Of a DNA stretch of 64,000 nucleotides, positions 1 through 64,000 are shown one piece after another (position 1 is the first letter of the stretch; every line of letters starts with the position of its first letter). Under the pieces are notes generated by a model. The model was not told where the DNA came from, made no database searches, and worked only from the letters and a program-made list of their open reading frames with translations. The position numbers and the translations under genes were made by a program. This stretch comes from an uncultured Candidatus Peribacteria bacterium (GTDB taxonomy: Bacteria; Patescibacteriota; Gracilibacteria; Peribacterales; Peribacteraceae). The stretch is taken from contig CAYUZT010000003.1 of the NCBI GenBank assembly GCA_964449445.1, forward strand, positions 110,371 through 174,370, given 5' to 3'.

Positions 1-1018
1 CTTCCTCTTCTTCCGTGAGCCATACGCGGCGGATGCGATATGCGGGATGATTCGGCGGGACGGCGACATGGTCGTGCTCATCGACGGCGTCGCGATCCCC
101 CGATCCGCTGCCATGCGCCACCCATGTTCCAGAGCAAGCGCGCATGATTGGCTCCAACGCCGTGACGAGGCCGCTCGCGGGCGTCTGCACTTCGACGTGG
201 TCATCACGCTTCACATGAATGTACGGTTCACGATTCGAGACGACAATCACTTCATCACCCGAAAGTTCTTTGTGCAAAAGTTCCTTGAGCGCGCGCGGTG
301 TCCACGTTGTCTGACTATCATCCCGCAGCCGCCTGTCCGTTTCGAGATCGCGGATGAGCTCACGGAGATCGCGCACGATGGGCTGAAGCTCGGGCCGAGT
401 GCCGGGAGCCATAGGATGACGAAGTCCGTTGCTGCGCAGAAGCGCCCGTGTGCCGGATATCCACCCGCGCCAACTGAGCCATGCGATGAACATCGTCACC
501 GTTGCTACAACGACGCCGACGATAAGGAAGAGGTACATGATGTACTGTTTCGTCGTCGCGCTGCGGCGCTGGACGAAGCTCATGTCATGGACAAGCGCGA
601 GGTGCCCGAGAACGCGGCCCGAGCCCTGCACGGTATGGAATGCGACATGCAGAGGCCCTTTCGGCTCCTGGATCACCTGACTCACCAGCTCGCCGCTGCC
701 CGCTCCGGGGCATGCGATATCTTCGGGGAACTCGCCGCTCTGATAGGAAAGTTTGCCTTTTGCATCGCAGAATCCGAGCGCGTACATACGTTCGTCCTGT
801 TTCACCCTGTCAAAAAATGACTGGACTTTTGTTTTTGAACGCTCGTCGAGAACATCGAAGATCGATTCGTCAACGGCGGAGGAGATGAGCTTGCTGCGCA
901 GATCAAGATCCCGCACAAACCACTGGACCATAAGATTGTCCACCAGAGGCACGACAGCATAGGCAATGAGGCCAATTGCAAGAAACAGCGGAATGACGAA
1001 CCGTAGGAAGAGTCGCAT
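1..1018 (-). CDS. otsA: alpha,alpha-trehalose-phosphate synthase (GT20, OtsA-like), partial; C-terminus lies beyond the window start; about 230 aa N-terminal membrane-bound extra domain
   Basis: Open minus-strand frame from ATG 1016-1018 runs off the window edge, so it is absent from the ORF track. My translation is MRLFLRFVIPLFLAIGLIAY..., a second hydrophobic helix YIMYLFLIVGVVVATVTMFIAWL, then VIVVSNREPY..SGLVTALEPIM..TWVAHGSGSGDRD..YRIRRVWLTEEEE, typical of the GT20 core. It starts 6 nt after the GH15 gene. Confidence 0.8.
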   Translation of the reverse strand, partial: MRLFLRFVIPLFLAIGLIAYAVVPLVDNLMVQWFVRDLDLRSKLISSAVDESIFDVLDERSKTKVQSFFDRVKQDERMYALGFCDAKGKLSYQSGEFPEDIACPGAGSGELVSQVIQEPKGPLHVAFHTVQGSGRVLGHLALVHDMSFVQRRSATTKQYIMYLFLIVGVVVATVTMFIAWLSWRGWISGTRALLRSNGLRHPMAPGTRPELQPIVRDLRELIRDLETDRRLRDDSQTTWTPRALKELLHKELSGDEVIVVSNREPYIHVKRDDHVEVQTPASGLVTALEPIMRACSGTWVAHGSGSGDRDAVDEHDHVAVPPNHPAYRIRRVWLTEEEE

Positions 1019-1024
1019 AGTTCT

Positions 1025-2875
1025 CTATGAGGATACACCATCCGGCAGGTTTTTCTCTCCAATAAGTGGCTGCTGCGGCGGTGGTGCCCCGAGGAAGCGC
1101 GAAAGATATATTGCGCTGTTGATGAGTCCGACGTGCGTGAATGCCTGCGGAAAATTTCCAAGAAACGCACCTGTGGTGACATCGATCTCCTCGGCATACA
1201 GTCCGAGATGGTTTCCCATTTGCAGGAGTTCCTCGAAGTGTGTGCGTGCCTCTCCGACGCGGCCAGCGAACGCGAGGGCATTCACTAACCAGAAACTGCA
1301 AAACCCGAAGGCACCTTCCTTACGGTGATGAGCGCTGCTGCGATAGACGAGTGCCCCGTCGGCAAGTTCGCGCTCAATCGTACCCAGCGTATGGGAGGCA
1401 TGGGGATGATCTGGTGGCAGGAATTCAAGAATGGGGAAGAGCAACGCCGTCGCATCGAGCACATCCGAGTCGTATGCCTGCACAAAGGACATTCGCTTCT
1501 CGCTGAAGCCGCGTTCCATCACCTGTTCGCGGATGGCGGCACGTTCGCTCTTCCACTTCGCAGAATCGACGTTCCATTGGTGTTCTTCGGCAAGCCGGAT
1601 TCCACGGTCAAGCGCCACCCAACACATGACTTTGGAGTAGACGTAGTGCTGTGGTTCCGCACGAAGCTCCCAAATACCGTTATCCGGTTCCCGCCAAATT
1701 TCGCAGACGTAGTCGACGATATCTCTGAGCACTCCCGAGAGTGCATGATCCATGCCGGGATGCAGATGTTCCGACCGGAACACCGCCTCGAGGATCTCCC
1801 CGTAGATGTCATGCTGCCGCTGCTCCGATGCCCCGTTCCCGATCCGCACCGGGCGCGAATCGAGGTAACCGCGAAGATGCGGCAATTCCTCCTCGCCCCT
1901 GAGCGTCGTACCATGCAATGGATACAGCACTTTGAGATCAGCGGGCCTCCTGCCGCTCGTCACGAGGATATCGGTGATCCAGTCGAGGAATTCGCGCGCG
2001 TCATTGAGGTGACCGAGCGCCGTGAGTGCCTGGATCGTGAACGACGTATCTCGTATCCAGTTAAAACGGTAATCCCAATTATCCTTCCCCCCCGGGATTT
2101 CCGGCAGCGAGGTTGTTGCAGCCGCAGCGATGCCCTTTCCTCCCGCGAGGATTTTCAGGACAAGGGAGGAGCGAGTCACCTGCTCTTTCCAGAGCGGAAG
2201 CGACAAACAGCTTCCCGCTTCACATTCTGAACTCCAACGGTTCCAGAACTGAATGGTCTTCTCAAGGCTGCGAAGCGGCGGAGGTATATCTTCTCTTTCC
2301 GTGTTGCCGTAGGCGCAGATAAAGGAGAGATCATCCCCCTCCTCCAACGTCACGAGGGCTTCCGCGCCATGTGTGCCGATGGTGAACGGACAATGGGCAT
2401 GTAACCGCAGAACGTCCTCGGTTCCCTCAACAAGCAGTCCTCCGTTCACCGGGGAAAGTGTCGTCACGCCCCGGGCGTAGTCGAGACGCGGGTCAAAGAG
2501 AATGCGGCAACGGACCGTTCCCGCAAGGCAACGGACGAGCCGATACAGGGCGGGCAGGCGATGCTGTTCCCTCTCCTCAAAACTGAAGCTGCTCATGTGC
2601 ATCCAATCGGTCAGCTCCAGCGTGCCGCCGTCGCACGCAAATTCAGTTCGCAGTACGTTTGTGTTCGGATGGTATTCTTGGACATTGGTCACGAACGGAT
2701 AAGCCGGTGTGATGGAGAACGAGCCTCCTTTCTCAGGATCGAGAATAGCAGCGAACACGCTCGGAGAATCGATTCTTGGCAGACAGCACCAATCGATGGA
2801 ACCGTTCTTGCCGACAAGCGCGCACGATCCCAAATTGCCGATGAAGCCGTAGGAGGAGATGGGGTGGAATGTCAT
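1025..2875 (-). CDS. glycoside hydrolase family 15 (glucoamylase/trehalase-type)
   Basis: 616 aa. N-terminus SSYGFIGNLGSCALVGKNGSIDWCCLPRIDSPSVFAAILD and the later WDYRFNWIRDTSF, HDIYGEILE and FWLVNALA blocks are GH15 hallmarks. ATGA overlap with otsB. Confidence 0.85.
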   Translation of the reverse strand: MTFHPISSYGFIGNLGSCALVGKNGSIDWCCLPRIDSPSVFAAILDPEKGGSFSITPAYPFVTNVQEYHPNTNVLRTEFACDGGTLELTDWMHMSSFSFEEREQHRLPALYRLVRCLAGTVRCRILFDPRLDYARGVTTLSPVNGGLLVEGTEDVLRLHAHCPFTIGTHGAEALVTLEEGDDLSFICAYGNTEREDIPPPLRSLEKTIQFWNRWSSECEAGSCLSLPLWKEQVTRSSLVLKILAGGKGIAAAATTSLPEIPGGKDNWDYRFNWIRDTSFTIQALTALGHLNDAREFLDWITDILVTSGRRPADLKVLYPLHGTTLRGEEELPHLRGYLDSRPVRIGNGASEQRQHDIYGEILEAVFRSEHLHPGMDHALSGVLRDIVDYVCEIWREPDNGIWELRAEPQHYVYSKVMCWVALDRGIRLAEEHQWNVDSAKWKSERAAIREQVMERGFSEKRMSFVQAYDSDVLDATALLFPILEFLPPDHPHASHTLGTIERELADGALVYRSSAHHRKEGAFGFCSFWLVNALAFAGRVGEARTHFEELLQMGNHLGLYAEEIDVTTGAFLGNFPQAFTHVGLINSAIYLSRFLGAPPPQQPLIGEKNLPDGVSS

Positions 2876-3738
2876 GCGCCGGGGAAAGAATGGAGGAGCC
2901 GGTCAAGGAAAACGGCTACCTCAGTGGTGTCTTGAAGCACATAGCGTGCAGCCGTTTTTGCGGACGATGGATTGCCGATGCGAACAGTGATGCCATAGTC
3001 CCTCAACGCGAGAAAAGCATCTTCATCGGTTTCGTCGTCTCCGAGATACACGGGCAGTGTTTGATTTTGCCAATCCGCACCGTGCCGCTTTTCCAGAAGC
3101 AACCTGACCGTTTTCCCTTTATCCCAGTCCACATTTGGTCGCACTTCCACCACGCTCTTCCCTGAACTCACGCGCAGGAGATGATCGGCGTTTTGATTTG
3201 CCACAATGGCCGAGAACTCAGCGAGAATAAGAGGAATCTGACCGGGCTCAGCTTGACGAAAATGCACGGCAACAATAAGTACTTTGTCTTCCACGATCAC
3301 ACCGGTATATGGACGCATAGCACGCTGGAGTGTTCCTGCAAGAGTGCGTATTGCATCGTGCATGTGATTCGGAATCTGCTGAACTTTCTGCATGTCTGGG
3401 CCGTCAATCTCTAGTCCATGATTTCCAACATATGTAATGCCTGGAACGCCCACACACATACGGATGTCTGCAAGCGAGCGACCGCTTACAATGCTCGTAT
3501 GGAATGAGTCATGACGGGAGAATCGCCTGAGAAGACCCAAAGTATTTTCGTCGAGGAGGGCATCCTGCGGTCGCGGTGCAATAGGAGTGAGAACGCCGTC
3601 GTAATCACAAAAGAGATCGATGTGCCCGATTACATGCGTTGCATTTTCGATATCCTTCAATGAATTCCTTAAAGAGACAGATCCCGGGGAAGCAGTATTG
3701 GTTTTTTCGCCTTCGTTCGTTTCTCGGGCATGTGGCAC
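2872..3738 (-). CDS. otsB: trehalose-phosphatase (HAD family)
   Basis: DYDGVLTPIAP HAD motif I, SGRS, and YLGDDETDEDAF motif IV. GTG start. First gene of the otsB-GH15-otsA operon. Confidence 0.85.
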   Translation of the reverse strand: MPHARETNEGEKTNTASPGSVSLRNSLKDIENATHVIGHIDLFCDYDGVLTPIAPRPQDALLDENTLGLLRRFSRHDSFHTSIVSGRSLADIRMCVGVPGITYVGNHGLEIDGPDMQKVQQIPNHMHDAIRTLAGTLQRAMRPYTGVIVEDKVLIVAVHFRQAEPGQIPLILAEFSAIVANQNADHLLRVSSGKSVVEVRPNVDWDKGKTVRLLLEKRHGADWQNQTLPVYLGDDETDEDAFLALRDYGITVRIGNPSSAKTAARYVLQDTTEVAVFLDRLLHSFPGA

Positions 3739-3750
3739 TCATGAAGTATA
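3739..3750 (-). promoter_or_regulatory. -10 box TATACT placed 6 nt upstream of the otsB GTG (putative leaderless promoter)
   Basis: Minus-strand reading is TATACT-TCATGA-GTG. The box is at 3745-3750. Confidence 0.5.
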
Positions 3751-3838
3751 CATTGCGGCGTGCCGAACGCTCTCTATATTAAGTTCTGAATCATCCCACA
3801 GCTCTCGACGCAAGAAGGATGAAGAGTATTGAGAGAAA

Positions 3839-4456
3839 TTACTGCAGTGATGCTGTTGCGAACGTGACACTAAATGGCACGCACCAGATAACCACACTTC
3901 CATACGAACTGAGATCGGTGTCTGTGGGAATCTCGTAGTTCTGATTGCCCTTGTTTCCCTTCAGCCTGCCGAGGTCGAGAAAGCCGGAGTCCACATTTCC
4001 ATCGGTGCTGCGAACGAGGTAGACGCTTAATGCAGGGCCATTGGTCACGGTGAAATCCTCAAAGCGGAGCACGCGCTTTCCATCAGGAAGGACGTAGACC
4101 GTTGCCTTGCCCGATCCGCGATGGAAACTGTCTGCATCCTTGAACGTGCCTCTCAATGCAACGGCGGGTTGTGAATCCATTGGCTCATCCGCGAGCGTAT
4201 CCTGCATTTTCTGGCCAAGTTCTTCCATCATTCTCTTCTTTTCCATGCGCTCCGCCTCGGGCATCGCCTCTACTTCTTCCGGGGTGAGAGATTCTATCTC
4301 CTCAACCTTCATCCTCTCGTCGTCGGTCAATCCCGATGTGGCAGATGGGAGCTGCTCATCGACAACGGTATCGAAAAAAAGTGGCGAACCGAGATACCAG
4401 CCGATGCCGGCCAGGACGACGACTATGGTGCCAATGCCGATGTGCTTAGCGTTCAT
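3839..4456 (-). CDS. DM13 domain protein with N-terminal membrane anchor
   Basis: C-terminal block GTFKDADSFHRGSGKATVYVLPDGKRVLRFEDFTVTNGPALSVYLV matches the DM13 pattern. Start chosen at the internal ATG (MNAKHIGIGTIVVVLAGIGW); the ORF track starts at a GTG at 4483. Confidence 0.65.
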   Translation of the reverse strand: MNAKHIGIGTIVVVLAGIGWYLGSPLFFDTVVDEQLPSATSGLTDDERMKVEEIESLTPEEVEAMPEAERMEKKRMMEELGQKMQDTLADEPMDSQPAVALRGTFKDADSFHRGSGKATVYVLPDGKRVLRFEDFTVTNGPALSVYLVRSTDGNVDSGFLDLGRLKGNKGNQNYEIPTDTDLSSYGSVVIWCVPFSVTFATASLQ

Positions 4457-4493
4457 TGGAGACTGCACAGAATCATAACACACGTCGCCGGAT

Positions 4494-4664
4494 TCACTTC
4501 ACTCCGCACTTGCTATTACCATACGAGCAGAATACACAGCAATCCTGCATCTTCGGGCGAAGTCGCTTTTTGCAGTGCGGACAGACGTAGAAAAACTGGC
4601 AGCAATCCTTCGGGATCTCCGCTTTTGATTGCTGGCCACACTCCGGACAGGTAATCAAGGCCAT
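4494..4664 (-). CDS. small Cys-rich zinc-ribbon protein, GDCCVxC-type motif
   Basis: MALITCPECGQQSKAEIPKDCCQFFYVCPHCKKRLRPKMQDCCVFCSYG. Start at the internal ATG of ORF 4494..4838. Confidence 0.5.
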   Translation of the reverse strand: MALITCPECGQQSKAEIPKDCCQFFYVCPHCKKRLRPKMQDCCVFCSYGNSKCGVK

Positions 4665-4749
4665 TTTCGAAAATATACAGCTCTTCGTACGTCTCAGTCC
4701 ATGGAAGGCATACAATCGTAGTTTTCTTAATTCCCTTCCCAATATCTCT

Positions 4750-5100
4750 ATGCCACACACGATGACCAAGGAATCACCGGTGATGCGACAGTGCATCAAA
4801 GACTGCAGAGAATGCGAGCGGGTCTGCAAGGAGACCATGGCTCACTGTCTCAAGATGGGCGGCACGCACGCAGAGGCGGAACATATTGGTTCACTCAAGG
4901 ACTGCGTGGAAACATGTAAGCTCAGTGCTGATTTTATGGAGCGCGATTCGCATCTCAATCCAAATGCCTGCCAACTCTGCGCCGAAGCCTGCGACCGTTG
5001 TGCGGAATCGTGCGAATCGGTCGATCCGAGTGATGCGCAGATGAAATCCTGTGCGGAGATCTGCCGTCGCTGCGCCGAGTCCTGCCGCAAAATGTCTTGA
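4750..5100 (+). CDS. four-helix-bundle copper-binding protein (DUF326-type, Cys-rich)
   Basis: Repeated CxxxCxxC spacing: CIKDCRECERVC, CVETCKLSADF, CQLCAEACDRCAESC, CAEICRRCAESC. Confidence 0.7.
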   Translation: MPHTMTKESPVMRQCIKDCRECERVCKETMAHCLKMGGTHAEAEHIGSLKDCVETCKLSADFMERDSHLNPNACQLCAEACDRCAESCESVDPSDAQMKSCAEICRRCAESCRKMS

Positions 5101-5171
5101 TGATGCCTTGCGGATTCATGTTCAAAGAATTCTGGCTGGGGAGGAAGGTCTGCTTCGCAAGCTACGCAGAC

Positions 5172-5465
5172 CTATTCTCCACCAAACATTTTCTGCTCCG
5201 CACGCTTCGCAAAAGCTTTTGACCAGAAATGACGTTTCGCGAACGCATATCCAGAACCTCCTTTCAAATAGCGTTCAAATGCTTCAGCCTTTTCCCGTTC
5301 TTGAAAACTTACAATGACCTCAATCTGCCATGGAATATGAGCAGATGTTGTTCGGGTGATTCCGCGATTATGTTCCTCGATGCGTTCGCGAAAATCCTTG
5401 GTTGTGAATCCCACGTATGTCATTAGCGGGTTTTTGATACTTCGAAGAAGGTAGACGTGAAACAT
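5172..5465 (-). CDS. GIY-YIG nuclease domain protein
   Basis: MFHVYLLRS...TYVGFT..RIEEHN....W..E..V.F..R..A...E..LK pattern. TATTCT lies 8 nt upstream of the ATG. Confidence 0.7.
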   Translation of the reverse strand: MFHVYLLRSIKNPLMTYVGFTTKDFRERIEEHNRGITRTTSAHIPWQIEVIVSFQEREKAEAFERYLKGGSGYAFAKRHFWSKAFAKRAEQKMFGGE

Positions 5466-5508
5466 AGCGCGCAAGAATAGCCAATTCTGCGAAGCTTGCG
5501 AAGCAGAA

Positions 5509-5583
<75 letters not shown>

Positions 5584-5665
5584 ATGCCGAAAGCAGCTTA
5601 CCAGAATCTGAAAGTCAAAAACCTGATCTGCGATTGAGCGATAAAGTTGATACAATCGTGAATGT

Positions 5666-6388
5666 ATGAAGGCGAAAGCTTCAGAGCAGTTCATCGACCT
5701 CACCCACACTCTTTCTTCCGATATCCCCAGTTGGGATGGTGGGTGTTGTTTCTCGCTTCATATCGAATCCGATTACAAGGACTGTACCGCTCCGAATCTC
5801 TTCCGAACGCAGAAGATAGAAGCGATGGCAGGAGCAGGAACGCACATGGACGCTCCAGCTCACTGTTTTGAGGGAAGTACGACCATTGATGCTCTGGAAC
5901 TGAAGAACCTATCGACGGCATGCGTCGTTATTCGTGTGGATAATGAAGCAACGGAGAGCTACAGAGTGATGCCCGAGAGAATCACGAGATTCGAAAAAGA
6001 ACATGGGAATATACAGCCGGACACGTTCGTGATTTTCTACACGGGCTGGAGCAAATATTGGAATACTCCTAAGAAATATCGCAATGACCTCGCATTTCCG
6101 AGCGTCCACGAAGACACGGCAAGGTTACTGCTGGAAAGAAACATTGCAGGCATTGGAATCGATACACTTTCCCCGGATGCTCTGGGAAAGGATTTTCCTG
6201 TTCACCGAATCATTCTTGGAGCAGGCAAATACATTGTGGAGAACATCGCCAACGCGCAAAATGTTCCGCCGACTGGAGCGAAAATACTGGTCATGCCTAT
6301 GAAGATCAAAGACGGAACCGAAGCGCCAATCAGACTGATTGCCGTGGTTTCGTACACTGGGCAGCAACACCTGCACCTGTCCGTTTAG
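5666..6388 (+). CDS. cyclase family protein / arylformamidase-like
   Basis: IDLTHTL...GTHMDAPAHC motif. TACAAT lies 9 nt upstream of the ATG. Confidence 0.75.
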   Translation: MKAKASEQFIDLTHTLSSDIPSWDGGCCFSLHIESDYKDCTAPNLFRTQKIEAMAGAGTHMDAPAHCFEGSTTIDALELKNLSTACVVIRVDNEATESYRVMPERITRFEKEHGNIQPDTFVIFYTGWSKYWNTPKKYRNDLAFPSVHEDTARLLLERNIAGIGIDTLSPDALGKDFPVHRIILGAGKYIVENIANAQNVPPTGAKILVMPMKIKDGTEAPIRLIAVVSYTGQQHLHLSV

Positions 6389-6479
6389 CCTTTACGGCAT
6401 TTTTTTTCAATATGTGTAAGAATACCAATACAGAGGTGTCTTCTTTCTATCGCCCGAAAACCCCCTCTTCAAAGTAGAT

Positions 6480-7838
6480 ATGAGTAAAAAAACCAGTATT
6501 TCCGCCTCCCATGCCATAGCTCTCAAGCTGAAAGTATTGGCTAGGGAAAAAGAGAATGTCCGGCGCAAACTGGTTATCACGGCAGAAAAACTCCGTGTGA
6601 AAGCCAAGCAACTCGCGGTGACCGCCAAAGAAAAAGAGACTGTTCGGCGCAAGTTGGTGGTGACTGCCAAGGAAAAAGAGGATGTGCGGCGCAAGCTGGT
6701 TATCACAGCGGACGAACTCAAAATGTCACGCAAAACGCTCGAGAAGAATGTCCTTGAACGCACGAAAGCCCTTGAGCAGATTAGAGCGAAAGACGAGGCG
6801 ATTCTGGCAAGTATCGGCGATGGACTGGTGGCAACGGATAAAAACGGACGGATTCTGCTCGTGAACAAGGCATTTGAGAGACTCCTGGGCTGGAAGGAAG
6901 CAGAAACACAGGGAAAGTTTCTGTCCAAGGTGCTGCCAATGATGGACTCCAGTGGGAAGATTATCGCGGAATCAGACAGTTTAGTCACAAAGGCTCTCAA
7001 GGAACGCTCGACGTCCACCAGTACGAGCACTGTCTACTACAAGCGGAAAGACGGATCATCGTTCCCCGTTGCGATAACGGTTGCTCCTATCTTCATCGGT
7101 GACAAGCTGATTGGCGCAGTGAAAGTATTTCGGGATATTACCAAAGAAAAAGAAATTGAAAAAGCGAGATCGGAATTCATGTCCATCGCGTCCCACCAGC
7201 TTCGGACGCCTCTCACGGCAATCCGATGGGTGCTCTCGAATCTCAAGAGACAAAATCTGCCCGAGGAACAGAGGAATCTGGTGCACACCGCGCACGAAAC
7301 ATCCACACACATGGCCGTGACGATTAAGAGAATGCTGATGATCTCCCATCTGGAAGAAGGTGGCATGGAACCAGACATCACGCAGGTCGACCTGCAGGCA
7401 TTGCTGGATAAGGTCTCCCGCCTCCATGATGCGCATCGGACGAGGAACGGGCTGGAACTTGTCGTCCAATGCTCTTTGGATCTGCACGTACGCACGGATG
7501 AGCAGCTGCTCATGGAAATTCTGGATAACCTCCTCAGCAACGCCTACAACTACACACCGAGAGGCGGGAAGGTGACCCTGAGAGCTGCAAAAGAACGAGG
7601 CATGATCCGTATCGATGTTGCGGATACGGGCTACGGCATCCCGCAGGCAGAGCAACAGAAAATCCCGAAGAAGTTCTTCCGCGCCTCGAATATCGCCAGC
7701 CCTGCGGCAGCAGGCACCGGTATCGGCTTGTATATGGTGTATAATATTGTGCGGTTGATCGGCGGGACAATCTCGTTTGTCTCGAAGGAGAACAAGGGCA
7801 CCACATTCACGCTTCTATTTCCTTCCTCACTTGTATGA
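6480..7838 (+). CDS. cytoplasmic sensor histidine kinase (coiled-coil repeats, PAS, HisKA, HATPase)
   Basis: FMSIASHQLRTPLT H-box, LLSNAYNYTP N-box, DTGYGIP G1 and GTGIGLYMV G2. A PAS-like segment ILASIGDGLVATDKNGRILLVNKAFERLLGW is present and there is no TM helix. Confidence 0.9.
   Translation: MSKKTSISASHAIALKLKVLAREKENVRRKLVITAEKLRVKAKQLAVTAKEKETVRRKLVVTAKEKEDVRRKLVITADELKMSRKTLEKNVLERTKALEQIRAKDEAILASIGDGLVATDKNGRILLVNKAFERLLGWKEAETQGKFLSKVLPMMDSSGKIIAESDSLVTKALKERSTSTSTSTVYYKRKDGSSFPVAITVAPIFIGDKLIGAVKVFRDITKEKEIEKARSEFMSIASHQLRTPLTAIRWVLSNLKRQNLPEEQRNLVHTAHETSTHMAVTIKRMLMISHLEEGGMEPDITQVDLQALLDKVSRLHDAHRTRNGLELVVQCSLDLHVRTDEQLLMEILDNLLSNAYNYTPRGGKVTLRAAKERGMIRIDVADTGYGIPQAEQQKIPKKFFRASNIASPAAAGTGIGLYMVYNIVRLIGGTISFVSKENKGTTFTLLFPSSLV
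6540..6704 (+). repeat. three copies of a 42-bp (14-aa) coding repeat (KEKExVRRKLV[IV]TA) in the kinase N-terminus; two tandem at 6621-6704 and one at 6540-6578
   Basis: ACCGCCAAAGAAAAAGAGACTGTTCGGCGCAAGTTGGTGGTG (6621-6662) is followed by ACTGCCAAGGAAAAAGAGGATGTGCGGCGCAAGCTGGTTATC (6663-6704), with an earlier related copy. Confidence 0.8.
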
Positions 7839-8197
7839 GCAAACACGTCCTCATTGCCGAAGACGACACTCTCCTTGCAGATATGATGGGGAAAATTCTG
7901 AGCAAGAACAACGTACGCGTCACGATCACCTATAACGGGCAGGAAACGATAGAAGCTCTGGAGAAGGAAAAGCCGGATGTCCTGCTTCTCGACGTCCTCA
8001 TGCCGGTGCTGGATGGGCACCATGTGTTGAAGGTCATGAAGGAGAAAAAGTTGGATTGCCCTATCATCGTGCTGACCAATCTCAACGATGCAATGACGAG
8101 GAAGCAATGCAGGGAGATGCAGGTGAAAGAGTATTTCGTGAAGAACGACATGGACGATGATTTCCTCTGGCCCGCGGTTGAGAAGTATCTGCAGTAG
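7835..8197 (+). CDS. stand-alone response-regulator receiver domain
   Basis: IAEDD acidic pocket, LLLDVLMP phospho-acceptor Asp, VLTN, and K in EYFVK. 4-nt overlap with the kinase gene. Confidence 0.85.
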   Translation: MSKHVLIAEDDTLLADMMGKILSKNNVRVTITYNGQETIEALEKEKPDVLLLDVLMPVLDGHHVLKVMKEKKLDCPIIVLTNLNDAMTRKQCREMQVKEYFVKNDMDDDFLWPAVEKYLQ

Positions 8198-8270
8198 ACC
8201 GCTGATCGCTTCCCAGCAAAAACAAACACGGCATCTTCACTTTTCTGGTTTCCTCCTTCCCCCAACCTCT

Positions 8271-8642
8271 ATGAGCGAACAACAAAAACATGTGCTCATT
8301 GCCGAAGATGAAGCATTCCTGCTCAGCATGATGCGGAGCATCCTCAATCAGCACGGTGTTCGCGTGAGCACTGCGCAGAATGGACAGGAAGCCATCGACA
8401 TCATCATCAAAGACCCCCCTGACCTGCTTCTGCTCGATCTGCTGATGCCGCATGTCGACGGCTTTGCCGTTTTGCAGCATAGGAAAGACAAGAAAATGAA
8501 ATTTCCTGTCGTTGTCTGTTCCAACCTCAGCGACAAGGCAAACATAGAAAAATGTGAAGAGTTTAACGTGAACGAATACCTGATCAAAAGCGATATGGAT
8601 GACGATCAGATTTGGATTATTGCGGAAAAATATCTACGATAA
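8271..8642 (+). CDS. stand-alone response-regulator receiver domain (paralogue of the previous gene)
   Basis: MSEQQKHVLIAEDEAFLL, LLLDLLMPHVDG, VCSNLSD. The C-terminal tail NEYLIKSDMDDDQIWIIAEKYLR parallels KEYFVKNDMDDDFLWPAVEKYLQ of the upstream receiver. Start at the internal ATG. Confidence 0.85.
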   Translation: MSEQQKHVLIAEDEAFLLSMMRSILNQHGVRVSTAQNGQEAIDIIIKDPPDLLLLDLLMPHVDGFAVLQHRKDKKMKFPVVVCSNLSDKANIEKCEEFNVNEYLIKSDMDDDQIWIIAEKYLR

Positions 8643-8678
8643 TAATTGCGCGTCACTCATCCATGCTACATTTGACGC

Positions 8679-10460
8679 ATGCACAGACTCGTCGCTCTCA
8701 TCCTCTGTGCGGTTGTGGTTTCGAGCGCTTCCGCAGCAGTTCCTGTAAACATCGGCAATACAGGACCGAGAATTTCACCGCTTATGCAGCGCGTTGCGAT
8801 GAGGAAAAGCATACGGTTACGCCGCTCGCAAAGACCCGGGCCTTTGATGATCGTTCCCCGGCCGCTTTCGCGCTCATCGTCGTCGTACTCCTATACCGGC
8901 ACGCCTGTGCGCGGAGTGCTGCAGATCGATCAGCGTGCGACAGGGACGGCACAGAATGCGGCGGGGACACAGTTTGTGACGCTCTTGAGCTTTGATGCCA
9001 GTGCGGTAAATGAAGATGTCATCTTCTCCACCGTCAAATTCCATGCCGAGCAGGGAAACCTTACCTCCGCAAATGAGTACACGCTGTTCGCCGTTGCCAA
9101 AACCGGGCAACTGACGAAGGTTGCAACGGCTGCGGCGAGTAGCAATGCACTCGTGTTCACGAATCTAAAGTTCACAATCCATAACGGCCAAACGCAGCGA
9201 TTTGTTCTGCAGGGGAAGGTGCTCGCAAATGGATCCTCGCTCGCACTCGCATTTCAAACAAGCGATCCCCTCTTCGTACAGGCACAGGGGCTTACATACG
9301 GACGGGATCTTGCGCCCGGCATTCAGGTGGACGGTATCCCCTGCACTGGTCGCTACGTCTGCAGAATCATCGTACACACGAAGGCGAGCCGATCAGTCAC
9401 GGTGAACTCCGTCGGCAACCTGTACGTGACGACCGATTCCGTACCCTCCACCAGTCATCAGCTACTCCTCGGTACCACCTCCGATGCAATCTTCCGTCTG
9501 AAGTTCCATGCGACGGAGGAAGATGTTGCCGTTACGTATGTGGCCATCAACGGAATGGATGACTCGATCTCCGGACTCGAACTGTTCACAGAAGGATCAT
9601 CTGCTCCATTTTCGACTGCGACAGAGCTCCAATGTGATACCGTCGTGAGCGGACAAGTATGCGCCAGGCTTTCCAGCGGCCTTTTCACCGTAACGCAATC
9701 GGGTGAGGTACGAATATTGGCAAGAGCCCTTCTGAAAGCCAAAAACGAGGGTGGTGTTTCCGGGGAAACCGTCACGCCTTCTCTTTCGAGCGCTGTTACG
9801 GCTGCAGTCGCCGTGAAGGCTGAGGGCCGCAGTTCCGGCAAGCTCCTCAGTCAGAATAACGGAGACAGCACAGCAGACGGAGAAATTTTCATCGGTCGGC
9901 AGTCACCGGGAGCAAACACGATGATCACGGGAGTCACGCACGATACCGTCGCCGCGAAGTTCGCTGCCATCGAGAATGCGAATCCTGATCCCGATCTCAC
10001 CCTTGTTCCCCTCGGCCTCTCCTCGTTTGGAATTTTTCGTTTTCGGACAATGCCGAGTGGCAGCAATAACTCAGTCGTGCTCACGAAGCTCGTCTTCACC
10101 GTAAACGCGACCAATGTGATTATAGAAAGTTCCAGTGTGACTCTCGTGAACACCGCAAATACCAGCATCGCTGCATCGTGCACGACGTCTGGGACAACCG
10201 GGGTAGTCACGGTCACCTGTGATCAGCTGGAAACGACCGCCATCAGTACAACGATTGATCCGGGCGGTTCCATAACGCTGGCTCTGCGGGGCACTATTTC
10301 CAGAGGCACAGAGAGCGGGACCAGCTACCTGCAGGCAACGCTTGGGCAGCTGGGAAACAGAGCGAGTCCGGGAACGGTGGAATGGACGGACGGCTTCACG
10401 TCGTTTGATTGGGTGGATCTGCCCGTCACGCAGGTGAAGTCAACGCAGTATCGATTGTAG
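8679..10460 (+). CDS. secreted Thr/Ser/Val-rich protein of unknown function with three internal beta-rich repeats
   Basis: Signal peptide MHRLVALILCAVVVSSASAAV. Three segments of about 150 aa recur with a hydrophobic-alternating pattern (FVTLLSFDASA.., IFRLKFHATEE.., IFRFRTMPSG..). Confidence 0.5.
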   Translation: MHRLVALILCAVVVSSASAAVPVNIGNTGPRISPLMQRVAMRKSIRLRRSQRPGPLMIVPRPLSRSSSSYSYTGTPVRGVLQIDQRATGTAQNAAGTQFVTLLSFDASAVNEDVIFSTVKFHAEQGNLTSANEYTLFAVAKTGQLTKVATAAASSNALVFTNLKFTIHNGQTQRFVLQGKVLANGSSLALAFQTSDPLFVQAQGLTYGRDLAPGIQVDGIPCTGRYVCRIIVHTKASRSVTVNSVGNLYVTTDSVPSTSHQLLLGTTSDAIFRLKFHATEEDVAVTYVAINGMDDSISGLELFTEGSSAPFSTATELQCDTVVSGQVCARLSSGLFTVTQSGEVRILARALLKAKNEGGVSGETVTPSLSSAVTAAVAVKAEGRSSGKLLSQNNGDSTADGEIFIGRQSPGANTMITGVTHDTVAAKFAAIENANPDPDLTLVPLGLSSFGIFRFRTMPSGSNNSVVLTKLVFTVNATNVIIESSSVTLVNTANTSIAASCTTSGTTGVVTVTCDQLETTAISTTIDPGGSITLALRGTISRGTESGTSYLQATLGQLGNRASPGTVEWTDGFTSFDWVDLPVTQVKSTQYRL

Positions 10461-11099
10461 TGGCAGCGACGGCGCGATATCACTGCCATACGATGACAGG
10501 AGGAAATTTTCACGGGAGCCGAGAGGTGCGTCCTTGAGGAGAGTCCGCAGATGCTTGAGTCCCCGGAAGATTCGGACAGAAATCGTATTGGACGACTCGC
10601 CTGTCATCGTCGCAATCTCCGCAGGAAGAAATCCCCGGATAAAACGATTCTGCAACACGTGCCTGTATGTGCTTGGCATCTCTGCAAGCTTCTGGAGCGG
10701 TCGTTCGCAGTCCAATTCGCTGAACGTGTGATGCCATGGGTCGATTGCAGGTTCGAATCCCGTCTCCAGCAGCTGATCGAGCGATGCTTCTTTCTTCCTG
10801 CGGACATGATTGAGAAAAAGATTATGCGCGATGCAGTACAGGAACGCGCGAACATGCACGATTTCCTCCTTACGCTGGAGACACTGGCAGAAACGGAGAA
10901 ATACATCCTGCATGAGATCTTTGGCGATTTCGCGGTCTCGACACTTCCAATAGCAATAGCGAAAGATGGCCTCATGGTAGAGGTCATAGATATCGGTGAA
11001 ATCGTCAATCATGGGAGGAAGTTGCGCTTGTGCGACATGTGCGACGACAGGGATGGCACTCTGACTCAGGTTCTTCGTGACTGTAAGAGTATTGCTCAT
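10440..11099 (-). CDS. ECF-type RNA polymerase sigma-70 family factor
   Basis: Region 2 is AIFRYCYWKCRDREIAKDLMQDVFLRF...AFLYCIAHNLFLNHVRRKK. Region 4 is YRHVLQNRFIRGFLPAEIATMTGESSNTISVRIFRGLKHLR. Start at the internal ATG; 21-bp convergent overlap with the previous gene. Confidence 0.8.
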   Translation of the reverse strand: MSNTLTVTKNLSQSAIPVVAHVAQAQLPPMIDDFTDIYDLYHEAIFRYCYWKCRDREIAKDLMQDVFLRFCQCLQRKEEIVHVRAFLYCIAHNLFLNHVRRKKEASLDQLLETGFEPAIDPWHHTFSELDCERPLQKLAEMPSTYRHVLQNRFIRGFLPAEIATMTGESSNTISVRIFRGLKHLRTLLKDAPLGSRENFLLSSYGSDIAPSLPLQSILR

Positions 11100-11425
11100 A
11101 AGATCGAGGGTGATAGAAAGAAAGTGAGAACGCTTTATGCCCGATTCATTGTCCGTCGCACCGCGGATTGCATTGCCAAAGAGCCGTGCGCTCCCGGGAA
11201 GGTTTTCTGATGAATCGCGGGGAACCACGATTGCAGAACGCCGGAGAACCGCCGTGCGTTGCGAAAGGAAGGATGGTAGGAACGGTAGATGCTCATACGA
11301 GAGTGGGTGGAAGGAAGCACCACAATGGTCGCATGCGATTTTTCCGCAAGCGTATGCGAATACACGAAGTCGCCGGGATGAGACGCTCCTAGCACTGCTC
11401 TGGACTGACCGTCACAGAGACACTG

Positions 11426-12313
11426 TTAGCAATCCGCAATTGGCTCTCCCTGCGACTTCAGCAACCAGCTCGTGAGGAAATTCATGGGCATAAGCTCGAT
11501 GATTTTCAGTGCCTGTAGATCTGGATCAAGCGACCTGTTGTTGTACTTCCACTCCAGTTCCTTCAGGCACAAACCCGTTTTCCGTTTCCAGATTCCATGG
11601 TGGAAACGTGCCCGCTCCGAAATCCACGTCCACATCTGCTCCGCGCCGTCCTTCGGTTGCTTCTCCTCTGCAAAGCGATGGAACTTGCCGCAGCAAATAA
11701 AGCCTGCGTAGCCTTCGCGGCGGTCAGGGGCTTCCTCCCGGGAACCAAACATTTGGAAATGCAGCACCGCTTCCTCGTCCTTCAATGGATCAATGTAGAC
11801 TTCACCGCTTTCGCGAAGCTGCACCCCAAATACGGGCGCCTTTCCCTCCGCATCGCTTGCACGGATACGGCCCTTGCACCATCTGCAACGGGATTTGTCG
11901 TGCGACCCTTGGGTGTTTCCCTTGTACGCGGAGAGGAGCGGGAGTTTGTCCTGCGGCACGCTCTTCTCAGCAATAAGCTTGCGAAAGTGATCGTAGAAGA
12001 CAGCGACCAGCCGGTAACGATGGCGCGTAATCTGCGCCGTTCTGCGTGACGAAAAATCGAGACAGAAGCAGAGGAGAATCTCGGCGCACTGCTGGAGCTT
12101 GTTCTCTTCTGTCACTTTGTGGATGCGGAATTTCTTGCCGCATGTTGTGCATTTTCTGCGTCCGTCCCCGAGCGTGTTGAGCTTCGTTCGTATGCTGCAA
12201 TACGGGCAAATTAAATGCCGAGAAGCGTCGCTCTGTGTGGGACGCACCTTCTCTTTAAGGTGCGGTAGCAGTGTATCTGCGTTGATTATCATTTGTAGAA
12301 GCGGAAAAGTCAC
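11426..12313 (-). CDS. IS1595-like transposase-related protein (zinc ribbon + ISXO2-like region), possibly degenerate
   Basis: CPYCS..(12)..CTTCGKKF zinc ribbon. The C-terminal segment WTWISERARFHHGIWKRKTGLCLKELEWKYNNRS resembles the FW..K......G.....yL.E.efRyN.R end of IS1595 transposases. I could not see flanking inverted repeats. Confidence 0.45.
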   Translation of the reverse strand: MTFPLLQMIINADTLLPHLKEKVRPTQSDASRHLICPYCSIRTKLNTLGDGRRKCTTCGKKFRIHKVTEENKLQQCAEILLCFCLDFSSRRTAQITRHRYRLVAVFYDHFRKLIAEKSVPQDKLPLLSAYKGNTQGSHDKSRCRWCKGRIRASDAEGKAPVFGVQLRESGEVYIDPLKDEEAVLHFQMFGSREEAPDRREGYAGFICCGKFHRFAEEKQPKDGAEQMWTWISERARFHHGIWKRKTGLCLKELEWKYNNRSLDPDLQALKIIELMPMNFLTSWLLKSQGEPIADC

Positions 12314-12493
12314 GACTGCGAACCATCATTGTAGTCCTTTCCAGGGGGAAAAGGTGGGAAACACACATGCTATCGACAAAATTTCATGATGTTGTGTATC
12401 AGTCATCCTTTGCAGAATATGCCGTCATGGACTGTCCACTGAGACCCCTTTGCCAAACGTGCATTACAGAAGAAACGGTATTTCCAACACGTT

Positions 12494-12868
12494 TCAACTC
12501 CTCGTTTTGAGCAAATCCCGAATCTCGGTGAGGAGCTTCACCTCTGCAACCTCCACCGGCTTGGCCGGTTCGGGCTTCTTCTGGAAGCGGTTAATCTGTT
12601 TGACCACAAGGAAGATACACAAGGCAACGATAATGAAGTCGATGACTGCTTGGATGAACATGCCATATTTGATCGTCGCTTCGCCCACCTGGACCGCAAG
12701 CGTGGAAAAATCGAGCTTGCCCAGGAGAATGCCGATGGAAGGCATCAAAATATCGCCGACGAGCGACGAGACAATTTTGCCGAAAGCCGCGCCGATGATC
12801 ACGCCAATGGCAAGATCCATCACATTGCCTTTCATCGCGAAGTCGCGGAATTCTTTAAGGACGGACAT
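12494..12868 (-). CDS. mscL: large-conductance mechanosensitive channel
   Basis: [43 protein letters not shown] is the canonical MscL N-terminus. Confidence 0.9.
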
Positions 12869-12986
12869 ACGGAAGGAGGAAAGATTGAAATATGCTACTC
12901 CTTATTTCTTGGCAACAGCAAGATGGAAAGTCAGATAATGGTGTGAGAAATTTCCTTCCTGCTCTTCAGTGGTATACAAGGTCTGC

Positions 12987-13700
12987 ATGGGAATCGCCCG
13001 AAACGTCGGTACGGCCATAGGCCTTTCCGCATCGGCGTTGCTCGCAGTGCAAGCCCCAGATGCGCAGGAAGCACAGAAGCAACCATCGAAAGAAACCATC
13101 GCCCTTATCCAACAACTCGGTGACCTTGAATTTGTCATACGCGAAAAGGCTTTCGATGCGCTCAGTAAGAAGGCGAAAATCGATTGGAGTGTCGTTGTTG
13201 CATTGCAGGAAGCATCCGAAGGACCGAAAAAGAGTACGGATGCGGAAATTGCCGGCCGTGCGAAACAGATCTTCGACGAAGAGTTCGATGCGCAGGCAGC
13301 AATTCACTTTCCCCAGCCTCAACAATACCCACGCATCCGTGGCCCCCGACCCAAGATGAAAATGCCTCCGGGAATGATGCCCCAGCCGTGGAAGGGAGAT
13401 GACAAAGAATTCATCAAGTTCTTTCACGACCAGGTCAAAGATCTCGAGGGCATCAACTGGCCGGAACCCCGCGATAGAGCCGCCGCTAAAAATGCTCTCG
13501 ACCGCTTTGCGCGTAAAGCATTTGAAGATGCTCTGCGCCAACCAATGTACACACCGAATATTCTCGAATGGTCTCGGACACACAGTGATTTAGTGGATGA
13601 GTGGAAGAGTCAGGAAAAGGAAATGACCAAGCTCGAAGTTCTGCAGGAAGCGGTGGGCGAGGTATTCGGGAACTTTCAGTGGAGATGGTGGAAGAATTAA
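12987..13700 (+). CDS. hypothetical secreted protein
   Basis: ORF 12969..13700. Internal ATG with TATACA 8 nt upstream. N-terminus is hydrophobic (GTAIGLSASALLAVQA). No recognisable domain. Confidence 0.4.
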   Translation: MGIARNVGTAIGLSASALLAVQAPDAQEAQKQPSKETIALIQQLGDLEFVIREKAFDALSKKAKIDWSVVVALQEASEGPKKSTDAEIAGRAKQIFDEEFDAQAAIHFPQPQQYPRIRGPRPKMKMPPGMMPQPWKGDDKEFIKFFHDQVKDLEGINWPEPRDRAAAKNALDRFARKAFEDALRQPMYTPNILEWSRTHSDLVDEWKSQEKEMTKLEVLQEAVGEVFGNFQWRWWKN

Positions 13701-13811
13701 GAAAGAGGAGTTTCTGCGAAGCAGAGGCAATGCTGACCGTAATGTGCTCGCAACTGGACTGTACATGGAGAACAATTTCAGTAGAGTACGGGACGTCATT
13801 CCCCTCTCTTC

Positions 13812-14228
13812 ATGAAAAAGCTTCTCCCCCTTTCCTTCGCTGTTCTTGCTCTCGCGCTGCTTGCCGCATGCAGAGGGCCAAATACCGCAAGTGTTCTCGA
13901 TACTGATGTCGAAACAGATGAGCAGGCAGCCGCGGACGCCGCAGCAGTCGCCATGGCAGAAGGCAGAGTAGTCGATATGACCCTGGGCGCAGAATGCTCT
14001 CCAAATGTCCTTAATCTTAAAAAAGGCGAGAACGTCGTTCTGCGCTTGAAGTCCGATTCCGGTACCCATGCCTTCATCAGCAGTGAACTCGCTCTCAACA
14101 TCTCGATCGCGCAAGGCGAGACGAAGGCGTTCAATATTCCGACATCGACCGACGGCACCTTCACGATACTGTGTGGAACGTCTGCACCGACCTATGATGA
14201 TATGACCGCACAGATTGTTATTGAGTAA
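13812..14228 (+). CDS. lipoprotein with cupredoxin-like fold
   Basis: Lipobox LALLAAC. VLNLKKGENVVLRLKSDSGTHAF...GTFTILCG....M.AQIVI resembles single-domain cupredoxins, but the ligand set looks incomplete. Confidence 0.45.
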   Translation: MKKLLPLSFAVLALALLAACRGPNTASVLDTDVETDEQAAADAAAVAMAEGRVVDMTLGAECSPNVLNLKKGENVVLRLKSDSGTHAFISSELALNISIAQGETKAFNIPTSTDGTFTILCGTSAPTYDDMTAQIVIE

Positions 14229-14327
14229 AAAAGCAGGAAAAACCTCTGGTATCAGGGTTAATCAACAGAGCGATTAGCCCTATTTGATGAGCAAAATGGG
14301 CAATTGACAGAAAAGTGAAAGTGATAC

Positions 14328-14356
14328 TGGACAACTTCATTATTAAGTTGTATAAA
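14328..14356 (+). promoter_or_regulatory. sigma-70-like promoter TGGACA-N17-TATAAA upstream of surface protein P1
   Basis: -35 at 14328-14333 and -10 at 14351-14356. The same architecture and flanking sequence recur upstream of P4 (18488-18516). Confidence 0.6.
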
Positions 14357-14386
14357 TTGCCCCTTTTGCATTCTCCCATCCTCACT

Positions 14387-16279
14387 ATGCGCACGTCCGC
14401 ATGTTCACGCACACTCAGTTCGATCGCTGTCCTCGCAGTGCTCATGGCATCGGGAAGCATTGCGCTCCCGATTGATACCGCATTCGCCCAGCTGAATCGT
14501 CAGTGCCAGGACGGGCTCGATAACGACAATGACGGCGCCGCGGATTACCCGAATGATTTCGGCTGCATCTCTGCCGACGACAACGACGAGCTGTATACGA
14601 AGTCACAGTGCCAGGATGGATACGACAACGACCTCGACGGACAGACCGACCTCAATGATCCCAGCTGCACCGACCGACAGGACAATGACGAAAGCAGTCT
14701 CCCGGGCCGGCCGCAATGCCGTGACGGCATCGATAACGATAGTGACGGCACCGCCGATTACCCGAACGACTTCAGCTGCTCTTCCGCCGATGACGCCGAC
14801 GAAGGCTGGCCACGCGCCCAGTGTCAGGACGGTTACGATAACGATGCGGATGGCCTCATCGATTTCCCCCAGGATCCGGCCTGCACGGGTGTCCAGGATA
14901 ATGATGAAAAAGTGTTTTCCACGAACTTCACGAACTGCAGTGACGGCATCGATAACGACGGGGACGGAGCAATCGACTACCCGAATGACGCAAGCTGCGC
15001 TTCCCCCAACGCTATCGATGAGCGCTATCCCGTCCTTGCATGCCAGGACGGCATCGATAACGACCGGGACGGCAAAACCGATTACCCCAACGACCTCGGC
15101 TGCACGGGCGCGCAGGATTCGACCGAAGAGGATGCTTCCCGCCGTACGTCGCAGTGTGGCGATGGCGTCGATAACGACGGCGACGGTGCTGCAGACTTCC
15201 CGTTCGATTACAGCTGTTCCTCAGTAGAGGACTCGGACGAAACGAAGCCAGAGGCGGAATGCGAGGACAAAAAAGACAATGACGGCGACGGCTTTTCCGA
15301 TTATCCCGAAGATCCCGGGTGCATCAGCACGCAGGATAACGACGAAGGCAACGCCACCAGCATGTCGCAGTGCCGCGACGGCATCGATAACGACGGGGAC
15401 GGAGCCGTGGACTATCCCAACGATTTCGGTTGCGCGAGCGGAGACGACACCGACGAAGTCTTTCCGAAGTCCAAGTGTCAGGACGGACACGATAACGACA
15501 ACGACGGACTGGTCGATTTCCCGCAGGATTCCGGCTGCGAGAACCCGCAGGACAATAACGAAAAGAATGTCGGCAAGGTCACGCTCGTCCTGACGGCGAA
15601 TCCCGATCCGCTGGCAGCAGGAGACGAAATTCGCTATTCCTTGGTATTCCGCAACAACGGGAATGCGGCCCAGACAGACCTGCGCGTTCAGCAAAACCTT
15701 CCCGCAGGCCTGACGTTCCTCTCCGCAACCGAAGGGGGCTATAACCGTTATGACGGTATTATTCTGTGGGCGCGCATCACCGTTCCCGCCTATTCCACGA
15801 AGACGCTCACCTTGAGTGCGCGCGCTGACCCAGGACTCACTCCGGGAAAGAAGCTCCAGACGCTCGTGTATGTGAACGACACGGTCATGGCCGAATACAC
15901 CAGCACGGTGAAATCGCAGCCACAGGGGGCCTTCCTGCAGACTCCGGGAAACTTCACGCCACCCTACCCCGTTCCCGAGGGAGGTGTATATGTGCCCCAG
16001 TACGACAATCCATCACAGCCGTATAACGCCTATTCACCGGTTCAGGACACCCAGTCCTATGGAATGGCAGAGGCAGCGTCGTACGACCCGTACGCAGGAG
16101 AAACCCCGCTGCTCCCCGTAACCGGAATCGAAGATTTCACCCGTCCTCTGGAAGACCTGACCCGTTTCCTCCGTCCGGTGTCATCCAATTCTCCCGGACT
16201 GCCGGGAGCGATGTGGGCCCTGGTGACCGTCATTGGCATGCTGACAGGCGGAGTCCTGAGTAAGAAATATTTTGTGTGA
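14387..16279 (+). CDS. surface protein P1: signal peptide, 10 Cys-bounded Asp-rich repeats, one DUF11-like domain, P/Y-rich spacer, LPVTG-type C-terminal tail
   Basis: Start at internal ATG (MRTSACSRTLSSIAVLAVLMASGSIALP). Ten CxDGxDNDxDGxxD[YF]PxDxxC repeats. LVFRNNGNAAQTDLRVQQNLPAGLTFLSATEGG is DUF11-like. The tail is LLPVTGIEDFTRPLEDLTRFLRP..hydrophobic..KKYFV. Confidence 0.8.
   Translation: MRTSACSRTLSSIAVLAVLMASGSIALPIDTAFAQLNRQCQDGLDNDNDGAADYPNDFGCISADDNDELYTKSQCQDGYDNDLDGQTDLNDPSCTDRQDNDESSLPGRPQCRDGIDNDSDGTADYPNDFSCSSADDADEGWPRAQCQDGYDNDADGLIDFPQDPACTGVQDNDEKVFSTNFTNCSDGIDNDGDGAIDYPNDASCASPNAIDERYPVLACQDGIDNDRDGKTDYPNDLGCTGAQDSTEEDASRRTSQCGDGVDNDGDGAADFPFDYSCSSVEDSDETKPEAECEDKKDNDGDGFSDYPEDPGCISTQDNDEGNATSMSQCRDGIDNDGDGAVDYPNDFGCASGDDTDEVFPKSKCQDGHDNDNDGLVDFPQDSGCENPQDNNEKNVGKVTLVLTANPDPLAAGDEIRYSLVFRNNGNAAQTDLRVQQNLPAGLTFLSATEGGYNRYDGIILWARITVPAYSTKTLTLSARADPGLTPGKKLQTLVYVNDTVMAEYTSTVKSQPQGAFLQTPGNFTPPYPVPEGGVYVPQYDNPSQPYNAYSPVQDTQSYGMAEAASYDPYAGETPLLPVTGIEDFTRPLEDLTRFLRPVSSNSPGLPGAMWALVTVIGMLTGGVLSKKYFV
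14504..15562 (+). repeat. ten tandem coding repeats (about 29 aa plus linker) of the Cys-bounded DNDxDG module, alternating between two subtypes
   Basis: Examples are CQDGLDNDNDGAADYPNDFGCISADDNDE / CQDGYDNDLDGQTDLNDPSCTDRQDNDE / CRDGIDNDSDGTADYPNDFSCSSADDADE / CQDGYDNDADGLIDFPQDPACTGVQDNDE, and so on. Confidence 0.9.
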
Positions 16280-16301
16280 TCCACGTCTTCCCTTTCTTTG
16301 T

Positions 16302-16988
16302 ATGAGCTCTATCACTGGATCATCCTCGGCGCGCTCCCTCCCGGGGACGATGCTGCTCGCCTCACTGGCGGTGATCACAGCCGCGGGCGTCATGGGAACT
16401 GCTCATGCAGAATCCGGAATTCTCGTCACGGTGACGTCGTCTTCTTCCAGCGCCCAGGCTTCCTCCGCAAGCAGTGATTCCGTTACTGAGGACGATACCG
16501 AAGAAGTCGCGAACATCAACAACAACGTAAATACGCAAACCGTCACGGTGACCTCCGGACAGCCCACGATTACCATCGGCGCTCCGACTATCAACGTCAC
16601 GACAGAAGCCGCTGCCGTCACGGCAACAGCAACAGCATCTCCGCTGCTCAACGGAACAGCCGGCGCAGCGCAGTATCCTCCGTTCCCTCCGTATCCCACC
16701 TACCCCCCGTATCCTTTTGCCCTTCCTCCGCAGGTGTTTCCCATTCCCCCGCCGCCTCCCGTCATCGCACAACCCTCTATCCCCGCCCCGGAGCCGTTAC
16801 CGCCATTCATTCAGCCGCTTCCCGTCACGGGAATTGAAGATTTCACGGGCCCTTTGGAAGATGTCCGTCGTTTTCTGAGGCCATTTTCTTCCTCGGGATC
16901 ATCGGTCCCGGGTGCCGGTCTTTGGACACTTATTGCTTGCCTCGGCCTCAGTATGGGAGGAATCCTGGGAAAGAAGTATCTCTCCTAA
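16302..16988 (+). CDS. surface protein P2: signal peptide, Ser-rich region, NVNTQ..VTVT module, Pro-rich region, LPVTG-type tail
   Basis: MSSITGSSSARSLPGTMLLASLAVITAAGVMGTAHA, NINNNVNTQTVTVTSGQPTITIGAPTINVTTEAAAVTATATASP, and YPPFPPYPTYPPYPF. The tail is PLPVTGIEDFTGPLEDVRRFLRP..KKYLS. Confidence 0.75.
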   Translation: MSSITGSSSARSLPGTMLLASLAVITAAGVMGTAHAESGILVTVTSSSSSAQASSASSDSVTEDDTEEVANINNNVNTQTVTVTSGQPTITIGAPTINVTTEAAAVTATATASPLLNGTAGAAQYPPFPPYPTYPPYPFALPPQVFPIPPPPPVIAQPSIPAPEPLPPFIQPLPVTGIEDFTGPLEDVRRFLRPFSSSGSSVPGAGLWTLIACLGLSMGGILGKKYLS

Positions 16989-17042
16989 TCCTTCCTCCTC
17001 TCTTTCCCTCCCATCTTCTCCGTTTCCATTCCCCTCCGTCCC

Positions 17043-18401
17043 ATGAAAAAGCGTTTCTCTCTCCTTACGGCCGTTCTCCTTCTCTCGGGACTTCTCCCTG
17101 GATTCGATGTCTTGGGAGCCGGCACCGCGGACCTCTGGATCAAGATGACACTGCCGCCACAGCTTGAACCGTTCAGTGATCCGGACGTTCCGCAGGAAAT
17201 CACCGTGATGAACGTCGGTTCGGAGACGGTTCCGGGAGCGACGGTCACCGAGATCATCCCTCCTGGACTGTCGTTTTTTCCCGCTGTCTCGCCCTCCTAC
17301 TGTTTGGCGAGCGCAGGGGTTGTCACCTGCACTCTGCCCTCGCTTGCTCCCGGACAATTCACGACGTTCATGTTGTACCTGCTCGCACCCCGAAACATGA
17401 CGTGCCCGTCGACGCTCACAAAGACCGTGACGGTCACAACCGTCGGGATCATCGACGTGAATTTGAGCAATAACACATCGACCGCGAGTGCGCTCATCAC
17501 CTGCCCCGTGAGCTCTTCTTCCTCCAGCAGTTCGCAGCCTCCTCTCGCAAAATGTCGGGACGGCATCGACAACGACGGTGATGGACTGATCGACTTCCCG
17601 GCTGACCCCGGATGCTCCAGCCTGCAGGACAATAGCGAATTGAACGGTACCGGGGGCTCCAACAACCAGAACAACAACGTGAATACACAGAACGTCACCG
17701 TCACAACGGCCGGGCAGACCATCACTATCCCATCGCCCAACATCAATGTGACAACGACGGCACCCGCCGTGAACGCCACGGCAACGGCTTCTCCATCGTC
17801 GACATTCGGTAACCCGGCAGGAGGAGGTTTCGGCCAGTATCCTCCTTATCCCCCGTACCCTCCCTATCCTCAGTACTCACCGTACCCGCAGTATCCGACT
17901 CCGTTCTCTGCGTATCCGTCGTACGCTCTCGGGAATCAGTATCCATCGTACATTCAGAACAATCAGTACCCGTCGTACATTCCGTACGGCCAGTACCCGC
18001 AGTATGGGCAGCCCTACTCACCCGCGTACTTCCCCTATCTGTCGACGAACGCCTATTTGAATGCCGCGCAATGCAGCGACGGTATCGATAACGACAACGA
18101 TGGCGCTGTCGATTACCCGCGTGATCTGGGCTGCGTGAGTCCTCAGGATAACAATGAAATCAACGACTACTTCTATGGAAACGCATCTGCCCCCCAGTGC
18201 CGCGATGGCATCGATAATGACCGGGACGGCACCGTGGACTACCCGAGGGATCTCAGCTGCAGTTCTCCCAATGACAATGATGAGAAGTACCCGCTCCCGC
18301 ATTGCTCCGACGGTATTGATAACGACGGGGACCGGCTCTTCGACTATCCGCGGGATCCGGGTTGTGTGAACCCCCGGGACAACAACGAAAGCCGACGCTG
18401 A
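17043..18401 (+). CDS. secreted protein P3: DUF11-like domain, 1+3 Cys/Asp repeats, NVNTQ module, Tyr/Pro-rich region; no LPVTG tail
   Basis: Signal peptide MKKRFSLLTAVLLLSGLLPGFDVLGA. Repeats at 17553-17639 and 18072-18389. YPPYPPYPPYPQYSPYPQYP low-complexity tract. Confidence 0.75.
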   Translation: MKKRFSLLTAVLLLSGLLPGFDVLGAGTADLWIKMTLPPQLEPFSDPDVPQEITVMNVGSETVPGATVTEIIPPGLSFFPAVSPSYCLASAGVVTCTLPSLAPGQFTTFMLYLLAPRNMTCPSTLTKTVTVTTVGIIDVNLSNNTSTASALITCPVSSSSSSSSQPPLAKCRDGIDNDGDGLIDFPADPGCSSLQDNSELNGTGGSNNQNNNVNTQNVTVTTAGQTITIPSPNINVTTTAPAVNATATASPSSTFGNPAGGGFGQYPPYPPYPPYPQYSPYPQYPTPFSAYPSYALGNQYPSYIQNNQYPSYIPYGQYPQYGQPYSPAYFPYLSTNAYLNAAQCSDGIDNDNDGAVDYPRDLGCVSPQDNNEINDYFYGNASAPQCRDGIDNDRDGTVDYPRDLSCSSPNDNDEKYPLPHCSDGIDNDGDRLFDYPRDPGCVNPRDNNESRR

Positions 18402-18416
18402 ATCAGCATCCTGCTC

Positions 18417-18452
18417 GAAAGGCCACCAGTGACAATCTGGAGGCCTTTTTGG
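18417..18452 (+). terminator. rho-independent terminator after P3
   Basis: GAAAGGCCACCAG-tgacaat-CTGGAGGCCTTTTT: a 12-13 bp stem with one mismatch, followed by a T run. Confidence 0.7.
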
Positions 18453-18487
18453 CTATTTGAGCACTAAAACAGTGAAGAAAATGGTAC

Positions 18488-18516
18488 TAGACAAGATCAT
18501 TTTTCCATGTTATAAA
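18488..18516 (+). promoter_or_regulatory. sigma-70-like promoter TAGACA-N17-TATAAA upstream of P4
   Basis: -35 at 18488-18493 and -10 at 18511-18516. TATAAATTaCCCCTTTTG and the first five codons (MRTSA) are shared with the P1 upstream region. Confidence 0.6.
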
Positions 18517-18548
18517 TTACCCCTTTTGTTTTCTCCAATCCCTCCCCT

Positions 18549-20390
18549 ATGCGTACGTCCGCATTCCACCGGTTCCTGAGTACGCTAGTCGCTCTCGCGC
18601 TCCTCATGCCACTGGGAGGGTCTCTGTTGACCATCGAGACTGCCTCGGCAAGCCACTCGCAGTGCAGTGACGGAGTGGATAATGACGATGACCGGAGAAT
18701 TGACTACCCGACCGATAGCGATTGCACGTCGATCGATGATAACAGCGAAGACATCGATAACGGCGTCTTCGTCACGGTCACGGATAACCGCGACCAGGTC
18801 GCCCCCGGCGACGCCATCACGTACATCATCGCGCTCAAGCAGCAGCGCGACGCGGTGAAACTGGTGAATGTCGCGCTCCATGTCCCGTCGCAGAATTCCA
18901 TCGTCTCCACGAGCGATGACGGCACGATCCGCGATGGAAGCGTTCTCTGGCACAAAGTCGCCGTCTTCAAGAACAACATCCGCCGCCTCACCGTGCACGT
19001 GGTCACGAGTCCGTACGTAGAGCCGGGACAGCTTTTGGTCGCGCGGGTTACGGCCGACGGTAGCCAGGCAAGCGATACCACGATGGTTGAGGGAGGACGC
19101 GCAATCCCCTATGTGCAGAACCAGTTGGAAGTCTCCATTGACGATCATCGCGAGAGCGCGCAGCCCGGCGATATCCTCGAGTACCTCGTGACGGTGCGCA
19201 ATCCCGGGGACACCCGCACGGCGGTCCATGTTCGCGTGAAGATTCCGTCTGCCCTCCGCGTGATTGATGCACGAGGTGCGGACTTCCTGGGCAGCGACAT
19301 CGTCTGGCAGAACATCACGGTGAATCCCGGCCAGGAACGCACGTTCGTCTTCCGGGCATCCGTCGACACGCGCCTTCCGCAGCACTTCCCGATCCAGGTT
19401 GTGGCGAGAGCGGGGAACGTGATCGCCTACGACCGCACCGTCACCGGCGGCGGCTCGGGCCCGTACGCGCTCTTCTCGTCCATCACCGATAACCGCGATA
19501 CGGCGGAGCGGGGCGATCTGCTCACCTATGTGATCCACGTCGATAACACCTCGGGCTCTCTGGATCCCAATGCGAGCATCTCCGCAGGCCTGCCCATCCA
19601 CAGCGAATTCGTCTCCGCGACCGAAGGCGGCACGTGGGATGGCACAAACGTCCGGTGGCTCCACACGACGATTGCACCCAATGGCAGCCGGGACCTGGAA
19701 TTCACGGTCCGTGTCCGCACCGACGCTCCCGACGGCACGCTCCTGAGGGCCTCGGCCCGGGTGCGGGGCTTCGTCACGAGCGACATCACGCAGGTGGGAG
19801 GGTATTACTCGGGCTACCGGGAGCAGCCGTACGATAGCCAGTCTCTGAGCGTCGAAAAGCGAGTCGATCGTCCGTATGCGTCTGCGGGCAGTTCGGTCAC
19901 CTACACGATCACCGTTCGGAACATGCTCGACCGGGAGTTGATCGGCATCGACGTGAACGATGCCTACGATGCAGCAGTCTTGAGAATCACCGATCCCGGC
20001 TCCGGCAGTGTACGCAACGGCAGGATCTTCTGGATCCTGGATGCCCTCTCGCCCGGTGAAGTCCGCACGTTCACCTACACCGGAAGACTGACACAGTCTC
20101 TTCGCTCCGATGCAGGTGTCCTCAATACCGCCCGCGCATACATTGGCGCGAGCGATGTCGGCTACGTTCCGACGGGTGGGTATTACGATGACAGAACGAC
20201 ATTCGACCACTATCTGCTTCCCGTCACGGGCGTCGGCGACTTCTTCGCTCCGCTCGAAAATACCGCTCAATTTTTGTCACCTATTCGTTCTGCAACAGAA
20301 GGAAATGGCCTGCCCGCATTGCTTTGGCTGGGACTGATTGCCGTGGGACTTGCCGCAGGAATGTTCTTGGGAAAGAAGATCAGGGCCTAA
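18549..20390 (+). CDS. surface protein P4: signal peptide, one Cys/Asp repeat, four DUF11-like domains, LPVTG-type tail
   Basis: CSDGVDNDDDRRIDYPTDSDCTSIDDNSE (18663-18749). Repeated blocks such as DNRD.a.pGD.ltY.i...N.g appear four times. The tail is LLPVTGVGDFFAPLENTAQFLSP..hydrophobic..KKIRA. Confidence 0.8.
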   Translation: MRTSAFHRFLSTLVALALLMPLGGSLLTIETASASHSQCSDGVDNDDDRRIDYPTDSDCTSIDDNSEDIDNGVFVTVTDNRDQVAPGDAITYIIALKQQRDAVKLVNVALHVPSQNSIVSTSDDGTIRDGSVLWHKVAVFKNNIRRLTVHVVTSPYVEPGQLLVARVTADGSQASDTTMVEGGRAIPYVQNQLEVSIDDHRESAQPGDILEYLVTVRNPGDTRTAVHVRVKIPSALRVIDARGADFLGSDIVWQNITVNPGQERTFVFRASVDTRLPQHFPIQVVARAGNVIAYDRTVTGGGSGPYALFSSITDNRDTAERGDLLTYVIHVDNTSGSLDPNASISAGLPIHSEFVSATEGGTWDGTNVRWLHTTIAPNGSRDLEFTVRVRTDAPDGTLLRASARVRGFVTSDITQVGGYYSGYREQPYDSQSLSVEKRVDRPYASAGSSVTYTITVRNMLDRELIGIDVNDAYDAAVLRITDPGSGSVRNGRIFWILDALSPGEVRTFTYTGRLTQSLRSDAGVLNTARAYIGASDVGYVPTGGYYDDRTTFDHYLLPVTGVGDFFAPLENTAQFLSPIRSATEGNGLPALLWLGLIAVGLAAGMFLGKKIRA

Positions 20391-20402
20391 AAGTAATTCA
20401 AT

Positions 20403-20468
20403 GAAGTCGAAGAGGTCGAGGAATCACACTCCTCGATTTCTTTGATTTCTTCTCTTTCCTCGATTTCC
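20403..20468. repeat. low-complexity hairpin element H1 (GAGGTCGAA-type units) between convergent P4 and pth
   Basis: Purine-rich arm GAAGTCGAAGAGGTCGAGGAATC, loop ACACT, pyrimidine-rich arm CCTCGATTTCTTTGATTTCTTC... The core is TCGAGG/CCTCGA. Outer mismatches are mostly G opposite T. Confidence 0.65.
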
Positions 20469-21025
20469 TACTCCTCCACTTTCTCCATCACAAACTTCGT
20501 CACTAGCTCCGGCAGCATTTTGAGGACCTCTTCGATCTTCTTCTTCTCGTCCGCCGGCGGAGTACTGAGCACCCACGTCGCGAGCTCTTCTCCCTTCGGC
20601 TGCGTTCCGCCAATGCCGATGCGCAGTCGCGGGAATTCTTCGCCCAATGTGACGACAATGGAACGCAGGCCGTTATGCGTTCCCGATCCGCCCTTCATCC
20701 GCAGCCGAACTTCGCCGAGCGGCAGGTCGATATCGTCGCAGAGCACCAGAACTTGTTCCCGCGGATTGAGCTTATAAAATTCAATAAGCTTTCGGATGCA
20801 TTCGCCGGAGCGGTTCACGTACGTCGTCGGCTGGACGAGCAGTACGGGCACCGTGACGATTCTCGCCTCCTGCATGCGGCACAGGAACTTCTGCTGATCT
20901 TTCCAGTCCCCTTCTCCGAACTGCTCGGAGAGAACTTCAACAGCTTGAAAACCGATATTGTGGCGTGTCTTCAGGTACTCCTTGCCGGGATTGCCGAGGC
21001 CGACAATGAGCAGGTGCGGTTTCAT
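20468..21025 (-). CDS. pth: peptidyl-tRNA hydrolase
   Basis: MKPHLLIVGLGNPGKEYLKTRHNIGF and GTHNGLRS motifs. Start at the internal ATG of ORF 20468..21181. Confidence 0.9.
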   Translation of the reverse strand: MKPHLLIVGLGNPGKEYLKTRHNIGFQAVEVLSEQFGEGDWKDQQKFLCRMQEARIVTVPVLLVQPTTYVNRSGECIRKLIEFYKLNPREQVLVLCDDIDLPLGEVRLRMKGGSGTHNGLRSIVVTLGEEFPRLRIGIGGTQPKGEELATWVLSTPPADEKKKIEEVLKMLPELVTKFVMEKVEE

Positions 21026-21032
21026 CGCCGGG

Positions 21033-21722
21033 TCAGATGCGTGAGGAGGTGAATGTTGACCTGCGTGGCCGCGGACGCGCCTGCGGAGAGGGATTCTTTT
21101 CCTTCGTAACGTCCTTCTCGCGAACAGCAGGATCTTTGTTCTCTTTCGTGAGTTCGCCTTCCTGCATGCGCTGCGCGACAAAGGTGGAAATCAATTCCTC
21201 GACGTGCTTCGCATTCTTCAGATTTTTCGTATGGAGATAGGCTTCCATGTTCTTGAGAATCGTCGATTCCACAGCTCGCGGACGCGGAACATTCTCGAGC
21301 GAGACGGTGGATCCCGTGGAGATCTTCTCGATCGCGACCGTGCCGTAGCGCATCACTGTTCCGAGGATCCCGTGGATCTCGTAGCTGACGCCCTGGATGT
21401 CGCTGTAGAGGATGCGCGACGACTGCCGGTGAAACCACCCGAGCCATTCCAGATCGATGATGCCGTGATCGGTGATGATCCAGGCATCCAGATAGTAATC
21501 GAGGAAATTCCGCATCCACCACACGAGCGACGCGATGCCCCAGAGCGCCGCAACGATGACGGTGATCTGCGAGAAGCGGATGGCGAGCAGGAGATCGGCC
21601 AGGAGAAAAGAGACCGTTGGCCAGAGGAGAAATCGAAGGCCGAGCAGCCAGTGCTTGTGCACGATCATCGCGACGTGTTCGTCGTCCTCCAGGTGCTTTT
21701 TGAAGAGGAAACTATCGAGCAT
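21033..21722 (-). CDS. membrane protein with bacterial PH (YdbS/YdbT-like) domain
   Basis: Two N-terminal TM helices are followed by a PH-like segment (ITDHGIIDLEWLGWFHRQSSRILYSDIQGVSYEIHGILGTVMRYGTVAIE). Basic tail. Confidence 0.45.
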   Translation of the reverse strand: MLDSFLFKKHLEDDEHVAMIVHKHWLLGLRFLLWPTVSFLLADLLLAIRFSQITVIVAALWGIASLVWWMRNFLDYYLDAWIITDHGIIDLEWLGWFHRQSSRILYSDIQGVSYEIHGILGTVMRYGTVAIEKISTGSTVSLENVPRPRAVESTILKNMEAYLHTKNLKNAKHVEELISTFVAQRMQEGELTKENKDPAVREKDVTKEKNPSPQARPRPRRSTFTSSRI

Positions 21723-21780
21723 GGCCCTCAGTGTAGCGTTTCGGACAAAGCGCTGTACACCGCTCGAGGCGCTCCGTAGA

Positions 21781-22416
21781 ATGCCCCGGATGAAGCTCCA
21801 AAAGCACGGATTCTGGTATCACCTCCTCGACGTTCTCTTCAATATCGTCGTGATCGTTGCGATCGTGGCGGCCATCCGCACATTCCTCGTCTCGCCGTTC
21901 CAGGTGGAGGGCAGTTCGATGATCGATACGCTCTACGACAAGGAGTACATCATCATCAATAAGTTCGCGTACCTTCTTGGGGAACCCTCGCGCGGGGACG
22001 TTGTGGTGTTCCGCCCTCCCAATGACCGGAAGAAGTACTACGTAAAACGCGTCATCGGCATGCCCGGCGATACCGTGACCATCAAGGACGGATTCGTGTT
22101 CGTCAAAACCCCCGGTGACGACGAGAGACACAAGCTGGAGGAAGCGGAGTACCTGAACTCGCGTAATCTGGGGAACACGTTCCGTCATCCTCCCAGCAGC
22201 GGCGACCGCACGGTGGTGACCTACGACGTTCCGGCAGGTCAGTACTTTCTGCTCGGAGACAACCGTCAGGGAAGCCTGGATTCCCGCAGTTTCACAGGTG
22301 ACGGCGGCAAGCAAACACCCTTCGTTCAGGAGAGCGACATCAAGGGTCGCGTGTGGTTCATTGCGCTCCCGATCACGAAGATTCATGCGCTGGAAGAGCC
22401 GGAGTACGGGCTATAA
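21781..22416 (+). CDS. lepB: signal peptidase I
   Basis: GSSMIDTL, GDVVVFRPP, YVKRVIGMPGDTV, GDNRQGSLDSR. An alternative in-frame ATG lies at 21721. Confidence 0.9.
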   Translation: MPRMKLQKHGFWYHLLDVLFNIVVIVAIVAAIRTFLVSPFQVEGSSMIDTLYDKEYIIINKFAYLLGEPSRGDVVVFRPPNDRKKYYVKRVIGMPGDTVTIKDGFVFVKTPGDDERHKLEEAEYLNSRNLGNTFRHPPSSGDRTVVTYDVPAGQYFLLGDNRQGSLDSRSFTGDGGKQTPFVQESDIKGRVWFIALPITKIHALEEPEYGL

Positions 22417-22420
22417 AAAA

Positions 22421-22547
22421 AGAATCCGACGACTCCGAGGAATCCGAAGAGTCCGAGGTCCAGACGGAAAAGGAGAACGGTAACTTTTCCTCGTTTCACT
22501 ATTTCCCACGCCAACTGGACCTTGGCATCTTCGGAATCTTTGGAGTC
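22421..22547. repeat. low-complexity hairpin element H2 (GGAnTCCGA units) between lepB and secE
   Basis: The 33-nt arms ending at 22463 and starting at 22515 are complementary at 27 of 33 positions by my count. The loop is about 51 nt. Confidence 0.7.
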
Positions 22548-22637
22548 TTTTTTAACGTAAATTTCCCTTGCAGCAGTTCTGATTTCCTGTAACATAAGTA
22601 CGGCCCCTGAGGGCTTTTTTCTTTAGTCTTTCGAACC

Positions 22638-22832
22638 ATGGTCACCACTCTCACCACCTACCTTCGCGAAGCGATTCAGGAACTGGAACTCGTCCGGTGG
22701 CCGACTCGCCAGCAGGCGGTCCGGCTCTCCGTCGTCGTGCTGCTCTTCACGCTTGCGTCCGCAGCGGCGTTCGGGCTCGTGGATTTCCTCCTCAGTTCGC
22801 TCGTCAGTTTCTTGCTCTCCTTCGCCGTCTAA
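22638..22832 (+). CDS. secE: preprotein translocase subunit SecE
   Basis: 64 aa with LREAIQELELVRWPTRQQ followed by a single TM helix. Immediately upstream of nusG. Confidence 0.85.
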   Translation: MVTTLTTYLREAIQELELVRWPTRQQAVRLSVVVLLFTLASAAAFGLVDFLLSSLVSFLLSFAV

Positions 22833-22833
22833 T

Positions 22834-23379
22834 ATGGGCAAACAGGATCCCCGGGCAGGACGGAATTGGTATGTCCTGCACACGTACTCCGGCTACGAAG
22901 ACAGCGTCAAACAGGCGCTTGAGCAACGGGTGGAATCGCTCGGCATGCAGGATTACATTTTCTCGGTCATGGTCCCCAAGGAGAAGCAGCTCGTGTTCAA
23001 AAAGGGCGAGCCGGTGGAAGAGGAAAAAAAGTTGTTTCCCGGATACGTCCTGGTCGACATGATCGTGACGGATGAATCGTGGTACGTCGTCCGCAATACC
23101 CCCAATGTCACCGGTTTCGTCGGCTCCGGAAACATTCCCGTCGCTGTGAGCCCGGAAGAATTCGGCGTCATCGAGCGGCGCATCGGCGAAGAGCAAGCGA
23201 AGTTCAGGAGCGACTTCCAGGTAGGCGATCTGGTGATCATCATCGACGGGCCGTTCAAGAACTACGAAGGCTCCGTGCAGAGCGTGGATGTGAATAAAGG
23301 AAAGCTCAACGTTGCCGTCCTCATTTTCGATCGTGAGACGCCGGTTGAGTTGGACTTCACGCAGGTAAAAAAGAAATAG
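22834..23379 (+). CDS. nusG: transcription termination/antitermination factor NusG
   Basis: WYVLHTYSGYEDSV, LFPGYVLVDM, VRNTPNVTGFVG, and KOW segment GDLVIIIDGPFKNYEGSV. Start at the internal ATG at 22834. Confidence 0.95.
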   Translation: MGKQDPRAGRNWYVLHTYSGYEDSVKQALEQRVESLGMQDYIFSVMVPKEKQLVFKKGEPVEEEKKLFPGYVLVDMIVTDESWYVVRNTPNVTGFVGSGNIPVAVSPEEFGVIERRIGEEQAKFRSDFQVGDLVIIIDGPFKNYEGSVQSVDVNKGKLNVAVLIFDRETPVELDFTQVKKK

Positions 23380-23495
23380 GACTCCGAGGATTCCAAAGAT
23401 TCCAAGGACCAGTTGGAAAGGTCGTAATAAACTGCAGAAAATCTGCGATTCTCGGTATACATCTGGACCTTGGACTCTTCGGAATCTTTGGAATC
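23380..23495. repeat. low-complexity hairpin element H3 (same family as H2 and H9) between nusG and acyP
   Basis: Arms GGACTCCGAGGATTCCAAAGATTCCAAGGACCAG and CTGGACCTTGGACTCTTCGGAATCTTTGGAATC are complementary at 27 of 33 positions by my count. 50-nt loop. Confidence 0.75.
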
Positions 23496-23520
23496 TTTTG
23501 GATTGTTCTATCATACCCTC

Positions 23521-23790
23521 ATGCCCGCTACCCGTATCATCATCTCCGGCCTCGTCCAGGGCGTCTTCTTCCGCGCACAAGCCAAAGAGCAGGCGGATGC
23601 ACTCGGAATTACAGGCTGGGTGCGTAATAACAATGACGGCTCCGTGGAAATTCACGGCGAAGGATCTGACGATATGCTCAATAAGCTCACAGAATGGTGC
23701 CGCACGGGTCCGGAGAAAGCGGTCGTGAAGAATGTCACGGTAACGGTTCCATTGGAGCAGCACTCCCCGGCATTCGAGATCTGGTATTGA
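23521..23790 (+). CDS. acyP: acylphosphatase
   Basis: ISGLVQGVFFRAQAKEQADALGITGWVRNNNDGSVEIHGEG. TATCAT lies 6 nt upstream of the ATG. Confidence 0.85.
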   Translation: MPATRIIISGLVQGVFFRAQAKEQADALGITGWVRNNNDGSVEIHGEGSDDMLNKLTEWCRTGPEKAVVKNVTVTVPLEQHSPAFEIWY

Positions 23791-25084
23791 TGACCTTCAT
23801 CAGGAGCACACCGAGCGCCATCGCCTGCAGGACTTGGCCGACCGCGTATCCGAGAGGAAGACTGAACACGCCGAAGCGCCCTACAAACACCCATGCGATG
23901 GTAATCGCCACGGCAGCAGAGAGCGTCCCGATCACCGCGGGGATCAGCGTGTTTTTGAGCGAGTAGAAGCAGCGCAGCAGAAGATGCGTGGAACTCTCAA
24001 AAGGAATACTCAGCGCGTACAGGATTAAACTCATGCGGAACGCCGGATACCACATGCTCGTGTGCAGGTGAACAAGTTGCGCAGCCACCGGCGCAATCAG
24101 AATCAACACCAGTGCCGCGGGAATCGTCAGCAGGAGCATCATGGCCATCCCCTTCTCCATGTAGATGCGAAATCTGTTCATCTCCCCCCTCGCAGCGGCC
24201 TGTCCCAGGAGCGAGTACGCCGACTGGGCGAGCGCGATGCCCACCACTCCGACGACGACGCTCTGGAAATTGCGCGAGTACGCGTTAATGGTGATGGAAC
24301 CGTTATCAAGACCCGAGGCGACGGTATCAAACAGCAGGAGCTGCAACTGCAGAGCGCCCAGTGCAAACATGCGCGGGAGCATGAGGATTCCCATGTGGTG
24401 GAGATCGGGATGCCAGAGCTTTTTCGGCAAGCGGAACCCCATGCGGAACACGACGGCTCCGCGAACGAGCACGTACACCACTGCCCCCAGGACCGTGCCG
24501 AGCATCGGGCCTTCGACTCCCACAAGCGGGGTCAGAAAGAGCGTTCCGATAATCGTCCCCGCGGTGTAGAGCACCGGCGTGAGGCCGTAGATCCAGTACT
24601 TCTGCTCGGTGATCAGCGCCTGGCCGAAGGAATTGCCGAAGACGAACAGGAAATTCGTCACAAGCGCCAAGCGGCCGAAGTGCACGTAGAGCGCAAGCTC
24701 TTCACCTGTAAATTGGACGAGATACGGGGCCACCCACGGGAGCGCGAGCCCCAGTGCGAGTCCGAGCACACCAAAGAACATGCTGCCGATCGCCATGGTG
24801 CCTCCCAGGACCTGCCACATCTGCGATGTTCTCCCATGCGCTTTGTGCGCCGCGAGCATCGGCACGAACACGGTCCCCAGAGCCGACATCACGCAGACCT
24901 GGAACAGAAGATCGCTTGGACGAAACGACGCGACGTACGCGTCCACAACACCCAGGCCCGGGAACGTGCGGGCGAGCAGATTATCGCGAACCAGACCCGC
25001 GAGTGACGCCGCAAACTGCGTTATAGCAAGGACGATTGCGCCTCCCATCAGGCGATGTTGGTGGAGGAATTGCGGAAGGCGCAT
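23735..25084 (-). CDS. murJ: lipid II flippase MurJ/MviN family
   Basis: Polytopic protein: AASLAGLVRDNLLARTFPGLGVVDAYVASFRPSDLLF, ITINAYSRNFQSVVVGVVGIALAQ. Start at the internal ATG; 56-bp convergent overlap with acyP. Confidence 0.8.
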   Translation of the reverse strand: MRLPQFLHQHRLMGGAIVLAITQFAASLAGLVRDNLLARTFPGLGVVDAYVASFRPSDLLFQVCVMSALGTVFVPMLAAHKAHGRTSQMWQVLGGTMAIGSMFFGVLGLALGLALPWVAPYLVQFTGEELALYVHFGRLALVTNFLFVFGNSFGQALITEQKYWIYGLTPVLYTAGTIIGTLFLTPLVGVEGPMLGTVLGAVVYVLVRGAVVFRMGFRLPKKLWHPDLHHMGILMLPRMFALGALQLQLLLFDTVASGLDNGSITINAYSRNFQSVVVGVVGIALAQSAYSLLGQAAARGEMNRFRIYMEKGMAMMLLLTIPAALVLILIAPVAAQLVHLHTSMWYPAFRMSLILYALSIPFESSTHLLLRCFYSLKNTLIPAVIGTLSAAVAITIAWVFVGRFGVFSLPLGYAVGQVLQAMALGVLLMKVINTRSRMPGSAAPMEPLP

Positions 25085-25134
25085 CCAGGGCAGGATAGCT
25101 GAATGCTGATGCAGATTCCTCCATGAACTTGGGA

Positions 25135-25175
25135 GCGGGCATTCTGCCCGCGTGTCCGCAGGCAAGAATGCCTGC
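25135..25175. promoter_or_regulatory. two adjacent near-identical 7-bp-stem hairpins in the murJ/purL divergent intergenic region
   Basis: GCGGGCA-ttc-TGCCCGC (25135-25151) and GCAGGCA-agaa-TGCCTGC (25158-25175). Confidence 0.35.
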
Positions 25176-25255
25176 TGCTTTATCCGGACTTTGCCTTCGT
25201 GCACCTCTTTGCGTATCTTTCCTCCATAGAAGTCCCTGTTCTCCAGTTTTCGGCG

Positions 25256-27712
25256 ATGAGCGACAGTGCCGTGAAGGAATCGCTCAAAAAATACTCGATT
25301 GGTTTGACGATCGAGGAAGCACGCAAGATCGAAACGCTGTTGGGACGCGCACCGACGGTTGTGGAAGCAGTTATATGGGGAATCCAGGGAAGCGAACACA
25401 GTAGCTACAAATCGTCCCGCAGGTTTCTAAAGATGTTTCCAACGACAGGAAAACACGTGATTCTCGGGCCGAAAGAAGATAGTGGAATCGTCGCACTCAC
25501 GGACGGGCCGCCCGGCAAGCGCTGGGGCATTGTGGTCAGCCATGAATCGCACAATCACCCCTCGCAGATCGTCCCCTTTGAAGGAGCAGCAACGGGAGTC
25601 GGCGGAACCGTTCGCGATGTCGCGTGCATGGGCGCGCGGGTCGTCGGGTGCATGGATATGCTGCGACTGGGTGACCTCAAGACGGCGGAGACGCGCAGCA
25701 TTGCGAAGGAAGTGATGCGCGGGATTGGAGGCTATGGAAATCCGCTCGGAGTTCCGAATCTCGGTGGTGATACGGTCTTCGACGCCGGGTTCAACAGTAA
25801 CTGTCTGGTCAATGCTATTGCGATCGGGATCGTCCGGGAAGACGAGGTGATCCATAGCGAAGTGCCCGAGGAGGCGGCCCGCGAAGGATACGACCTGATC
25901 ATTGTCGGAAAGCCGACGGACAGAAGCGGCTTCGGCGGTGCGGCGTTTGCGAGCGTGAGCATGGAGGAAGAGAAGAAGGAACAGAACAGCGGCGCAGTGC
26001 AGGAACCCAACCCCTTCCTGGAACGCCATTTGCTCGTCTCGACCTACGCGCTGTTCGACTGGCTCGCGGAGTCCAAAAACCTCCATCGCGTGAGCTTCAA
26101 GGATCTGGGCGCTGGAGGCGTCGTCTGCTCAACTGTGGAACAGGTGTCCGGACGCAACTTTGGTGCCGATGTGGAACTGGCGAGCGTCCACGTATCCATC
26201 CCCAATCTTCCTCCGGAAGTGATCGCCTGCGCCGAAACGCAGGAACGCTTCTGCTGGGCGGTGCATCCCTCACTCACGGGTCACATCCTGAAGCATTACA
26301 ACGTCGACTGGGATCTCCCGAGCGTTGCAGAACACGCCCGCGCCAGCGTGGTCGGGAAGGTGAATGGTTCGGGAATCTATCACCTGACGCATAACGGCGT
26401 GACCGTCTGCAAAGCAAAGTCGCAGGACATCACGTCTGGGCTTCAATACACCAGACCGACGAAGTTGAACGAACCAAAACGAGAAGAGCCTCATATCAGT
26501 TGTGATCAAACTGGAGAGATACGAGTTAACGAGTTAACGAATCAACGAGTCTTCACTACAACGATCACTCAAATCTTCCGCTCGATGCTCGCTCACCCCA
26601 ATCACGCCTCAAAATCCCGCGTCTTCCGCCACTACGACAAAACCGTCATCGGCAATACGATCGTCGAGGCCGGCGAAGCCGATGCATCGGTGATCATGCC
26701 CCTGAGAGACTTGCCCTCGTATCTCCCGGGAGGATCGCATCCTGATTGGAAGCTCTCCGCGAAAGAAGAAATTGTGGGAGCGGTCTTCGCGGCCGATGGG
26801 AATCCGCGCTACGGACGGATCTCTGCGTACTGGCAAGGAGTGCTTGCGGCCGTCGAATCCATGATGAACGTCGTGGCAACGGGAGCGACTCCGCGCGCAC
26901 TCACCGATTGTCTCAATTACGGCAATCCCGAAATCCCCGGGCACCTCGCGGCTCTGGAAGCGGGCGTGAAGGGGATCAGTGATGCGGCACGCGCGATCAC
27001 ATTTGATGGAGAGGGTGTGCCCGTGATCTCCGGGAACGTCAGCCTCTACAATTCCCTTCCCGATGGGAATTCCATTCCCCCATCGGCGATTGTCTGCACC
27101 ATCGGCGTGATTCCCGATGCGCGCAGAGGCCTCACCATGCAGGTGGAACACTCCGGGTCACGTCTTTTCCTCATTGGTGAGCGAAAAGATGAATGCGGCG
27201 GTTCCGCCTACTACGAAGTACTGGAACAGATGTGCGGAGCGGAGCGCGACGCATTGCTGGGATCATCGCTTCCAAAACCAGATTTCGCCGACGTGACCAA
27301 GCAGATGCAGCTCGTCATCAATGCGTGCGCGAAGGACCTTCTCCTGTCGTGTCATGACATCAGCGATGGCGGACTCCTCCTCGCACTCTTCGAAATGCTC
27401 CTCCCACGACGCAAGCTCGGCGGCACATTGGGGGTGGACATAGACCTCGCGTTGCTCACGAGTTCCCTGAGTGCCGACAAACTTCTGTTTTCACAAACGC
27501 CGGGATTCATCGTGGAGATCGCCCCCACTCACGTGCAGGCGTTCACAACACTAAGTGAAACGCATGACATGCAGGTAGCAGACATCGGAGCCGTGAACGG
27601 GGGTGGGAAACTCACGATCATGCATGGCAAACACTCAGTCCTCTCCGAGCATATCGTTGGTCTTCGAGAAACCTGGGAGCGCTCATTAACGGAAGTATTG
27701 GACAAACGTTGA
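25256..27712 (+). CDS. purL: phosphoribosylformylglycinamidine synthase subunit PurL
   Basis: LTIEEARKIETLLGRAPTVVEAVIWGIQGSEHSSYKSS, ESHNHPS, and GGYGNPLGVPNLGG. Start at the internal ATG at 25256. Confidence 0.9.
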   Translation: MSDSAVKESLKKYSIGLTIEEARKIETLLGRAPTVVEAVIWGIQGSEHSSYKSSRRFLKMFPTTGKHVILGPKEDSGIVALTDGPPGKRWGIVVSHESHNHPSQIVPFEGAATGVGGTVRDVACMGARVVGCMDMLRLGDLKTAETRSIAKEVMRGIGGYGNPLGVPNLGGDTVFDAGFNSNCLVNAIAIGIVREDEVIHSEVPEEAAREGYDLIIVGKPTDRSGFGGAAFASVSMEEEKKEQNSGAVQEPNPFLERHLLVSTYALFDWLAESKNLHRVSFKDLGAGGVVCSTVEQVSGRNFGADVELASVHVSIPNLPPEVIACAETQERFCWAVHPSLTGHILKHYNVDWDLPSVAEHARASVVGKVNGSGIYHLTHNGVTVCKAKSQDITSGLQYTRPTKLNEPKREEPHISCDQTGEIRVNELTNQRVFTTTITQIFRSMLAHPNHASKSRVFRHYDKTVIGNTIVEAGEADASVIMPLRDLPSYLPGGSHPDWKLSAKEEIVGAVFAADGNPRYGRISAYWQGVLAAVESMMNVVATGATPRALTDCLNYGNPEIPGHLAALEAGVKGISDAARAITFDGEGVPVISGNVSLYNSLPDGNSIPPSAIVCTIGVIPDARRGLTMQVEHSGSRLFLIGERKDECGGSAYYEVLEQMCGAERDALLGSSLPKPDFADVTKQMQLVINACAKDLLLSCHDISDGGLLLALFEMLLPRRKLGGTLGVDIDLALLTSSLSADKLLFSQTPGFIVEIAPTHVQAFTTLSETHDMQVADIGAVNGGGKLTIMHGKHSVLSEHIVGLRETWERSLTEVLDKR

Positions 27713-27730
27713 AAAGTCGGGAGATTGAGA

Positions 27731-27763
27731 CCCAAACCCTAGCCCCAACCCCAACCCCAACCC
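27731..27763. repeat. C-rich tract containing (CCCCAA)3, directly upstream of a TATACT box
   Basis: The tract CCCAAACCCTAGCCCCAACCCCAACCCCAACCC is followed by TATACT (27764-27769), 6 nt, and the ATG at 27776. Confidence 0.8.
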
Positions 27764-27775
27764 TATACTTCTCCC

Positions 27776-29056
27776 ATGCCCACCACCCCCAAGTTCCTTT
27801 TCGTCGCGCTTGTCGCGGTTGCCTCTATCGTTGCGCTTCCCCTCCAGGCTCAGGAGGAGCAAGCCCCTCCGCCCGGGGGCACTATTTACGTCGAGCAGAA
27901 GAGCGAGATTGAAGCCTTCGGCAAATGGACGATGCTCCAACCAACGCATGAATCCTTCGATCGCACCGACACGAAGCTGAGCATGCCCAACATGGTCCCC
28001 GGCAAGTACACCTTCCAGACCGAATCCCCCAGTGGAACCAGCACGCACATCGATATTTTCCTGGGTGACGATATCATCGCGTCGTCCGAGACGCCGCAGA
28101 TCAGTTTTGAACTCCTCGATAAGATGACAGTGAAGCTCGTTGTCACCTACACGCTCACGATCTTCGGAAAAGTGGGGGTGAATAGCGAGCCGGCGGGAAT
28201 CCCGTACACGCTGCGAGGCCCGGATGAGATGATCAAAATAGGCGTAACGCCTGTGGAATATTCGCGACTGCCGATCGGGAACTACAGCGTCACCTTTCGG
28301 CCCGAGGGGTGCCCTCAGCCCCCTGCGCAATCCGGCCTTCTACAAAAGGAGGACCGTGTGAACTTCATGGTGAAACTCGTTTGCGGCTCTTTCCGCGCAG
28401 TAAAAGGCGAGAATGAAGCCGAGCACATTTCCGCGAAAGTGGGAGGGGAGAACGTCACGTTTACCGATGTTCCCGTCGATTCCTGGTTCGGTGCGTATGT
28501 TCTGACCGTCGCCAAGCGCGCCATCATGGCGGGGTATACCGAGAAGAGCGGAAAGCTCACGGGAAAATTCGGTCCCGGCGACCACGTGACCGTCGCGCAG
28601 CTGGCCAAGATCGCGCACACCGTGAACAAGATCAACGAAAACCTTGTAATGACCGCTCCGCTCAATCCCCGCGCCCGCGGCCAGTGGTTTACGCGCTATA
28701 TCGCGTCTGCCGAGGAGCAGGGGTGGCTGGTCTTCGCCGATGGGACGGTTGATCCCAACCGGCCGGCAACGAGAGGCGAAGTGGTTATCACGCTGCTGCA
28801 GGTTTTCGATATACCCATGCACTGGCCCAAGGGGAATGTATTTACCGATGTCGAACGCAAGACTCCGTATTCCGGTGCCATCGAAACCGCTGCGGAGGAA
28901 GAAATCGTCACGGGCAGCACCGATGCAACCGGCAAATCAACGGGACTGTTCCATCCCACAGACTCCATCACGCGTGCGGAGATCGCAAAGATCCTGATTA
29001 CCGTGTACGAGAAGTATCAGACGACCCGCTCGTCATCCTCTGCGCCAGATTCGTGA
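27776..29056 (+). CDS. secreted protein with PEGA-like domain and three C-terminal SLH-like domains
   Basis: Signal peptide, then VNSEPAGIPYTLRG...PIGNYSVTF (PEGA-like). FTDVPVDSWFGAYV...VTVAQLAKI, and FTDVERKTPYSGAIE..ITRAEIAKIL resemble SLH repeats. Confidence 0.6.
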   Translation: MPTTPKFLFVALVAVASIVALPLQAQEEQAPPPGGTIYVEQKSEIEAFGKWTMLQPTHESFDRTDTKLSMPNMVPGKYTFQTESPSGTSTHIDIFLGDDIIASSETPQISFELLDKMTVKLVVTYTLTIFGKVGVNSEPAGIPYTLRGPDEMIKIGVTPVEYSRLPIGNYSVTFRPEGCPQPPAQSGLLQKEDRVNFMVKLVCGSFRAVKGENEAEHISAKVGGENVTFTDVPVDSWFGAYVLTVAKRAIMAGYTEKSGKLTGKFGPGDHVTVAQLAKIAHTVNKINENLVMTAPLNPRARGQWFTRYIASAEEQGWLVFADGTVDPNRPATRGEVVITLLQVFDIPMHWPKGNVFTDVERKTPYSGAIETAAEEEIVTGSTDATGKSTGLFHPTDSITRAEIAKILITVYEKYQTTRSSSSAPDS

Positions 29057-30305
29057 TATCCCCCGCTCCCATGCACAGGAGCACATCGCCGGGCTTCAGA
29101 ATCTGTTCCCGAAGCAGTCTCTCCGTGTCGGCGAGTGATTTCCCGTCCACGCATCGAACAGTGCTTCCTTTTTCAAGATCGCGCATGAACGCCGGGAGAT
29201 CCACACGCTCCGTTTCAATGTCCTTCCGCGCTTCGTAGACGTTCGGGATGATCACCGTATCGACGCCGCGAAAACAGTGCGTGAATGCATCGTAGAACTT
29301 CAGTGTCCTGTCATGCGTATGCGGCTGGAACGCGCAGACAATGCGACGACCAGGATACTCTCCAATGATTGCATCGAGCGTCGCGCGGATTTCCCGCGGA
29401 TGATGCGCGTAGTCGTCGATCACCGGAATGTCGCCGAGCATTCCCTTGAGCTCCAACCGTCGCCAGCTTCCGGCGTACCCACTGACTGCTGCCTGCGCTT
29501 GCTTGCCCGGTATCGCAAGAACATCTGCGAGTGCGAGAACCAACTGAGCGTTCTGTTGCATATGTGTTCCCGGTGTCTTGAGCGTGATGAGAGGGTACGC
29601 GTCTGCATCGATTACTTTCCTGCCGGCTACGTCAGCAACGGCTTTGCAGTCCGGATCGGACAGATGCGTGATCAGAACTCCATCCTTGGGCAGTTTCTGG
29701 ATAAACGTCACGAATGCCGACCGGTACTCCTCCGATGAACCGAAGAAATCGAAATGATCGCCGTCGCAATTCGTCAGAAGGATGATGGATGGCGAGTACT
29801 GATGAAAGGAATTGCGGTATTCGCAGGCCTCCAGAAGAAAAACTCCTGCTTCTCTGCCTTTTCGCCAATTTCTCCCTTCCAATTCCTTAAGCTTGGTTCC
29901 AACAACCACGGTTGGCTCGCGGCCGCTGTGCATCAGCAACCGCGCGGCCATGCCGGTGGTGGACGATTTTCCATGTGTCCCGCAGACGGCAATCACCTGA
30001 TCATGCCCGCGCGATAGATCTCCAAGCGCCTGCGGATACGACTGCTGCTGAATGCCCAATTCCTTCGCTCGTCGTCGCTCAGGAGCATCCACTGGAATCG
30101 CTTCGGAGTACACGAACAGATCGCAGTCCGCAGGAATCGACGCTCCCGATTGTTCCAGATGGACGGTAATGCCTTGGGACTGGAGATCCTCGATCAGAGC
30201 GCTTGCCGCCCTGTCGCTCCCCAGAACCTCATGACCTTCGGTTTTCTGGAGCGATGCGTAGGCGCTCAAGCCAATTCCGCCAATCCCTGAACAGTAAATC
30301 TTCAC
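28998..30305 (-). CDS. murC: UDP-N-acetylmuramate--L-alanine ligase
   Basis: GIGGIGLSAYA, VCGTHGKSSTTGM, DDYAHHPREI. GTG start with TAGCAT 6 nt upstream. 59-bp convergent overlap with the SLH gene. Confidence 0.9.
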   Translation of the reverse strand: MKIYCSGIGGIGLSAYASLQKTEGHEVLGSDRAASALIEDLQSQGITVHLEQSGASIPADCDLFVYSEAIPVDAPERRRAKELGIQQQSYPQALGDLSRGHDQVIAVCGTHGKSSTTGMAARLLMHSGREPTVVVGTKLKELEGRNWRKGREAGVFLLEACEYRNSFHQYSPSIILLTNCDGDHFDFFGSSEEYRSAFVTFIQKLPKDGVLITHLSDPDCKAVADVAGRKVIDADAYPLITLKTPGTHMQQNAQLVLALADVLAIPGKQAQAAVSGYAGSWRRLELKGMLGDIPVIDDYAHHPREIRATLDAIIGEYPGRRIVCAFQPHTHDRTLKFYDAFTHCFRGVDTVIIPNVYEARKDIETERVDLPAFMRDLEKGSTVRCVDGKSLADTERLLREQILKPGDVLLCMGAGDITNLAQRMTSGSSDTSRTR

Positions 30306-30320
30306 GTAACTATGCTATGG

Positions 30321-30407
30321 AAAGGAGGCAAGGGAGGCAAAGGAGTCAGGAGAGACAAAGGAGAATTTTTCTTTTGCCTCTTTTGCCTCTTTTGTCTCTT
30401 TTGACTC
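30321..30407. repeat. low-complexity hairpin element H4 (GAGGCAAAG units) in the murC/ftsB-like divergent region
   Basis: Purine-rich arm AAAGGAGGCAAGGGAGGCAAAGGAGTCAGGAGAGACAAAGGAG, loop AATTTTT, pyrimidine-rich arm CTTTTGCCTCTTTTGCCTCTTTTGTCTCTTTTGACTC. The pairing register is ambiguous. Confidence 0.7.
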
Positions 30408-30433
30408 ACATTCCCTCTCTCTATCCTGTCGCC

Positions 30434-30877
30434 ATGCCCTATCGAGACCTTGAACCGATGAGCAAGCAACTCACGATCGTGGTGGGGCTCACGGTCGTTG
30501 GTTTCATGGCGTTCGGTCTGGCGCTCTCCTACTACCGAAACATCCTCTTCGATACGCACCTGCAGGAGATCGCCAAGCAGAACGATTTGCTGGAGCAGCG
30601 GATTGAGGAAGAGCAGGGCGACCTGGACTACTACCGCTCCGCCCAGTTCAAGGACAAGTATGCCAAGGAAACGCTCGGCCGCCTGAACCCCGGCGAGAAG
30701 GTCCTCATCATCACGCAGGAACCGTCGCCCGAGATCAGCGCATCCCCCGATGTGAGCTTCAGCGAACAACAGACCGCCGAGTTCGAAGAAACACTGCGTC
30801 AGATGCCGGTCTACCTCCACTGGAGGCTGTATCTTTTCGAACGGGATAAGATCGAAGAACTGAGAAGAGGAGTCTGA
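30434..30877 (+). CDS. septum formation initiator family protein (FtsB/DivIC-like)
   Basis: Single TM helix followed by a coiled coil (LQEIAKQNDLLEQRIEEEQGDLDYYRS.QFKDKYAKETLG). Start at the internal ATG. Confidence 0.55.
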   Translation: MPYRDLEPMSKQLTIVVGLTVVGFMAFGLALSYYRNILFDTHLQEIAKQNDLLEQRIEEEQGDLDYYRSAQFKDKYAKETLGRLNPGEKVLIITQEPSPEISASPDVSFSEQQTAEFEETLRQMPVYLHWRLYLFERDKIEELRRGV

Positions 30878-30882
30878 GATAA

Positions 30883-30977
30883 ATGATCAAGTTTCAAGTA
30901 TCAATCGCAAAGTAAATGTAATAGTTAAAAATTGTAAACTTACAACTTCCTTTGCGATTGATCATTGATCATTTTTT
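30883..30977 (+). terminator. long AT-rich imperfect hairpin ending in a T run
   Basis: ATGATCAA..TCAATCGCAAAG (30901-30912) pairs with CTTTGCGATTGA (30950-30961)..TTGATCAT, followed by TTTTT. This is a local low-GC island between the ftsB-like gene and tRNA-fMet. Confidence 0.55.
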
Positions 30978-30988
30978 AGATGTTTAGA

Positions 30989-31066
<78 letters not shown>

Positions 31067-31137
31067 CGTACAAGCTGATTCTGCAGGAGATTTCTTGCTC
31101 TTGCAAGAAAGGAAACGATCAGTACACTACTTCGGCT

Positions 31138-31428
31138 ATGGCGCATAAAAAGGCAGGTGGGTCTACCACAAACGGCAGAGATAGTAGAGCGAAGCGCCGA
31201 GGCGTAAAGCGCTTCGGTGGGCAGACCGTGAATGCGGGAGAGATTCTCATCCGGCAGAAGGGCTACTGGTACTTCCCGGGAAAGAACACGCATGTGGGCA
31301 AGGACTGGACCATTCACGCGAACATCGCCGGTGTCGTCGGTTTTTCCCAGAAGCGCCGCACCAAGTTCAACGGCAATCGCGATCGCTGCACAGTGGTGTT
31401 TGTAGAACCTGTAGCAGCCGTAAAATAA
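31138..31428 (+). CDS. rpmA: 50S ribosomal protein L27
   Basis: [38 protein letters not shown] is canonical L27. Confidence 0.95.
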
Positions 31429-31446
31429 CGAAAAGCAAAGTATGTA

Positions 31447-31480
31447 GACGGTCCTCGGACTCTTTGGACTCCTCGGCTTC
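31447..31480. repeat. solo arm (H5) of the H2/H3/H9 repeat family
   Basis: GACGGTCCTCGGACTCTTTGGACTCCTCGGCTTC aligns with the right arm of H3. No complementary arm is nearby. Confidence 0.6.
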
Positions 31481-31504
31481 TTTAGTTTGGTCTATCATAC
31501 CCTC

Positions 31505-32212
31505 ATGGCTGAAATGGGCGGTCTCGAAATCGGCACACCAGGAGAAGGCGGCTCAGGAGCTCCTGAGCAACTGAGTGAAGAAGCCAAGCAGCGCTTTGCA
31601 GCGGCTGCGGCTGCGATGGCAGCAATCCAACGCGAGGAGAAACGCAGCAAGAAGCGCGATACGCGTGTTGCCCGTACTATCATCCAGTTCCTCAACGACG
31701 ATCGCTTCGCGCACCTCTTCGTCCTCATTTCGCGGCTAGTGGCACGAGACTGTCCGTCGGTCTTCATCCTCGCGATCCTCTCCCTGATCAATGAGGATTG
31801 TCGCACGGTCGTAAAGGAGTACCTGGAGGAGGTGAAGCAGGAAATGAAGGATGCTTCAGCAGACATCGTGACGGATGACATGAACGTCATGGAAGGCGGA
31901 TCGATTGATGCCAAGACCAATAGCATTCTGATTTCCTGGATCACGCGCATGCAGATGGTCATGGCACTCGAAGCGCAGAAGATTCTCGAAAAGCTCATGA
32001 TCGATCAGCACAATATCGACGGAACGGTCTTACAGCTCACTACATTCATTCTTCAGGAGTTCTTCGCATCGGAATCCGGCGGACGCAGAAAAGCTCCATT
32101 CGAATCGTTGCAAGGACTCTCCGTGAGTATTCTCCAGACGGTCTTTGAGCCGTTCCTGGATCTCGTAGACCTGCCAAGTAAACGGGAGGAAGGAAAAGAA
32201 AATGACGAGTAA
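31505..32212 (+). CDS. hypothetical protein
   Basis: ORF 31487..32212. The ATG at 31505 is preceded by TATCAT-ACCCTC, a 17-nt string identical to the one at the acyP start. No recognisable domain. Confidence 0.45.
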   Translation: MAEMGGLEIGTPGEGGSGAPEQLSEEAKQRFAAAAAAMAAIQREEKRSKKRDTRVARTIIQFLNDDRFAHLFVLISRLVARDCPSVFILAILSLINEDCRTVVKEYLEEVKQEMKDASADIVTDDMNVMEGGSIDAKTNSILISWITRMQMVMALEAQKILEKLMIDQHNIDGTVLQLTTFILQEFFASESGGRRKAPFESLQGLSVSILQTVFEPFLDLVDLPSKREEGKENDE

Positions 32213-32305
32213 GAGGCAAAGGAGGCAAGAGAGATAAAAGAGGCAAGGGAGTTTTGTTTTCAGACCTCTTTTTCCTCCTTTGCCTCACTTGCCTCTCTTG
32301 TCTCC
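32213..32305. repeat. low-complexity hairpin element H6 (same GAGGCAAAG family as H4)
   Basis: GAGGCAAAGGAGG (32213-32225) is the exact reverse complement of CCTCCTTTGCCTC (32274-32286). The right arm supplies the last codons and stop of thpR. Confidence 0.7.
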
Positions 32306-32845
32306 TTCAAAAAGGAAGTTCTGCAACGCCGTCTGCTTCACCCCATTCACTTCCGCGTACAACCTGACTCGATCCACTTTCATCTCAAACTCCACGTCAT
32401 CAATCAGCTTCATGATCTTCTTCTTGTGCACAGCAAACTTCTGCGGATGTTTGATGCGTGCGAGCGTGATGTGAGGAGAAAATGACTCAATTGAGGGCCA
32501 CGGGCAGCGCTTCTTGAGCCGCGCGAGTTCGTCGCTGAAGGGAATATCCAGATAGAGCACCCGATCCTCGCCTCGCGAGCCGAACGTGGAGACTCCCTGC
32601 ACCTTGAGAGTGAAGGGAGAGGACGTATCGGCGATCTTCTTACTCTGCGGAATGATCTGGTAGTACTCAATCTCCATCACTTCTTTCCAGAATTGGAGCG
32701 TGAGGTGAGGTGACTGCGGGTTCTGGAAACGGAAGATGTTTTCGAATTCTTGCAGACGCGCTTGAAGTTCCTGAAATGCATTCTTCGCCTGACCTTCCAA
32801 GGGAATTGCAAGGAAGGCAGAGTGCAGCGGAAAATGAAGGTACAT
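32285..32845 (-). CDS. thpR: RNA 2',3'-cyclic phosphodiesterase (2H family, ThpR/LigT)
   Basis: Two HxTx motifs: PHLTLQF and PHITLAR. Confidence 0.8.
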   Translation of the reverse strand: MYLHFPLHSAFLAIPLEGQAKNAFQELQARLQEFENIFRFQNPQSPHLTLQFWKEVMEIEYYQIIPQSKKIADTSSPFTLKVQGVSTFGSRGEDRVLYLDIPFSDELARLKKRCPWPSIESFSPHITLARIKHPQKFAVHKKKIMKLIDDVEFEMKVDRVRLYAEVNGVKQTALQNFLFEGDKRGK

Positions 32846-32847
32846 AA

Positions 32848-34692
32848 TTACCGCTTCAGAACAGCCAAAAACGCTTCCTGACTCAGGTTCACTTTTCCCA
32901 TCATTTTCATCCGCTTCTTCCCTTTCTTCTGCTTATCGAGGAGCTTGTTCTTCCGTGTCACGTCCCCTCCATACAAATACCCCGTCACATCTTTGCGCAT
33001 AGCCTGAACGGTCTCGCGTGCGACAACCTTGCCGCCAATAGCTGCTTGGATCGCAATGGGGAACTGTGCTTTGGGGAGAACTTCTTTCAACTGTTTGCAG
33101 ATGACGCTCCCCACATCGTGCGCTTCTGACCTATGCACGACGGTACTGAGAGCATCTGCAGGCTCACCCATCAGAAGCAAATCGAGTTTCACCAGATCTC
33201 CGGCGCGGTAGCCCAGGTGATCGTAACTCATGGATGCGTATCCGGAGGATGTTGATTTCAACTGGTCGAAGAAGTCGAGGACGATGCCTTGGAGCGGAAC
33301 TTCAAAATCGAGAAGAGCCCTATCTGCATCCAAAAACTGCATGGCCTTATTGATGCCGCGACGATCCTGCACCAACTTCATGGACGCACCCACATCTTTC
33401 TCCCGACAGACGATTTCGAGTTTCACCCACGGCTCTCGAATCTCGTCGATGTACGTCGGATCGGGCATGTCCGCAGGGTTACTGATGCGGGCGGTATCCG
33501 GCTCGTCCGTTTTGAGCAGACTCGACCGCACGACTTCGCCGGGGTTCCGTGCTGTCAGTTTTACTTCGTAGAGCACGCTCGGAGCAGTCACAATCAGGTT
33601 GCAGCCGTACTCGCGCTCCAGACGTTCCTGCACGATATCGAGGTGAAGAAGACCGAGGAAGCCACAGCGAAAGCCGTTGCCGAGCGCCGAGTTTCGCTCA
33701 TGCTCCCACTGCAATGCCGCATCATTGAGTGAGAGCTTCTCCAAACCCTCACGGAGATCGGGGTAATCATCCGCTTCGGAAGGGTATAAACCTGCGAACA
33801 CCATCGGCTGGACGTGCGCGTAGCCCGGGAGCTGCGAGAGGTCGGGTGAGGATGCAATGGTATCTCCTACCCTCAGATGCTTCACATCCCGTAACCCGGA
33901 GACGACGTATCCGATCTGCCCCGCGCTCAGCAGTTCATCCTGCATGTACTTGGGCGTGAAGTGGCCCACTTCCAACACTTCAAATGGCGTCTTCGTCCCG
34001 AGCAGATGCACTTTCTGCCCTTTCTTCAATTCACCTTCAATCACACGGACGTATCCGACAGCGCCTCGATAGGAATCCATTATTGCGTCGAAGATCAATG
34101 CTCGCGTCTCCCCTCTCCCTGCGCCGGAGGCGCTGGGGGAGGGGCCGGGGGAGGGGGTATTGGGACCAGGAATCCTCTCAATCACTGCATCAAGCACATC
34201 AGAAACTCCAGTCCCCTCTTTCGCGGAAATCTTCAAAATATCTTCCTTCTTACAGCCAATGAGCTTCACCACTTCCTCGGACACACGCTCTGGATCAGCC
34301 GCAGGGAGATCGATCTTATTCAGAACCGGGATGATCGTCAGGTTATGTTCAAGCGCCATGTAGAGCACCGCAATCGTTTGCGCCTGAATGCCCTGTGAAC
34401 AGTCGACCAGGAGAATTGCTCCCTCGCATGCAGCGAGCGAGCGACTCACTTCATACCGGAAATCGGTGTGCCCGGGAGTATCGATCAGGTTTAACTCCGT
34501 TCCCTTCCATTCCATGCGAACGGGTGTCAGTTTGATGGTGATACCGCGCTCGCGCTCCAGATCCATCATATCGAGCGTCTGCTCCTTCATTTCGCGCTTC
34601 TGGAGCGTTCCCGTCATCTCGATCATGCGGTCACTGAGCGTCGACTTGCCGTGGTCGATGTGGGCGATGATACAGAAGTTTCGGATATCCAT
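32848..34692 (-). CDS. lepA: elongation factor 4
   Basis: MDIRNFCIIAHIDHGKSTLSDRMIE, DTPGHTDF, and the LepA C-terminal block. Start at the ATG (the ORF track uses an upstream TTG at 34713). Confidence 0.95.
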   Translation of the reverse strand: MDIRNFCIIAHIDHGKSTLSDRMIEMTGTLQKREMKEQTLDMMDLERERGITIKLTPVRMEWKGTELNLIDTPGHTDFRYEVSRSLAACEGAILLVDCSQGIQAQTIAVLYMALEHNLTIIPVLNKIDLPAADPERVSEEVVKLIGCKKEDILKISAKEGTGVSDVLDAVIERIPGPNTPSPGPSPSASGAGRGETRALIFDAIMDSYRGAVGYVRVIEGELKKGQKVHLLGTKTPFEVLEVGHFTPKYMQDELLSAGQIGYVVSGLRDVKHLRVGDTIASSPDLSQLPGYAHVQPMVFAGLYPSEADDYPDLREGLEKLSLNDAALQWEHERNSALGNGFRCGFLGLLHLDIVQERLEREYGCNLIVTAPSVLYEVKLTARNPGEVVRSSLLKTDEPDTARISNPADMPDPTYIDEIREPWVKLEIVCREKDVGASMKLVQDRRGINKAMQFLDADRALLDFEVPLQGIVLDFFDQLKSTSSGYASMSYDHLGYRAGDLVKLDLLLMGEPADALSTVVHRSEAHDVGSVICKQLKEVLPKAQFPIAIQAAIGGKVVARETVQAMRKDVTGYLYGGDVTRKNKLLDKQKKGKKRMKMMGKVNLSQEAFLAVLKR

Positions 34693-34721
34693 GGGGCCCG
34701 TATGGTAGCGCAAAAGTGCAA

Positions 34722-35285
34722 TTAGAGAGTCAAAAACATCTCATGAATCCGCTTCTCTCCTGTCACCTCTGGATGAAATGTCCCCGCAAGTATTCTCGCC
34801 TGCCTCACCAGTACGGGCTTCCCTTGATGCGTTGCAAGAACCTCTGCGTCTTTTCCGACCCATGTGATGACAGGCGCGCGTATGAAAGCGACCGGCAATG
34901 GCGACTTCACTCCCTTGATCCGAAGATCTGCAGAGAAGCTCTCGAGTTGAGTGCCGTACGCGTTGCGCTCAACGGTGATATCGATCAATCGCAATGTTTT
35001 GGGAGGATTCAATCCCGTTGCTTTCCGTGCGAGAAGAATTGCGCCTGCACATGTGCCATAGATAGGAAGGCTCCTCTCTGTAACTCGCTTCTTGATCGCA
35101 TCGCCGACGCCCGTCTCCTCCAGAAATCTAGCCATGACGGTGCTCTCACCGCCGGGAATGATCAGGCGATTCACTTTCGTAAGATCGTCCGTAGATCGCA
35201 CTTCAAGACATTTCACCTTCAGGGAACGCAGCACCTCCAGGTGCTCCGCGAAGTCGCCGTGGAAGGCCAGGACACCGACTATCAT
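34722..35285 (-). CDS. pdxT: pyridoxal 5'-phosphate synthase glutaminase subunit
   Basis: MIVGVLAFHGDFAEH, LIIPGGESTV, GTCAGAILLA, FHPE. Start at the internal ATG. Confidence 0.9.
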   Translation of the reverse strand: MIVGVLAFHGDFAEHLEVLRSLKVKCLEVRSTDDLTKVNRLIIPGGESTVMARFLEETGVGDAIKKRVTERSLPIYGTCAGAILLARKATGLNPPKTLRLIDITVERNAYGTQLESFSADLRIKGVKSPLPVAFIRAPVITWVGKDAEVLATHQGKPVLVRQARILAGTFHPEVTGEKRIHEMFLTL

Positions 35286-35290
35286 ACGAG

Positions 35291-35297
35291 TACAATA
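35291..35297. promoter_or_regulatory. overlapping back-to-back -10 boxes in the 18-bp pdxT/cupin intergenic region
   Basis: Plus strand: TACAAT (35291-35296), 7 nt, ATG 35304. Minus strand: TATTGT (35292-35297), 6 nt, ATG 35285. Confidence 0.5.
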
Positions 35298-35303
35298 CAG
35301 AAT

Positions 35304-35759
35304 ATGCCGACAGCTGAAGAGATCATCGAATTGTTGCAACTGAAGCCTCATCCAACCGAAGGCGGCTATTTTCGCGAAACGTACCACTCGCCTCTTTCCA
35401 CCGCTATTTACTATCTGCTCACACAGAAGACGTTTTCCGCCATGCACACACTTCCCGGTGATGAGATCTTCCATTTTTACCTCGGCGACCCGGTAGAAAT
35501 GCTGCAATTGCATCCGGATGGAACCGGGAAGACGGTCATCCTAGGACAGGACCTGATAAAAGGAATGCAACCACAAGTGACGATCCCGGGTGGCGTGTGG
35601 CAGGGATCTCGGCTCATTCCCGGAGGAACATTCGCTCTCCTTGGAACAACCATGGCACCATGTTTTGATTTCAAAGATTATGAATCAGGCAACCGTAGTG
35701 TTCTCATGAAAGCGTTTCCAAATTTCATTGCTCAGATTTCGAAATTAACTCTTGAATAA
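35304..35759 (+). CDS. cupin superfamily protein (DUF985-like)
   Basis: LQLKPHPTEGGYFRETY....AIYYLL......S.MH.L..DEIFHFY.GDP. Confidence 0.7.
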   Translation: MPTAEEIIELLQLKPHPTEGGYFRETYHSPLSTAIYYLLTQKTFSAMHTLPGDEIFHFYLGDPVEMLQLHPDGTGKTVILGQDLIKGMQPQVTIPGGVWQGSRLIPGGTFALLGTTMAPCFDFKDYESGNRSVLMKAFPNFIAQISKLTLE

Positions 35760-35764
35760 GGAAA

Positions 35765-35797
35765 CTGGTCCTCGGACTCTTCGGAGTCTTCGGACTC
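35765..35797. repeat. solo arm (H7) of the H2/H3/H9 family between the convergent cupin gene and pdxS
   Basis: CTGGTCCTCGGACTCTTCGGAGTCTTCGGACTC. Confidence 0.6.
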
Positions 35798-35802
35798 TGT
35801 CA

Positions 35803-36681
35803 TCACAGCCCTCTCTCCTGCATGCGTGTTTGCAGTGTTCCTACTTCCAACCCTGCCATCGGCTTCGGAAGACCAGTGGACACTTCCATCAGCTTTTTCG
35901 CGTCTTTATAATGCACAGTCGCCTGCACAATCGCTTCTGCAGTTCTCCGAGGATCTGCAGATGTAAAGATACCTGAGCCCACAAAGACGCCCTCAGCACC
36001 GAGTGACATCAAGAGCGCCGCATCGGCGGGAGTGGCAATGCCACCGGCAACAAAGGTCACAACCGGGAGTCGCTGATCCTTTCTCACTTTCTGGACCAGC
36101 TCGATCGGTACCCGCTGGAGGATCGCCCACTTCTTCAGCTGCATCGGTACCATTTTCTTGAGATCCGCTATCTCTTTCTTGATGAGCTTGAGATGACGGA
36201 CCGCCTCGACAACATTCCCCGTCCCCGCTTCCCCTTTCGTCCGGATCATCGCCGCACCTTCGCTAATGCGACGAAGCGCCTCACCAAGGTTCGTTGCTCC
36301 GCAGACGAAGGGGACTTTGAACGGACGCTTGTCGACGTGATCGAAGGGATCTGCCGGCGTCAGGACTTCGGATTCATCGATGAAGTCGATCCCGAGCGCC
36401 TCCAGTATCCGCGCTTCCGCCGTATGCCCGATCCTTATTTTCGCCATCACGGGAATACTCACCGCTTTCTGAATATCCTTAATGAGTTGTGGATCGCTCA
36501 TGCGCGCGACTCCACCCTGCGCGCGAATATCGGACGGAACGCGTTCCAGCGCCATCACCGCGCACGCACCGGCTCTCTCCGCAATTTTGGCCTGCTTCGC
36601 CGTGACCACATCCATGATCACCCCACCCTTGAGCATGCGGGCTAAATCTTCGCCGAGGATGTTGCGTCGAGTTTTGGCCAC
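35803..36681 (-). CDS. pdxS: pyridoxal 5'-phosphate synthase lyase subunit
   Basis: [44 protein letters not shown] start with TACAAT 8 nt upstream. Confidence 0.95.
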
Positions 36682-36700
36682 GGGGCGAAATTGTACAGCT

Positions 36701-37168
36701 CTACTGGAAATTTTCCAGATCCTTCAAGACTTCCTGTGCATGCTCTTCTGGATCCACTTTCTCATAGACCTTCACAATCTTCCCCTTCGGCTCAATCAGA
36801 TACGACATCCGCAGAATGCCCATGTACGTCTTCCCCATGAAATGCTTCTCACCCCACACTCCATACGCTTTGATCACTTTTTCATCAAGATCGGATAACA
36901 GAGGAAATGGGATGGCAAAGTTCCCGGCGAATTTCTTGTGGCTTGCAACTGAATCCTTGCTGATACCGAGTATTCTGACGCCCTTCCTCGTGATCTCCTG
37001 AAACAGATCGCGAAATCCACATGCCTCCGCAGTGCACCCGGGCGTATCGTCCTTGGGATAAAAGTAAACGAGGACCCATTTGCCCTTCTCACTTTTCAGT
37101 GAGTGCATCTTTCCGTCCTGATCAGGAAGAGAAAAATCCGGAGCCGGAGAACCTGCGGAAAGCGGCAT
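36701..37168 (-). CDS. bcp: thiol peroxidase / peroxiredoxin Bcp
   Basis: [12 protein letters not shown]...[20 protein letters not shown]. The ATG at 37168 is preceded by TACAAT and 6 nt (the ORF track uses a GTG at 37183). Confidence 0.85.
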
Positions 37169-37192
37169 GGAATCATTGTACACTGACTTCCG

Positions 37193-37669
37193 ATGTCACA
37201 GTTGTACGAAAACATCATTGGCCTCCTCAAACAGCATTTTGTTCCCTACACCGAATTCGATCATGATCCGATCCTCAATTATGAGGATGCCGAGAAGCAG
37301 AAGCAGGCATTCCAATGGACGGGAATAGAGAGCAAGAACGTCTTCATGAAGGGATCTGATGGAAAGTACTACGTGTTCGTCACGTTCCAAGGGCAGCGGG
37401 TGGACTTCAAGAAATTGAAGGAACTCCTTGGTGTAAAACTCTCTATCGCATCGGAAGAGGACGTGCGCACTGTGATCCACTGTGTTCCCGGCTGCGTCGC
37501 GCCGTTTGGATTCTCCGATCAAATCACGATCCTGCTCGATCCAGCGCTCTTCACGCATACGGATTATCTTTTTTCTCCCGGCGTCACGACCAAGACGATT
37601 CAGACGAATGCACAGGAACTGAAGAAGATCTTCGATTCCATACCAAACCGGAAAATCGATGTGCCGTGA
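37193..37669 (+). CDS. YbaK/aminoacyl-tRNA synthetase-associated editing domain protein
   Basis: ESKNVFMKGSDGKYYVFV......VDFKKL...LG.K.SIAS.E.V......PGCVAPFGF. Confidence 0.6.
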   Translation: MSQLYENIIGLLKQHFVPYTEFDHDPILNYEDAEKQKQAFQWTGIESKNVFMKGSDGKYYVFVTFQGQRVDFKKLKELLGVKLSIASEEDVRTVIHCVPGCVAPFGFSDQITILLDPALFTHTDYLFSPGVTTKTIQTNAQELKKIFDSIPNRKIDVP

Positions 37670-38358
37670 CTATGCGACGTTTCCTTTTTCTCATCGGAGT
37701 ATTCTGCTTCCTGACAGGCTGCGCCCAGCTGATGCCCACTCCTCCCATGAACCCTGGATCAATTCGCTTCGTGCCCATCGGCGATTCTTACACCATCGGT
37801 CAGGGGGTTGATCCCAAGGAGATTTGGCCAGTTGTGCTCACGGATAGACTGCGGGAGGCAGGCCTCGACATCGAGTTGATCGAGAATCCCGCACGCACCG
37901 GTTGGACGACGAATGATGCGATCAAGAAGGAATTACCTGTCTTTGAAGCGGCAGCACCCACCTTTTCCACTCTCCTCATCGGTGTGAACGATTGGGTACA
38001 GGGGGTTGATGCGGAAACCTTCCGAGAACGTCTGTCGCTTCTTCTCGATCAGATGCAGGCAGTGTTACCGCCGAACCGTCTGATCGTGATCACCATTCCC
38101 GACTTCAGCGTAACGCCGGTGGGAAGCAGTTTTGGCGAGCCATCAGACAACGCCGATGGCATACGTTCCTTCAATGCCATCATTCGGAAAGAAGCAGACA
38201 AACGAACTCTCCCCATCGTCGATATTTTCGCGCTCAGTCAGGCAATGGGCATAGACTCCTCGCTCGTCGCGGAGGACGGGCTCCATCCATCCGAAAAAGA
38301 ACACGGTCTTTGGCTAGAACTGATCACACCAGTTGCTCTACAACTTTTGCAATCATGA
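37666..38358 (+). CDS. SGNH/GDSL hydrolase family lipoprotein
   Basis: Lipobox FLTGC, then block I FVPIGDSYTIG, block III GVNDW, block V DGLHPS. Confidence 0.7.
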   Translation: MTMRRFLFLIGVFCFLTGCAQLMPTPPMNPGSIRFVPIGDSYTIGQGVDPKEIWPVVLTDRLREAGLDIELIENPARTGWTTNDAIKKELPVFEAAAPTFSTLLIGVNDWVQGVDAETFRERLSLLLDQMQAVLPPNRLIVITIPDFSVTPVGSSFGEPSDNADGIRSFNAIIRKEADKRTLPIVDIFALSQAMGIDSSLVAEDGLHPSEKEHGLWLELITPVALQLLQS

Positions 38359-38648
38359 GGACGAAACATTTTCCCCATTGGCTGAAAGGAGGGCTGCTTG
38401 CAGTCGCTTTTGCCTTCATCTTTTTAGGATTGTGTTATTTGTCCATTCTGCCCTCCAGCCACGATCTGATGATGATCTTCGGTTTTCCCCTGTGGCTTGG
38501 TCTCATGAGTGGATTTTTAGAAGACGCTGTTCCGTGGATGAACATCGTCATGGGCATTCTTCTGACGGCGTTATTGTATTTTGGAATTGGTGCAGGGGTC
38601 GGTGCGATCTATGGAAGGATGCAGAGGGGTACAGTTGGCTATAAGTGA
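38355..38648 (+). CDS. small hypothetical membrane protein
   Basis: Three hydrophobic helices. ATGA overlap with the previous gene. Confidence 0.4.
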   Translation: MRTKHFPHWLKGGLLAVAFAFIFLGLCYLSILPSSHDLMMIFGFPLWLGLMSGFLEDAVPWMNIVMGILLTALLYFGIGAGVGAIYGRMQRGTVGYK

Positions 38649-38672
38649 TATTTGTTCTATCTTTCGATTCAT

Positions 38673-38749
38673 CGGGACGTAGCTCAGTTGGCTAGAGCGC
38701 CTGGTTTGGGACCAGGAGGCCGTGGGTTCAAGTCCCTCCGTCCCGACCA
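38673..38749 (+). tRNA. tRNA-Pro (anticodon TGG), CCA encoded
   Basis: CGGGACGTAGCTCAGTTGGCTAGAGCGCCTGGTTTGGGACCAGGAGGCCGTGGGTTCAAGTCCCTCCGTCCCGACCA. One T-stem mismatch. Confidence 0.85.
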
Positions 38750-38758
38750 CATCAGCTA

Positions 38759-39556
38759 ATGGCATCACCCTTCATCAGCCTCTCAACCGACTTCGGCCCC
38801 GGCAATAAAGGGATCGGCGTCATGAAGGCGACGATCCTCGGCATCTGCCCGAATGCAGTTCTCATCGATCTCGCACACGACATCACGGGTTTTGGCATTG
38901 CCGAAGGCGCAAAACTCCTGGAATCCGTCTTCTACCTTCCCGTCGGCTTCCACATTTGCGTGGTGGATCCGGGAGTAGGCACCAAGCGAAGAGCTCTCGC
39001 AATCGAAACGAAGAGAGGAGACGTGCTCATCGGCCCTGATAACGGCGTACTGAGGCCAGCAACGCGATTCTTGGGTGGCATCAAGAGCATTCATGAAATC
39101 ACGAACCAAAAGTACATGCGACTGCCCGTGTCGCCCATCTTTCACGGACGCGACGTGTTTGCACCCGCAGCGGCTCACCTTGCAGCGGGGGTAGCGCTTC
39201 AGGAACTCGGAGCGGCACTGACCGAAGATCAGCTGAGCAAAGCAGCGTATGACGAAGCCGTATTCAACAAAGATCACATTGATGCGCAGGCGATCCTCAT
39301 CAATAAATTCGGCAGCGTCTTCCTGAATATCCGGCAGGAAGAGATGCACAAACTCGCAAAGCAGAATGCCACCATCACTCTCTCCTTTGCTGGCAAGTCC
39401 CTCGTTCTTCCCTACAAACGAACGTTTGGCGATGTGGAGAAAGGCAAAGAAGTGATACTCGATGATGACTTCGGGAGAGTGGAAATCGCGATCAACCAGG
39501 GAAGCTTCGCAGACAGATTCGGAGTGCAACCGGGAGATCACATCACGCTGCACTAA
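38759..39556 (+). CDS. S-adenosyl-L-methionine hydrolase (DUF62 / chlorinase-fluorinase family)
   Basis: ISLSTDFGPGNKGIGVMKATILGICP...IDLAHDI, VVDPGVGTKRRALA, IGPDNGVL. Confidence 0.8.
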   Translation: MASPFISLSTDFGPGNKGIGVMKATILGICPNAVLIDLAHDITGFGIAEGAKLLESVFYLPVGFHICVVDPGVGTKRRALAIETKRGDVLIGPDNGVLRPATRFLGGIKSIHEITNQKYMRLPVSPIFHGRDVFAPAAAHLAAGVALQELGAALTEDQLSKAAYDEAVFNKDHIDAQAILINKFGSVFLNIRQEEMHKLAKQNATITLSFAGKSLVLPYKRTFGDVEKGKEVILDDDFGRVEIAINQGSFADRFGVQPGDHITLH

Positions 39557-39557
39557 A

Positions 39558-39579
39558 AAGCGGGCCCGAGAGCCCGCTT
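39558..39579. terminator. bidirectional GC hairpin between convergent genes
   Basis: AAGCGGGC-ccgaga-GCCCGCTT, flanked by AAAA on the 5' side and AATTT on the 3' side. Confidence 0.6.
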
Positions 39580-39614
39580 AATTTCACAGTTGTCATCCTG
39601 AGCGTAGCGAAGGA

Positions 39615-39965
39615 TCAGCTCTTGCTTCCAAATCCAACGACCAAGCAGACCGCGGCGATGGCGGCGTGCAGCAGGTTGTCCGCGGTGTTCACGGCGATGA
39701 GGCCGAGAACCGTGGTGCCCTGAACGTAGCCGGCCACAGCGACCACGCCGTAGACGAGACCGAAGATGATCAAAAACATCCTGGCCATGCCGCGGTTACC
39801 GGCTACCAGCAGACCGATAAGGCCGGAAGCGAGGTGGATAATGTTATGAAGCGTGTCGGTTTCGAAAATGCCGAGCAGCGGGCTGGGCATTACGAAGCCG
39901 AGAAGCCCGACGACGAGCAAAACGACCCCGAGAATGCGGGTCAAAGGTGTAACGAGAGATCCCAT
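39615..39965 (-). CDS. DUF4383 family membrane protein
   Basis: GVVLLVVGLLGFV......GIFETDTLHNIIHLASG.IGL. Start at the internal ATG. Confidence 0.65.
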   Translation of the reverse strand: MGSLVTPLTRILGVVLLVVGLLGFVMPSPLLGIFETDTLHNIIHLASGLIGLLVAGNRGMARMFLIIFGLVYGVVAVAGYVQGTTVLGLIAVNTADNLLHAAIAAVCLVVGFGSKS

Positions 39966-40086
39966 AGGGGAAAGGGGGGAAGGAATTTCCTCATACACTA
40001 GCAAAGAGAACTACCGCTGCAATCAAAATTCAAAAAGCTGCAACAGAATATGTACAGAGGAGCAATCATGGTTCAGAGTGATCTCC

Positions 40087-41397
40087 ATGGTGACGAAGAT
40101 CTCTCCTGTCGCGCAATCCGCCCCTCTTGCCTACCGCCTGAGGCCACGGACGCTCAGCGAGTTCATCGGACAAGAAGACGTCGTCGGACCGGATACGCCG
40201 CTCAAGATAGCGATTGAACGGGATCAATTGAGTTCGGCAATCCTTTCCGGACCGCCCGGCACCGGGAAAACCACGCTCGCGCATGTGATCTCCAATATCA
40301 CCGAAGCCCAGTTCGTGCAGGTGAACGCCGTCACGAGCGGCGTGAAGGAACTGAAGGAAATTTGCGCGCATGCCGAGGAACTGCTGAAGAACCTGAAGCA
40401 GCGGACGGTCCTCTTCATCGATGAAATCCACCGGTTCAACCGCTCCCAGCAGGATGCGCTCCTTCCATCCGTGGAAAACGGCAGCGTGATCCTCATCGGC
40501 GCGACGACGCAGAATCCCTACTTCGATGTGAATGCCGCGCTGATTTCCCGTTCGCAGGTGGTGTTGCTAAAGCCTCTCACCATCGAGAACCTCACGGCCA
40601 TTTTGAGAAACGCTCTGGACGATGAACGCGGATTTGCCGGAAACGTGAAAGCAGATGATGCGGTTCTTGAACGCATTGCCCATGTTGCCAATGGCGACGC
40701 GCGCATCGCGCTCAATACGCTGGAGCTGACCATCATGACCGCGGGCAAGAAGCTGACCGTCCAAAACGCCGAGAAAATCCTCCGCCAGAAATCCCTGCGG
40801 TACGATAAATCCGGCGAGGACCATTACAACGTGATTTCCGCGTTCATCAAATCGATGCGCGGATCGGATCCCGATGCCGCGCTCCTCTGGATGTTTCGGA
40901 TGCTCCAGAGTGGCGAAGATCCGCGCTTCATCTTCCGCCGCATGGCGATCTTCGCGTCGGAGGACGTCGGCAATGCCGATCCACGAGCGCTCCAAATGGT
41001 CATCAGCGCGTGGCAGGCGTTTGAACTCGTCGGTCTGCCCGAAGGAGAATTCTTTCTTGCGCACGCATGCGTCTATGTCTCTCAAGCGCCCAAGAGCAAT
41101 GCCGTCACGCGCGCGATGGGAGCCGCAAAACACGCAATGCTCCAGTCCCCCACTCTGGAAGTCCCGAATCACTTGAGGAATGCTCCTGTCAAAGGGATGA
41201 AAGAGCAGGGGTACGGAGTGAATTATGAATATCCGCATAATCACGAGGGAGCAGTCGTCGCCGCCAATTACTTCCCGGTCGGGATGGAGACGCAGAATTT
41301 CTATGAGCCATCGGATCGGGGATTTGAGGCCGATGTGCGCAAGCGAATGCAAGACGTGAAAGCCAAAATTCGGAAAGTGCCGGTCGCAAAGGTGTAG
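40087..41397 (+). CDS. rarA: replication-associated recombination protein A (AAA+ ATPase)
   Basis: LAYRLRPRTLSEFIGQEDVVG, SGPPGTGKTTLA, LFIDEIHRFN, GATTQNPYF, HYNVISAFIKSMRGSDPDAALLW. Confidence 0.9.
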   Translation: MVTKISPVAQSAPLAYRLRPRTLSEFIGQEDVVGPDTPLKIAIERDQLSSAILSGPPGTGKTTLAHVISNITEAQFVQVNAVTSGVKELKEICAHAEELLKNLKQRTVLFIDEIHRFNRSQQDALLPSVENGSVILIGATTQNPYFDVNAALISRSQVVLLKPLTIENLTAILRNALDDERGFAGNVKADDAVLERIAHVANGDARIALNTLELTIMTAGKKLTVQNAEKILRQKSLRYDKSGEDHYNVISAFIKSMRGSDPDAALLWMFRMLQSGEDPRFIFRRMAIFASEDVGNADPRALQMVISAWQAFELVGLPEGEFFLAHACVYVSQAPKSNAVTRAMGAAKHAMLQSPTLEVPNHLRNAPVKGMKEQGYGVNYEYPHNHEGAVVAANYFPVGMETQNFYEPSDRGFEADVRKRMQDVKAKIRKVPVAKV

Positions 41398-41408
41398 CAT
41401 AGGCCCCC

Positions 41409-43604
41409 ATGTTCCTGACCGTCGTCACCGCCTCGCGCTCCGGAGCCATTGGCTCTGGGTTAACGTACGAAGTTGGTGACGCTTCGCAAGCTCCCGCCTA
41501 CGCTGAAGCTTCGGCGGGCAGGCAGCATGACATAAAACCAGGATCGATAGTCAGAGTTCCACTCAGAAAAAGAATCGTGGAAGGAATAGTCATCGAGGTC
41601 ATGAAGAAAAAACTTCAGACCGAGTTCGACCTGAGATTGGTCAAAGACGTGCTGGGCAACTCCCCTCTCCTGACGGAAGCACAGATGAAGACAGTGAAGT
41701 GGATGGCGGAGTACTACTTCTGTTCGCTGCGGCAAGCTCTTCAAGTCTGGCTCCCTCCACCGCCGTGGTCACGACTTCTTCCGGCTGAGATCGTCATGAT
41801 CCGGAAATTCAAAGATGATGTGCCGCGTGGAAAAAAAGCGCTGGCAGTGATGGAATTCCTCAGGGACTCAGAATGGACATCACGTGACACGATCATGCAC
41901 GAGACCGGAGCAAGTACAGCGGTACTCAAAAGGCTCCTTGAGCTTTCATTGATTGAGCAACGGAAAAAACGTGAAAGTCCCGAGCCCGAGCCCGGTCCCG
42001 GTCCCGGTCCCGAAATCACTAATCACCAGACCCTGACCGACGCTCAACGAGAAGTCTATGACGCTATCCGCACCGACCCCCGCCCTTCCCTCCTCTTCGG
42101 CATCACCAGCAGCGGCAAGACCGAAATTTACGCGTCACTGATCGCCGATACTGTCGCGCGCGGCAAACAAGCAATTCTGCTTGTGCCAGAGATTCTGCTC
42201 ACCGAGAACGTTGTCGATCGTTTTGAAAAGCTCCTTCCGCGGGAGCGCATTGCCATTCTGCACAGTCGGCTCAAACCCGCCCAACGCAAAAATGAATGGA
42301 AGCGCATTCACGCGGGCGACGTGAGTTTGGTGATCGGGTCGCGCAGCGCGCTCTTCGCGCCCCTCAAGAACCTCGGCCTCGTGATTCTGGATGAAGAGCA
42401 CGAATGGACCTACAAGAACGAGCAGACGCCGCGCTACCACGCGCGCGAGACTGCCGAGGCGCTCTGCAGGAATGCGAACGCCAAATTGCTGCTCGGAAGC
42501 GCCACTCCGTCGCTTGAATCGTGGGCGCGAGCCAAGAGCGGGTCTTCGACCCGCGGACAATACCATCTTGCCAGGCTTCCCGATCGGTACGGGAGCAACA
42601 GTCTCCCGCAGGTGAAGATCATTGACCTCGCCACTGCCGAGTTCAACTCGCAGTATCCGTTCACGGCAGAGTTGCTCGCGGCAATCGATGCCCGATTGAA
42701 GCTCCAGGAGCAATGTGTTCTCTTTCTTAATCGCAGAGGGATGGCGAGCGCGCTTCTGTGCCTCCAGTGCCGCAGGCGCGTCACGTCACCCGAGTCGCAG
42801 CTGCCCTTCACCGTTCATCACAATGCAGATGGAAAGCCCTACCTGATCGATCACACGACGGGCATCACTGCTCCCGTCCCCGCGCAGTGCCCGCACTGCG
42901 GCAGCGTGAAGCTGCATGAAATTGGAGCAGGGACGCAGCGCATTGAAGCGATTCTCAAGAGTGCTTTTCCGAAAGCGCGCCTGCTGCGGGCGGATACCGA
43001 TACGCTGGAGACGCCTGAGCAGATGCGAAGTCTCCTTGGGAAGATGAAGAACGGCGAAGCGGATATTCTCCTGGGGACGCAAACCGTCGTGAAGGGTCTC
43101 GATCTCCCCAACGTCACGCTGGCGGCTGTGCTCATTGCCGATATCGGGCTGTCGCTGCCGCACTTCCGCGCCGGGGAACGCATTTTGCAACTGCTCACGC
43201 AGCTGACGGGAAGGAGTGGCAGGGCAAAACTCGGCGAGGTGATCATTCAGACGTTCCGTCCCGATGCTCCGGAAGTTCTGGCCGCGGCAAGGCATGAGAC
43301 CGAACGTTACTTGGATGACGAGTTGCACATGCGTAAGCATCTGGGCTATCCGCCGGCAACATCGATGATCCGTCTGCTCGTCCGTGGCCCGAGCGCTCAG
43401 GGCACGGCAAAACAGCTGCACGGAGAACTTCTCAACCGCGGATTGCGCTACGGAAACACCGCAAAAATTTCTTTCGGCCCCACGCTCTTCGGCGGTGGCA
43501 GGGAGTGGCAGGTACTCATACGAGGAGCGCAGCCACGAGAACTCCTCACGGATATGGGTCTGAAAGACATGGTTGTGGATGTTGATCCTATGGAAACGAT
43601 CTAA
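41409..43604 (+). CDS. priA: primosomal protein N' (replication restart helicase)
   Basis: GITSSGKTEIY, ILDEEHEW.YK, and the Cys cluster CLQC....C..CGS. TAGCAT lies 8 nt upstream of the ATG. Confidence 0.9.
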   Translation: MFLTVVTASRSGAIGSGLTYEVGDASQAPAYAEASAGRQHDIKPGSIVRVPLRKRIVEGIVIEVMKKKLQTEFDLRLVKDVLGNSPLLTEAQMKTVKWMAEYYFCSLRQALQVWLPPPPWSRLLPAEIVMIRKFKDDVPRGKKALAVMEFLRDSEWTSRDTIMHETGASTAVLKRLLELSLIEQRKKRESPEPEPGPGPGPEITNHQTLTDAQREVYDAIRTDPRPSLLFGITSSGKTEIYASLIADTVARGKQAILLVPEILLTENVVDRFEKLLPRERIAILHSRLKPAQRKNEWKRIHAGDVSLVIGSRSALFAPLKNLGLVILDEEHEWTYKNEQTPRYHARETAEALCRNANAKLLLGSATPSLESWARAKSGSSTRGQYHLARLPDRYGSNSLPQVKIIDLATAEFNSQYPFTAELLAAIDARLKLQEQCVLFLNRRGMASALLCLQCRRRVTSPESQLPFTVHHNADGKPYLIDHTTGITAPVPAQCPHCGSVKLHEIGAGTQRIEAILKSAFPKARLLRADTDTLETPEQMRSLLGKMKNGEADILLGTQTVVKGLDLPNVTLAAVLIADIGLSLPHFRAGERILQLLTQLTGRSGRAKLGEVIIQTFRPDAPEVLAAARHETERYLDDELHMRKHLGYPPATSMIRLLVRGPSAQGTAKQLHGELLNRGLRYGNTAKISFGPTLFGGGREWQVLIRGAQPRELLTDMGLKDMVVDVDPMETI

Positions 43605-43605
43605 T

Positions 43606-43698
43606 TTTAGCTGGTTAGCTTTTTAGCTTTTTAGCTTATAGAAGGGAAAATCTTTTCACGCTAAGCTAACAAGCTCACAAGCTAAGAAGCTCGCAAGA
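43606..43698. repeat. low-complexity hairpin element H8 (TAGCTT units) between priA and the aquaporin gene
   Basis: Arm TTTTAGCTGGTTAGCTTTTTAGCTTTTTAGCTTAT, a 20-nt loop, then arm GCTAAGCTAACAAGCTCACAAGCTAAGAAGCTCGCAAG. Confidence 0.7.
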
Positions 43699-43731
43699 GA
43701 AACCGAGAATCAAAGGAGTAACCTGATAAAC

Positions 43732-44322
43732 ATGAGTTATCAAGAATATGCAGCCGAATTCCTCGGCACATTCGCCCTCTGCTTCGTCGTCTGGCTCTCC
43801 GTCGCATTCCAGATGCCGTTCTCCACTCCCGTGATGGCGGCGGTCACGCTGGGTCTCTTTGTCTATACCGTGGGAGGAATCAGCGGCGCGCACCTGAACC
43901 CCGCGGTCACCATCGGCATGTTCAGCGCGAACAAGATCAAGACGAACGACGCGCTCATGTACGTCGTCTGTCAGCTCGCGGGTGCCGCAGTCGCCATGAC
44001 GGTGGGACGCCTGATGAGCGGCCAGATTGCATCGGTCACGCACGCGGTCACTCTTACGGCAGGAATCGGCGAAGCGATCGGCGCGTTCTTCCTGGCATTC
44101 GGCGTGATGTCTGCAACGATCCAGAAAATTCCCCCGGCTGCAGCGGGTCTGGTGGTCGGAAGCTCGCTCCTGATCGGCATCTACGCCGCATTTCCCTTCA
44201 GCAATGCGATCATCAACCCCGCAGTGGCGCTGTCGGTGAACTCCTTCGGGCCGATGGAAATCCTCGGGCCGCTGGTGGGCGCCGTGTGCGGAGCGTGGGC
44301 GAGGGTGAAGTTGGAAAAATGA
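43732..44322 (+). CDS. MIP/aquaporin family channel (short form)
   Basis: Two NPA boxes: SGAHLNPAVTIG and AIINPAVALS. Confidence 0.8.
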   Translation: MSYQEYAAEFLGTFALCFVVWLSVAFQMPFSTPVMAAVTLGLFVYTVGGISGAHLNPAVTIGMFSANKIKTNDALMYVVCQLAGAAVAMTVGRLMSGQIASVTHAVTLTAGIGEAIGAFFLAFGVMSATIQKIPPAAAGLVVGSSLLIGIYAAFPFSNAIINPAVALSVNSFGPMEILGPLVGAVCGAWARVKLEK

Positions 44323-44323
44323 A

Positions 44324-44791
44324 TCACGAATCATGATTGACTGTCCGCAAATAATGCAGCGCTATCCCCGCTGCAACTGCGACGTTCAATGATTCTTTTT
44401 TTCCATACATGGGAATCTTCACCACGCTCTCCGCTTGCGTGAGAATTTCTTCCGGCACGCCACTCAGTTCGTGTCCCACAACAAGGCAGATTTTCTCCTG
44501 AGGGGAGAACGTCTCAAGATCTACGGCATCATCGGTCAGCTCGAGAGCGACAATAGACCATCCTTCTTTCTTCAATGCTGCAATGACGGTCAGCGGATCG
44601 GTCGCCTGCTCCCACGGAATCGTGTCCTCAGCACCAAGCGCCGTCTTCGTGATTTCCTTGCGGGGTGGTGTACCGGTGTAGCCGGTCAGATAGATTTTCT
44701 CGACGCCAAATGCATCGCATGTCCGGAAAAATGATCCTACATTCCAGAGAGAGCGGACATTATGTGCCAGAAGACAGAGACGTCTGTTCAT
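44324..44791 (-). CDS. SpoU/TrmH family RNA 2'-O-methyltransferase
   Basis: NVGSFFRTCDAFG, LVVGHELSGV, IPMYGKKESLNVAVAAGIAL. Confidence 0.8.
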   Translation of the reverse strand: MNRRLCLLAHNVRSLWNVGSFFRTCDAFGVEKIYLTGYTGTPPRKEITKTALGAEDTIPWEQATDPLTVIAALKKEGWSIVALELTDDAVDLETFSPQEKICLVVGHELSGVPEEILTQAESVVKIPMYGKKESLNVAVAAGIALHYLRTVNHDS

Positions 44792-46038
44792 ACCATCAGG
44801 CGTTCAAGCGTGCTTGCGTGAGGATTTGCGAAGACCTCAAGTAATTCTGATGAACACAATTCTTGATCAGATATATCCTCTATCCCATAAGCTATTCCTG
44901 TTTCACTTCCCTTTCCAAAAGCACCTGCACCGGTATCGGGAATATCCCTGCGCAGCAGGATGACCTTCGAGAGAGAAGACCCGAGCGATTGCTCAGACTT
45001 TGTTATCGCATTCCACCCTTTCCATTCCCCGCCTCTGCGAATGATCGCGCGTTCCTTGTTCGCGTTGAAGACCGTCAGGTCCGAAAGAACGTTTGCAACG
45101 GAAGAATCTGGAACGCTGAAGTACTTCCATTGTTTCAGTGTGAGTGACGGAGCAACTCGCCTCGCCGCTTGCTCCACCGTTCGCTCTTCGTTATTGGTGA
45201 TGATGGTTTCAATAAAAATCTCTGCTTCTTTGGGTTTCCGAGAAGGTAGTTCAATTTTTTGAGAAGAAGTCGTCGGTCCCGTTGGTCCCCTCTGTCCCCT
45301 CGGTCCCCTCTCAATCCACTGCTTCATCGACGCAAAGTACGCATCTCCTCTGCCTTGAGCCCTCTCGGGATGCGGCATCAGCGCAATCACATTGCCCGCA
45401 GGATTACAGATGCCCGCAATCGCGAGCATGGAGCCGTTCGGTGTAATGAGAGGATCTTCACTGACGCTTCCGGCAGCGTCACAGTAGGAGAATGCGATCT
45501 GATCATTCTTCTTCAACTCCTGGATGAGGTCTCTGTCTCTCGTTGTGAACCTTCCCTCACCGTGGGCAATGGGAATCTGCATCACGCCATCCCAATGACT
45601 CGTCGCGCATCGGTCTTTTGTACAGGTACGGGTGATCCAGATCCATTCGCTGAGGAGCGGCAGCCCCTGGATTCCCTGCTGCGTCTTGATAGCGTTGCGC
45701 GCAAGGCTCATCTCCAGACCCTCTCCATAGGGAATCAATCCGCTTTCCACCAGCACCTGTGCGCCATTGCAGATCCCAATCACTACTTTACCTTCATCTG
45801 CTTCCACGCGGATGAAGTCCATCAACGGATCACGCGCTGCAACCATTCCGCTGCGACCACGATCTTCGTACGCAAACCCACCGGGGATAAAATACCCGTC
45901 AATGTCTGTGAGGAGCTTGCGGTCATCATTCCACCGGAAGAACACCGGTTCCATGCCATTCCTCCGTATGACGCGCATCGATTCGACCTCCCCGTTGTTT
46001 CCGGGAAAAGAGACGATGGCGATGCGGGGGGTGCGCAT
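44788..46038 (-). CDS. purQ: phosphoribosylformylglycinamidine synthase I (PurQ glutaminase) fused to a C-terminal PurS-like region
   Basis: [31 protein letters not shown]. After a [12 protein letters not shown] linker comes a tail of about 150 aa ending [17 protein letters not shown] (PurS-like). TACACT lies 6 nt upstream of the ATG. Confidence 0.75.
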
Positions 46039-46075
46039 GACCGAAGTGTAGCAGAAGGAATTATTGACCAAGAAA

Positions 46076-46202
46076 GGACTCCGAGGATTCCGAGGATTCC
46101 GAAGAGTCCGAGGACCAGTTGGCAATATTGTTATCTAGCGGGAAGAAGTTCGCGATTCTCGGTGTACATCTGGACCTTGGCATCCTCGGAATCTTTGGAA
46201 TC
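46076..46202. repeat. low-complexity hairpin element H9 (same family as H2/H3) between frr and purQ
   Basis: The 33-nt arms are complementary at 26 of 33 positions by my count. The 3' half of the loop, GCGATTCTCGGTGTACAT, matches H3. Confidence 0.75.
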
Positions 46203-46741
46203 TAAATTTTCATAACTTCTTCCTCCTTCTTCTTCGCCATCTCCGCAATCTTCCCATTGTAGTCATCGACGGCCTTCTGCAATTCCTGATTGAGCGTTTC
46301 CTTCACATCTTCAGCTTTCTCCGGCTTGATCGCATCATGGGCAACCTGGCGGTGCTTGCGAAGAGTCACACGCGCTTCTTCGGCAAGCTGATGGACCACC
46401 TTCTGGAGGTGCTTGCGCCGCTCTTCGGTCATGGAGGGGAGTGTGACGCGGATGACGACCCCGTCATTGACCGGCGATGCTCCGAGATCGGCTTGCGACA
46501 GGGCTTTTTCGACAGCAGCGAGGATCGAACGGTCCCACGGCGCTACGATGATCGACCGCTGATCAACGCTAATGCCGCAGAGCGACCGCAAATCCTGCTT
46601 CTGGCCGTAGGCATCCACCATGATGTGCTCCACGAGCGCGGCGTTCGCCCGCCCAGTCTGGAGCCTGCTGAATTCATTGCGGAGGCTCGCGAGGACTTTG
46701 TCGGCTTCCGCGTGAAATGTGGCAATGCGAGAATCGATCAT
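46202..46741 (-). CDS. frr: ribosome recycling factor
   Basis: LRNEFSRLQTGRANAALVEHIMVDAYG and LPSMTEERRK. Confidence 0.95.
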   Translation of the reverse strand: MIDSRIATFHAEADKVLASLRNEFSRLQTGRANAALVEHIMVDAYGQKQDLRSLCGISVDQRSIIVAPWDRSILAAVEKALSQADLGASPVNDGVVIRVTLPSMTEERRKHLQKVVHQLAEEARVTLRKHRQVAHDAIKPEKAEDVKETLNQELQKAVDDYNGKIAEMAKKKEEEVMKI

Positions 46742-47170
46742 AGGAATTAGGAGTTAGGAATTTAGGAAAGACTACGGATAAGACCATTCATCATTCTCAT
46801 TACTTCATCCAGCAAAGCATCTACCTTGATAAAATTCAAGGCACGACCGAACGGCAATTTTTTGACAATTATGACTTGTGTTTCGAGTTCTGAGCCCGAT
46901 CCAAATGCTATACGAACACATCGTCTGAATTCTTCTCTTGATGAATTTTTCCTACCTTCTGCAATATTGCTCGGAATTGAAACCACACAACTTCTCATTT
47001 GAGAAGTTAGACCGTATTGCTCAGATTGTGGGAACTTCTCGGTCAGTTCATAGACTGCATCTACAAGCTCCACTGCTTTTTGCCAGACAATAAGATCTTT
47101 ATAGGACTTAATAACCATAGGACGGATGATTCTACACCCGATTCCTAATTTCCTAATTCCTAGCATCCTA
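46742..47170. mobile_element. 429-bp cassette: four-helix-bundle gene bracketed by TAGGAAT-unit inverted arms, filling the whole pyrH-frr spacer
   Basis: Arm AGGAATTAGGAGTTAGGAATTTAGGAAAG (46742-46770) starts 1 nt after the frr start codon. Arm ATTCCTAATTTCCTAATTCCTAGCATCCTA (47141-47170) ends on the pyrH stop codon. Confidence 0.6.
46762..47118 (-). CDS. four-helix-bundle protein (23S rRNA intervening-sequence protein family)
   Basis: MVIKSYKDLIVWQKAVELVDAVYELTEKFPQSEQYGLTSQMRSCVVSIPSNIAEG...F.....A.GS..E..TQ. Start at the internal ATG. Confidence 0.8.
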   Translation of the reverse strand: MVIKSYKDLIVWQKAVELVDAVYELTEKFPQSEQYGLTSQMRSCVVSIPSNIAEGRKNSSREEFRRCVRIAFGSGSELETQVIIVKKLPFGRALNFIKVDALLDEVMRMMNGLIRSLS

Positions 47171-47869
47171 ATGGACGACTGTTCCAATCTTCTCGCCCTT
47201 CGCCGCTTTCAACAATGCTCCGGGTTTAAAGAAGTTGAACACGACGATCGGCAGCTTCTGATCCTGGCAGAGGCTGAATGCCGCCTGATCCATGATGTTT
47301 AAGTGCTGGGCCATGGCGTCCTGGTAGGTGATCTCGTCGTACTTTTTGGCGCTGCGGAAGCGCTTGGGATCCTTGTCGTACACGCCGTCCACGTTGGTCG
47401 CCTTCAGGAGAACATCGCATCCCAGTTCCAATGCCCGCAGTGCGGCGGCGGAATCGGTAGTGAAATAGGGGTTTCCCGTGCCTCCCGCGCAAATGACCAC
47501 TCTCCCCTTCTCCAGATGCCGCTGAGCTTTGCGCTTGATGAAGGGTTCCGCGAGCTGCGGGATATCGATCGCGGAGAGCACGCGTGTGTGGGTTCCGGCG
47601 TTTTCCAGCGCCGACTGGAGCGCGACGCTATTCATGATCGTCGCGAGCATGCCCATCGCGTCGCTCACGGTGCGCTCAATGCCGGAATCTTTCGTGTCGC
47701 GATAGCGCCAGATATTGCCTCCTCCCACGACGACGACCACCTGCGCGTGCGCGGCGACGGCCGTGATCTGTTTGGCGACGTGCGTTAAGGTCGGCCGGTC
47801 GATGCCGAAGTTATGCTTTCCGGAAAAAACTTCGCCCGAGAGCTTGAGCATGATGCGTTTGTACGGCAT
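47168..47869 (-). CDS. pyrH: UMP kinase
   Basis: YKRIMLKLSGEVF, VVVGGGNIWR, and GGTGNPYFTTDSAAALRA. Confidence 0.95.
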   Translation of the reverse strand: MPYKRIMLKLSGEVFSGKHNFGIDRPTLTHVAKQITAVAAHAQVVVVVGGGNIWRYRDTKDSGIERTVSDAMGMLATIMNSVALQSALENAGTHTRVLSAIDIPQLAEPFIKRKAQRHLEKGRVVICAGGTGNPYFTTDSAAALRALELGCDVLLKATNVDGVYDKDPKRFRSAKKYDEITYQDAMAQHLNIMDQAAFSLCQDQKLPIVVFNFFKPGALLKAAKGEKIGTVVH

Positions 47870-47873
47870 AAAG

Positions 47874-48425
47874 TTAGGGTTGGGGTGGAAGTGGAGGCTC
47901 CACGGGAGGAGGTGTTGGCTGTTGCTCGGGAACAGGCGCAGGTGAAGGCTCAGATGCAGAGGATGCCGGTTGTGAGGGGGGAGGGGTTGAAGACGGGTGT
48001 GACGACTTGAATGATTTCACCGCACCCCCGACCACATCGACGATCTGCTTCCACGCGTCACGGATGCTGATTTCCCCGCGCGAAAGAGGACCGATGATCG
48101 GTACATCTTTCTTCTGCCCCTGCGCGGCGTTAATGAACCCAAACACCATCAAGCAGAGAACGAGAAGCTCGAGGAGGCGATTGATGAATGGGATAAACCA
48201 GACGATCACGGAGAGGACGAACAGCACCATTGCCTGCTTGGCGTGGAAGCGGACGAAAGGCGACTTCTTGCGCAGGAAATACACGATCACGGACATGATC
48301 CACAGGTAACTGAACGCGGCGATGTCTTTGTTCTGTTCGATGTCGGCTGCGTCGGAATCGTTGCCGGATACCGCTGGCTGCGGCAGTGATGTTTGCGGTT
48401 CTGGAGGTACCTCCGGTAGAGCCAT
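47874..48425 (-). CDS. DUF4870-like membrane protein with Pro-rich tail
   Basis: AAFSYLWIMSVIVYFLRKKSPFVRFHAKQAMVLFVL. TATACT lies 7 nt upstream of the ATG. Confidence 0.55.
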   Translation of the reverse strand: MALPEVPPEPQTSLPQPAVSGNDSDAADIEQNKDIAAFSYLWIMSVIVYFLRKKSPFVRFHAKQAMVLFVLSVIVWFIPFINRLLELLVLCLMVFGFINAAQGQKKDVPIIGPLSRGEISIRDAWKQIVDVVGGAVKSFKSSHPSSTPPPSQPASSASEPSPAPVPEQQPTPPPVEPPLPPQP

Positions 48426-48455
48426 CTGGAGCAGTATACTGAATAAACTCAGTAT

Positions 48456-48531
48456 TGGTACCCCCGGCAGGAATTGAACCTGCGGCCAATAGGTTAGAAA
48501 CCTACTGCTCTATCCGCTGAGCTACGGGGGC
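48456..48531 (-). tRNA. tRNA-Arg (anticodon TCT), CCA encoded
   Basis: The reverse complement is GCCCCCGTAGCTCAGCGGATAGAGCAGTAGGTTTCTAACCTATTGGCCGCAGGTTCAATTCCTGCCGGGGGTACCA. Confidence 0.9.
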
Positions 48532-48611
48532 ACGCCAGTAGTGTAGAACGAACAAGGTGACGCGGAAACTGCGGTAGAGTACACTCCACCATTGATCTTC
48601 CCAATCTTCCT

Positions 48612-49013
48612 ATGATGATGCTGTACCAACTGATGCCCTGGAGCGTTCTTGCTCTCCGCCTCGCACTCGGCGCTATCTTCCTCGTGCACGGTTCGCCCAA
48701 GATGAAGAACAGCCAGGCGATGGCCGGAGGCATGGGCATGTCGGCCAGCAAAGTGTGGCTGATCGGCCTTATTGAAACGCTCGCGGCCATCTCGATGATC
48801 GCGGGGCTCTTCACGCATATCGGGGCGATCGCGATCATGGTCATCATGATCGGCGCGCTCTACTACAAGATCGAGAAATGGCACGTGCCATTCACCGCCA
48901 TGGACAAGACGGGATGGGAATTCGATCTCATCATCCTGGCTGCGGCGTTCGCCATGGCCACCATCGGCGCGGGAACATTGAGCGTCGACTGGCTGATCCT
49001 CGGCATGTACTGA
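48612..49013 (+). CDS. DoxX family membrane protein
   Basis: LRLALGAIFLVHGSPK and four TM helices. Confidence 0.75.
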   Translation: MMMLYQLMPWSVLALRLALGAIFLVHGSPKMKNSQAMAGGMGMSASKVWLIGLIETLAAISMIAGLFTHIGAIAIMVIMIGALYYKIEKWHVPFTAMDKTGWEFDLIILAAAFAMATIGAGTLSVDWLILGMY

Positions 49014-49035
49014 CGCGGCAGTGTAGACTGATTCC

Positions 49036-49662
49036 ATGTGGCTCCTGCAGTGGATACCTGTCTCGTATCAGCCAATAGCAGTCTTCCTCGTTCAGATAGG
49101 ACTGCTGAGCTTTGCCTACTGGATCGTGTCGCTGGTCGTCTTCTCCCCGCTCGATAGCCTCGGCGCAAAATTTCGCATTCCTATTGGCACAATCCTGCGC
49201 ATCACGCTCGGCCATTACCTTCTCGTGAGTATTGCCATTCTCTTCGTGACGAAAGCGACACCGCAGCTTGGTCTGACCGCGGCAGTGATAGGAGGAGCAG
49301 TGCTCTGGATCACCATGGTTTCTGACCTGTACGAAGATACGGTGAGCGTTGTGCTGCGAACGCTCACGTCCAAACTCCTCTTCATCGTGCGTTTTGCTCT
49401 GATCGTCGGGTGGTTCACGCTCTACATTCTCTCGCTGCAGGGATCGGCGACTATTCTGCTCGACGTGACCGACGACCTTGCCGATCTGCTGCTCCAGGCA
49501 CTCACGCTCCCCTACTCCATCGGCATTGTCATTGGGATGCTCTGCGCTTATTCGCTCTTCCGTTCGCTCTGGAAAGCGGTGTTCGCCACGTTCGGACTTC
49601 TTGGCCTGCTCAAAGACCTGTTCGCACCAGGGCCTGTGCTTTCGAGAACCTCCCTCACGTGA
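49036..49662 (+). CDS. hypothetical polytopic membrane protein
   Basis: Five or six hydrophobic helices. No recognisable motif. Confidence 0.4.
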   Translation: MWLLQWIPVSYQPIAVFLVQIGLLSFAYWIVSLVVFSPLDSLGAKFRIPIGTILRITLGHYLLVSIAILFVTKATPQLGLTAAVIGGAVLWITMVSDLYEDTVSVVLRTLTSKLLFIVRFALIVGWFTLYILSLQGSATILLDVTDDLADLLLQALTLPYSIGIVIGMLCAYSLFRSLWKAVFATFGLLGLLKDLFAPGPVLSRTSLT

Positions 49663-49674
49663 GAAACTACTCGT

Positions 49675-51360
49675 ATGAAGTCTCGAAGAGTGCTCCCGAA
49701 GCGAAGCATCCTCATTCTGCTTCTTGCGGCTACGGCACTGCTGACGTACGCACAGTCCCTGAAGAATGACTTCGTGATTTGGGACGACGATTCCCTCGTC
49801 TACCAAAATCCTCTGACGCAGGAGATGACGTTCAAGACAATTGCGGGTGCTTTCAGTTCCTATGATCCAGAGCTCTACGTGCCGCTGACCATCATCAGTT
49901 TCCAACTCGAGCACGCGATCTTTGGATTTGCGCCGTTCTTTTTTCACTTCGATAACGTCCTGCTGCACATTATCGCATGCTCTCTTGTATTTCTCTTCCT
50001 CGAAAAATTGGGCCTGCGACGGACTACGGCCTTCGTCGCCGCGCTCGTCTTTGCCGTGCATCCGATCAATACCGAAGCGGTCGCGTGGGTGAGCGCGCGA
50101 AAAGATCTCCTCTGCGCGGTCTTCTCGCTTAGTGCACTGCTCACGTACATGCGATACCGCAGGCAAGGAAACAATTCCTATTTGTGGATGACGTTCGGCT
50201 TCTTGAGTCTCGCTCTCCTTTCGAAACCACTCGCGATCGTCCTGCCGTTCATTTTCATCCTGCTAGATTGGAAAGAATCCGGGCGCGTGCGAAAGAGTGA
50301 CGTGGTGCGAAAAATTCCATTCTTCCTCTTGAGCGTGCTTTTCCTCGCGATCGGTCTGTACGGAAAAACCCGCAATATCTCTGCGCTCAGTGCAGTGGAG
50401 ACTCTTCTGCTCGCGATGAAGAGCACGGCGTTCGCACTGCAGAAGTACCTGTGGCCGGATGCACTCTCTCCACTCTATCTCCAGACGGATCCCATCAGCA
50501 TCATTCTTCCACAATTCTTCATCACTCTTGTGATCATCATCGGGCTGACCGGCCTTGCGTTGTGGTCTCTCCGAAAAACGAAGGTATTTGCTTTTTCTGG
50601 ACTCTTCTTCCTCCTGTTTCTCCTGCCGTCCTTCTCCAACTTCGCCAAAGAGAATTCCGTGTATTTTTTCTCGGACCGCTACGTCTATCTCTCACAGATT
50701 GGCATCCTCTTCCTCGCGGGATACGTGCTCGATCGCTTCCTGGAACGTGACCGGTTCCCACGGACACCGCTGAGCATGGGAGTACTCCTGGGCATCACCT
50801 GGATCGGAACGCTTGCCTTCACTGCACATGCGCAAAGCCTGCTCTGGAAAGACAGCGAAACGCTCTACCGCGATGCACTTACCAAAAATGACCGAAGCGT
50901 CGTGATGCACTATAACCTCGCAGTCCTTGAGCATCGACGGGGAAACAGACCCGAAGCGCTCGCGGAGTATCAAAAGACCCTCGCGCTTGATCCTCAGTAT
51001 GCAAAAGCGCTCAGCAACATCGGCGTCTGGTACAAGGAAAACGGCGATAGTCCCAAGGCAATGGAGTACTTCCGACGTGCAGCGCAAAGTGATCCAACCT
51101 CTCCCGAACCCTACAACAACATCGGCAGTGTGCTGATGGATCAAGGCGACATCGACGGAGCGATTGCAGAATTTCGCAAGGCTGTCGCTACACGCGAGCG
51201 TTTCGCACAGGCCCACATCAATCTGGCGGCGGCACTGGGACGCAAGGGTCTGTACGAAGAAGGACTCCGCGAATACAAGCGGGCGTTCGAGCTGGCACCG
51301 CAACTCCTCGACGGGCTTCCGGAGATCAAGCGGGCGCTGGAAAATTTACCTGTCCCCTAA
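49675..51360 (+). CDS. membrane glycosyltransferase-like protein (PMT/TMTC-like N-terminal domain) with C-terminal TPR repeats
   Basis: Polytopic N-terminal region of about 380 aa with a WDD motif (DFVIWDDDSLV). At least four TPR units (YNLAVLEHRRGNRPEALAEYQKTLALDP..). Confidence 0.6.
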   Translation: MKSRRVLPKRSILILLLAATALLTYAQSLKNDFVIWDDDSLVYQNPLTQEMTFKTIAGAFSSYDPELYVPLTIISFQLEHAIFGFAPFFFHFDNVLLHIIACSLVFLFLEKLGLRRTTAFVAALVFAVHPINTEAVAWVSARKDLLCAVFSLSALLTYMRYRRQGNNSYLWMTFGFLSLALLSKPLAIVLPFIFILLDWKESGRVRKSDVVRKIPFFLLSVLFLAIGLYGKTRNISALSAVETLLLAMKSTAFALQKYLWPDALSPLYLQTDPISIILPQFFITLVIIIGLTGLALWSLRKTKVFAFSGLFFLLFLLPSFSNFAKENSVYFFSDRYVYLSQIGILFLAGYVLDRFLERDRFPRTPLSMGVLLGITWIGTLAFTAHAQSLLWKDSETLYRDALTKNDRSVVMHYNLAVLEHRRGNRPEALAEYQKTLALDPQYAKALSNIGVWYKENGDSPKAMEYFRRAAQSDPTSPEPYNNIGSVLMDQGDIDGAIAEFRKAVATRERFAQAHINLAAALGRKGLYEEGLREYKRAFELAPQLLDGLPEIKRALENLPVP

Positions 51361-51387
51361 CCCCTCTCCGCACAATGCGGAGAGGGG
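51361..51387 (+). terminator. perfect 12-bp hairpin immediately after the stop codon (no T run)
   Basis: CCCCTCTCCGCA-caa-TGCGGAGAGGGG. Confidence 0.45.
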
Positions 51388-51454
51388 GATCCTTCGTCAG
51401 GCTCAGGACAGGTGTGTGTTGTTTTGTTTGATTGAAAAGTGTAATTTCGCTCCA

Positions 51455-52882
51455 ATGATGAGACTCACGAAGATCATCTGCACGCTTGGACCGACGGCAA
51501 AAACGCCCCAGCAGATAGCAGCACTCGCGCGCGCCGGCATGAACATCGCGCGCATCAACCTGGCCCATGGCACGTGGGATGAACACCGCAAGGTAATCCG
51601 CATTGTCAAAGCGCTCAATCGGACGCTGATGCGGAAAGGAAAACTCCCGTCCTGCGTCGCGATCCTCCTGGATACCAAAGGCGCCGAAGTGCGCACGAGC
51701 ATCGTCAAAGAGCCTCTCAAAATCCGCAAAGGCGAGCGTGTCGTTTTTTCGCCCAAAGCGCTGCCGAAGGAACGGATGCAAGTCGTCATCGTCAACCACA
51801 AAGGGTTCAGCAAGGACGCGCGTGCCGCCGATCAAATTCTGCTCGATAACGGCAAGATGACCTTCGAGTTCCTGTCCGCGCGCAAGGACGGCTCCATTGT
51901 CGCGCGGGCTCTCCAGAAAGGAACAATCGGATCGAGGCGGCACGTGAACCTGCCGGGGGCGAACCTCGATATGCCCTCGATCACCAAGGAAGACTGGCAG
52001 AGCATCGCGCATGCCGCCGACGAAGGCGTGGATTGTGTGGGGCTCTCGTTCATCCGCAAGGCATCCGAGGTCGAGGAGGTGCGGGCATTTCTGAAGAAAC
52101 GAGGCAAGAATGTCGGGCTTATTTCGAAGATTGAGACACGGCAGGGTGTCAAAAATCTTCAGGAAATCATTGATGTCTCCGATGCCATGATGGTCGCGCG
52201 CGGAGATCTGGGTGCCGAAATTCCCTTCGAGCAGCTGCCCGTCGTCCAGGACACGATGGTACGGCTTTCCCGGAAGGCAGGCAAACCCGTGATCGTTGCC
52301 ACCCACATGCTCGAAAGCATGATCGAGAATCCCATTCCGACGCGCGCGGAAGTGACCGATATCGCCCACGCCGCGATGACCTCGACCGATATGACCATGC
52401 TCTCGGGGGAAACGGCGAGCGGCGCGCATCCCCTGCTCGCGCTCGACGCGATGTCGCGGGTGCTGCGGGAAACCGAGAATCATCTTGGCGCATCGCGACG
52501 GATGATTCCCGAAGAGATCCGCAATGAACGAGACGCGCAGGCGGAGTCCGCTGTCTTCCTGGCACTCTCGTCGGGAGCGTCTGCCATCGTCGTGATGAGC
52601 AGGACGGGCCAGTTCGCGCGCGAGATCGCACGGTTTCGCCCCCATCTTCCCGTGATCGCCTTTACGCCCGATGCAACGGTGCAGCGCGCGCTGCAGCTTT
52701 CCTTTGGCGTGATTCCGCTCGTCACGCGCTTCAGCGCAGATCCGGAAAAGACCGTTGTCGAGGCCGTCGCGCAGGCGAAGAAGGCAGGATTATTGAAAAA
52801 GGGAGACCAGTTTGTCCTGGTGTCCGATACGAAAGCGCACACTGAGAGCATAAGTAGCATCCAGGTGAGAGTGGTTTCTTGA
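51455..52882 (+). CDS. pyk: pyruvate kinase
   Basis: TKIICTLGPT, MNIARINLAHG, MVARGDLG, ATHMLESM. Confidence 0.9.
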   Translation: MMRLTKIICTLGPTAKTPQQIAALARAGMNIARINLAHGTWDEHRKVIRIVKALNRTLMRKGKLPSCVAILLDTKGAEVRTSIVKEPLKIRKGERVVFSPKALPKERMQVVIVNHKGFSKDARAADQILLDNGKMTFEFLSARKDGSIVARALQKGTIGSRRHVNLPGANLDMPSITKEDWQSIAHAADEGVDCVGLSFIRKASEVEEVRAFLKKRGKNVGLISKIETRQGVKNLQEIIDVSDAMMVARGDLGAEIPFEQLPVVQDTMVRLSRKAGKPVIVATHMLESMIENPIPTRAEVTDIAHAAMTSTDMTMLSGETASGAHPLLALDAMSRVLRETENHLGASRRMIPEEIRNERDAQAESAVFLALSSGASAIVVMSRTGQFAREIARFRPHLPVIAFTPDATVQRALQLSFGVIPLVTRFSADPEKTVVEAVAQAKKAGLLKKGDQFVLVSDTKAHTESISSIQVRVVS

Positions 52883-52891
52883 TCGAAGAGA

Positions 52892-53245
52892 TCATTTCCT
52901 CACAACTGCAACAACGGGGTCATGCTGCGTGTACTTGAGTTTCGCCGCCGGGACCATCGCGGCGATCACGGGATCCTGCTGGAGGTGCTCAAGCGCCTGG
53001 GCCTCCGCTTTCTGCATGTTCAACACTTCCTGCTGGAGGAGGAGAATAGATCGCTGATTTTCCAGTTTGCGGAGGTTATATCCCTTGGTGGCGTTCGCGT
53101 TCTCATGAAAGAGAATGAGCAGCGCGAGCCCCAGAATAAGCGTCCCAATGCACACCATGAGCAATGCCGTACTCTGCGAAACAAGCCGCCCCAGGGAGGC
53201 GCGGCGCGGCATATCGGATGATGAGAAGAACGGGAGCGTGAACAT
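52892..53245 (-). CDS. FtsL-like cell-division membrane protein
   Basis: Single TM helix followed by a coiled coil. Lies immediately downstream of rsmH, as in dcw clusters. Confidence 0.45.
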   Translation of the reverse strand: MFTLPFFSSSDMPRRASLGRLVSQSTALLMVCIGTLILGLALLILFHENANATKGYNLRKLENQRSILLLQQEVLNMQKAEAQALEHLQQDPVIAAMVPAAKLKYTQHDPVVAVVRK

Positions 53246-53263
53246 GAGGACGGGGACGAATGC

Positions 53264-54178
53264 TCAGATGTTGAGTATGGCACGAAATCTCGCGCTTCGC
53301 GAGCGGGGATTGCGCCTAATTTCTTCTGGAGAGGGCTTCTTGGCCTTTGGCGTCAGCAGTTTCCAGGGGGCGCTGACGGCAATTTGCCCTGTCCGTGGAT
53401 CGAGTTCCGGGGTTGTCAGGGAACGGAACGTTTGCTTTACCAGACGGTCTTCCAGGGAATGATAACTGATGATTCCGACGCGTCCGCCGTGTGTAAGGAC
53501 GTCAGGGAGAATGCTGAGGAGCGATTTGAGCGCACCCAGCTCATCGTTCACGACAATGCGCAGCGCCTGGAAGATTTGTGGCAGAACATGCGGGGCGCGG
53601 TAGCGGAAGACGGCCTCGACACACTCAACCACATCGTCGGTTTTCCACTCCGACAGGGAACGTGACGCAGAGTGGAAGTGGCGACGGAGTTCCTGCGCGA
53701 GAATCCTGCTGCGCGGAATCTCGGCGAATTCCTTCAGGACCTCCGCGATCCGATCTTCCGACGAAGAGAGCAGGAACTCAGCCGCGGTCTGTCCGGAACT
53801 CCGGTCGTAGCGCAGGTCGAGCGGCGCGGAAGCACGGAACGAAAATCCCCTCTCTGGATCATCCAGGTGCGGCGAGCTGAGGCCGAGATCGGCGAAGAGA
53901 ATGTTCACCTGCATCGGTAGCAGTGTATGAAGGTCACCGAAGTTCATTCGGTGAAGGGTCACACGTTCTCCGTATGGAGCAAGTCGCTTCCGTGCTGCCT
54001 CCAGATTGATCTCGTCGGCATCCAGGCCGATCAGCTGACCATCGGGATTCACCGCAGCAAGGAACGCCGCTGCATGACCACCCAGACCCAGCGTTGCATC
54101 GAGGACACTCTCACCGGGTGTTGGGACGAGGGTCTGAAGGACGTCGGTTTCAAGGACCGGAACATGTCTGTCTTGCAT
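53264..54178 (-). CDS. rsmH: 16S rRNA (cytosine1402-N4)-methyltransferase
   Basis: HVPVL, DATLGLGGHA, DLGLSS, ISYHSLEDR. The ATG is preceded by TAAAAT and 6 nt. Confidence 0.9.
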   Translation of the reverse strand: MQDRHVPVLETDVLQTLVPTPGESVLDATLGLGGHAAAFLAAVNPDGQLIGLDADEINLEAARKRLAPYGERVTLHRMNFGDLHTLLPMQVNILFADLGLSSPHLDDPERGFSFRASAPLDLRYDRSSGQTAAEFLLSSSEDRIAEVLKEFAEIPRSRILAQELRRHFHSASRSLSEWKTDDVVECVEAVFRYRAPHVLPQIFQALRIVVNDELGALKSLLSILPDVLTHGGRVGIISYHSLEDRLVKQTFRSLTTPELDPRTGQIAVSAPWKLLTPKAKKPSPEEIRRNPRSRSARFRAILNI

Positions 54179-54365
54179 TCGCAAATTTTACGCACGGACA
54201 GCGAAACGGCAACGGTTTTGCCTTGCTGATTCATGAGGATGTTTCTTGTATACAAAAAATATTCAATGTGCCATTTTCTATTGACACCAAAATGGTGATT
54301 TGAACCTTATTTAAGCCATTTTATGGCATATTGCTTTCTTAAAAATATCTATTATTATATACATC

Positions 54366-54956
54366 TTGCTCAAAAATTCCTGGATCATTTTCGGCCTTCT
54401 CGCGGGGCTCATTTGGCTCCCCGCAGGAGTGGATGCAGAGAACCTCGCTCCGGTCGCATGGGAACCCGAACCCGGCGATGCGTTCGTCGTCGATGTGCCT
54501 GCGAACATGGGGTATCTGGTGCACCGAAACGGGCAGTCATTCTCCTTTCCTGTCGCAACTGGCAAGAAGGCATACGTACGCTACATCGGGAGGGGTTACC
54601 GCGCGGAGACGCCGATCCGCTCCTGGACAGCAGAGCAGAAGCAGGTGAAGGGTGACCGCCGGACCTTCGGCGTCAGCGGACGGTTCATCCGGCTCTTCCG
54701 CGGCGGTGAAAATTCCCCGTACGGGATTCATGCGTACTACAAAGAAAAGGATTGGCTGGAGGCCAAGGAACGCTACTTCTCCATGGGATGCATCATCGTG
54801 ACGGAAACGATGATGGATATCATCGAGAAGACGTACGATCTCAGTAAGAACTCCCTTGCGGTCATCACTACGGACAACCTTGAAGTGACTCTCCAGAAAA
54901 TTACTCACAACATAGCAGTTCAGAATGAGGAAAACGCGTTGGCAGTCGTTCCCTGA
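54366..54956 (+). CDS. possible L,D-transpeptidase (YkuD-like) domain protein
   Basis: Signal peptide. YGIHAY...FSMGCIIV resembles the H...S.GC(I/V) catalytic motif. TTG start. Confidence 0.45.
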   Translation: MLKNSWIIFGLLAGLIWLPAGVDAENLAPVAWEPEPGDAFVVDVPANMGYLVHRNGQSFSFPVATGKKAYVRYIGRGYRAETPIRSWTAEQKQVKGDRRTFGVSGRFIRLFRGGENSPYGIHAYYKEKDWLEAKERYFSMGCIIVTETMMDIIEKTYDLSKNSLAVITTDNLEVTLQKITHNIAVQNEENALAVVP

Positions 54957-54979
54957 TCCTCGTATACTGCGTTCACCGC

Positions 54980-55832
<853 letters not shown>

Positions 55833-55877
55833 ACGGAGAGCATGACACAATCGCAAACTGCCTGCCAGAAAATGCTC

Positions 55878-56741
55878 TCAACGCTCCACATCACCAACGT
55901 CGTCTTCCGCAGTATTTCTGCCGTCATCGTCGTTTTTCTCCCTATTTTCCTTCCGTAATTTTTGCATTTCCCGCAATTTCTTCCGCAGACTCTTGGCAGT
56001 CTCTTCGGGCGCATTATCCATCATAATTGCGGCAGATGGAACTGCGACTTCCACAGCCGCATCGGCGGAAATACTGAGTGCAGCGCTGCCGGTGACAGGC
56101 ATCTGCTTTGCGTTCATCAGGCGAGCGTCGGCCGTACCTTCCTGCTTCTGCTGGAGCTTTTGTTCCTGGCGATTGTGCTTCTTGAGCGTGCGTTCGTACC
56201 GGTCTTCATACTTCTCCAGACGCGTGAGAATACGATCCGCCTGCTCCTGCCGCTTCTCATCAAATGTCAGGACCTTCGCGTTCTCAATCGCTTCTTTATG
56301 CGTCTTGGCAAAATCCTGATCAAGAGATGCTGCCGTCTTCGCTGTGAGTTCGCCCTTCGCCTCCAGCGTCTCTGCTTCCGCAAGACGCGCATCGAGGTGA
56401 TCCATCTCCACGTCCGCTTTCGATGCCGTGTCCCATTGCACCGTCGATCGCACCTGTTCGCGGATCCTCTTGAGCGGATACAGGTAATCGCCCGGCATCG
56501 CCTGTCCGGCGAACGTCATTCCCGCACCGGTGAAAACCAGCACCAGGACGGTGGCGGCCGCGGGCGTCCAGCTGAAAAAGAGAGTGCTCAGAGTTCGCCA
56601 GAGAAAGCTCCCACTGTACGACGACATCGGCGCGATCATCTGCCGGCGCTTCAGGAGATCGCGGTAGGCCTGCTCTTTTTCGGTCACGGAGAGGCGGTGC
56701 CGTGCAGCGGGGCCGAAGAAGTGGTCGAGATCATGATTCAT
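55878..56741 (-). CDS. membrane protein downstream of the ECF sigma factor, putative anti-sigma (DUF5667-like)
   Basis: One TM helix, then a helical region (PGDYLYPLKRIREQV..). Same strand, 52 nt after the sigma gene. Confidence 0.45.
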   Translation of the reverse strand: MNHDLDHFFGPAARHRLSVTEKEQAYRDLLKRRQMIAPMSSYSGSFLWRTLSTLFFSWTPAAATVLVLVFTGAGMTFAGQAMPGDYLYPLKRIREQVRSTVQWDTASKADVEMDHLDARLAEAETLEAKGELTAKTAASLDQDFAKTHKEAIENAKVLTFDEKRQEQADRILTRLEKYEDRYERTLKKHNRQEQKLQQKQEGTADARLMNAKQMPVTGSAALSISADAAVEVAVPSAAIMMDNAPEETAKSLRKKLREMQKLRKENREKNDDDGRNTAEDDVGDVER

Positions 56742-56793
56742 GGAGACAAAGAGGAGACGGGGGGAAGGAAGAACTGTTACACAGATAGGAAGG

Positions 56794-57282
56794 TTACAGG
56801 AGCGCACGCAATTCCTTGATCGCCCGGTGCAAACGGACGGAAACGGTATTGGGCGACTCCCCGAGGACTTCCGCCATGTCGGAGGGAGTCAGACCGTCGA
56901 TGTACCGCATGACGATCAGCTCCCTGTCCGTGGCAGAAAGACGATGGAGCTTTTCGAGGATATCGCGGAACTGAATGCGGTCCTGCATCTGCTCGGTTTT
57001 GTCCTCGCCCGGATCCCACCCCGCTTCCTGCAGTTGATCCAGCGACATCTCCTTTTTGCGACGGACATCATCGATGATCAGATTGTTAGCAATGCGATAG
57101 AGGAAGGCGCGCATGTTGAGAACGTCGGTTCCCTTTTCGAGCTCCACCCACAGACGGAGGAACGCCTCCTGCATCAGTTCCCTCCCCCGCTCGCGGTTGA
57201 GGAGCCGAAACGCGCAATGGCGGAAAATCGCATCGGCAAAGTCGGTATACGCCTTGTCGAAAATATCAGAGCTCGAAGACAT
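56794..57282 (-). CDS. ECF-type RNA polymerase sigma factor
   Basis: FRHCAFRLLNRERGRELMQEAFLRLW, AFLYRIANNLIIDDVRRKK, RELIVMRYIDGLTPSDMAEVLGESPNTVSVRLHRAIKELR. Confidence 0.85.
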   Translation of the reverse strand: MSSSSDIFDKAYTDFADAIFRHCAFRLLNRERGRELMQEAFLRLWVELEKGTDVLNMRAFLYRIANNLIIDDVRRKKEMSLDQLQEAGWDPGEDKTEQMQDRIQFRDILEKLHRLSATDRELIVMRYIDGLTPSDMAEVLGESPNTVSVRLHRAIKELRALL

Positions 57283-57306
57283 GCCGGGGAATGGTACAGT
57301 ATCCCT

Positions 57307-58179
57307 ATGTCTTCAACCGTCATCGGCTTCGATCTGGGGGGGACGAAGAGCGCCGTTGCGCTGTATGACGCTGAAACGTGGAAGGAGCTGGGCCACGAGA
57401 AGCTGCCCACACAGGCGCAGCGTGGACTACCGGCAGTGATGGAGGAAGCCGTCACGATGATGGAGAAGTTCCGCCGTCCGGATACAGTCGCGGTCGGGCT
57501 CGGCATGCCCGGGCTCATCCGGATGCGGGATGGGAGCGTCGAGAAGACACCCAACATTCCTAAAGGGGAGAATTTTCCCGCGAAGGCTTTTTTGGAGCAG
57601 TACCTGAAGCTTCCCGTTGCAGTGGATAACGATGCGCGCTGCTTCGCCCTCGCGGAAGCTCGTCTGGGCGCGGGCAAGGGGCATAGCGTTGTCATCGGCA
57701 TCACGATGGGAACGGGCGTGGGCGGTGGCATTGTGATCGATGGAAATCTGGTGCACGGGTCGCACGGGTTTGCAGGGGAAATCGGCCACATGCTCCTGCA
57801 GCCGGCAAATCCGCCGTTCAAGACCTCTGACATCCGCGGCGACATTGAACAGTTCCTCTCGGGAACCGCGATGGGAAAGCGGTGCGAGGCGGCAAAGCGT
57901 CCGGAAGAGTACCTGGAAGGCGAGGTCTGCAGCTTCCTGCGGCCGGAGGTCTTCCGCGAAGTCGCCTGGATGGTCGCAAGCCTCACATCACTGCTCGATC
58001 CCTCGATCATCGTCTTCGGCGGCAGTACCGGCAGGGCATTGAAACCCCATCTGAAGAAGATCGGCGATGAACTCACGCAGTGGATGCTGCCGGGAATCCC
58101 CTCTCCTCTCCTCGCGATTGCGCAGCGCGACGATGCAGGAACGCTGGGTGCGGCGCTCCTCACACAATCACTCTCGTGA
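57307..58179 (+). CDS. ROK family sugar kinase (glucokinase-like)
   Basis: IGFDLGGTK, NDARCFALAE, GTGVGGGIV, GFAGEIGH. TACAGT lies 6 nt upstream of the ATG. Confidence 0.8.
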   Translation: MSSTVIGFDLGGTKSAVALYDAETWKELGHEKLPTQAQRGLPAVMEEAVTMMEKFRRPDTVAVGLGMPGLIRMRDGSVEKTPNIPKGENFPAKAFLEQYLKLPVAVDNDARCFALAEARLGAGKGHSVVIGITMGTGVGGGIVIDGNLVHGSHGFAGEIGHMLLQPANPPFKTSDIRGDIEQFLSGTAMGKRCEAAKRPEEYLEGEVCSFLRPEVFREVAWMVASLTSLLDPSIIVFGGSTGRALKPHLKKIGDELTQWMLPGIPSPLLAIAQRDDAGTLGAALLTQSLS

Positions 58180-58693
58180 TGTACTGATTGCTCGGGAACG
58201 TCATACTCAAATACTCCAGTGCGGTATCGGCGTACTCCGCGTCGCTATGAAGCGACTGCTCCTGCCACAGGCGCGTGCATTCAGAAACATCCATTGCACC
58301 CTGGTACCCGTTATCCGCATTCTGGACCTGACCGTTTTTGAGGAGCTTGAAGGTCCAGTGGAGATGCGGCCCGGAGGAATTGCCGGTCTTCCCCGAGAGA
58401 CCGATGGGATCCCCCTGTGCAATCGTCTGACCGCTGCTTACTCTGACCTGTGAGAGATGCGCAAGCAGACTCCTGCGCTTGCCGTCATCGATCGTCACGC
58501 TGAGCCCGTACCCTGCCGTTCCCTCGTCCTTCACCGTGATCGTCCCATCGTGCGGAGCGTAGACGACGGTTCCTTCTGGCACCCCGAAGTCGATCCCGTT
58601 ATGACCCGCCATCCCGAATGCTGCATAGTCGGCAGGGTTCTGGCCGAAGGCTTGAGTGATGAGCGGTGTGCCTGGGAGGGGTGAGAAAATCAT
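58160..58693 (-). CDS. M23 family metallopeptidase
   Basis: GHNGIDFG, GDPIGLSGKTGNSSGPHLHW. Confidence 0.85.
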   Translation of the reverse strand: MIFSPLPGTPLITQAFGQNPADYAAFGMAGHNGIDFGVPEGTVVYAPHDGTITVKDEGTAGYGLSVTIDDGKRRSLLAHLSQVRVSSGQTIAQGDPIGLSGKTGNSSGPHLHWTFKLLKNGQVQNADNGYQGAMDVSECTRLWQEQSLHSDAEYADTALEYLSMTFPSNQYITRVIV

Positions 58694-58782
58694 GCCTTAA
58701 GCCTAGCTATTGCTGGCCTCAAGGATTATTGTGAAAAACGATAAAATGAGCTATAATATTTATGAACATTCCACATACACAC

Positions 58783-59748
58783 ATGATGAAATTCACCATA
58801 CCAATCGCTGTCCTGAGCGTTGTGTTCGCCGTGGTTTTCAGTGTCACAAGCAACCCATCTCTCGCGCAGTTTGGAGGAGGAAACGCCGAGTGTGGCAATG
58901 GAGAATGTGAACGAGACTGGGGCGAGAACTTGAACACCTGTTTCGAGGACTGCTTCGAATGTGACGGAGATAATGTGTGCGAAGCATATCTAGCCGAGAC
59001 GATTTATAACTGTCCGGAAGACTGTTCAAATGTCGCGTGTAACAACAATGGAATATGTGAAGGGTGGAATGGCGAGGCATATCCAGACTGTCCTGACTGC
59101 CCGCCACCGCCTCCCTTTCAAGGGTGCGACGATGATGGTTTTTGTGACTGGGACGCGGGCGAGAGCGTGGACAACTGCGAAAACGACTGCGGAAATCAGA
59201 CGATATGCAATGAGGATGGAGTTTGCGACGGAAACGAAGACGAAAACTGCACTGACTGTCTCACAGAAGAAGAAGGGTGCGGCGATGGCTACTGTGCATT
59301 CGACGAAAATTTTGTGACATGCTTCGAGGACTGCGAAGGCACAAGCGTGTGCGGTGATGGCGACTGTGAAGCCTCCCATGAAGACGAAAACACATGCTTC
59401 GCGGATTGCGGTACGTACTGTGGTGACGGATGGTGCCAGCCAGGGGTGGAAGATGAGCAAACATGCGAGTCAGACTGCGCAGGCGGTGAACGCAGCAATA
59501 GACAAGGAGACGGAAACGGGGAAGATACGTTCAATCCCTGTGCTGCAGACGATGTGATCGACAACGATGTACCCGCGTTGGATCTGGAGAACGCAGGAAA
59601 AAACATTCTTGAGCCGGCCATGGATCCCCCCAAAGAAAACGCCGTACCAGCACTTTCACTGAAGAGCGGACTACAGCCCTCACATCCGGCCGCTCCGCAA
59701 GGAGAGCGATCGATCATGTGCCGCCTCTTGCCGTGGTTGGGCTGCTGA
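58783..59748 (+). CDS. secreted acidic Cys-rich repeat protein
   Basis: Signal peptide MMKFTIPIAVLSVVFAVVFSVTSNPSLAQ. About eight modules of the form CG[DN]G.C......E...C..DC. Confidence 0.6.
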   Translation: MMKFTIPIAVLSVVFAVVFSVTSNPSLAQFGGGNAECGNGECERDWGENLNTCFEDCFECDGDNVCEAYLAETIYNCPEDCSNVACNNNGICEGWNGEAYPDCPDCPPPPPFQGCDDDGFCDWDAGESVDNCENDCGNQTICNEDGVCDGNEDENCTDCLTEEEGCGDGYCAFDENFVTCFEDCEGTSVCGDGDCEASHEDENTCFADCGTYCGDGWCQPGVEDEQTCESDCAGGERSNRQGDGNGEDTFNPCAADDVIDNDVPALDLENAGKNILEPAMDPPKENAVPALSLKSGLQPSHPAAPQGERSIMCRLLPWLGC

Positions 59749-59790
59749 ATTGTTCCCGTCTACTGGAAACCTCCGCTCATGCGCGGGTTT

Positions 59791-61212
59791 TTATTTGCTT
59801 GCCCACTCGGTATGAAAATTCCCGGACTTGTCCGTCCTCTGATACCCATGTGCACCAAAGAAGTCCCTCTGCGCCTGGATCAAATTCTGCGGAAGCTTCT
59901 CGCGACGCAGTGCATCATAGAACCAGAGGGATGCCGACATTGCGGGGAGAGGAATTCCCCGTGAGACGCCGGTGAGAATTGCCTGACGCCACTGCTGCTG
60001 ACGGACGCCGCTCAGTCGCTCGGCGATTTCCTTCTTCGGCTTCGCGGAATTCTTGCCGTACGCGCGCTGGAGCTTTTCCAAAAAGCGCGACCGGATGATG
60101 CACCCGCCTCGCCAGATGCGGGCGATTTCTCCCAGGTCCAAGTTCCACTTCCTCTCGCTGCTCATCTTGGCCATCAATTCAAAGCCCTGCGCGTACGTGC
60201 ATATGATGGAAAGCTCGAGCGCGGAGCGAACGGCCGTCGCACATTCTTTGGGAGACATCGCGGGGAGCTTGAGGAGCGCTTCCGGGAGTTCATGACGGAG
60301 ACGCGCACGGCGTTCCATTTCGCCGGAGAGGATCCGCGCATCGACGGCGGCGTTGATGGTGGGTATGGCGATACCCAGATCCATCGCAGTCTGCGTCGTC
60401 CACTGGCCGGTCCCCTTTTGGCCCGCAGCATCGGCAATGAGATCGATCAGATCTTTGCCGCTCTCCTTCTTTGCAAAAATCTTTGCGGTGATCTCGATCA
60501 GAAAAGACCCCAGATCCTCGCTCTTGCTCCAGTCCGTGAAGAGCTTCCCGAGATCGACATTCTTGAATTTTCCGATTGTCTTGAGTAGATCGTAACTCTC
60601 AGCAATCAGCTGCATGATGCCGTACTCAATGCCGTTATGGACCATTTTGACGAAGTGCCCGGCTCCTCCGGGACCGATGTAGGTGACGCACTTGCCTTTC
60701 GTAGAACCTGTGGTGAGCGTAGTCGAACCATCACTGGCTGACATTTCCATGAGCAAAGGCATGAGCTTTTTGAGTGCGCCCTCGTCTCCTCCGGGCATCA
60801 TGCTCGGACCGAGAAGAGCACCCTCCTCGCCACCACTCACGCCCATACCGACGAAGTGGATCGCCATTTTTTTCAGCCGCGCCTCGCGCCGCTCCGTATC
60901 CCGGTAGTGGCTGTTTCCCGCATCAATGAGAATGTCGCCCTTGGAAAGCATTGGGAGAAGCTCTTCCATGACCGCATCGACCGCATCCCCTGCCTTCACC
61001 ATCAACAAAATGGCGCGGGGAGAGGTCATTTGCGAAACGAACTCCCGCAGACTCTCCGTCGCGACAAAATCGCCCTCAGCGGAGAAATGCTGCAGGAACT
61101 CATGCGTCTTTTCTGTTGTTCGATTGAACAACACAACGCTCGCTCCATTGCGCGCTGCATTGCGGGCGAGGTTGGCGCCCATCGTGCCGAGACCGATAAC
61201 TCCTAGTTGCAT
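59791..61212 (-). CDS. gnd: 6-phosphogluconate dehydrogenase (decarboxylating)
   Basis: GVIGLGTMGANLARN, GVSGGEEGA, IIRS.FL. TATACT lies 6 nt upstream of the ATG. Confidence 0.9.
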   Translation of the reverse strand: MQLGVIGLGTMGANLARNAARNGASVVLFNRTTEKTHEFLQHFSAEGDFVATESLREFVSQMTSPRAILLMVKAGDAVDAVMEELLPMLSKGDILIDAGNSHYRDTERREARLKKMAIHFVGMGVSGGEEGALLGPSMMPGGDEGALKKLMPLLMEMSASDGSTTLTTGSTKGKCVTYIGPGGAGHFVKMVHNGIEYGIMQLIAESYDLLKTIGKFKNVDLGKLFTDWSKSEDLGSFLIEITAKIFAKKESGKDLIDLIADAAGQKGTGQWTTQTAMDLGIAIPTINAAVDARILSGEMERRARLRHELPEALLKLPAMSPKECATAVRSALELSIICTYAQGFELMAKMSSERKWNLDLGEIARIWRGGCIIRSRFLEKLQRAYGKNSAKPKKEIAERLSGVRQQQWRQAILTGVSRGIPLPAMSASLWFYDALRREKLPQNLIQAQRDFFGAHGYQRTDKSGNFHTEWASK

Positions 61213-61311
61213 GATAGAAGTATAGACGAGGCCCAGACGTTGTCATCCCGAGCGGAGACGAGGGATCGACAACGCCGCTGTATGGTTCGACTCCGCTCAC
61301 CATGACAGCGG

Positions 61312-61953
61312 CTACTTCTTCACCTTCTCCCAATCTTCCAAAAACTTCTCCAATCCGGAATCGGTGAGCGGGTGCTTTGCGAGTTTCACAAACACGTCGT
61401 ACGGAATCGTGCAGATGTGTGCTCCAAGCCGCGCAGCGTCCACGATGTGCCGTGGATGCCGTGTGGACGCCACAAGGACCTCGCAATCGAAATCGTACTG
61501 ACACCAGACTTCCATGATCTCGGCGATCAGCCCCATGCCGTCTTCCGCTGCATCATCGAGACGTCCGATGAACGGACTGATGATGTTCGCACCTGCCTTT
61601 GCAGCAAGGATCGCCTGCGAAACGGAGAACACGAGTGTGGTATTCGTCTTGATGCCTTTGGAACGGAAGTGTTTGAGCGCCTTGAGACCCTCCGTCGTCA
61701 TCGGCACTTTCACAACAACATGCTTGTGCCAGCTTGCGTACTCCTCTCCCTGTTTGATCATGCCCTTGGCATCTGTTGCAGTGACTTGCGCACTGACGCA
61801 CGGCACGTGCTTGCACATTTCGAGTACGGTCTTTTTGAAGTCTTTGCCCTCTTTAGCGACTAACGACGGATTCGTTGTAACGCCATCGAGCACTCCCCAC
61901 TCGGCAATTTCTGCAACCTGCGAGACATTCGCTGTATCTAAAAATAATTTCAT
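61312..61953 (-). CDS. tal: transaldolase (short, fructose-6-phosphate aldolase-type)
   Basis: MKLFLDTANV..I.E....G.LDGVTTNPSL, VKVP.T, ISPFIGR. Confidence 0.9.
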   Translation of the reverse strand: MKLFLDTANVSQVAEIAEWGVLDGVTTNPSLVAKEGKDFKKTVLEMCKHVPCVSAQVTATDAKGMIKQGEEYASWHKHVVVKVPMTTEGLKALKHFRSKGIKTNTTLVFSVSQAILAAKAGANIISPFIGRLDDAAEDGMGLIAEIMEVWCQYDFDCEVLVASTRHPRHIVDAARLGAHICTIPYDVFVKLAKHPLTDSGLEKFLEDWEKVKK

Positions 61954-62142
61954 ACAATAAATGGGGAAGGCAGCCTGCCCTGAGCGAACCCGAGCGGAGC
62001 GAGGGTGAGTCGAAGGGTGTCTAAGAAGAGCTTCATAGTGAAGACATTCTCGTCCTTTGCGTGAAAAGACGCAAGGAAGGGGGGCTGACACTTTCATCTA
62101 CTTCAAACGTCTATACTCTCACCTACCCCCCCCCCGACTCTC

Positions 62143-62928
62143 ATGCCTTCGCAAAAATTCCTGACCTTGGCAATCCTGACCTCGCTTCTCCTCACCGCGT
62201 GTATTCCAACATATCCAGACGCTGATCAGAACGGTCAGTCGTCGTCAATTTCTCCGAACTCTTCTTCTCCCTCGACCTCTTCGACTTCCCGTTCCTCAGT
62301 CCGTTCCTCGGTCCCCTCTTCCTCGCGCACTTCTCTCGCACCAAACTCTCTCGAGGCCGTTGCCCCACTCGCCGTCCCCTTCACCTCCCAAGCCCCTTTC
62401 GCCAACTGGGATGACCCGTATCAGGAAGCATGTGAGGAAGCCGCAATCCTCATGGCCGTGCACTTCCTGAACGGTACCAGCCTGACACCCGCGATTGCCG
62501 ATAAGGAAATTTTGGATCTCGTCGCCTGGGAAACGGCCAATGGATACAGCCAGGATGTGACCGCGCAGCAGATGGCCGAGATCGCCGAAAAGAAATTCGG
62601 GGTCAACGCGAGAGTCCGGACAGACGTGACGGTGCAAACCATCCAGGAGGAACTTGCAGCGGGCAATCCCGTGATCATCCCCGCTGCGGGGAGAGATTTA
62701 GGCAATCCCTACTTCAGCGGCGAAGGTCCCTGGTATCACGCCCTCGTCATCATCGGATTCAAGCCGGGCTGGACCGGCGATTACTTCGTGACCAACGACC
62801 CGGGCACCAAGCGCGGTCAGCAGTACACGTACCGCGCGGAAACGCTCCTCAATGCCATTCACGACTGGACGGGGGTGAAGGAGGATATTCGTGCAGGGAA
62901 ACGGGCGATGGTGATCTTAGAACGGTAA
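62143..62928 (+). CDS. lipoprotein with C39-like peptidase domain
   Basis: Lipobox LLLTAC, Ser-rich linker, then VPFTSQAPFANWDDPYQEACEEAAILMAVHFL. Confidence 0.6.
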   Translation: MPSQKFLTLAILTSLLLTACIPTYPDADQNGQSSSISPNSSSPSTSSTSRSSVRSSVPSSSRTSLAPNSLEAVAPLAVPFTSQAPFANWDDPYQEACEEAAILMAVHFLNGTSLTPAIADKEILDLVAWETANGYSQDVTAQQMAEIAEKKFGVNARVRTDVTVQTIQEELAAGNPVIIPAAGRDLGNPYFSGEGPWYHALVIIGFKPGWTGDYFVTNDPGTKRGQQYTYRAETLLNAIHDWTGVKEDIRAGKRAMVILER

Positions 62929-63003
62929 TGTTCCACAAGGGTATGGAACCGAATTTTTGTTTTGTGGAAGCGATGAATCGAACAACACAAAAACAAAATC
63001 TTA

Positions 63004-63633
63004 GAGACGCAAAATTTTGCGTCTCCGTAGGCCGGATAATGCGATTATGACATTATTTCGCAATCGGTACCGGATCGAATCCACACGTAAACGTGGTTTC
63101 AATTACGCATCGGATGGCATGTATTTTGTGACGATGTGTACGCAAGGCCGTGCCCCAATTTTTGGACATATTCGAAACCATATGATGTGCGTCGAGGAAA
63201 TGGGTCGTATCGCATGGCAATGTTGGGAATCGATTCCCGAACATTTTCCATTTGCCCACCCGGATGCGTTTGTGGTGATGCCCGATCACGTGCATGGCAT
63301 TGTGCGATTTGATCATCACGCGATCGTAGAGACGCAAAATTTTGCGTCTCAATTACAGACGCAATATTTTGCGTCTCTACAAAATCGTTTCGGACCCCAA
63401 TCACAAAATTTGGCATCGGTCATACGGGGATTCAAAACCGGCGTCAAAACGTACGCCACAAAAACCGGTATCGATTTTGCATGGCAACCGCGTTATCACG
63501 ACCGCATTATTCGCGATGCGGATGCCTACGAACGTATCCGCCGTTACATCGTGAACAATCCACGTCTCGGGTAAAGACGCAACATGTTGCTCTGCGCCTC
63601 TACGTCTCTGTAAAGACGCAAAATGTTGCGTCT
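63004..63633. mobile_element. RAYT-like gene with five copies of a 20-22 nt REP-like palindrome (upstream, two in-frame internal, two downstream)
   Basis: GAGACGCAAAATTTTGCGTCTC at 63004-63025. GTAGAGACGCAAAATTTTGCGTCTC at 63326-63350. AGACGCAATATTTTGCGTCTCTAC at 63357-63380. A degenerate copy at 63575-63593. AGACGCAAAATGTTGCGTCT at 63614-63633. Confidence 0.7.
63047..63574 (+). CDS. REP-associated tyrosine transposase-like protein (IS200/Y1 superfamily)
   Basis: YFVTMCT, HUH motif MPDHVHGIV, NRFGPQSQNLASVIRGFK, WQPRYHDRIIR. Confidence 0.75.
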   Translation: MTLFRNRYRIESTRKRGFNYASDGMYFVTMCTQGRAPIFGHIRNHMMCVEEMGRIAWQCWESIPEHFPFAHPDAFVVMPDHVHGIVRFDHHAIVETQNFASQLQTQYFASLQNRFGPQSQNLASVIRGFKTGVKTYATKTGIDFAWQPRYHDRIIRDADAYERIRRYIVNNPRLG

Positions 63634-63709
63634 CTGCGTCTGATACAATGACCGTGTGAATCGACCCGATGCAAAGACATTGATAGGCAAAAACCCCGCA
63701 GAGGTCCCC

Positions 63710-64000
63710 ATGTCCCTGCAGCGCGTCGCAGCGTCGTCGGTGATGGGTGATCGTCACTGGATCGGGCCGAAGGATGCGAAGAAACTGAGCACGGAGGAGA
63801 TGGAGGCGTACACGCTCGCACATCAGATTCTGTGCCACCTCTGCATCCAGGCTCCGACCAAACACAAATCGGGGCATCCCGGTGGTCCCCTCTCTGCATT
63901 CACCTTCACCTATTTCGTCGAGAAGAAGCGCAATCCCGAGATAGACCCCCCCTTCCGCATGAGTGCGGGGCATTTGAGCCTGCTTGCCTACGGCATGCAA
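63710..64000 (+). CDS. tkt: transketolase, N-terminal part (continues beyond the window)
   Basis: Open-ended frame, absent from the ORF track. My translation is MSLQRVAASSVMGDRHWIGPKDAKKLSTEEMEAYTLAHQILCHLCIQAPTKHKSGHPGGPLSAFTFTYF...RMSAGHLSLLAYGMQ, containing the GHPGG and SAGH signatures. An alternative in-frame GTG lies at 63656. Confidence 0.75.
   Translation, partial: MSLQRVAASSVMGDRHWIGPKDAKKLSTEEMEAYTLAHQILCHLCIQAPTKHKSGHPGGPLSAFTFTYFVEKKRNPEIDPPFRMSAGHLSLLAYGMQ

Follow-up and report, generated by a model that had tools for sequence, protein, structure and literature searches.

Sortase signals are usually viewed as a pentapeptide plus a generic membrane anchor. The locus analyzed here, part of a 64,000-nucleotide stretch of DNA (the window) from an uncultivated bacterium of the Candidatus Peribacteria (CPR), raises the question of what a C-terminal tail does when such a pentapeptide is followed by a long conserved block ahead of the membrane helix, whether it is a substrate of sortase, and what, if anything, reads the block.

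Gene content and tail architecture

The C-termini of P1, P2 and P4 share one architecture, in which LPVTG leads into a 17-residue block, a Ser/Gly spacer, a transmembrane (TM) helix and a Lys-Lys pair. In the window tails the block follows the pattern [IV][EG]DFxxPLE[DN]xxxFL[RS]P. The genes and tail elements, all on the forward strand, are the following.

P1 gene, 14387..16279, + strand: 630-aa secreted protein with signal peptide, 10 acidic double-disulfide repeats (NF033662), one CLIPPER/DUF11 domain, Pro/Tyr-rich linker and extended tail
P1 LPVTG, 16112..16126, + strand
P1 17-residue block IEDFTRPLEDLTRFLRP, 16127..16177, + strand
P1 tail end, + strand: Ser/Gly spacer 16178-16201, TM helix 16202-16261, KKYFV 16262-16276
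P2 gene, 16302..16988, + strand: 228-aa secreted protein with signal peptide, Ser-rich region, NNNVNTQTVTV module, Pro/Tyr-rich linker and extended tail
P2 tail, 16818..16985, + strand: LPVTG 16818-16832, block IEDFTGPLEDVRRFLRP 16833-16883
P2 tail end, + strand: spacer 16884-16910, TM helix 16911-16970, KKYLS 16971-16985
P3 gene, 17043..18401, + strand: 452-aa secreted protein without the tail, with a CLIPPER domain, 4 acidic double-disulfide repeats, and NNVNTQNVTV and PYP modules as in P2
P4 gene, 18549..20390, + strand: 613-aa secreted protein with at least three CLIPPER/DUF11 domains, one acidic repeat and extended tail
P4 tail, 20217..20387, + strand: LPVTG 20217-20231, block VGDFFAPLENTAQFLSP 20232-20282
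P4 tail end, + strand: spacer 20283-20312, TM helix 20313-20372, KKIRA 20373-20387

An earlier note on this DNA had described a tail shared by three adjacent genes, with P3 encoded among them and lacking it, and its positions and sequences agree with those above. A hidden Markov model (HMM) of 62 tails, run on the six-frame translation of the window, recovers exactly the tails of P1, P2 and P4 (E 1e-22 to 1e-24), and no frameshifted tail remnant lies downstream of the P3 gene. A degenerate DNA pattern for LPxTGxxDFxxPLE has exactly three matches in the window, versus none in 100 shuffles.

The TM stretch spans about 20 residues with a Kyte-Doolittle hydropathy of 1.8-2.3, is followed by KK plus three residues, and is predicted to be helical by AF2 (pLDDT 68-86). 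Over the block, pLDDT is about 57 in a model of the isolated tail and 30-45 in a 150-residue model, and the predicted helix falls on different residues in the two; given this low confidence and the disagreement between models, an amphipathic block helix is to be read as a propensity only. The block is not truly an acidic linker, as the earlier note had described it: with a net charge of about -1 to 0, it is amphipathic and mixes both kinds of charge.

As judged by inspection, the N-termini of P1-P4 all resemble signal peptides, with a basic n-region, a hydrophobic core and an AxA-like site. CLIPPER/DUF11 is an isopeptide-bond domain (PMC12617251); P2 has no Pfam or NCBIfam matches, and P4 has syntenic orthologues that are kept in other Peribacteria. 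The contention that the mature parts of these proteins differ stands for the residues just before LPVTG, which are unrelated across P1, P2 and P4, but not for the proteins at large: CLIPPER/DUF11 domains and acidic double-disulfide repeats recur in P1, P3 and P4, and one module is common to P2 and P3.

Distribution of the tail

An exhaustive search with the tail HMM yields 60 clusters at E<=1e-3 among 1.84e9 cluster representatives, taking the family well beyond the window paralogues. The tail invariably occupies the extreme C-terminus, on carrier proteins of 58-2597 aa. When the LPxTG-block pattern was sought in 185,579 GTDB species genomes, all nine true matches (9/9) were Peribacteria MAGs. 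Of roughly 75 tail-bearing proteins only a minority have taxon labels, and all of these belong to Candidatus Peribacteria; named orthologues are likewise assigned to Ca. Peribacteria or Peribacteraceae, and the NusG encoded in the window shares 98% identity with the NusG of a Peribacteria MAG. With about 60 clusters and at least seven other Peribacteria MAG species, in which the tail is joined to unrelated passenger domains, confinement to these paralogues is rejected. One homologue (locus L005) stops right after the block and has no helix, so the block can exist without an anchor.

Conservation and selection

None of the 62 tails departs from the T and G of the pentapeptide (62/62); P is found in 57/58 and L in 49/58, and the X position is free (Q, V, A, K, R, T and others). 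The block, with a nearly invariant family consensus of xGDFxxPLENxxxFLxP, carries about as much information per column as LPxTG itself (D 52/56, P 47/57, E 46/58, F 52/58, L 55/58, P 58/62). Conservation extends to the helix start, [IL]PxxxW (P 46/61, W 50/62), to small-residue motifs within the helix, G..A.GG (each of two G in 52/62), and to the ending, G[KR][KR][FY]F. So strongly conserved a helix start and in-helix glycines are unusual for sortase signals, and could point instead to a membrane-embedded reader.

Two lines of evidence bear on selection. Among P4 orthologues, the block is the best-conserved stretch within the last 150 residues, with a pairwise identity of 76% versus 59% for the adjacent folded domain and 24% for the linker. 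Between P1 and P2, the comparison runs over 24 codons, starting at LPVTG and ending with the first residue beyond the block; 8 pairs are identical, 12 synonymous and 4 non-synonymous, for a nucleotide identity of 69%. Synonymous differences thus affect 12 of the 20 codons whose residue is unchanged, which points to purifying selection and not to gene conversion. The proposal that the block is conserved independently of the mature protein is thus borne out by the unrelated passengers and by these substitution patterns alike. A plain anchor needs no such conservation, and from the sequences it may therefore be fairly inferred that a trans-acting factor reads the block.

Short-tailed relatives

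A second CLIPPER family (group B), 31-42% identical to P4 and with one member labelled Ca. Peribacteraceae by NCBI, ends in a much shorter tail, [FLM]PxTG-AGMD-TM-QRK, with a median of 34 aa (range 31-41, 45 tails) and a spacer of 1-4 residues. These tails align to TIGR01167 in register from the pentapeptide, and the extended-tail HMM does not detect them. They share with the extended tails a homologous passenger, the xPxTG motif and an early acidic residue (TG-AG-MD versus TG-xG-DF), but lack the PLEN..FLxP module and the PxxxW helix start, have the QRK ending, and reside in a gene context of their own (7TM_transglut / ATP-grasp - CLIPPER - T4SS_pilin - KH - rpsP). Since these related tails are short and canonical, the extended tail looks like a derived form of an ordinary sortase signal, elaborated by the addition of about 20 residues.

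Sortase genes and gene neighborhood

The earlier note had seen no sortase in the 64 kb, and every search agrees: precomputed Pfam calls for genes over about 80 kb (the window plus about 8 kb on either side) include no sortase, nor does Pfam at E<=1 on 10 unannotated window ORFs, and both phmmer with two SrtA queries and a TLxTC regular expression are without a match in the window. The same holds for sortases linked to 14 further tail-bearing or related loci, or 15 loci including the window. This absence says little, and sortases are known in the lineage: Ca. Peribacter riflensis genomes encode a sortase A (PMC4736985), and a sortase family is present in more than half of CPR (PMC6744442).

Two neighborhoods contain other genes of note. 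A PAS histidine kinase and two response regulators are encoded 6-8 kb upstream of the tail genes in the window, with nothing that ties them to the tails. At one other locus (L025), the gene for an Rce1-like CPBP protease precedes that of a P1 orthologue, two genes upstream, with three tail-bearing genes close by; no such gene occurs in the window or in the other tail-bearing loci examined.

Interpretation of the extended tail

We propose, with a probability of roughly 0.6, that the tails are a clade-specific extended LPXTG sorting signal of a Peribacteria sub-lineage (Peregrinibacteria, CPR), in which the block is read by a cognate sortase or by a membrane partner of that enzyme. The proteins would be exported by Sec through their N-terminal signal peptides, and the C-terminal TM helix and Lys/Arg pair would stop transfer and retain the precursor at the membrane. 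A sortase whose gene lies elsewhere in the genome would then cut T|G of [LM]PxTG and link the CLIPPER/Cys-repeat passenger to the wall. The block, possibly a short amphipathic helix just outside the membrane, would serve as a docking or positioning element, and its reading by an exosite of the sortase or by the membrane partner would confer specificity beyond the pentapeptide.

A variant that we regard as possible, if unlikely, is a two-part sorting code, in which sortase cuts LPxTG and either substrate selection or a second obligatory step requires a dedicated, undescribed reader of the block and of the PxxxW/GxxxGG helix, making for a distinct, CPR-specific system. Such a reader could belong to a sortase subfamily that has gained a novel exosite or a surface for TM docking; a protease or other membrane protein of a new kind could equally fill the role.

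There is a rather small chance that the block acts after cleavage, as the outward part of a C-terminal remnant that is kept in the membrane and is either sensed by signalling or cleared by a protease. The conserved spacer, helix start and in-helix glycines would all stay in that remnant, and the histidine kinase and response regulators upstream would suit a sensing role, albeit without a link to the tails. Remnant C-peptides, that of Streptococcus gordonii included, are not known to carry a conserved ectodomain block of this kind, which weighs against this role, as do the position of the block, whose start just two residues past the scissile bond is where a docking element on the substrate would be expected, and the fact that no sensor or protease gene is conserved beside the tail genes in the loci compared. 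A precedent does exist in S. gordonii, in which the C-peptide that remains in the membrane as the remnant of an LPXTG signal is sensed by a two-component system (PMC11326707).

We consider it less likely still that something other than a sortase does some or all of the reading of the tail, be it an intramembrane protease (CPBP/Rce1-like or rhomboid) or another factor acting at [IL]PxxxW, LPxTG being either an additional site or a vestige. Exosortase, archaeosortase and myxosortase signals likewise have a conserved helix start and conserved small residues (10.1101/2023.06.07.544157), and the CPBP protease at L025 would be a candidate. That neighbor, however, is found in a single tail-bearing locus, CPBP genes are common and the window has none. 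NCBIfam models for sorting signals of these classes give no match, other than PEP-CTERM and MYXO-CTERM to 1/62 tails each (E 0.18 and 0.12, respectively, both above 0.1). The invariance of T and G, moreover, means that the pentapeptide site is not vestigial.

It is quite improbable that the tail escapes cleavage and serves as a lasting type I anchor in the membrane, its juxtamembrane part forming a structured stalk and its likeness to LPxTG being historical. The lack of an identified processing enzyme and the L005 homologue that ends after the block would fit such an anchor, but a freely varying X next to an invariant T-G is what marks a sortase site in working order, the signal of the related group B proteins is a short and canonical sortase one, and a stalk has no need for a fixed distance of exactly two residues after TG in every protein. 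Finally, recent paralogy or gene conversion without functional meaning, as might be suspected from three adjacent genes and from a 79-nt direct repeat (71% identity) shared by the P1 and P2 tails, is ruled out by the spread over clusters with unrelated passengers in other MAG species and by the synonymous differences.

An entire clade of uncultivated CPR bacteria has conserved a 17-residue module no less strictly than the pentapeptide, on surface proteins that number in the dozens and are otherwise unrelated. Because TIGR01167 and PF00746 miss the tails, annotation of the Peribacteria surface proteins anchored to the wall is systematically incomplete, including Cys-rich and CLIPPER adhesin-like proteins that are thought to mediate binding to other cells, and an HMM of the 62 tails would repair this gap. 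The tail also amounts to a natural experiment on how a sortase or its partner recognizes substrates beyond LPXTG, with the short-tailed group B family as its internal control; were the block an exosite tag, it might find use in engineering orthogonal sortase ligation.

Comparison with known sorting signals

With the classical LPXTG signal (TIGR01167 / PF00746) the extended tail shares the signal peptide, the invariant T-G, the TM helix and the basic end, and with classical sortase A substrates it shares adhesin-like, isopeptide-domain passengers. It differs in the distance from motif to helix, which the earlier note had correctly seen as unusually long (20-26 residues versus 1-4, the latter as in group B tails), in a domain length of 52-59 aa versus about 34, and in a spacer that holds a 17-residue near-invariant module absent from the classical signal. 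Profile searches reflect these differences. TIGR01167 scores the P4 tail at 12.9 bits, below its cut-off of 15.9 and over the helix part only (profile positions 8-33), and does not match the P1 or P2 tails, while the tail of S. aureus protein A, run as a positive control, scores 25.9 bits in register; neither TIGR01167 nor PF00746 matches the full-length window proteins. Over the 62 tails, TIGR01167 matches 12 at E<=1 (best 0.0058) and PF00746 matches 2.

The novelty of the block relative to described sortase substrates holds insofar as no NCBIfam, Pfam or literature description of it in a sortase class was found. Other clade-restricted variants of the sortase domain do exist in NCBIfam (NF058582 Microco_LAVTG, NF058571 GVDTG_CTERM, NF033073 doubled-motif LPXTG and NF033846 Rumino_NPXTG). 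Judging by model names and lengths, these alter or duplicate the pentapeptide and add no module, and against the 62 tails they give a single marginal match (NF033846, 1/62, E 0.23). The S. gordonii system, in turn, resembles the present case in showing that what lies beyond TG in a sorting signal can have a role of its own, and departs from it in that no conserved ectodomain block is known there; no linked sensor was found at the tail loci here.

The extended tail also has much in common with the PEP-CTERM/exosortase, PGF-CTERM/archaeosortase, GlyGly-CTERM/rhombosortase and MYXO-CTERM/CPBP myxosortase systems, which likewise consist of a modular C-terminal domain on unrelated proteins of a lineage, with a helix-start motif, a basic end and a conserved tail implying a dedicated reader. 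Their signature motif abuts the helix with no spacer (10.1101/2023.06.07.544157), whereas the invariant motif of the extended tail lies at least 20 residues from it, and a hydrophilic spacer between motif and helix marks signals of the sortase type rather than of the intramembrane-protease type (10.1101/2023.06.07.544157).

Results

Extended tails of the window proteins

The four neighbouring genes P1 to P4 encode proteins with N-termini that all resemble signal peptides by inspection and with passengers made of typical surface-protein material.

Genes, repeats and tail blocks of the P1-P4 region (gene coordinates from the ORF table and the gene calls of identical public contigs)
14387-16279, co-directional with P2-P4: P1
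16302-16988, co-directional with P1, P3 and P4: P2
17043-18401, co-directional with P1, P2 and P4: P3
18549-20390, co-directional with P1-P3: P4
14499-15567 (in P1), 17548-17644 and 18069-18394 (in P3), 18660-18748 (in P4): NF033662 repeats, pattern CxDGxDNDxDGxxDYPxDxxC
Tails of P1, P2 and P4: conserved 17-residue blocks IEDFTRPLEDLTRFLRP, IEDFTGPLEDVRRFLRP and VGDFFAPLENTAQFLSP, respectively

Domains of the CLIPPER family (PF01345), the new name of the intramolecular-isopeptide domain DUF11 (PMC12617251), are present in P1, P3 and P4, and no domain model matches P2. Acidic double-disulfide repeats (NF033662) occur ten times in P1, with a period of ~105-114 nt, four times in P3 and once, below threshold, in P4; they are probably the counterparts of the proteins that Ca. 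Peribacter riflensis exports and that are described as "very cysteine-rich" (PMC4736985). The DxDxDG stretch within them resembles a calcium-binding loop.

An earlier note on this DNA had described matching C-terminal ends for P1, P2 and P4, and the ORF table, gene calls and sequence inspection reproduce them exactly. In all three, LPVTG is followed by the 17-residue block, a Ser/Gly-rich spacer of 8-10 residues, a hydrophobic helix of ~20 residues and KK plus three residues, an arrangement that we term the extended tail. A degenerate DNA pattern for LPxTGxxDFxxPLE has three matches in the window and none in 100 shuffles, and a profile of 62 family tails run against the six-frame translation of the window recovers the P1, P2 and P4 tails only (E 1e-22 to 1e-24). 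P3 lacks the tail, as the note had also claimed, and the same profile detects no remnant of it 3′ of the gene.

P2 and P3 have in common a Ser-rich stretch, an NNNVNTQ(T/N)VTVT...ATATASP module and a Pro/Tyr-rich (YPP) region. Homologues of both are found in locus L025, at 5739-7118 and 7115-8389; because these join a DUF11-like N-terminal domain, the NNNVNTQ module and an extended tail, P3 looks like a derivative carrying three acidic repeats in place of the tail. Public gene calls in the Ser-rich genes of L025 lie on the wrong strand, so that P0036 (80 aa) is actually the end of a 424-aa ORF.

Conservation of the block

Across the 62 aligned tails, T and G of the pentapeptide are invariant, P is found in 57/58 and L in 49/58, and X is free. 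The block, with conserved D (52/56), P (47/57), E (46/58), F (52/58), L (55/58) and P (58/62) columns, roughly equals LPxTG in information, giving a family consensus of LPxTG-x-G-D-F-T-x-P-L-E-N-T-x-R-F-L-x-P. It is confined to tails, always starts two residues past TG, and is followed by a recurrent helix start, [IL]PxxxW (with P in 46/61 and W in 50/62 tails), by two glycines within the helix that are nearly invariant, and by a terminal G[KR][KR][FY]F. Nine P4 orthologues agree best over LPxTG and block, where pairwise identity averages 76%; the average is 59% for the last CLIPPER domain, 54% for the spacer, 47% for helix and basic end, and 24% for the indel-rich linker preceding LPxTG.

Comparison of P1 and P2 over 24 codons, from LPVTG to one residue beyond the block, yields 8 identical codons, 12 synonymous and 4 non-synonymous differences (69% nucleotide identity). 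Because 12 of the 24 codons differ synonymously, tail conservation is, on this codon evidence, maintained at the protein level and does not stem from recent gene conversion.

FLxP-x-x-G was considered as a second or ancestral sortase motif and rejected, the positions after P not being conserved and xPxTG occurring there in only 4/62 tails (P0016, FLTPVTG; P0045, FLRPVTG; P0051, FLRPITG; P0060, FLSPVTG). In those four tails the second xPxTG lies at the canonical distance of 8-10 residues from the helix; since the positions following P vary across the family, it is probably coincidental.

AlphaFold2 models of the isolated tail (pLDDT 64) and of the C-terminal 150 residues of P4 orthologues (pLDDT 45) are confident for the transmembrane helix alone. 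Each adds a low-confidence helix, and the two do not coincide: the former starts it two residues before the block and continues it through the block's FL (pLDDT of a block of ten ~57), and the latter starts it at the L of PLEN and carries it far into the spacer (~30-45). A sequence search of the PDB with the tail profile returned generic transmembrane helices and nothing similar.

Distribution

Scanning one genome for each of 185,579 GTDB species with the degenerate DNA pattern produced 14 matches. Nine, from Candidatus Peribacteria MAGs of seven species, have the tail architecture, with K, R, Q, A, T or N as the X of LPxTG; one of these (L005) stops before the helix and another (L011) is masked there by a run of X. 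The remaining five were rejected as chance matches because the helix and basic end are missing. The same pattern found one locus in JGI metagenomes, and a profile of the three window tails retrieved only 60 clusters (E<=1e-3; cluster records without taxonomy) from 1.84 billion representative proteins, always at the extreme C-terminus of proteins of 58-2597 residues. By its sequence distribution, the tail is a rare, modular and lineage-restricted C-terminal domain. The possibility raised earlier that it occurs only in the three window paralogues does not hold, 60 clusters and seven Peribacteria species carrying it. A word-indexed homologue search with tail alignments, a method unsuited to short domains, gave nothing or just three tiny fragments, and a related-locus search of GTDB genomes with the tail as query gave no match where the hand-made DNA pattern succeeded.

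The homologue in L005 (4205-4891, minus strand; Peribacteria MAG binchicken_co105_403) ends ...LPRTGAGDFVSPLEDGSKFVTPLKK* directly after the block, and none of the downstream frames encodes a transmembrane helix. A natural, perhaps released, truncation, a pseudogene or an assembly error could each account for this.

Genomic context and the search for a reader

The window is Peribacteria DNA: it is syntenic with MAG Baikal-deep-G211 over P4, pth, a bPH_2 membrane protein, lepB, secE, nusG, murJ and purL (NusG 98% and LepB 79% identical), and P4 orthologues bear the NCBI names Ca. Peribacteria or Peribacteraceae. The gene order conserved across Peribacteria (window 18549-29056; L007, L015, L029) runs from the tail-bearing CLIPPER protein through pth, the bPH_2 membrane protein, signal peptidase I, secE, nusG, acylphosphatase, murJ, purL and an SLH-domain protein to murC.

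That the window holds no sortase, as the earlier note stated, is confirmed by Pfam, phmmer and regular-expression searches. Precomputed Pfam calls of identical contigs contain no PF04203 in the window or ~8 kb beyond each end; a Pfam scan of ten unannotated window ORFs (E<=1) gave none, and phmmer with S. aureus and S. pyogenes SrtA and TLxTC-type expressions detected none either. Nor do precomputed Pfam calls show one in the ~80 kb that comprise the window and its flanks, or in 8 other loci. Neither a sortase nor any other recurrent gene adjoins the tail genes in 11 tail-bearing loci, where all-against-all BLAST of neighbours recovers only housekeeping synteny (pth, bPH_2, lepB, secE, nusG). 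According to published work, a sortase A is encoded by Ca. Peribacter riflensis genomes, together with numerous large exported proteins rich in Cys (PMC4736985), and a sortase family is present in more than half of CPR genomes (PMC6744442).

Other genes of the window include a trehalose set at 1025-3738 and just upstream (L018 11858-14098), comprising a GH15/TREH_N glucoamylase-like protein, trehalose-phosphatase and an OtsA-type GT20, adjoined by copper/redox genes (HMA, DsbD_2, DSBA/thioredoxin, CsoR-like, P-type ATPase); such metabolic and envelope-redox capacity is notable in a CPR genome, and disulfide machinery is in keeping with the Cys-rich repeats. Further observations are listed below; the first two are envelope cysteine enzymes with no link to the tails.

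Additional window genes
61312-62097, minus strand: Peptidase_C39_2-domain protein
54366-54956, plus strand: weak YkuD-like L,D-transpeptidase
46762-47187, minus strand: PF05635 protein (23S rRNA-intervening-sequence/bAvd-like four-helix bundle), between the RRF and UMP kinase genes
63047-63574, plus strand: unannotated 175-aa ORF, weak IS200-like Y1 transposase match (E 0.0015, below cut-off)

Discussion

We favour, with a probability of roughly 0.6, the interpretation of the tail as a clade-specific extended sortase sorting signal whose block is read by a cognate sortase or a membrane partner. P1, P2 and P4 would be exported by Sec, and the helix and KK would stop transfer. Beyond the observed architecture, selection and distribution of the tail and its relation to short tails, we infer that a sortase would cut at T|G, followed by wall attachment, and that this sortase or its partner would use the block for docking or positioning.

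It is rather unlikely that the block functions instead in the remnant peptide retained in the membrane, for which C-peptide sensing in S. gordonii, as cited in PMC11326707, offers a precedent. Still more doubtful is recognition of the helix-start motif by a non-sortase membrane enzyme. Sortase signals typically have a hydrophilic spacer, which signals read by membrane-embedded enzymes lack (Haft, 10.1101/2023.06.07.544157). In L025 an Rce1-like CPBP protease is encoded two genes upstream of a P1 orthologue, and two more tail-bearing genes follow. This protease was weighed as a candidate for the cognate enzyme and kept as a weak rival because it was found only once.

Locus L025 (ENA ERZ27247830 k141_735218)
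685-8389: HTH regulator, Rce1-like CPBP intramembrane protease (948-1637), DUF1761, P1 orthologue with tail, two further tail-bearing genes

That the tail is an anchor never cleaved seems highly improbable, and mere paralogy as the source of tail similarity is refuted.

The tail is a real, cleanly defined feature that should moderately interest those who study protein sorting or the cell surface of CPR bacteria, and its definition has practical value for annotation; a dedicated reader of the block, if one exists, would considerably raise its interest.

Comparison with known sorting signals

Searching with full-length P4 reveals two groups of relatives. Group A comprises syntenic orthologues (55-66% identity to P4), all with the extended tail, degenerate in one member (P0074, L029). 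Group B (31-42% identity; 45 tails; P0101 named Ca. Peribacteraceae) has ordinary tails, [FLM]PxTG-AGMD-helix-QRK, whose median length is 34 residues and whose spacer measures 1-4, and occupies a different, likewise conserved context: 7TM_transglut/ATP-grasp, CLIPPER, T4SS_pilin, KH and rpsP. In three loci (L026, L027, L028) its gene lies at 10001-118xx, preceded by 7TM_transglut and ATP-grasp genes and followed by T4SS_pilin-like, KH-domain and rpsP genes; no sortase was found in these three loci. A frameshift splits the L027 gene, leaving its tail in a separate 49-aa call.

TIGR01167 matches group B tails in register from the pentapeptide (profile positions 1-3 onward) at 14.5-18.3 bits, against 25.9 bits for a staphylococcal protein A tail used as control. 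Window tails give no match or match by the helix alone, as in P4, whose residues 31-57 align to profile positions 8-33 at 12.9 bits (cut-off 15.9 bits). At E<=1, TIGR01167 matches 12/62 and PF00746 2/62 family tails; the other models of NCBIfam release 20 (June 2026) and Pfam yield only isolated single-tail matches (E 0.003-0.8). The extended-tail profile detects no group B tail. The simplest reading of these sequences is that the extended tail would be an ordinary sortase signal in which an insertion of ~20 residues follows TG-x-x-D and the helix is remodelled.

With respect to the earlier suggestion that the block might already be routine in a described sortase class, no model describing the block was found in these libraries, and our literature search on sortases, LPXTG and sorting signals in Peribacteria, Peregrinibacteria, the Candidate Phyla Radiation and Patescibacteria found no account of the tail. 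Compared with the curated TIGR01167 family, the extended tail would be LPXTG-like in its working but departs from it in both the short spacer and the HMM score, and is therefore not filed as a plain member. Among the lineage-specific sortase-signal variants of NCBIfam, the only match was marginal (NF033846, 1/62 tails, E 0.23). These variants (LAVTG, GVDTG-CTERM, NPXTG, doubled LPXTG) are the same kind of object and, since NCBIfam already catalogues them, clade-restricted variants of sortase signals are a known kind of object.

Follow-up and report, generated by a model that had tools for sequence, protein, structure and literature searches.

Inverted pairs of long-unit repeat arrays form hairpins at gene boundaries in a Candidatus Peribacteria genome

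The window analysed here, a stretch of 64,000 nt from an uncultured Candidatus Peribacteria bacterium (contig CAYUZT010000003.1, positions 110,371 to 174,370), carries hairpins between its genes that are inverted pairs of long-unit simple-sequence-repeat arrays: an array of purine- and G-rich units of 7–9 nt, a loop and a complementary pyrimidine-rich array. These hairpins are real and occur far above chance. They represent a little-studied kind of repeat that has already been reported in Xanthomonas and that is found here as a device bracketing a small four-helix-bundle gene in very different bacteria and in phages.

Elements of the window

Seven hairpins (H1–H4, H6, H8 and H9) and two solo arms had been described in an initial annotation. 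All of them were recovered at the coordinates assigned to them or no more than a few bases away, with hairpin arms made of degenerate tandem units of 8–9 nt, and gene calls and Pfam annotation of the window placed all seven hairpins between genes, as had been proposed. An eighth hairpin and a (CCCCAA)n array were added to the list and give the same picture; the eighth hairpin and the solo arrays are likewise intergenic. RNA folding energies are given with z-scores, arm complementarity is given as Watson-Crick pairs per arm length (gap-free scan), and the strand is stated where one was assigned.

20403–20468: H1 (family 4), stem 20403–20449 with units GAAGTCGAA/GAGGTCGAG, pyrimidine array continuing to 20468; between the convergent DUF11-domain gene (stop 20388–20390) and pth (stop 20468–20470); −29.0 kcal/mol, z −5.2; arms 16/20, 4 G.U
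22421–22547: H2, family 1 (GGAnTCCGA units), beginning 4 nt 3' of the lepB stop, T-runs on both strands; −62.4 kcal/mol, z −7.1; arms 27/33, 3 G.U
22602–22622, plus strand: short GC hairpin with T-run upstream of secE, terminator-like, not unit-built, kept in relatives
23380–23495: H3, family 1, beginning immediately 3' of the nusG stop, followed by TATCAT, 6 nt and the acylphosphatase ATG; −50.1 kcal/mol, z −6.0; arms 30/38
27730–27763, plus strand: solo direct array (CCCCAA)n, adjoining TATACT, then 6 nt and the ATG of an SLH-domain gene
30321–30407: H4, family 2 (GAGGCAAAG units), between the divergent murC-like (start 30305, minus) and DivIC-like (start 30434, plus) genes; −46.3 kcal/mol, z −6.0; arms 26/35, 8 G.U
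30886–30973: eighth hairpin, 22-nt arms (19 paired) with outer 7-nt units, then a T-run; between the DivIC-like gene and tRNA-Met
31447–31480, plus strand: solo family-1 pyrimidine arm, followed by TCTATCATACCCTCATG as on the 3' side of H3
32213–32305: H6, family 2, between the convergent 235-aa gene and thpR; −47.0 kcal/mol, z −4.7; arms 32/44, 6 G.U
35765–35797, minus strand: solo family-1 arm, purine-rich on that strand, 5 nt 3' of the pdxS stop
43606–43698: H8, family 3, 8-nt units TTTTAGCT/AAGCTAAC, between priA and a MIP-channel gene; −32.8 kcal/mol, z −3.3; arms 25/30
46076–46202: H9, family 1, between frr and a GATase_5 gene (both minus), loop homologous to that of H3; −55.9 kcal/mol, z −4.0; arms 28/36
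46741–46768, minus strand: family-5 downstream array, (YTCCTAA)n on the mRNA strand, up to the frr ATG
46762–47118, minus strand: four-helix-bundle gene (Pfam 23S_rRNA_IVP, E = 5.7e-33), inserted between pyrH and frr
47141–47162, minus strand: family-5 upstream array, (TTAGGAR)n on the mRNA strand, beginning 5 nt 3' of the pyrH stop

Unit-built hairpins or single arms occupy about half of the longer gene gaps in the central 35 kb of the window; of the spacers of at least 40 nt at 22–47 kb, about half contain such arrays. Hairpins with periodicity in both arms numbered seven in the window, compared with a mean of 0.025 in 40 first-order Markov simulations, and folding z-scores ranged from −3.3 to −7.1; the hairpins thus lie far beyond chance. 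The earlier count of 27/33 for H2 was reproduced exactly by the gap-free scan, while the arms of H3 and H9 were scored at greater lengths (38 and 36 nt) than the 33 nt used before.

Tandem Repeats Finder returned a period of 9 in both arms of H1, H2, H3, H4, H6 and H9, of 8 in H8 and of 7 in both family-5 arrays. The family-3 unit is therefore TTTTAGCT and not the 6-mer TAGCTT originally given. One architecture with different units at many sites was correctly recognised, as was the distinction from CRISPR arrays and classical REPs; the families had been called unrelated, and their units do differ, yet the 9-mers of families 1, 2 and 4 all read GAG-NNN-RAR. Two hairpins had been said to supply stop codons. 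The thpR gene indeed ends inside the right arm of H6, which contains its final codons and its stop, whereas the pth stop stands at the end of the pyrimidine array of H1 but outside the paired stem.

Arrays placed after a gene begin 0–12 nt 3' of its stop codon; H4, located between two starts, follows none. The 5' arm was purine-rich in 30 cases versus 5, and its G-skew exceeded that of the 3' arm in 39 of 42, a polarity not expected of chance palindromes. It is reversed in H8, in which the T-rich arm comes first. In every one of the seven hairpins the plus strand gave the better fold, even in H9, which lies between two minus-strand genes.

Orthologous boundaries in relatives

At the same gene boundaries, related species carry hairpins with unrelated units, an ordinary terminator or nothing; the structure thus recurs, while its sequence turns over quickly. 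After nusG, compared among species with 83–91% identical NusG, the window contains a 9-mer hairpin, the relatives L130, L131 and L256 contain three different 7-mer hairpins, and in L129 an ordinary terminator, a GC hairpin followed by a T-run, takes this place. No such hairpins were detected in the stretches L254 and L255 (20 kb each) and L132 (10 kb), so that the elements are dispensable. Unit numbers did not vary among nine contigs (22–57 kb of the region, six sequencing runs or assemblies), which were 100% identical to the window.

Hairpin rates were similar in tandem (10/46), divergent (4/30) and convergent (2/19) spacers. H4 and three hairpins in relatives are located between divergent genes, whose TAnnnT boxes lie outside the hairpin, and the hairpins are therefore not only 3'-end elements. 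Those between divergent genes may not be transcribed at all.

Family 1

Family 1 is a dispersed family common to many Peribacteria species. Its double unit GGANTCYTYGGANTC occurred 18 times (0.54 expected) and is present in both solo arms. Loops of the H2 type were also found at non-orthologous sites, namely beside hup (L042) and 5' of an aminotransferase gene (L106). Family-1 copies have an A-tract on the left flank and a T-tract on the right, which prolong the palindrome, and no target-site duplications were seen. No transposase was linked to the hairpins; the sole Y1 transposase gene found (L256) is flanked by different, GC-rich hairpins. Arms did not pair better with their own partner than with the arms of other copies (mean own-partner rank 5.75 of 12); this family thus gives no indication of compensatory evolution. 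Family-1 units contain GANTC. Hairpins of the same family tend to cluster locally (H2/H3, H4/H6 and one pair in L114).

Family 5 and the four-helix-bundle gene

In the window, the four-helix-bundle gene lies in the loop of a family-5 stem between pyrH and frr. The arms described around it were confirmed and form a bracket that is conserved in L257, L258, L260 and L337; in L257 and L260, too, the purine array follows the pyrH stop at 5 nt and the pyrimidine array extends to the frr ATG. Beyond the window, family-5 heptamer arrays border the 23S_rRNA_IVP gene in CPR genomes and in one phage contig. Of 12 such genes on plasmids of cyanobacteria and Gemmatimonadota, 10 are enclosed by equivalent brackets, each built from a unit of its own. 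Unit-built arrays thus bracket small gene cassettes. A link to cassettes, suggested early on, has gained unexpected support from the conserved bracket and the plasmid copies; hairpins without a gene may be footprints of lost cassettes.

In a phage head operon, family-5 heptamers form hairpins in most gaps between the co-directional genes. On phage contig L356, most gaps have a purine array with the TAG stop as its first unit and a pyrimidine array that reaches the ATG. Solo (TTAGGAR)n arrays on phage contigs were sense-oriented after a co-oriented gene in 131 cases versus 35. This strand-specific pattern suggests an RNA-level role, which for the window hairpins is putative.

Flanking signals

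A TAnnnT box was located 5–9 nt upstream of the start codon in 18 of 37 window genes, and a Shine-Dalgarno-like motif in 1 of 37. At H2, H3, H4 and H9 the distance from the end of the hairpin to the next start codon is 11–90 nt, and a TAnnnT box stands within this interval. T-runs follow the stem on both strands at H2 and H3. Weaker, T-rich tails follow H9 on both strands; at H1 a T-rich tail is confined to the plus strand. The hairpins had been described as mostly lacking T runs, which is true of the majority, in the window and in relatives, with H2 and H3 as exceptions.

Interpretation

Our preferred reading, held tentatively, is that the hairpins are double-stranded RNA stems at transcript boundaries, grown by slippage, that would serve in 3'-end formation or RNase III processing. 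Each arm would grow or shrink by slipped-strand duplication of whole units, and the arms would probably be kept alike via template switching inside the palindrome; both processes together would explain the unrelated units at one boundary in related species. Action in RNA is favoured, with long stems of 20–43 predicted pairs as putative marks of transcript boundaries. In a genome nearly devoid of Shine-Dalgarno sites, where about half of the genes start 5–9 nt after TAnnnT, such stems would both delimit and protect the 3' terminus of the message upstream of them. Some may act by termination, as suggested by the U-rich tails of H1 (plus strand), H2 and H3 and the weaker one of H9. Most would be cut by an RNase III-type nuclease specific for double strands, which would part neighbouring cistrons. 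RNase III processing fits the stem lengths and, by analogy, experimentally studied systems, and an RNase III homologue is encoded at a Peribacteria locus. Arguments against double-stranded RNA stems are that the better-folding strand does not follow gene direction, that hairpins occur between divergent genes, that family 1 lacks compensatory evolution, that the elements are dispensable and that U-runs are few.

The main rival, possible but rather doubtful, is that neutral or selfish palindromes arise and spread in non-coding spacers by slippage and template switching, in family 1 also by MITE-like dispersal, and are tolerated by the host without being of use. It would accommodate the very fast turnover at orthologous sites and the relatives without any hairpin, the similar rates in all three spacer classes, the missing co-evolution of family-1 arms, the similar loops at non-orthologous sites (L042, L106), the same-family clusters and the solo arms, which resemble decayed copies. 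However, the genomes are small and compact (~1.4 Mb, one relative's contig), yet about half of the spacers of at least 40 nt at 22–47 kb carry arrays; these arrays have a strong purine-to-pyrimidine polarity and a tight register with stop and start codons, and neither target-site duplications nor a linked transposase accompany them.

Bidirectional intrinsic termination or insulation by unusually long stems, with RNA polymerase stopped from either side, is an unlikely role of the hairpins. The tails of H1, H2, H3 and H9, the A- and T-tracts flanking family 1, the T content of the 9-nt 3' flanks (0.37 versus a background of 0.24), the ordinary terminator of L129 at the H3 site and a consensus terminator scan, which flags H1, would all agree with it. 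The originally proposed terminator or insulator role is nevertheless weakened in its terminator-only form because H4 and three hairpins of relatives lie between divergent genes, spacer classes show similar rates, and a conserved ordinary hairpin with a T-run follows 55 nt after H2. In addition, most hairpins lack T-runs, and the family-5 type fills gaps of a head operon whose genes are presumably co-transcribed, where termination would be harmful.

A role in translation is a slim prospect: the stem would bring the stop of one gene beside the next start in a shunt-like handover of ribosomes, even across an inserted gene. The placement of the family-5 arrays between pyrH and frr (window, L257, L260) and in L356 suits such a handover, and UUAGGAG, the family-5 unit, is a near-perfect Shine-Dalgarno core, CUCCUAA resembling the 3' tail of 16S rRNA. 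This geometry fits only family 5, however, because H2, H3, H4 and H9 end 11–90 nt before the start with a TAnnnT box between, and the host genome hardly uses Shine-Dalgarno sites. A DNA-level role, as cruciforms or protein-site arrays affecting promoters, supercoiling or replication, or as phase-variable repeat tracts, is very improbable: although pyrimidine arms and solo arrays stand directly 5' of TAnnnT boxes (H3, H4, H9, the solo arm at 31447–31480 and (CCCCAA)n), all seven hairpins fold better on one strand whatever the gene direction, which could reflect extrusion on one replication template, and family-1 units contain GANTC, the units vary by locus, so that one binding protein cannot account for them, the spacing between arm and TAnnnT box ranges from 0 to 25 nt, nine identical contigs show no unit-number variation, and periods of 9 and 7 nt do not match the helical repeat of DNA.

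Comparison with known systems

Among published systems, the nearest to these elements are paired inverted (GGGAATC)n arrays in Xanthomonas campestris and X. citri, with 70–75 pairs per genome, one array per strand, close enough for a stem-loop (PMC4692102). These arrays are 89–93% intergenic, lie on average 28 nt from the end of the upstream ORF and have repeat lengths that differ from one sister species to another (PMC4692102). In both systems a short degenerate unit is repeated in tandem, and the GGAATC core is common to family 1. Xanthomonas has one dominant unit genome-wide and few arrays (7–8%) in divergent spacers (PMC4692102), whereas the window has several units within 26 kb, mostly of 9 nt, and divergent spacers are not depleted in the window and its relatives. 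The G-quadruplex hypothesis published for Xanthomonas (PMC4692102) cannot apply to the window units, which do not support such structures.

The heptamers of cyanobacteria and Beggiatoaceae are, like the elements described here, intergenic tandem units near starts or promoters, and lineage-specific, but they come from other organisms and are mostly described as direct arrays, not as paired inverted ones. Examples include TAACTGA and the TTTTGAA and GACCAAT tracts of Nostoc (PMC4679880; bioRxiv 10.1101/2022.06.06.494920). STRR sequences are further cyanobacterial heptamer repeats. The hmw 5' UTR of Haemophilus influenzae forms a similarly long hairpin with a left arm of ten heptamers, (ATCTTTC)10, which is cut by RNase III and needed for changes in repeat number (PMC12721329). 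There, only one arm is a repeat array, at a single, phase-variable locus, whereas no variation was seen in the window.

Intervening sequences of 23S rRNA, some of which contain a gene of the 23S_rRNA_IVP family, are stems excised by RNase III. They share with the family-5 bracket an inverted-repeat stem that holds this gene in its loop, and exist in gene-less and gene-bearing versions; they reside in rRNA helices, whereas the window elements lie in mRNA spacers, where excision by RNase III is hypothetical. We know of no report of unit-built arms in them. Intervening sequences with a 23S_rRNA_IVP ORF are mentioned in PMC10053308.

REP, BIME and REPIN elements (RAYT transposases) and MITEs are likewise dispersed extragenic palindromes with long hairpins, and family 1 has many copies across species. 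In contrast to them, the window elements have no conserved REP head, their arms are tandem arrays with private units at most loci, no target-site duplication was seen, and the only Y1 gene (L256) is accompanied by other hairpins. Phage T7 also has hairpins between cistrons, its RNase III sites, and intrinsic terminators are placed in the same way; both set or protect the ends of messages. Unlike the window elements, neither is made of tandem units, and a terminator requires a U-tract and has a much shorter stem.

Architecture of the hairpins

The hairpins consist of long-unit repeat arrays arranged as inverted pairs. All elements named in the initial annotation were found in the window, and an additional hairpin (30886-30973) and a solo (CCCCAA)n array (27730-27763) form part of the same set. 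Gene context was taken from public gene calls and Pfam, and all window hairpins proved to be intergenic, in line with the location at gene boundaries described for them.

Unit-built elements of the window and their spacers
H1: hairpin of family 4, convergent spacer between the DUF11 gene and pth
H2, 22421-22547: hairpin of family 1 (GGAnTCCGA units), tandem spacer between lepB and secE-nusG
H3, 23380-23495: hairpin of family 1, tandem spacer between nusG and the acylphosphatase gene
H4: hairpin of family 2, divergent spacer between the murC-like and DivIC-like genes
Solo arm 1, 31447-31480: single arm of family 1, tandem spacer between the L27 gene and a gene for a 235-aa protein
H6: hairpin of family 2, convergent spacer between the 235-aa gene and thpR
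Solo arm 2, 35765-35797: single arm of family 1, convergent spacer between the cupin gene and pdxS
H8: hairpin of family 3, tandem spacer between priA and the MIP channel gene
H9: hairpin of family 1, tandem spacer (minus strand) between frr and the GATase_5 gene
Family 5, minus strand: heptamer arrays in the tandem spacers between pyrH, the four-helix-bundle gene and frr

When folded as plus-strand RNA, the window hairpins were far more stable than their dinucleotide shuffles, with values of -29.0 kcal/mol (z = -5.2) for H1 and -62.4 kcal/mol (z = -7.1) for H2, the weakest fold of the set being that of H8 (z = -3.3). The predicted stems comprised 20-43 pairs. The arm complementarity reported for H2 (27/33) was reproduced by a gap-free inverted-repeat scan, which yielded 30/38 for H3 and 28/36 for H9. 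Using Tandem Repeats Finder, a period of 9 was obtained for both arms of H1, H2, H3, H4, H6 and H9, a period of 8 for the arms of H8 and a period of 7 for the two arrays flanking the four-helix-bundle gene; periodicity scores ranged from 0.58 to 0.93. The family-1 double unit occurred 18 times in the window (0.54 expected), and hairpins with two periodic arms numbered 7, compared to a mean of 0.025 in forty Markov simulations.

In a set of 42 hairpins and brackets built from units, the 5' arm was purine-rich in 30 versus 5 cases, and its G skew exceeded that of the 3' arm in 39, with H8 among the few cases of reversed polarity. This purine and G polarity, which is true of both strands, would set the elements apart from chance palindromes. 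The better-folding strand was the plus strand in all seven window hairpins, regardless of gene direction, and varied in the relatives. An excess of G.U over A.C mismatches (27 vs 6) was rejected as proof of a function in RNA, because the scoring of the scanner favours G.U and the better-folding strand is independent of gene direction. The hairpins had been described as mostly lacking T runs, which held for H4, H6, H8 and most relatives but not for H2 and H3, both of which carry clear T-runs on both strands. At H1, a T-rich tail follows the stem on the plus strand alone, and weaker tails of this kind are found at H9; the T content of the 3' flanks of the hairpins was 0.37, compared to a background of 0.24.

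Tandem repeats were also detected in coding regions (45273-45310, 16673-16715, 17834-17999 and 6617-6700), with periods of 9, 18, 27 and 42 nt, affecting the GATase_5 gene, two genes for DUF11-type surface proteins and a histidine kinase gene. These repeats, whose periods are multiples of three, suggest a general tendency of this genome towards unit slippage. Two related near-perfect palindromes located 250 nt apart, at 63326-63380 (GTAGAGACGCAAAATTTTGCGTCT...) and 63571-63637 (GTAAAGACGCAACATGTTGC...), are not unit-built.

Position relative to stop and start codons

Arrays occupy about half of the spacers of at least 40 nt in the 22-57 kb region, all of them lying within 22-47 kb. Wherever a gene ends beside an array, the array starts 0-12 nt past the stop codon, the exception being H4, which is situated between two gene starts. 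The other arm is separated by 0-25 nt from the next TAnnnT box. Such boxes were located 5-9 nt upstream of the start codon in 18 of the 37 window genes (for example at 23509-23523, 27764-27778, 30423-30436, 31493-31507 and 46036-46050), and a Shine-Dalgarno-like motif was present in one. A TAnnnT box at this distance is a signature of leaderless messages, on which this Peribacteria genome, judging from its start regions, appears to depend largely. Six of the seven relatives examined showed a similar pattern, the proportion of genes (25-57%) being comparable or lower. The pyrimidine arm was rejected as the -35 box of the following promoter: TTG recurs in the arms, but it lies at anything from 0 to 25 nt from TAnnnT, and the (CCCCAA)n array is devoid of any TTG.

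Hairpins of the same family tend to pair up around one gene or a short gene block. H2 and H3 flank secE-nusG, H4 and H6 (30370-30407 with 32213-32250) enclose the genes from the DivIC-like one through to that of the 235-aa protein, and a further same-family pair was seen in locus L114 (3099-3167 and 4190-4311).

Several coding explanations were discarded. A publicly called 70-aa ORF across H2 (22383-22595, minus strand), which runs antisense to the last part of lepB, matches no Pfam family and probably owes its call to the palindrome; in practical terms, automated gene calling yields spurious small ORFs over hairpins of this type. On either strand, H2 could specify an acidic segment with a hydrophobic, glycine-zipper-like segment after it. 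A small protein in H2 was nevertheless dismissed, as the frames are not conserved among H2 and loci L042 and L106, and H3 and H9 contain stop codons. Read-through tails were rejected because a charged-residue frame, observed in 3 of 5 post-stop arrays, is no different from the chance level of 1 in 3. The provision of stop codons in three frames as a reason for 7-nt units likewise failed, since the many heptamers containing a stop are not clearly above chance and the idea cannot hold for 9-mers.

Dispersal of family 1

A pattern scan with one genome per species returned 119 stretches, 14 of which came from Candidatus Peribacteria or Peregrinibacteria MAGs, the remainder being mostly coding-repeat-like stretches of Streptomyces. 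Hairpins combining GGAnTCCRA arms with an inner stem GGACCAG...CTGGTCC were found in nine or more loci of Peribacteria MAGs, at a GC content of 50% to 60%. Their loops measure 13 to ~200 nt and fall into three recurring types: the H2 type recurs in L042 (beside hup) and L106 (5' of an aminotransferase gene), the loop of H3 resembles that of H9, and the loop of L005 resembles that of L081. Since the contexts of the copies are not orthologous, family 1 is dispersed. No direct flanking duplications were seen around its copies; instead, the flanks prolong the palindrome by an A-tract and a T-tract. The right flanks of H3 and solo arm 1 share an exact TCTATCATACCCTCATG that extends to the start codon. 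Co-evolution of an element's own arms was not apparent in family 1, in which an arm's own partner gives no better pairing than arms taken from other copies; family 5 showed no more than a weak sign of it. A metagenome scan for family-1 arms, the results of which were swamped by collagen-like Gly-X-Y coding repeats, retrieved one hairpin. Families other than family 1 are represented by single or paired loci.

Turnover at orthologous boundaries

NusG homologues with 79-92% identity are, where named, assigned to Peribacteria, and syntenic loci from seven species were retrieved via NusG homologues. The initial annotation had pointed to orthologous spacers in relatives as a means of comparison, and the content of these boundaries varies from species to species. 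The proposed recurrence of one architecture with different units thus extends to the relatives: the structure recurs at boundaries and the sequence does not.

Boundaries in the window and in relatives
After nusG: H3 (9-mers) in the window; TTGGTTT hairpin in L130; AGTGGTC hairpin in L131; GTTTTTG hairpin in L256; ordinary GC hairpin and T-run in L129; no hairpin found in L132, L254 and L255
lepB to secE: H2 in the window; hairpins of other units in L130 and L256
murC/DivIC, divergent: H4 in the window; hairpins of other units in L129 and L256
DUF11-type gene/pth: H1 in the window; hairpin of other units in L130

The arrays are widespread in Peribacteria, turn over rapidly and occur in all three classes of spacer. 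In the window and the seven relatives, unit-built hairpins were present in 10 of 46 tandem, 4 of 30 divergent and 2 of 19 convergent spacers. The elements are therefore not restricted to 3' ends. The hairpins between divergent genes are H4, two in L129 (1631-1727 and 7489-7557) and one in L256 (17600-17692). Nine public contigs from the window's own population, covering 22-57 kb (H2 onward, H1 excluded), were 100% identical to the window and showed no polymorphism in unit number.

A short GC hairpin with a T-run just 5' of secE is retained while the rest of the lepB-secE spacer changes. This terminator-like hairpin lies at 22602-22622 in the window, ~2486-2506 in L129, ~9785-9805 in L130 and ~1590-1612 in L132; it is kept in L129, L130 and L132/L133 and less clear in L131. 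Unit-built hairpins with 7- and 9-nt units were also observed in an Acidobacteria MAG and a Saprospiraceae MAG (L049 1235-1368 and 3563-3630; L076 794-981, 3640-3705 and 7486-7656; L063 1139-1202), one of them with GGAATCCAA units much like family 1.

Brackets around four-helix-bundle genes

The most informative result of the analysis is the family-5 bracket. The four-helix-bundle gene (46762-47118; Pfam 23S_rRNA_IVP, E = 5.7e-33) is found at the same site, between pyrH and frr, in two other Peribacteria genomes (75-76% identity), and an unrelated CPR contig has a 65%-identical copy between rpiB and rpe. All four copies are preceded by (TTAGGAR)n and followed by (YTCCTAA)n, the downstream array ending 0-8 nt short of the next ATG. 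An equal bracket was identified in one phage contig, L337. An inverted-repeat stem that holds a 23S_rRNA_IVP gene in its loop is seen in window family 5, L257, L258, L260 and L337, and at 10 of 12 plasmid copies. A second gene with such a bracket occurs in L260, an unrelated CPR contig. There, inverted arrays of 8-nt units (1210-1251 and 1726-1767) lie on either side of a PDDEXK_3 gene (1297-1704), two genes downstream of which the four-helix-bundle gene is found.

On cyanobacterial and Gemmatimonadota plasmids, inverted tandem arrays bracket 10 of the 12 copies of the gene family examined, the other two representing one Nostoc gene with a downstream array only. Each bracket has its own unit (TAGGGAG, TTAGCTG, AAGGGAA, AAAGCTA, AAGGCAG, GGGCAGGA, TCAGGAG, GGTGACA, GGGGAGA-like and AAGGGGA); TTAGCTG resembles the unit of H8 and AAGGCAG that of family 2. 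On plasmids of Pseudanabaena (L388) and Anabaena sp. 90 (L393), the bracketed gene has cas6 on one side and cas4 on the other, within a CRISPR-Cas locus. The window elements are structurally the same as these brackets. Searches of the accessible literature on repeat brackets around PF05635 genes and on TTAGGAG or TAGGAAT arrays returned nothing relevant, which is no proof of novelty.

Arrays in phage operons

(TTAGGAR)n arrays abound in viral contigs, where at least 120 loci span GC contents of 0.24 to 0.70. Among the viral matches listed, 42 form close inverted pairs and 183 are solo arrays, and the solo arrays that follow a co-oriented gene are in sense orientation in 131 cases versus 35 in the other. 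In L356, a phage head module (terminase, portal, protease and capsid proteins), most gaps in the co-directional row of genes contain a hairpin composed of (TTAGGAG)n, a loop and (CTCCTAA)n, with the first unit supplying the stop codon TAG and the pyrimidine array reaching up to the ATG.

Possible origin and roles

Arms may grow by slippage of whole units, which could add 7-9 pairs to a stem in a single step, and template switching within the palindrome may preserve the likeness of the arms. Based on the modelled structures and on analogy, we tentatively favour a role at the RNA level, in which the elements would act as stems at transcript boundaries, while holding this at somewhat less than even confidence. 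The predicted stem length is far above the need of a terminator and corresponds to the size required by RNase III, a homologue of which is encoded in Peribacteria locus L069. The main rival, that the elements are neutral or selfish palindromes, is possible although on balance unlikely; in its favour, hairpins also occur between divergent genes, some relatives have none, and co-evolution of the arms is lacking.

A further reading, rather unlikely, is that unit-built stems house tiny selfish cassettes (with the four-helix-bundle gene or possibly PDDEXK_3) in mRNA spacers and rRNA. The stem would then render an insertion harmless and leave the host operon functional, either through its excision by RNase III or by bringing the upstream stop beside the downstream start; the gene-less H1-H9 could be versions of the element that are empty or have decayed, or else serve as its landing pads.

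A function as terminators only is improbable. The operon in L356 is presumably co-transcribed and termination in every gap would be self-defeating, so that the stems there must do something else. Under the favoured role in RNA, the U-tailed subset of hairpins may terminate transcription as well. Still more doubtful is a translational hand-over through the juxtaposition of stop and start codons, which fits family 5 and the phage arrays but not H2-H4, and roles at the DNA level are the least probable of all.

The finding is real and non-trivial, and represents a variant of a known, poorly understood kind of repeat. Paired inverted arrays were already on record from Xanthomonas, where no explanation had followed; the picture is now wider. 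Added here are the abundance of such arrays in a lineage of the candidate phyla radiation, with many unit sequences in one genome, the difference in unit at a given gene boundary between related species, and the consistent bracketing of the rRNA-intervening-sequence gene family by the same device in CPR bacteria, cyanobacteria, Gemmatimonadota and phage contigs. Most worth pursuing is the tie with phage operons and with the family of four-helix-bundle genes. The brackets provide a concrete handle on two old questions: the purpose of the repeats, and how intervening-sequence genes move and stay harmless.

Comparison with known systems

As initially stated, the elements are not CRISPR arrays, their units being contiguous and degenerate and lacking spacers. 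Neither are they simple REPs or REP/REPIN elements with a RAYT: the units differ between loci, in place of many near-identical palindromes that share a head. A MITE would combine terminal inverted repeats, a target-site duplication and an interior conserved across many copies; family 1 has its recurring loop types in multiple loci, and no direct duplication was seen at its flanks. A Y1-transposase-like gene of the IS200/RAYT type (weak Pfam hit) in L256 (6722-7171) was rejected as a link, since it is flanked by its own, different GC-rich hairpins. These repeats (6592-6670 and 7172-7393; CCAGAGCGGCCGTTCCCGGCCGCGG...) bear hairpins on both sides of the gene and are not unit-built. Unlike intrinsic (Rho-independent) terminators, H4 and three hairpins of relatives lie between divergent genes and not at the 3' end of a transcription unit.

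In a search of the window with Rfam 15, no hairpin matched at the gathering score and only tRNAs reached the threshold; the hairpins gave sub-threshold matches to microRNA-precursor models. Among experimentally studied analogues, rRNA intervening sequences and T7 intercistronic sites are RNase III targets. The hmw hairpin is another target of this enzyme (PMC12721329). The window elements share with RNase III substrates, as judged from predicted stems only, about two turns (at least 20 bp) of near-continuous dsRNA. Family 5 has in common with 23S rRNA intervening sequences an inverted-repeat stem with a 23S_rRNA_IVP gene in the loop, whereas the window elements are situated between protein-coding genes instead of in a 23S rRNA helix, and no rRNA was found in the window.

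The heptamer tracts of cyanobacteria and Beggiatoaceae are related and also unexplained (PMC4679880; bioRxiv 10.1101/2022.06.06.494920). The closest published case is that of the (GGGAATC)n pairs of Xanthomonas, with 70-75 inverted pairs per genome that are mostly intergenic and near the ends of upstream ORFs, whose array lengths are not conserved between sister species and whose function is unexplained (PMC4692102). Shared with these pairs are arms consisting of tandem arrays of a degenerate 5-11 nt unit (here with periods of 7, 8 and 9), two convergent arrays close enough together to make a stem-loop possible, and a location between genes, close to where the preceding ORF ends.

Follow-up and report, generated by a model that had tools for sequence, protein, structure and literature searches.

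A four-helix-bundle gene between inverted heptamer arrays at the pyrH-frr junction of Candidatus Peribacteria: a probable intervening-sequence-type hairpin cassette outside rRNA

The genes for UMP kinase (pyrH) and ribosome recycling factor (frr) are normally adjacent, and spacers of 15–66 nt separate them in most close relatives of the bacterium considered here. What, then, is the unit that stands between them in an uncultured Candidatus Peribacteria bacterium (GCA_964449445.1), and how is it accommodated there? We examined this locus within the window, meaning the whole 64,000-nt stretch of DNA that was analysed (CAYUZT010000003.1:110371-174370), with positions counted from its first letter. 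The pyrH-frr spacer (46742–47167, minus strand) is a single low-GC unit of 426 bp, with a GC content of 0.39 vs 0.57–0.59 in the flanking genes and 0.55 in the window as a whole. An initial annotation, made from the sequence of the window, had described the entire spacer as one inserted unit between two genes that are usually neighbours. Coordinates, base composition and the short spacers of most close relatives all agree with that description. On the minus strand the order is pyrH, a 118-aa four-helix-bundle (4HB) gene, then frr; the neighbours of the 4HB gene are DUF4870, pyrH, frr, an amidotransferase gene and SpoU. The features of the locus are as follows.

46202–46741, minus strand: frr, ribosome recycling factor, the downstream flank (PF01765, E 1e-46; Pfam and NCBIfam).
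46739–46741, minus strand: frr start codon, within the base of the predicted stem (minimum-energy structure of 46732–47180, minus strand).
46742–46770, minus strand: 3' arm, in transcription sense CTTTCCTAAATTCCTAACTCCTAATTCCT (repeat finder, TRF and RNA fold).
46762–47118, minus strand: 4HB gene, 118 aa, GC 0.39, ATG start, TAA stop (PF05635 / TIGR02436).
47129–47138, minus strand: −10-like box GGTGTAGAAT (TG + TAGAAT), 10 nt 5' of the 4HB ATG, conserved in orthologues.
47141–47170, minus strand: 5' arm, in transcription sense TAGGATGC TAGGAAT TAGGAAAT TAGGAAT, a tandem 7-8-mer array (TRF period 7, inverted repeat, closing helix).
47168–47170, minus strand: pyrH stop codon TAG, the first unit of the 5' arm (read from the sequence).
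47168–47869, minus strand: pyrH, UMP kinase, the upstream flank (PF00696 amino-acid kinase, E 3e-37).

The cassette fits its two neighbours to the base. In transcription sense the 5' boundary reads pyrH...CAT TAG GATGC TAGGAAT TAGGAAAT TAGGAAT C, followed by GGTGTAGAAT catccgtcct and the ATG of the 4HB gene; at the 3' boundary the gene ends ...AGT CTT TCC TAA, followed by ATTCCTAACTCCTAATTCCT and the frr ATG. The first TAG of the cassette is the stop codon of pyrH, and the last unit of the 3' arm abuts the start of frr, running up to the base that precedes the ATG. As numbered in the window, the arm AGGAATTAGGAGTTAGGAATTTAGGAAAG begins at 46742, adjoining the frr start codon, and the arm ATTCCTAATTTCCTAATTCCTAGCATCCTA occupies 47141–47170, its final three bases being the pyrH stop codon. 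Both ends lie where the initial annotation had placed them, one arm starting next to the frr start codon and the complementary arm ending on the pyrH stop. The same annotation had the 4HB gene following the first arm as a separate element; its coordinates stand, but the separation does not, since the 4HB stop codon (TAA, 46762–46764) lies inside the 3' arm, so that gene and arm overlap.

Successive TAGs in the 5' arm are spaced 8, 7 and 8 nt apart and close two reading frames. The third frame is open into the 4HB ORF and therefore yields a spurious extended 141-aa ORF with a TTG start. The idea that the heptamers stop all three frames is true for exact 7-nt spacing and was dropped for the array in the window. 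A low-GC island at 54050–54550, considered as another cassette, was rejected as a divergent promoter region. An Rfam scan of the 64-kb window found five tRNAs and nothing else.

The intervening gene belongs to the protein family known from 23S rRNA intervening sequences (IVSs), as first proposed. Its product scores 114.6 bits against PF05635 (cut-off 33.8; residues 7–112 on profile positions 1–106) and 107.5 bits against TIGR02436 (cut-off 24), and all invariant columns of the family motifs W-Q, P..E..G...Q, SIPSNIAEG and S..ELE are present in a 30-sequence alignment. The nearest solved structure is 2GSC (Xanthomonas XCC0516; E 1e-22, residues 6–116), and similarity to it supports a predicted four-helix-bundle fold and a putative homopentameric assembly for the window protein. 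Values of dN/dS against the orthologues are 0.06–0.08, comparable to those of pyrH and frr, by which measure the protein is under purifying selection. Its closest homologue, P0002, is 86% identical. PADLOC defence-system models returned 0 families at E ≤0.01. The window holds one 4HB gene, and no identical second copy was seen in it.

Both arms are short tandem arrays that are complementary to each other. A repeat finder pairs 46748–46768 with 47142–47162 (21 nt, 90% complementary), and TRF reports tandem 7-mers in both arms, TAGGAAT x3.9 and ATTCCTA x3.0. Paired with each other, the two 50-nt ends give a duplex energy of −36.1 kcal/mol, compared with −20.5 ± 3.8 kcal/mol after dinucleotide shuffling of the 3' arm (z −4.1; none of 1000 shuffles as good). 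The arms also form the closing helix in the minimum-energy fold of the 449-nt RNA (−130.7 kcal/mol, z −3.78, 0 of 100 shuffles), a pairing that spans 373 nt, and a terminal stem of 23 bp persists when three orthologous cassettes are folded to a consensus. The initial annotation had supposed that the arms pair, and that they do so better than shuffled controls is seen in the duplex (z −4.1) and in the fold (z −3.8) alike. The absolute duplex energy of the 5' arm does not stand out when all 50-nt windows in the 64 kb are compared, GC-rich windows reaching −33 to −36 kcal/mol; weight is therefore placed on contiguous complementarity, on the closing-helix fold and on recurrence in other genomes. 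No intrinsic terminator (a short GC-rich hairpin with a U tract) was found in either arm.

Selection at the RNA level should leave more G:U-type than A:C-type mismatches in the stems. A lenient ungapped count gave no signal (44 G:U-type vs 46 A:C-type). A strict count of isolated mismatches in solid helices gave 17 vs 2, in which the events are not independent, and a sign test per locus gave 9 vs 2 (p 0.065). These results are suggestive, leaning to an RNA role for the arms short of proof, and so weak a G:U test still allows a DNA-level origin of the arm complementarity.

Comparison with related genomes indicates that the unit is an insertion. A search with the frr protein yielded 32 loci, of which the nearest come from Candidatus Peribacteria (Peregrinibacteria, CPR) assemblies in which frr is 78–88% and pyrH 82–88% identical and the gene order DUF4870-pyrH-frr-amidotransferase is conserved. 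The cassette occupies the pyrH-frr junction in four: the window, L007 (75% identical protein), L008 (76%) and L126/L127 (81%). It is absent from L005, L006, L009–L013 and L015–L021. Cassette-free pyrH-frr spacers measure 15–138 nt, and in the closest relatives, L005 and L006, the spacer is 16 nt. The junction, which the initial annotation had singled out for such a comparison, thus shows an insertion in some Peribacteria lineages only. Most relatives lack the gene, and the cassettes of those that have it all show inverted tandem arms and a GC content of 39–41%. In L006 a related 4HB gene (60% identical) sits instead in the next spacer, frr-purQ, between the arms TAGTTTT and AAAACTA; the same spacer in the window contains a gene-less hairpin (46074–46203). 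With its scattered distribution among relatives, and a different spacer filled in one of them, the cassette is therefore mobile on an evolutionary timescale, in keeping with the mobile cassette first suggested.

The insertion also changed the end of pyrH. In cassette-free relatives the C-terminus is ...GTVVHG followed by TGA or TAA, whereas in the window and L008 it is ...GTVVH followed by TAG, the arm replacing the last codon. Across carriers pyrH ends in ...H, ...HA or ...RS and then the TAG of the arm, so the boundary is not uniform. Since carriers end pyrH on the arm TAG and cassette-free relatives on TGA or TAA, the arm supplies the stop codon.

In a neighbour-joining tree of pyrH, frr and purQ the carriers are not monophyletic, and L007 clusters with L010, L009 and L013, all of them cassette-free, at ~0.8 bootstrap; this host-gene tree is poorly resolved apart from two nodes. 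Synonymous divergence (dS) is saturated between all species and gives no date for the cassette, and no recombination mosaics were found in the pyrH 3' or frr 5' ends of carriers. The patchy distribution fits either one ancient gain with many losses or repeated gains.

Homologues in metagenomes place the locus in a wider setting. PF05635 is a very large family: a protein search limited to 8,000 candidates gave at least 7,937 homologues at E ≤1e-10. Many 4HB homologues from other CPR phyla are 62–70% identical to the window protein, whereas frr is 40–48% identical to that of non-Peribacteria relatives; the 4HB gene is more conserved than frr across the same groups, which together with its low GC gives it a foreign character. 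Four homologues that we looked up lie in tight, co-directional arrangements (rpiB-[4HB]-rpe, ABC ATPase-[4HB]-FtsX, alaS-[4HB]-pgi and mraZ-[4HB]-rsmH). At all four a (TAGNNNN)n array opens with the TAG on which the upstream gene stops, and its complement, (NNNNCTA)n, runs to within a few bases of the next ATG.

A scan of metagenome contigs added 80 further loci, and the statistics cover 87 distinct genes. On average, 3.2 TAGs fall in the 60 nt upstream of these genes vs 0.37 inside the ORF, TAG is the commonest periodic trinucleotide of the upstream arrays, and 115 of ~200 intervals between successive upstream TAGs are exactly 7 nt. A co-directional ORF ends within 150 nt upstream at 65 of 78 loci, and one starts within 150 nt downstream at 61 of 68. 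The upstream gene stops on TAG in 47 of 65 cases (72%), compared with 24% of other long ORFs at the same loci (p 2e-16). Arms pair with their own partners better than with those of other loci, both in the best ungapped stem (median 11 vs 6) and in duplex energy (median −33.4 vs −23.1 kcal/mol, p 2e-14). Within 284 kb of these loci, 76 of 121 TAG-heptamer arrays abut a 4HB gene, and identical heptamers are shared more often as protein similarity rises, a correlation matched in 0 of 500 permutations. None of the 87 homologues was found in rRNA (for 19 loci this comes from an Rfam scan, for the remainder from the co-directional ORFs on either side). The layout of the pyrH-frr junction, a hairpin cassette between co-directional genes, holds for most of the 87 homologues.

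Two further observations were made along these contigs. Small PDDEXK_3 genes in two of the homologue loci have a similar bracket of heptamer arms. At other CPR loci, gene-less hairpins built of the same units as neighbouring 4HB arms occur nearby.

How the 4HB gene and frr are transcribed bears on what the arms could do. A −10-like box lies 8–10 nt before the 4HB ATG, reading TGTAGAAT in the window and TGTAATAT, TGTATAAT and TGTACAAT in orthologues; the surrounding block is GGTGTAATAT in L007, GGTGTATAAT in L008 and TGTACAAT in L126. The box sits in the loop of a small conserved hairpin with compensatory changes. The motif TG(n)TAnnnT followed by 5–10 nt and ATG opens an ORF of at least 100 codons at 13 of its 16 matches in the window, vs 23% of all ATGs, so this genome seems to place promoters directly before start codons; a canonical −35/−10 promoter scan found nothing relevant. 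Judged from such patterns, the mRNAs of this genome seem to be leaderless or near-leaderless, with no Shine-Dalgarno sequence, and many genes seem to be individually promoted. A simple pyrH-frr operon mRNA is therefore an assumption. Cassette-free relatives have a −10-type box for frr in the spacer, and no comparable frr box was seen in the 3' arms of carriers. The frr mRNA would therefore come from transcription that passes across the cassette, starting either at the 4HB box or from pyrH. The predicted 4HB box lies downstream of the 5' arm, and some transcripts would accordingly lack that arm and be unable to form the stem.

The reading that we prefer, at a probability of roughly 60%, takes the spacer for a hairpin cassette of IVS type that lies outside rRNA: a translated, conserved PF05635 gene with its own −10 box, set between inverted TAG 7-mer arrays whose stem would be a substrate of RNase III. 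When transcription continues from pyrH into the cassette, the arms of the resulting RNA are predicted to pair into a stem of ~23–29 bp that would loop out the 4HB gene and bury the frr start. Cleavage of this stem by RNase III would parallel what happens to the 23S rRNA members of the family (Coxiella, Leptospira), and by the same analogy it would release the cassette from the message, with pyrH and frr left on separate RNAs. We propose that an insertion inside an essential gene pair is tolerated because the cassette is removed in this way. Transcripts begun at the cassette's own promoter would include the 4HB gene and frr but lack the 5' arm. At least 90% of CPR genomes keep RNase III (PMC12641178); no gene for it was found within the 64-kb window.

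Much of the same evidence could be read at the level of DNA. The heptamer arrays might be terminal inverted repeats, or hairpin/cruciform recombination sites for a factor acting in trans, with RNA pairing incidental and the 4HB protein, which is related to the nucleic-acid binder Avd, perhaps serving as an accessory. We regard this as a minority possibility that deserves real weight. Patchy distribution, the second spacer occupied in L006, low GC, and 4HB homologues more conserved across phyla than housekeeping genes all suit such an element; so do the lenient mismatch count, which lacks strand asymmetry (44 vs 46), and a dispersed 130-bp hairpin repeat family with three copies in the window, by which hairpin elements do spread here. 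IVSs, moreover, have long been proposed to be remnants of transposition (PMC4990558). However, filled and empty sites compared with each other show no target-site duplication, and no transposase was seen near the cassette. Each exact 4HB protein variant that we looked up occurs at one genomic site only, giving no sign of recent transposition. The arm units vary by copy and by site (TAGGAAT, TAGTTTT, TAGCTTN, GGTTAGT and others), which leaves no fixed recognition sequence, and strict helix mismatches favour sense-strand G:U (17 vs 2). A MITE or TIR transposon in particular is disfavoured by the lack of a target duplication, the one copy in 64 kb and the single-site variants. A separate reading makes the cassette a remnant or component of a diversity-generating retroelement (DGR), with the gene as its Avd. 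DGRs are common in CPR. The window protein matches bAvd (PF22296, 28.5 bits) and DivGenRetAVD (NF033474, 27.1 bits) weakly, below their cut-offs of 40 and 80, and neither a reverse transcriptase nor a TR/VR pair occurs within several kb, here or at the other loci examined. Despite the homology of PF05635 to Avd (PMC10053308), sub-cut-off scores and housekeeping neighbours effectively rule out a DGR remnant at this locus, and we hold the idea very improbable.

It is also conceivable that the hairpin came before its gene. Tandem-repeat hairpins would then be this lineage's punctuation after stop codons, as 3'-end, stability or translational-coupling signals, and the 4HB gene would have entered the loop of a pre-existing pyrH-frr hairpin as a lodger. 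At least seven gene-less tandem-repeat hairpins do start 0–14 nt past stop codons in the window, several of them between convergent genes and one directly 3' of frr, and gene-less hairpins occur in orthologous spacers of L005, L012, L015 and L031. The window's gene-less hairpins, however, are built of 8-9-mers, mostly lacking TAG; the cassette arms, by contrast, consist of TAG 7-mers, as do the arms of 4HB genes in unrelated genomes. Gene-less (TAGNNNN)n/(NNNNCTA)n pairs at other CPR loci, with units matching the 4HB arms of the same genome, also speak for this explanation; yet a 4HB gene directly adjoins 76 of the 121 TAG-heptamer arrays in 284 kb, arm units follow 4HB phylogeny across different sites, and the closest cassette-free relatives, L005 and L006, have a 16-nt spacer with no hairpin. 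We consider this order of events unlikely. Chance, finally, would have two AT-rich simple repeats complementary through low complexity, which might explain why the arms pair in several registers and why some GC-rich windows match the absolute duplex energy. It is at odds with shuffle z-scores of −4.1 and −3.8 and is refuted by recurrence: the bracket is found in four orthologous carriers, at a paralogous site with a different 7-mer and at most of the 87 homologues, so that its probability is close to nil.

A broader reading would join the IVS-type cassette to the gene-less hairpins. Inverted heptamer arrays of the form (TAGNNNN)n ... (NNNNCTA)n would be a general intercistronic punctuation in CPR and other bacteria, running from a stop codon to just before the next start and cut as double-stranded RNA to give short-leader or leaderless mRNAs, while PF05635 and PDDEXK_3 genes would be specialised residents of the loop, whether in rRNA or between genes. 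We offer this as a speculative and decidedly unlikely generalisation. In its boldest version a pentameric 4HB ring would bind 4–5 UAG units of its own 5' arm, one per subunit, as TRAP does on (G/U)AG repeats, and such binding would decide whether the stem forms and hence control the 4HB gene and the gene downstream, here the essential frr.

PF05635 was discovered in Leptospira rRNA in 1993 and, to our knowledge, no function has been established for it since then. The copies in rRNA look like a special case, and in our sample the gene is usually housed in a hairpin between co-directional protein genes. The rule followed by the arms, TAG-containing heptamers of which the first unit is the stop codon of the upstream gene, is undescribed in the literature searched; that search found no description of a 4HB hairpin architecture outside rRNA, a result that covers the full-text collection used. 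The finding joins three puzzles, namely rRNA IVSs, the heptamers repeated between genes in Xanthomonas and Nostoc, and the numerous Avd-like genes that stand alone, and it offers a testable model of double-stranded RNA processing between cistrons in bacteria with leaderless mRNAs. It also provides a sequence signature for annotating such cassettes and helps to avoid false extended ORFs such as the 141-aa TTG ORF.

Several known systems share parts of this architecture. RNase III cuts intercistronic hairpins in phage T7 early mRNAs and in several bacterial operons, where a long stem is cleaved to separate messages; unlike the window cassette, these stems are local, with no gene in the loop and no tandem heptamers. 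Avd of diversity-generating retroelements has a homologous four-helix-bundle fold, pentameric in its solved members, whereas the window locus lacks a reverse transcriptase and template/variable repeats. REP/REPIN and MITE elements are likewise short, intergenic, dispersed, patchy and made of inverted repeats, but the window cassette differs from them in its conserved gene, in tandem-repeat arms that differ between copies, and in having no RAYT or transposase that we could see.

Heptamer repeats between genes have been reported elsewhere. Intergenic repeats, in many cases arranged in convergent, inverted pairs, have been described in Xanthomonas (GGGAATC) and Nostoc (GGGGAYT) (Rehm et al. 2015, PMC4692102), and a supplementary table of that study lists a four-unit array between accB (XCC0517) and XCC0516 (PMC4692102). 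These share with the window intergenic tandem 7-mers, inverted pairs, and a length and sequence that differ among close relatives. Their G-rich units have been discussed as G-quadruplex formers unlinked to 4HB genes, whereas the units in the window are TAG-based. An array beside XCC0516, the Xanthomonas 4HB gene, therefore extends the association of 4HB genes with heptamers beyond CPR.

The closest likeness is to the IVSs themselves. Bacterial rRNA IVSs lie within helices 9, 25 or 45 of 23S rRNA or in 16S rRNA, where they replace tetraloops, and they are excised by RNase III without re-ligation. The IVS in helix 45 of Coxiella burnetii 23S rRNA is 428–444 nt long, with an S23p (PF05635) ORF, a 28-bp terminal stem formed from inverted repeats, 3–4 tandem heptamers (GACAGAT) just 5' of the ORF in strain-variable number, a GC content below that of the genome, and RNase III cleavage in mid-stem (PMC4990558). 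With the Coxiella and Leptospira IVSs the window cassette shares the protein family, a sense ORF in the loop, a length of ~430 nt and a stem of more than 20 bp; with that of Coxiella it further shares upstream tandem heptamers, low GC and a sporadic distribution among relatives. The initial annotation had likened the spacer to the RNase III-processed IVSs of 23S rRNA, and the likeness extends down to the tandem heptamers (PMC4990558). Cleavage by RNase III, shown for the Coxiella IVS, is by analogy probable for the cassette in the window. The window ORF, on which purifying selection is strong and which is preceded by a −10 box of its own, contrasts with the Coxiella ORF, which is decaying and probably untranslated. 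Unlike an rRNA IVS, the cassette stands between two protein-coding genes, and its arms give the upstream gene its stop codon and abut the start codon of the next. An IVS is defined by its place in rRNA; lying outside rRNA, the element is therefore filed here as an IVS-type cassette rather than as an IVS.

The placement of the cassette, a four-helix-bundle (4HB, PF05635) gene between inverted heptamer arms, varies among the loci compared. A close relative (L006:4538-5013) carries a 4HB cassette, with 7-mer arms TAGTTTT/AAAACTA, in the frr-purQ spacer rather than between pyrH and frr. Small PDDEXK_3 (PF13366) genes lying between co-directional genes at two loci of other genomes (L037:1297-1704 and L040:4654-5061) are enclosed by an inverted bracket of the same kind, which in L040 forms a perfect 29-bp stem. 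The PDDEXK_3 gene thus looks like a second type of cargo in the architecture of the 4HB cassette.

Similar hairpins, (TAGNNNN)n/(NNNNCTA)n, occur with no gene inside them. They are intergenic at L039:2457-2517 and L007:3636-3705 and in L051 (several), L085, L075, and L066. In each genome their repeat units match those in the arms of its 4HB gene, and they extend from a stop codon to just short of the next ATG.

The window also contains a dispersed hairpin element of ~130 bp in three copies, all in the + orientation, with arms composed of 9-mers (GGATTCCGA / TTGGAATCT) and a core, CATCTGGACCTTGG, conserved among copies. Mean column identity is 79% (n = 3), and the core pattern has three matches against zero expected. 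One copy begins at the frr stop codon, next to the 4HB cassette. Further tandem-repeat hairpins have arms of short repeats with periods of 8-9 and differing units; they start 0-14 nt past a stop codon, several are flanked by convergent gene pairs, and a U tract was found in none of them.

Hairpins and tandem repeats in the window
22415-22562, +, ~130-bp element, copy 1
23370-23506, +, ~130-bp element, copy 2
46068-46208, +, ~130-bp element, copy 3
20403-20450, tandem-repeat-armed hairpin
30320-30410, tandem-repeat-armed hairpin
32210-32310, tandem-repeat-armed hairpin
43605-43697, tandem-repeat-armed hairpin
26521-26550, single tandem-repeat array
35772-35798, single tandem-repeat array
45273-45310, 9-nt repeat TCGGTCCCC x4.2, within the gene of a 416-aa GATase_5 protein
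16673-16715, CAGTACCC-rich repeats, period 9/18/27
17834-17999, CAGTACCC-rich repeats, period 9/18/27

The TCGGTCCCC array specifies a Gly/Pro/Arg-rich linker joining the amidotransferase domain to a C-terminal extension, and the CAGTACCC-rich arrays presumably encode low-complexity segments rich in Pro/Tyr/Gln.

At several window genes a -10-like box, TG(n)TAnnnT, sits 5-10 nt 5' of the ATG, and for 13 of the 16 matches to this motif in the window the ORF that follows is 100 codons or longer.

Examples of the -10-like box in the window
37176-37192
41391-41408, priA
46039-46053, purQ-like gene
47119-47136, 4HB gene
49022-49035

Because of this spacing, the pyrimidine tracts that precede start codons in place of Shine-Dalgarno sequences, and the conservation of the box-before-ATG layout upstream of purQ in relatives, the sequence suggests that mRNAs of this Peribacteria lineage are mostly leaderless. 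The box at the 4HB gene lies in the loop of a small hairpin, CGGGUG-UAGAAU-CAUCCG (47119-47140, minus strand), which is maintained through two compensatory changes in L007 and L008, relatives with the cassette at pyrH-frr.

Heptamer-like arrays also lie immediately 5' of the pyrH start in three relatives, L005 (3220-3279, TTTTCAC x4), L010 and L011; therefore, the DUF4870-pyrH spacer may also house tandem-repeat elements. In Xanthomonas campestris, a four-unit GGGAATC-type heptamer array (622956-622983) lies between accB (XCC0517) and XCC0516 (supplement, PMC4692102). That paper draws no link between heptamer repeats and 4HB genes; XCC0516 is the crystallised 4HB protein, 2GSC.
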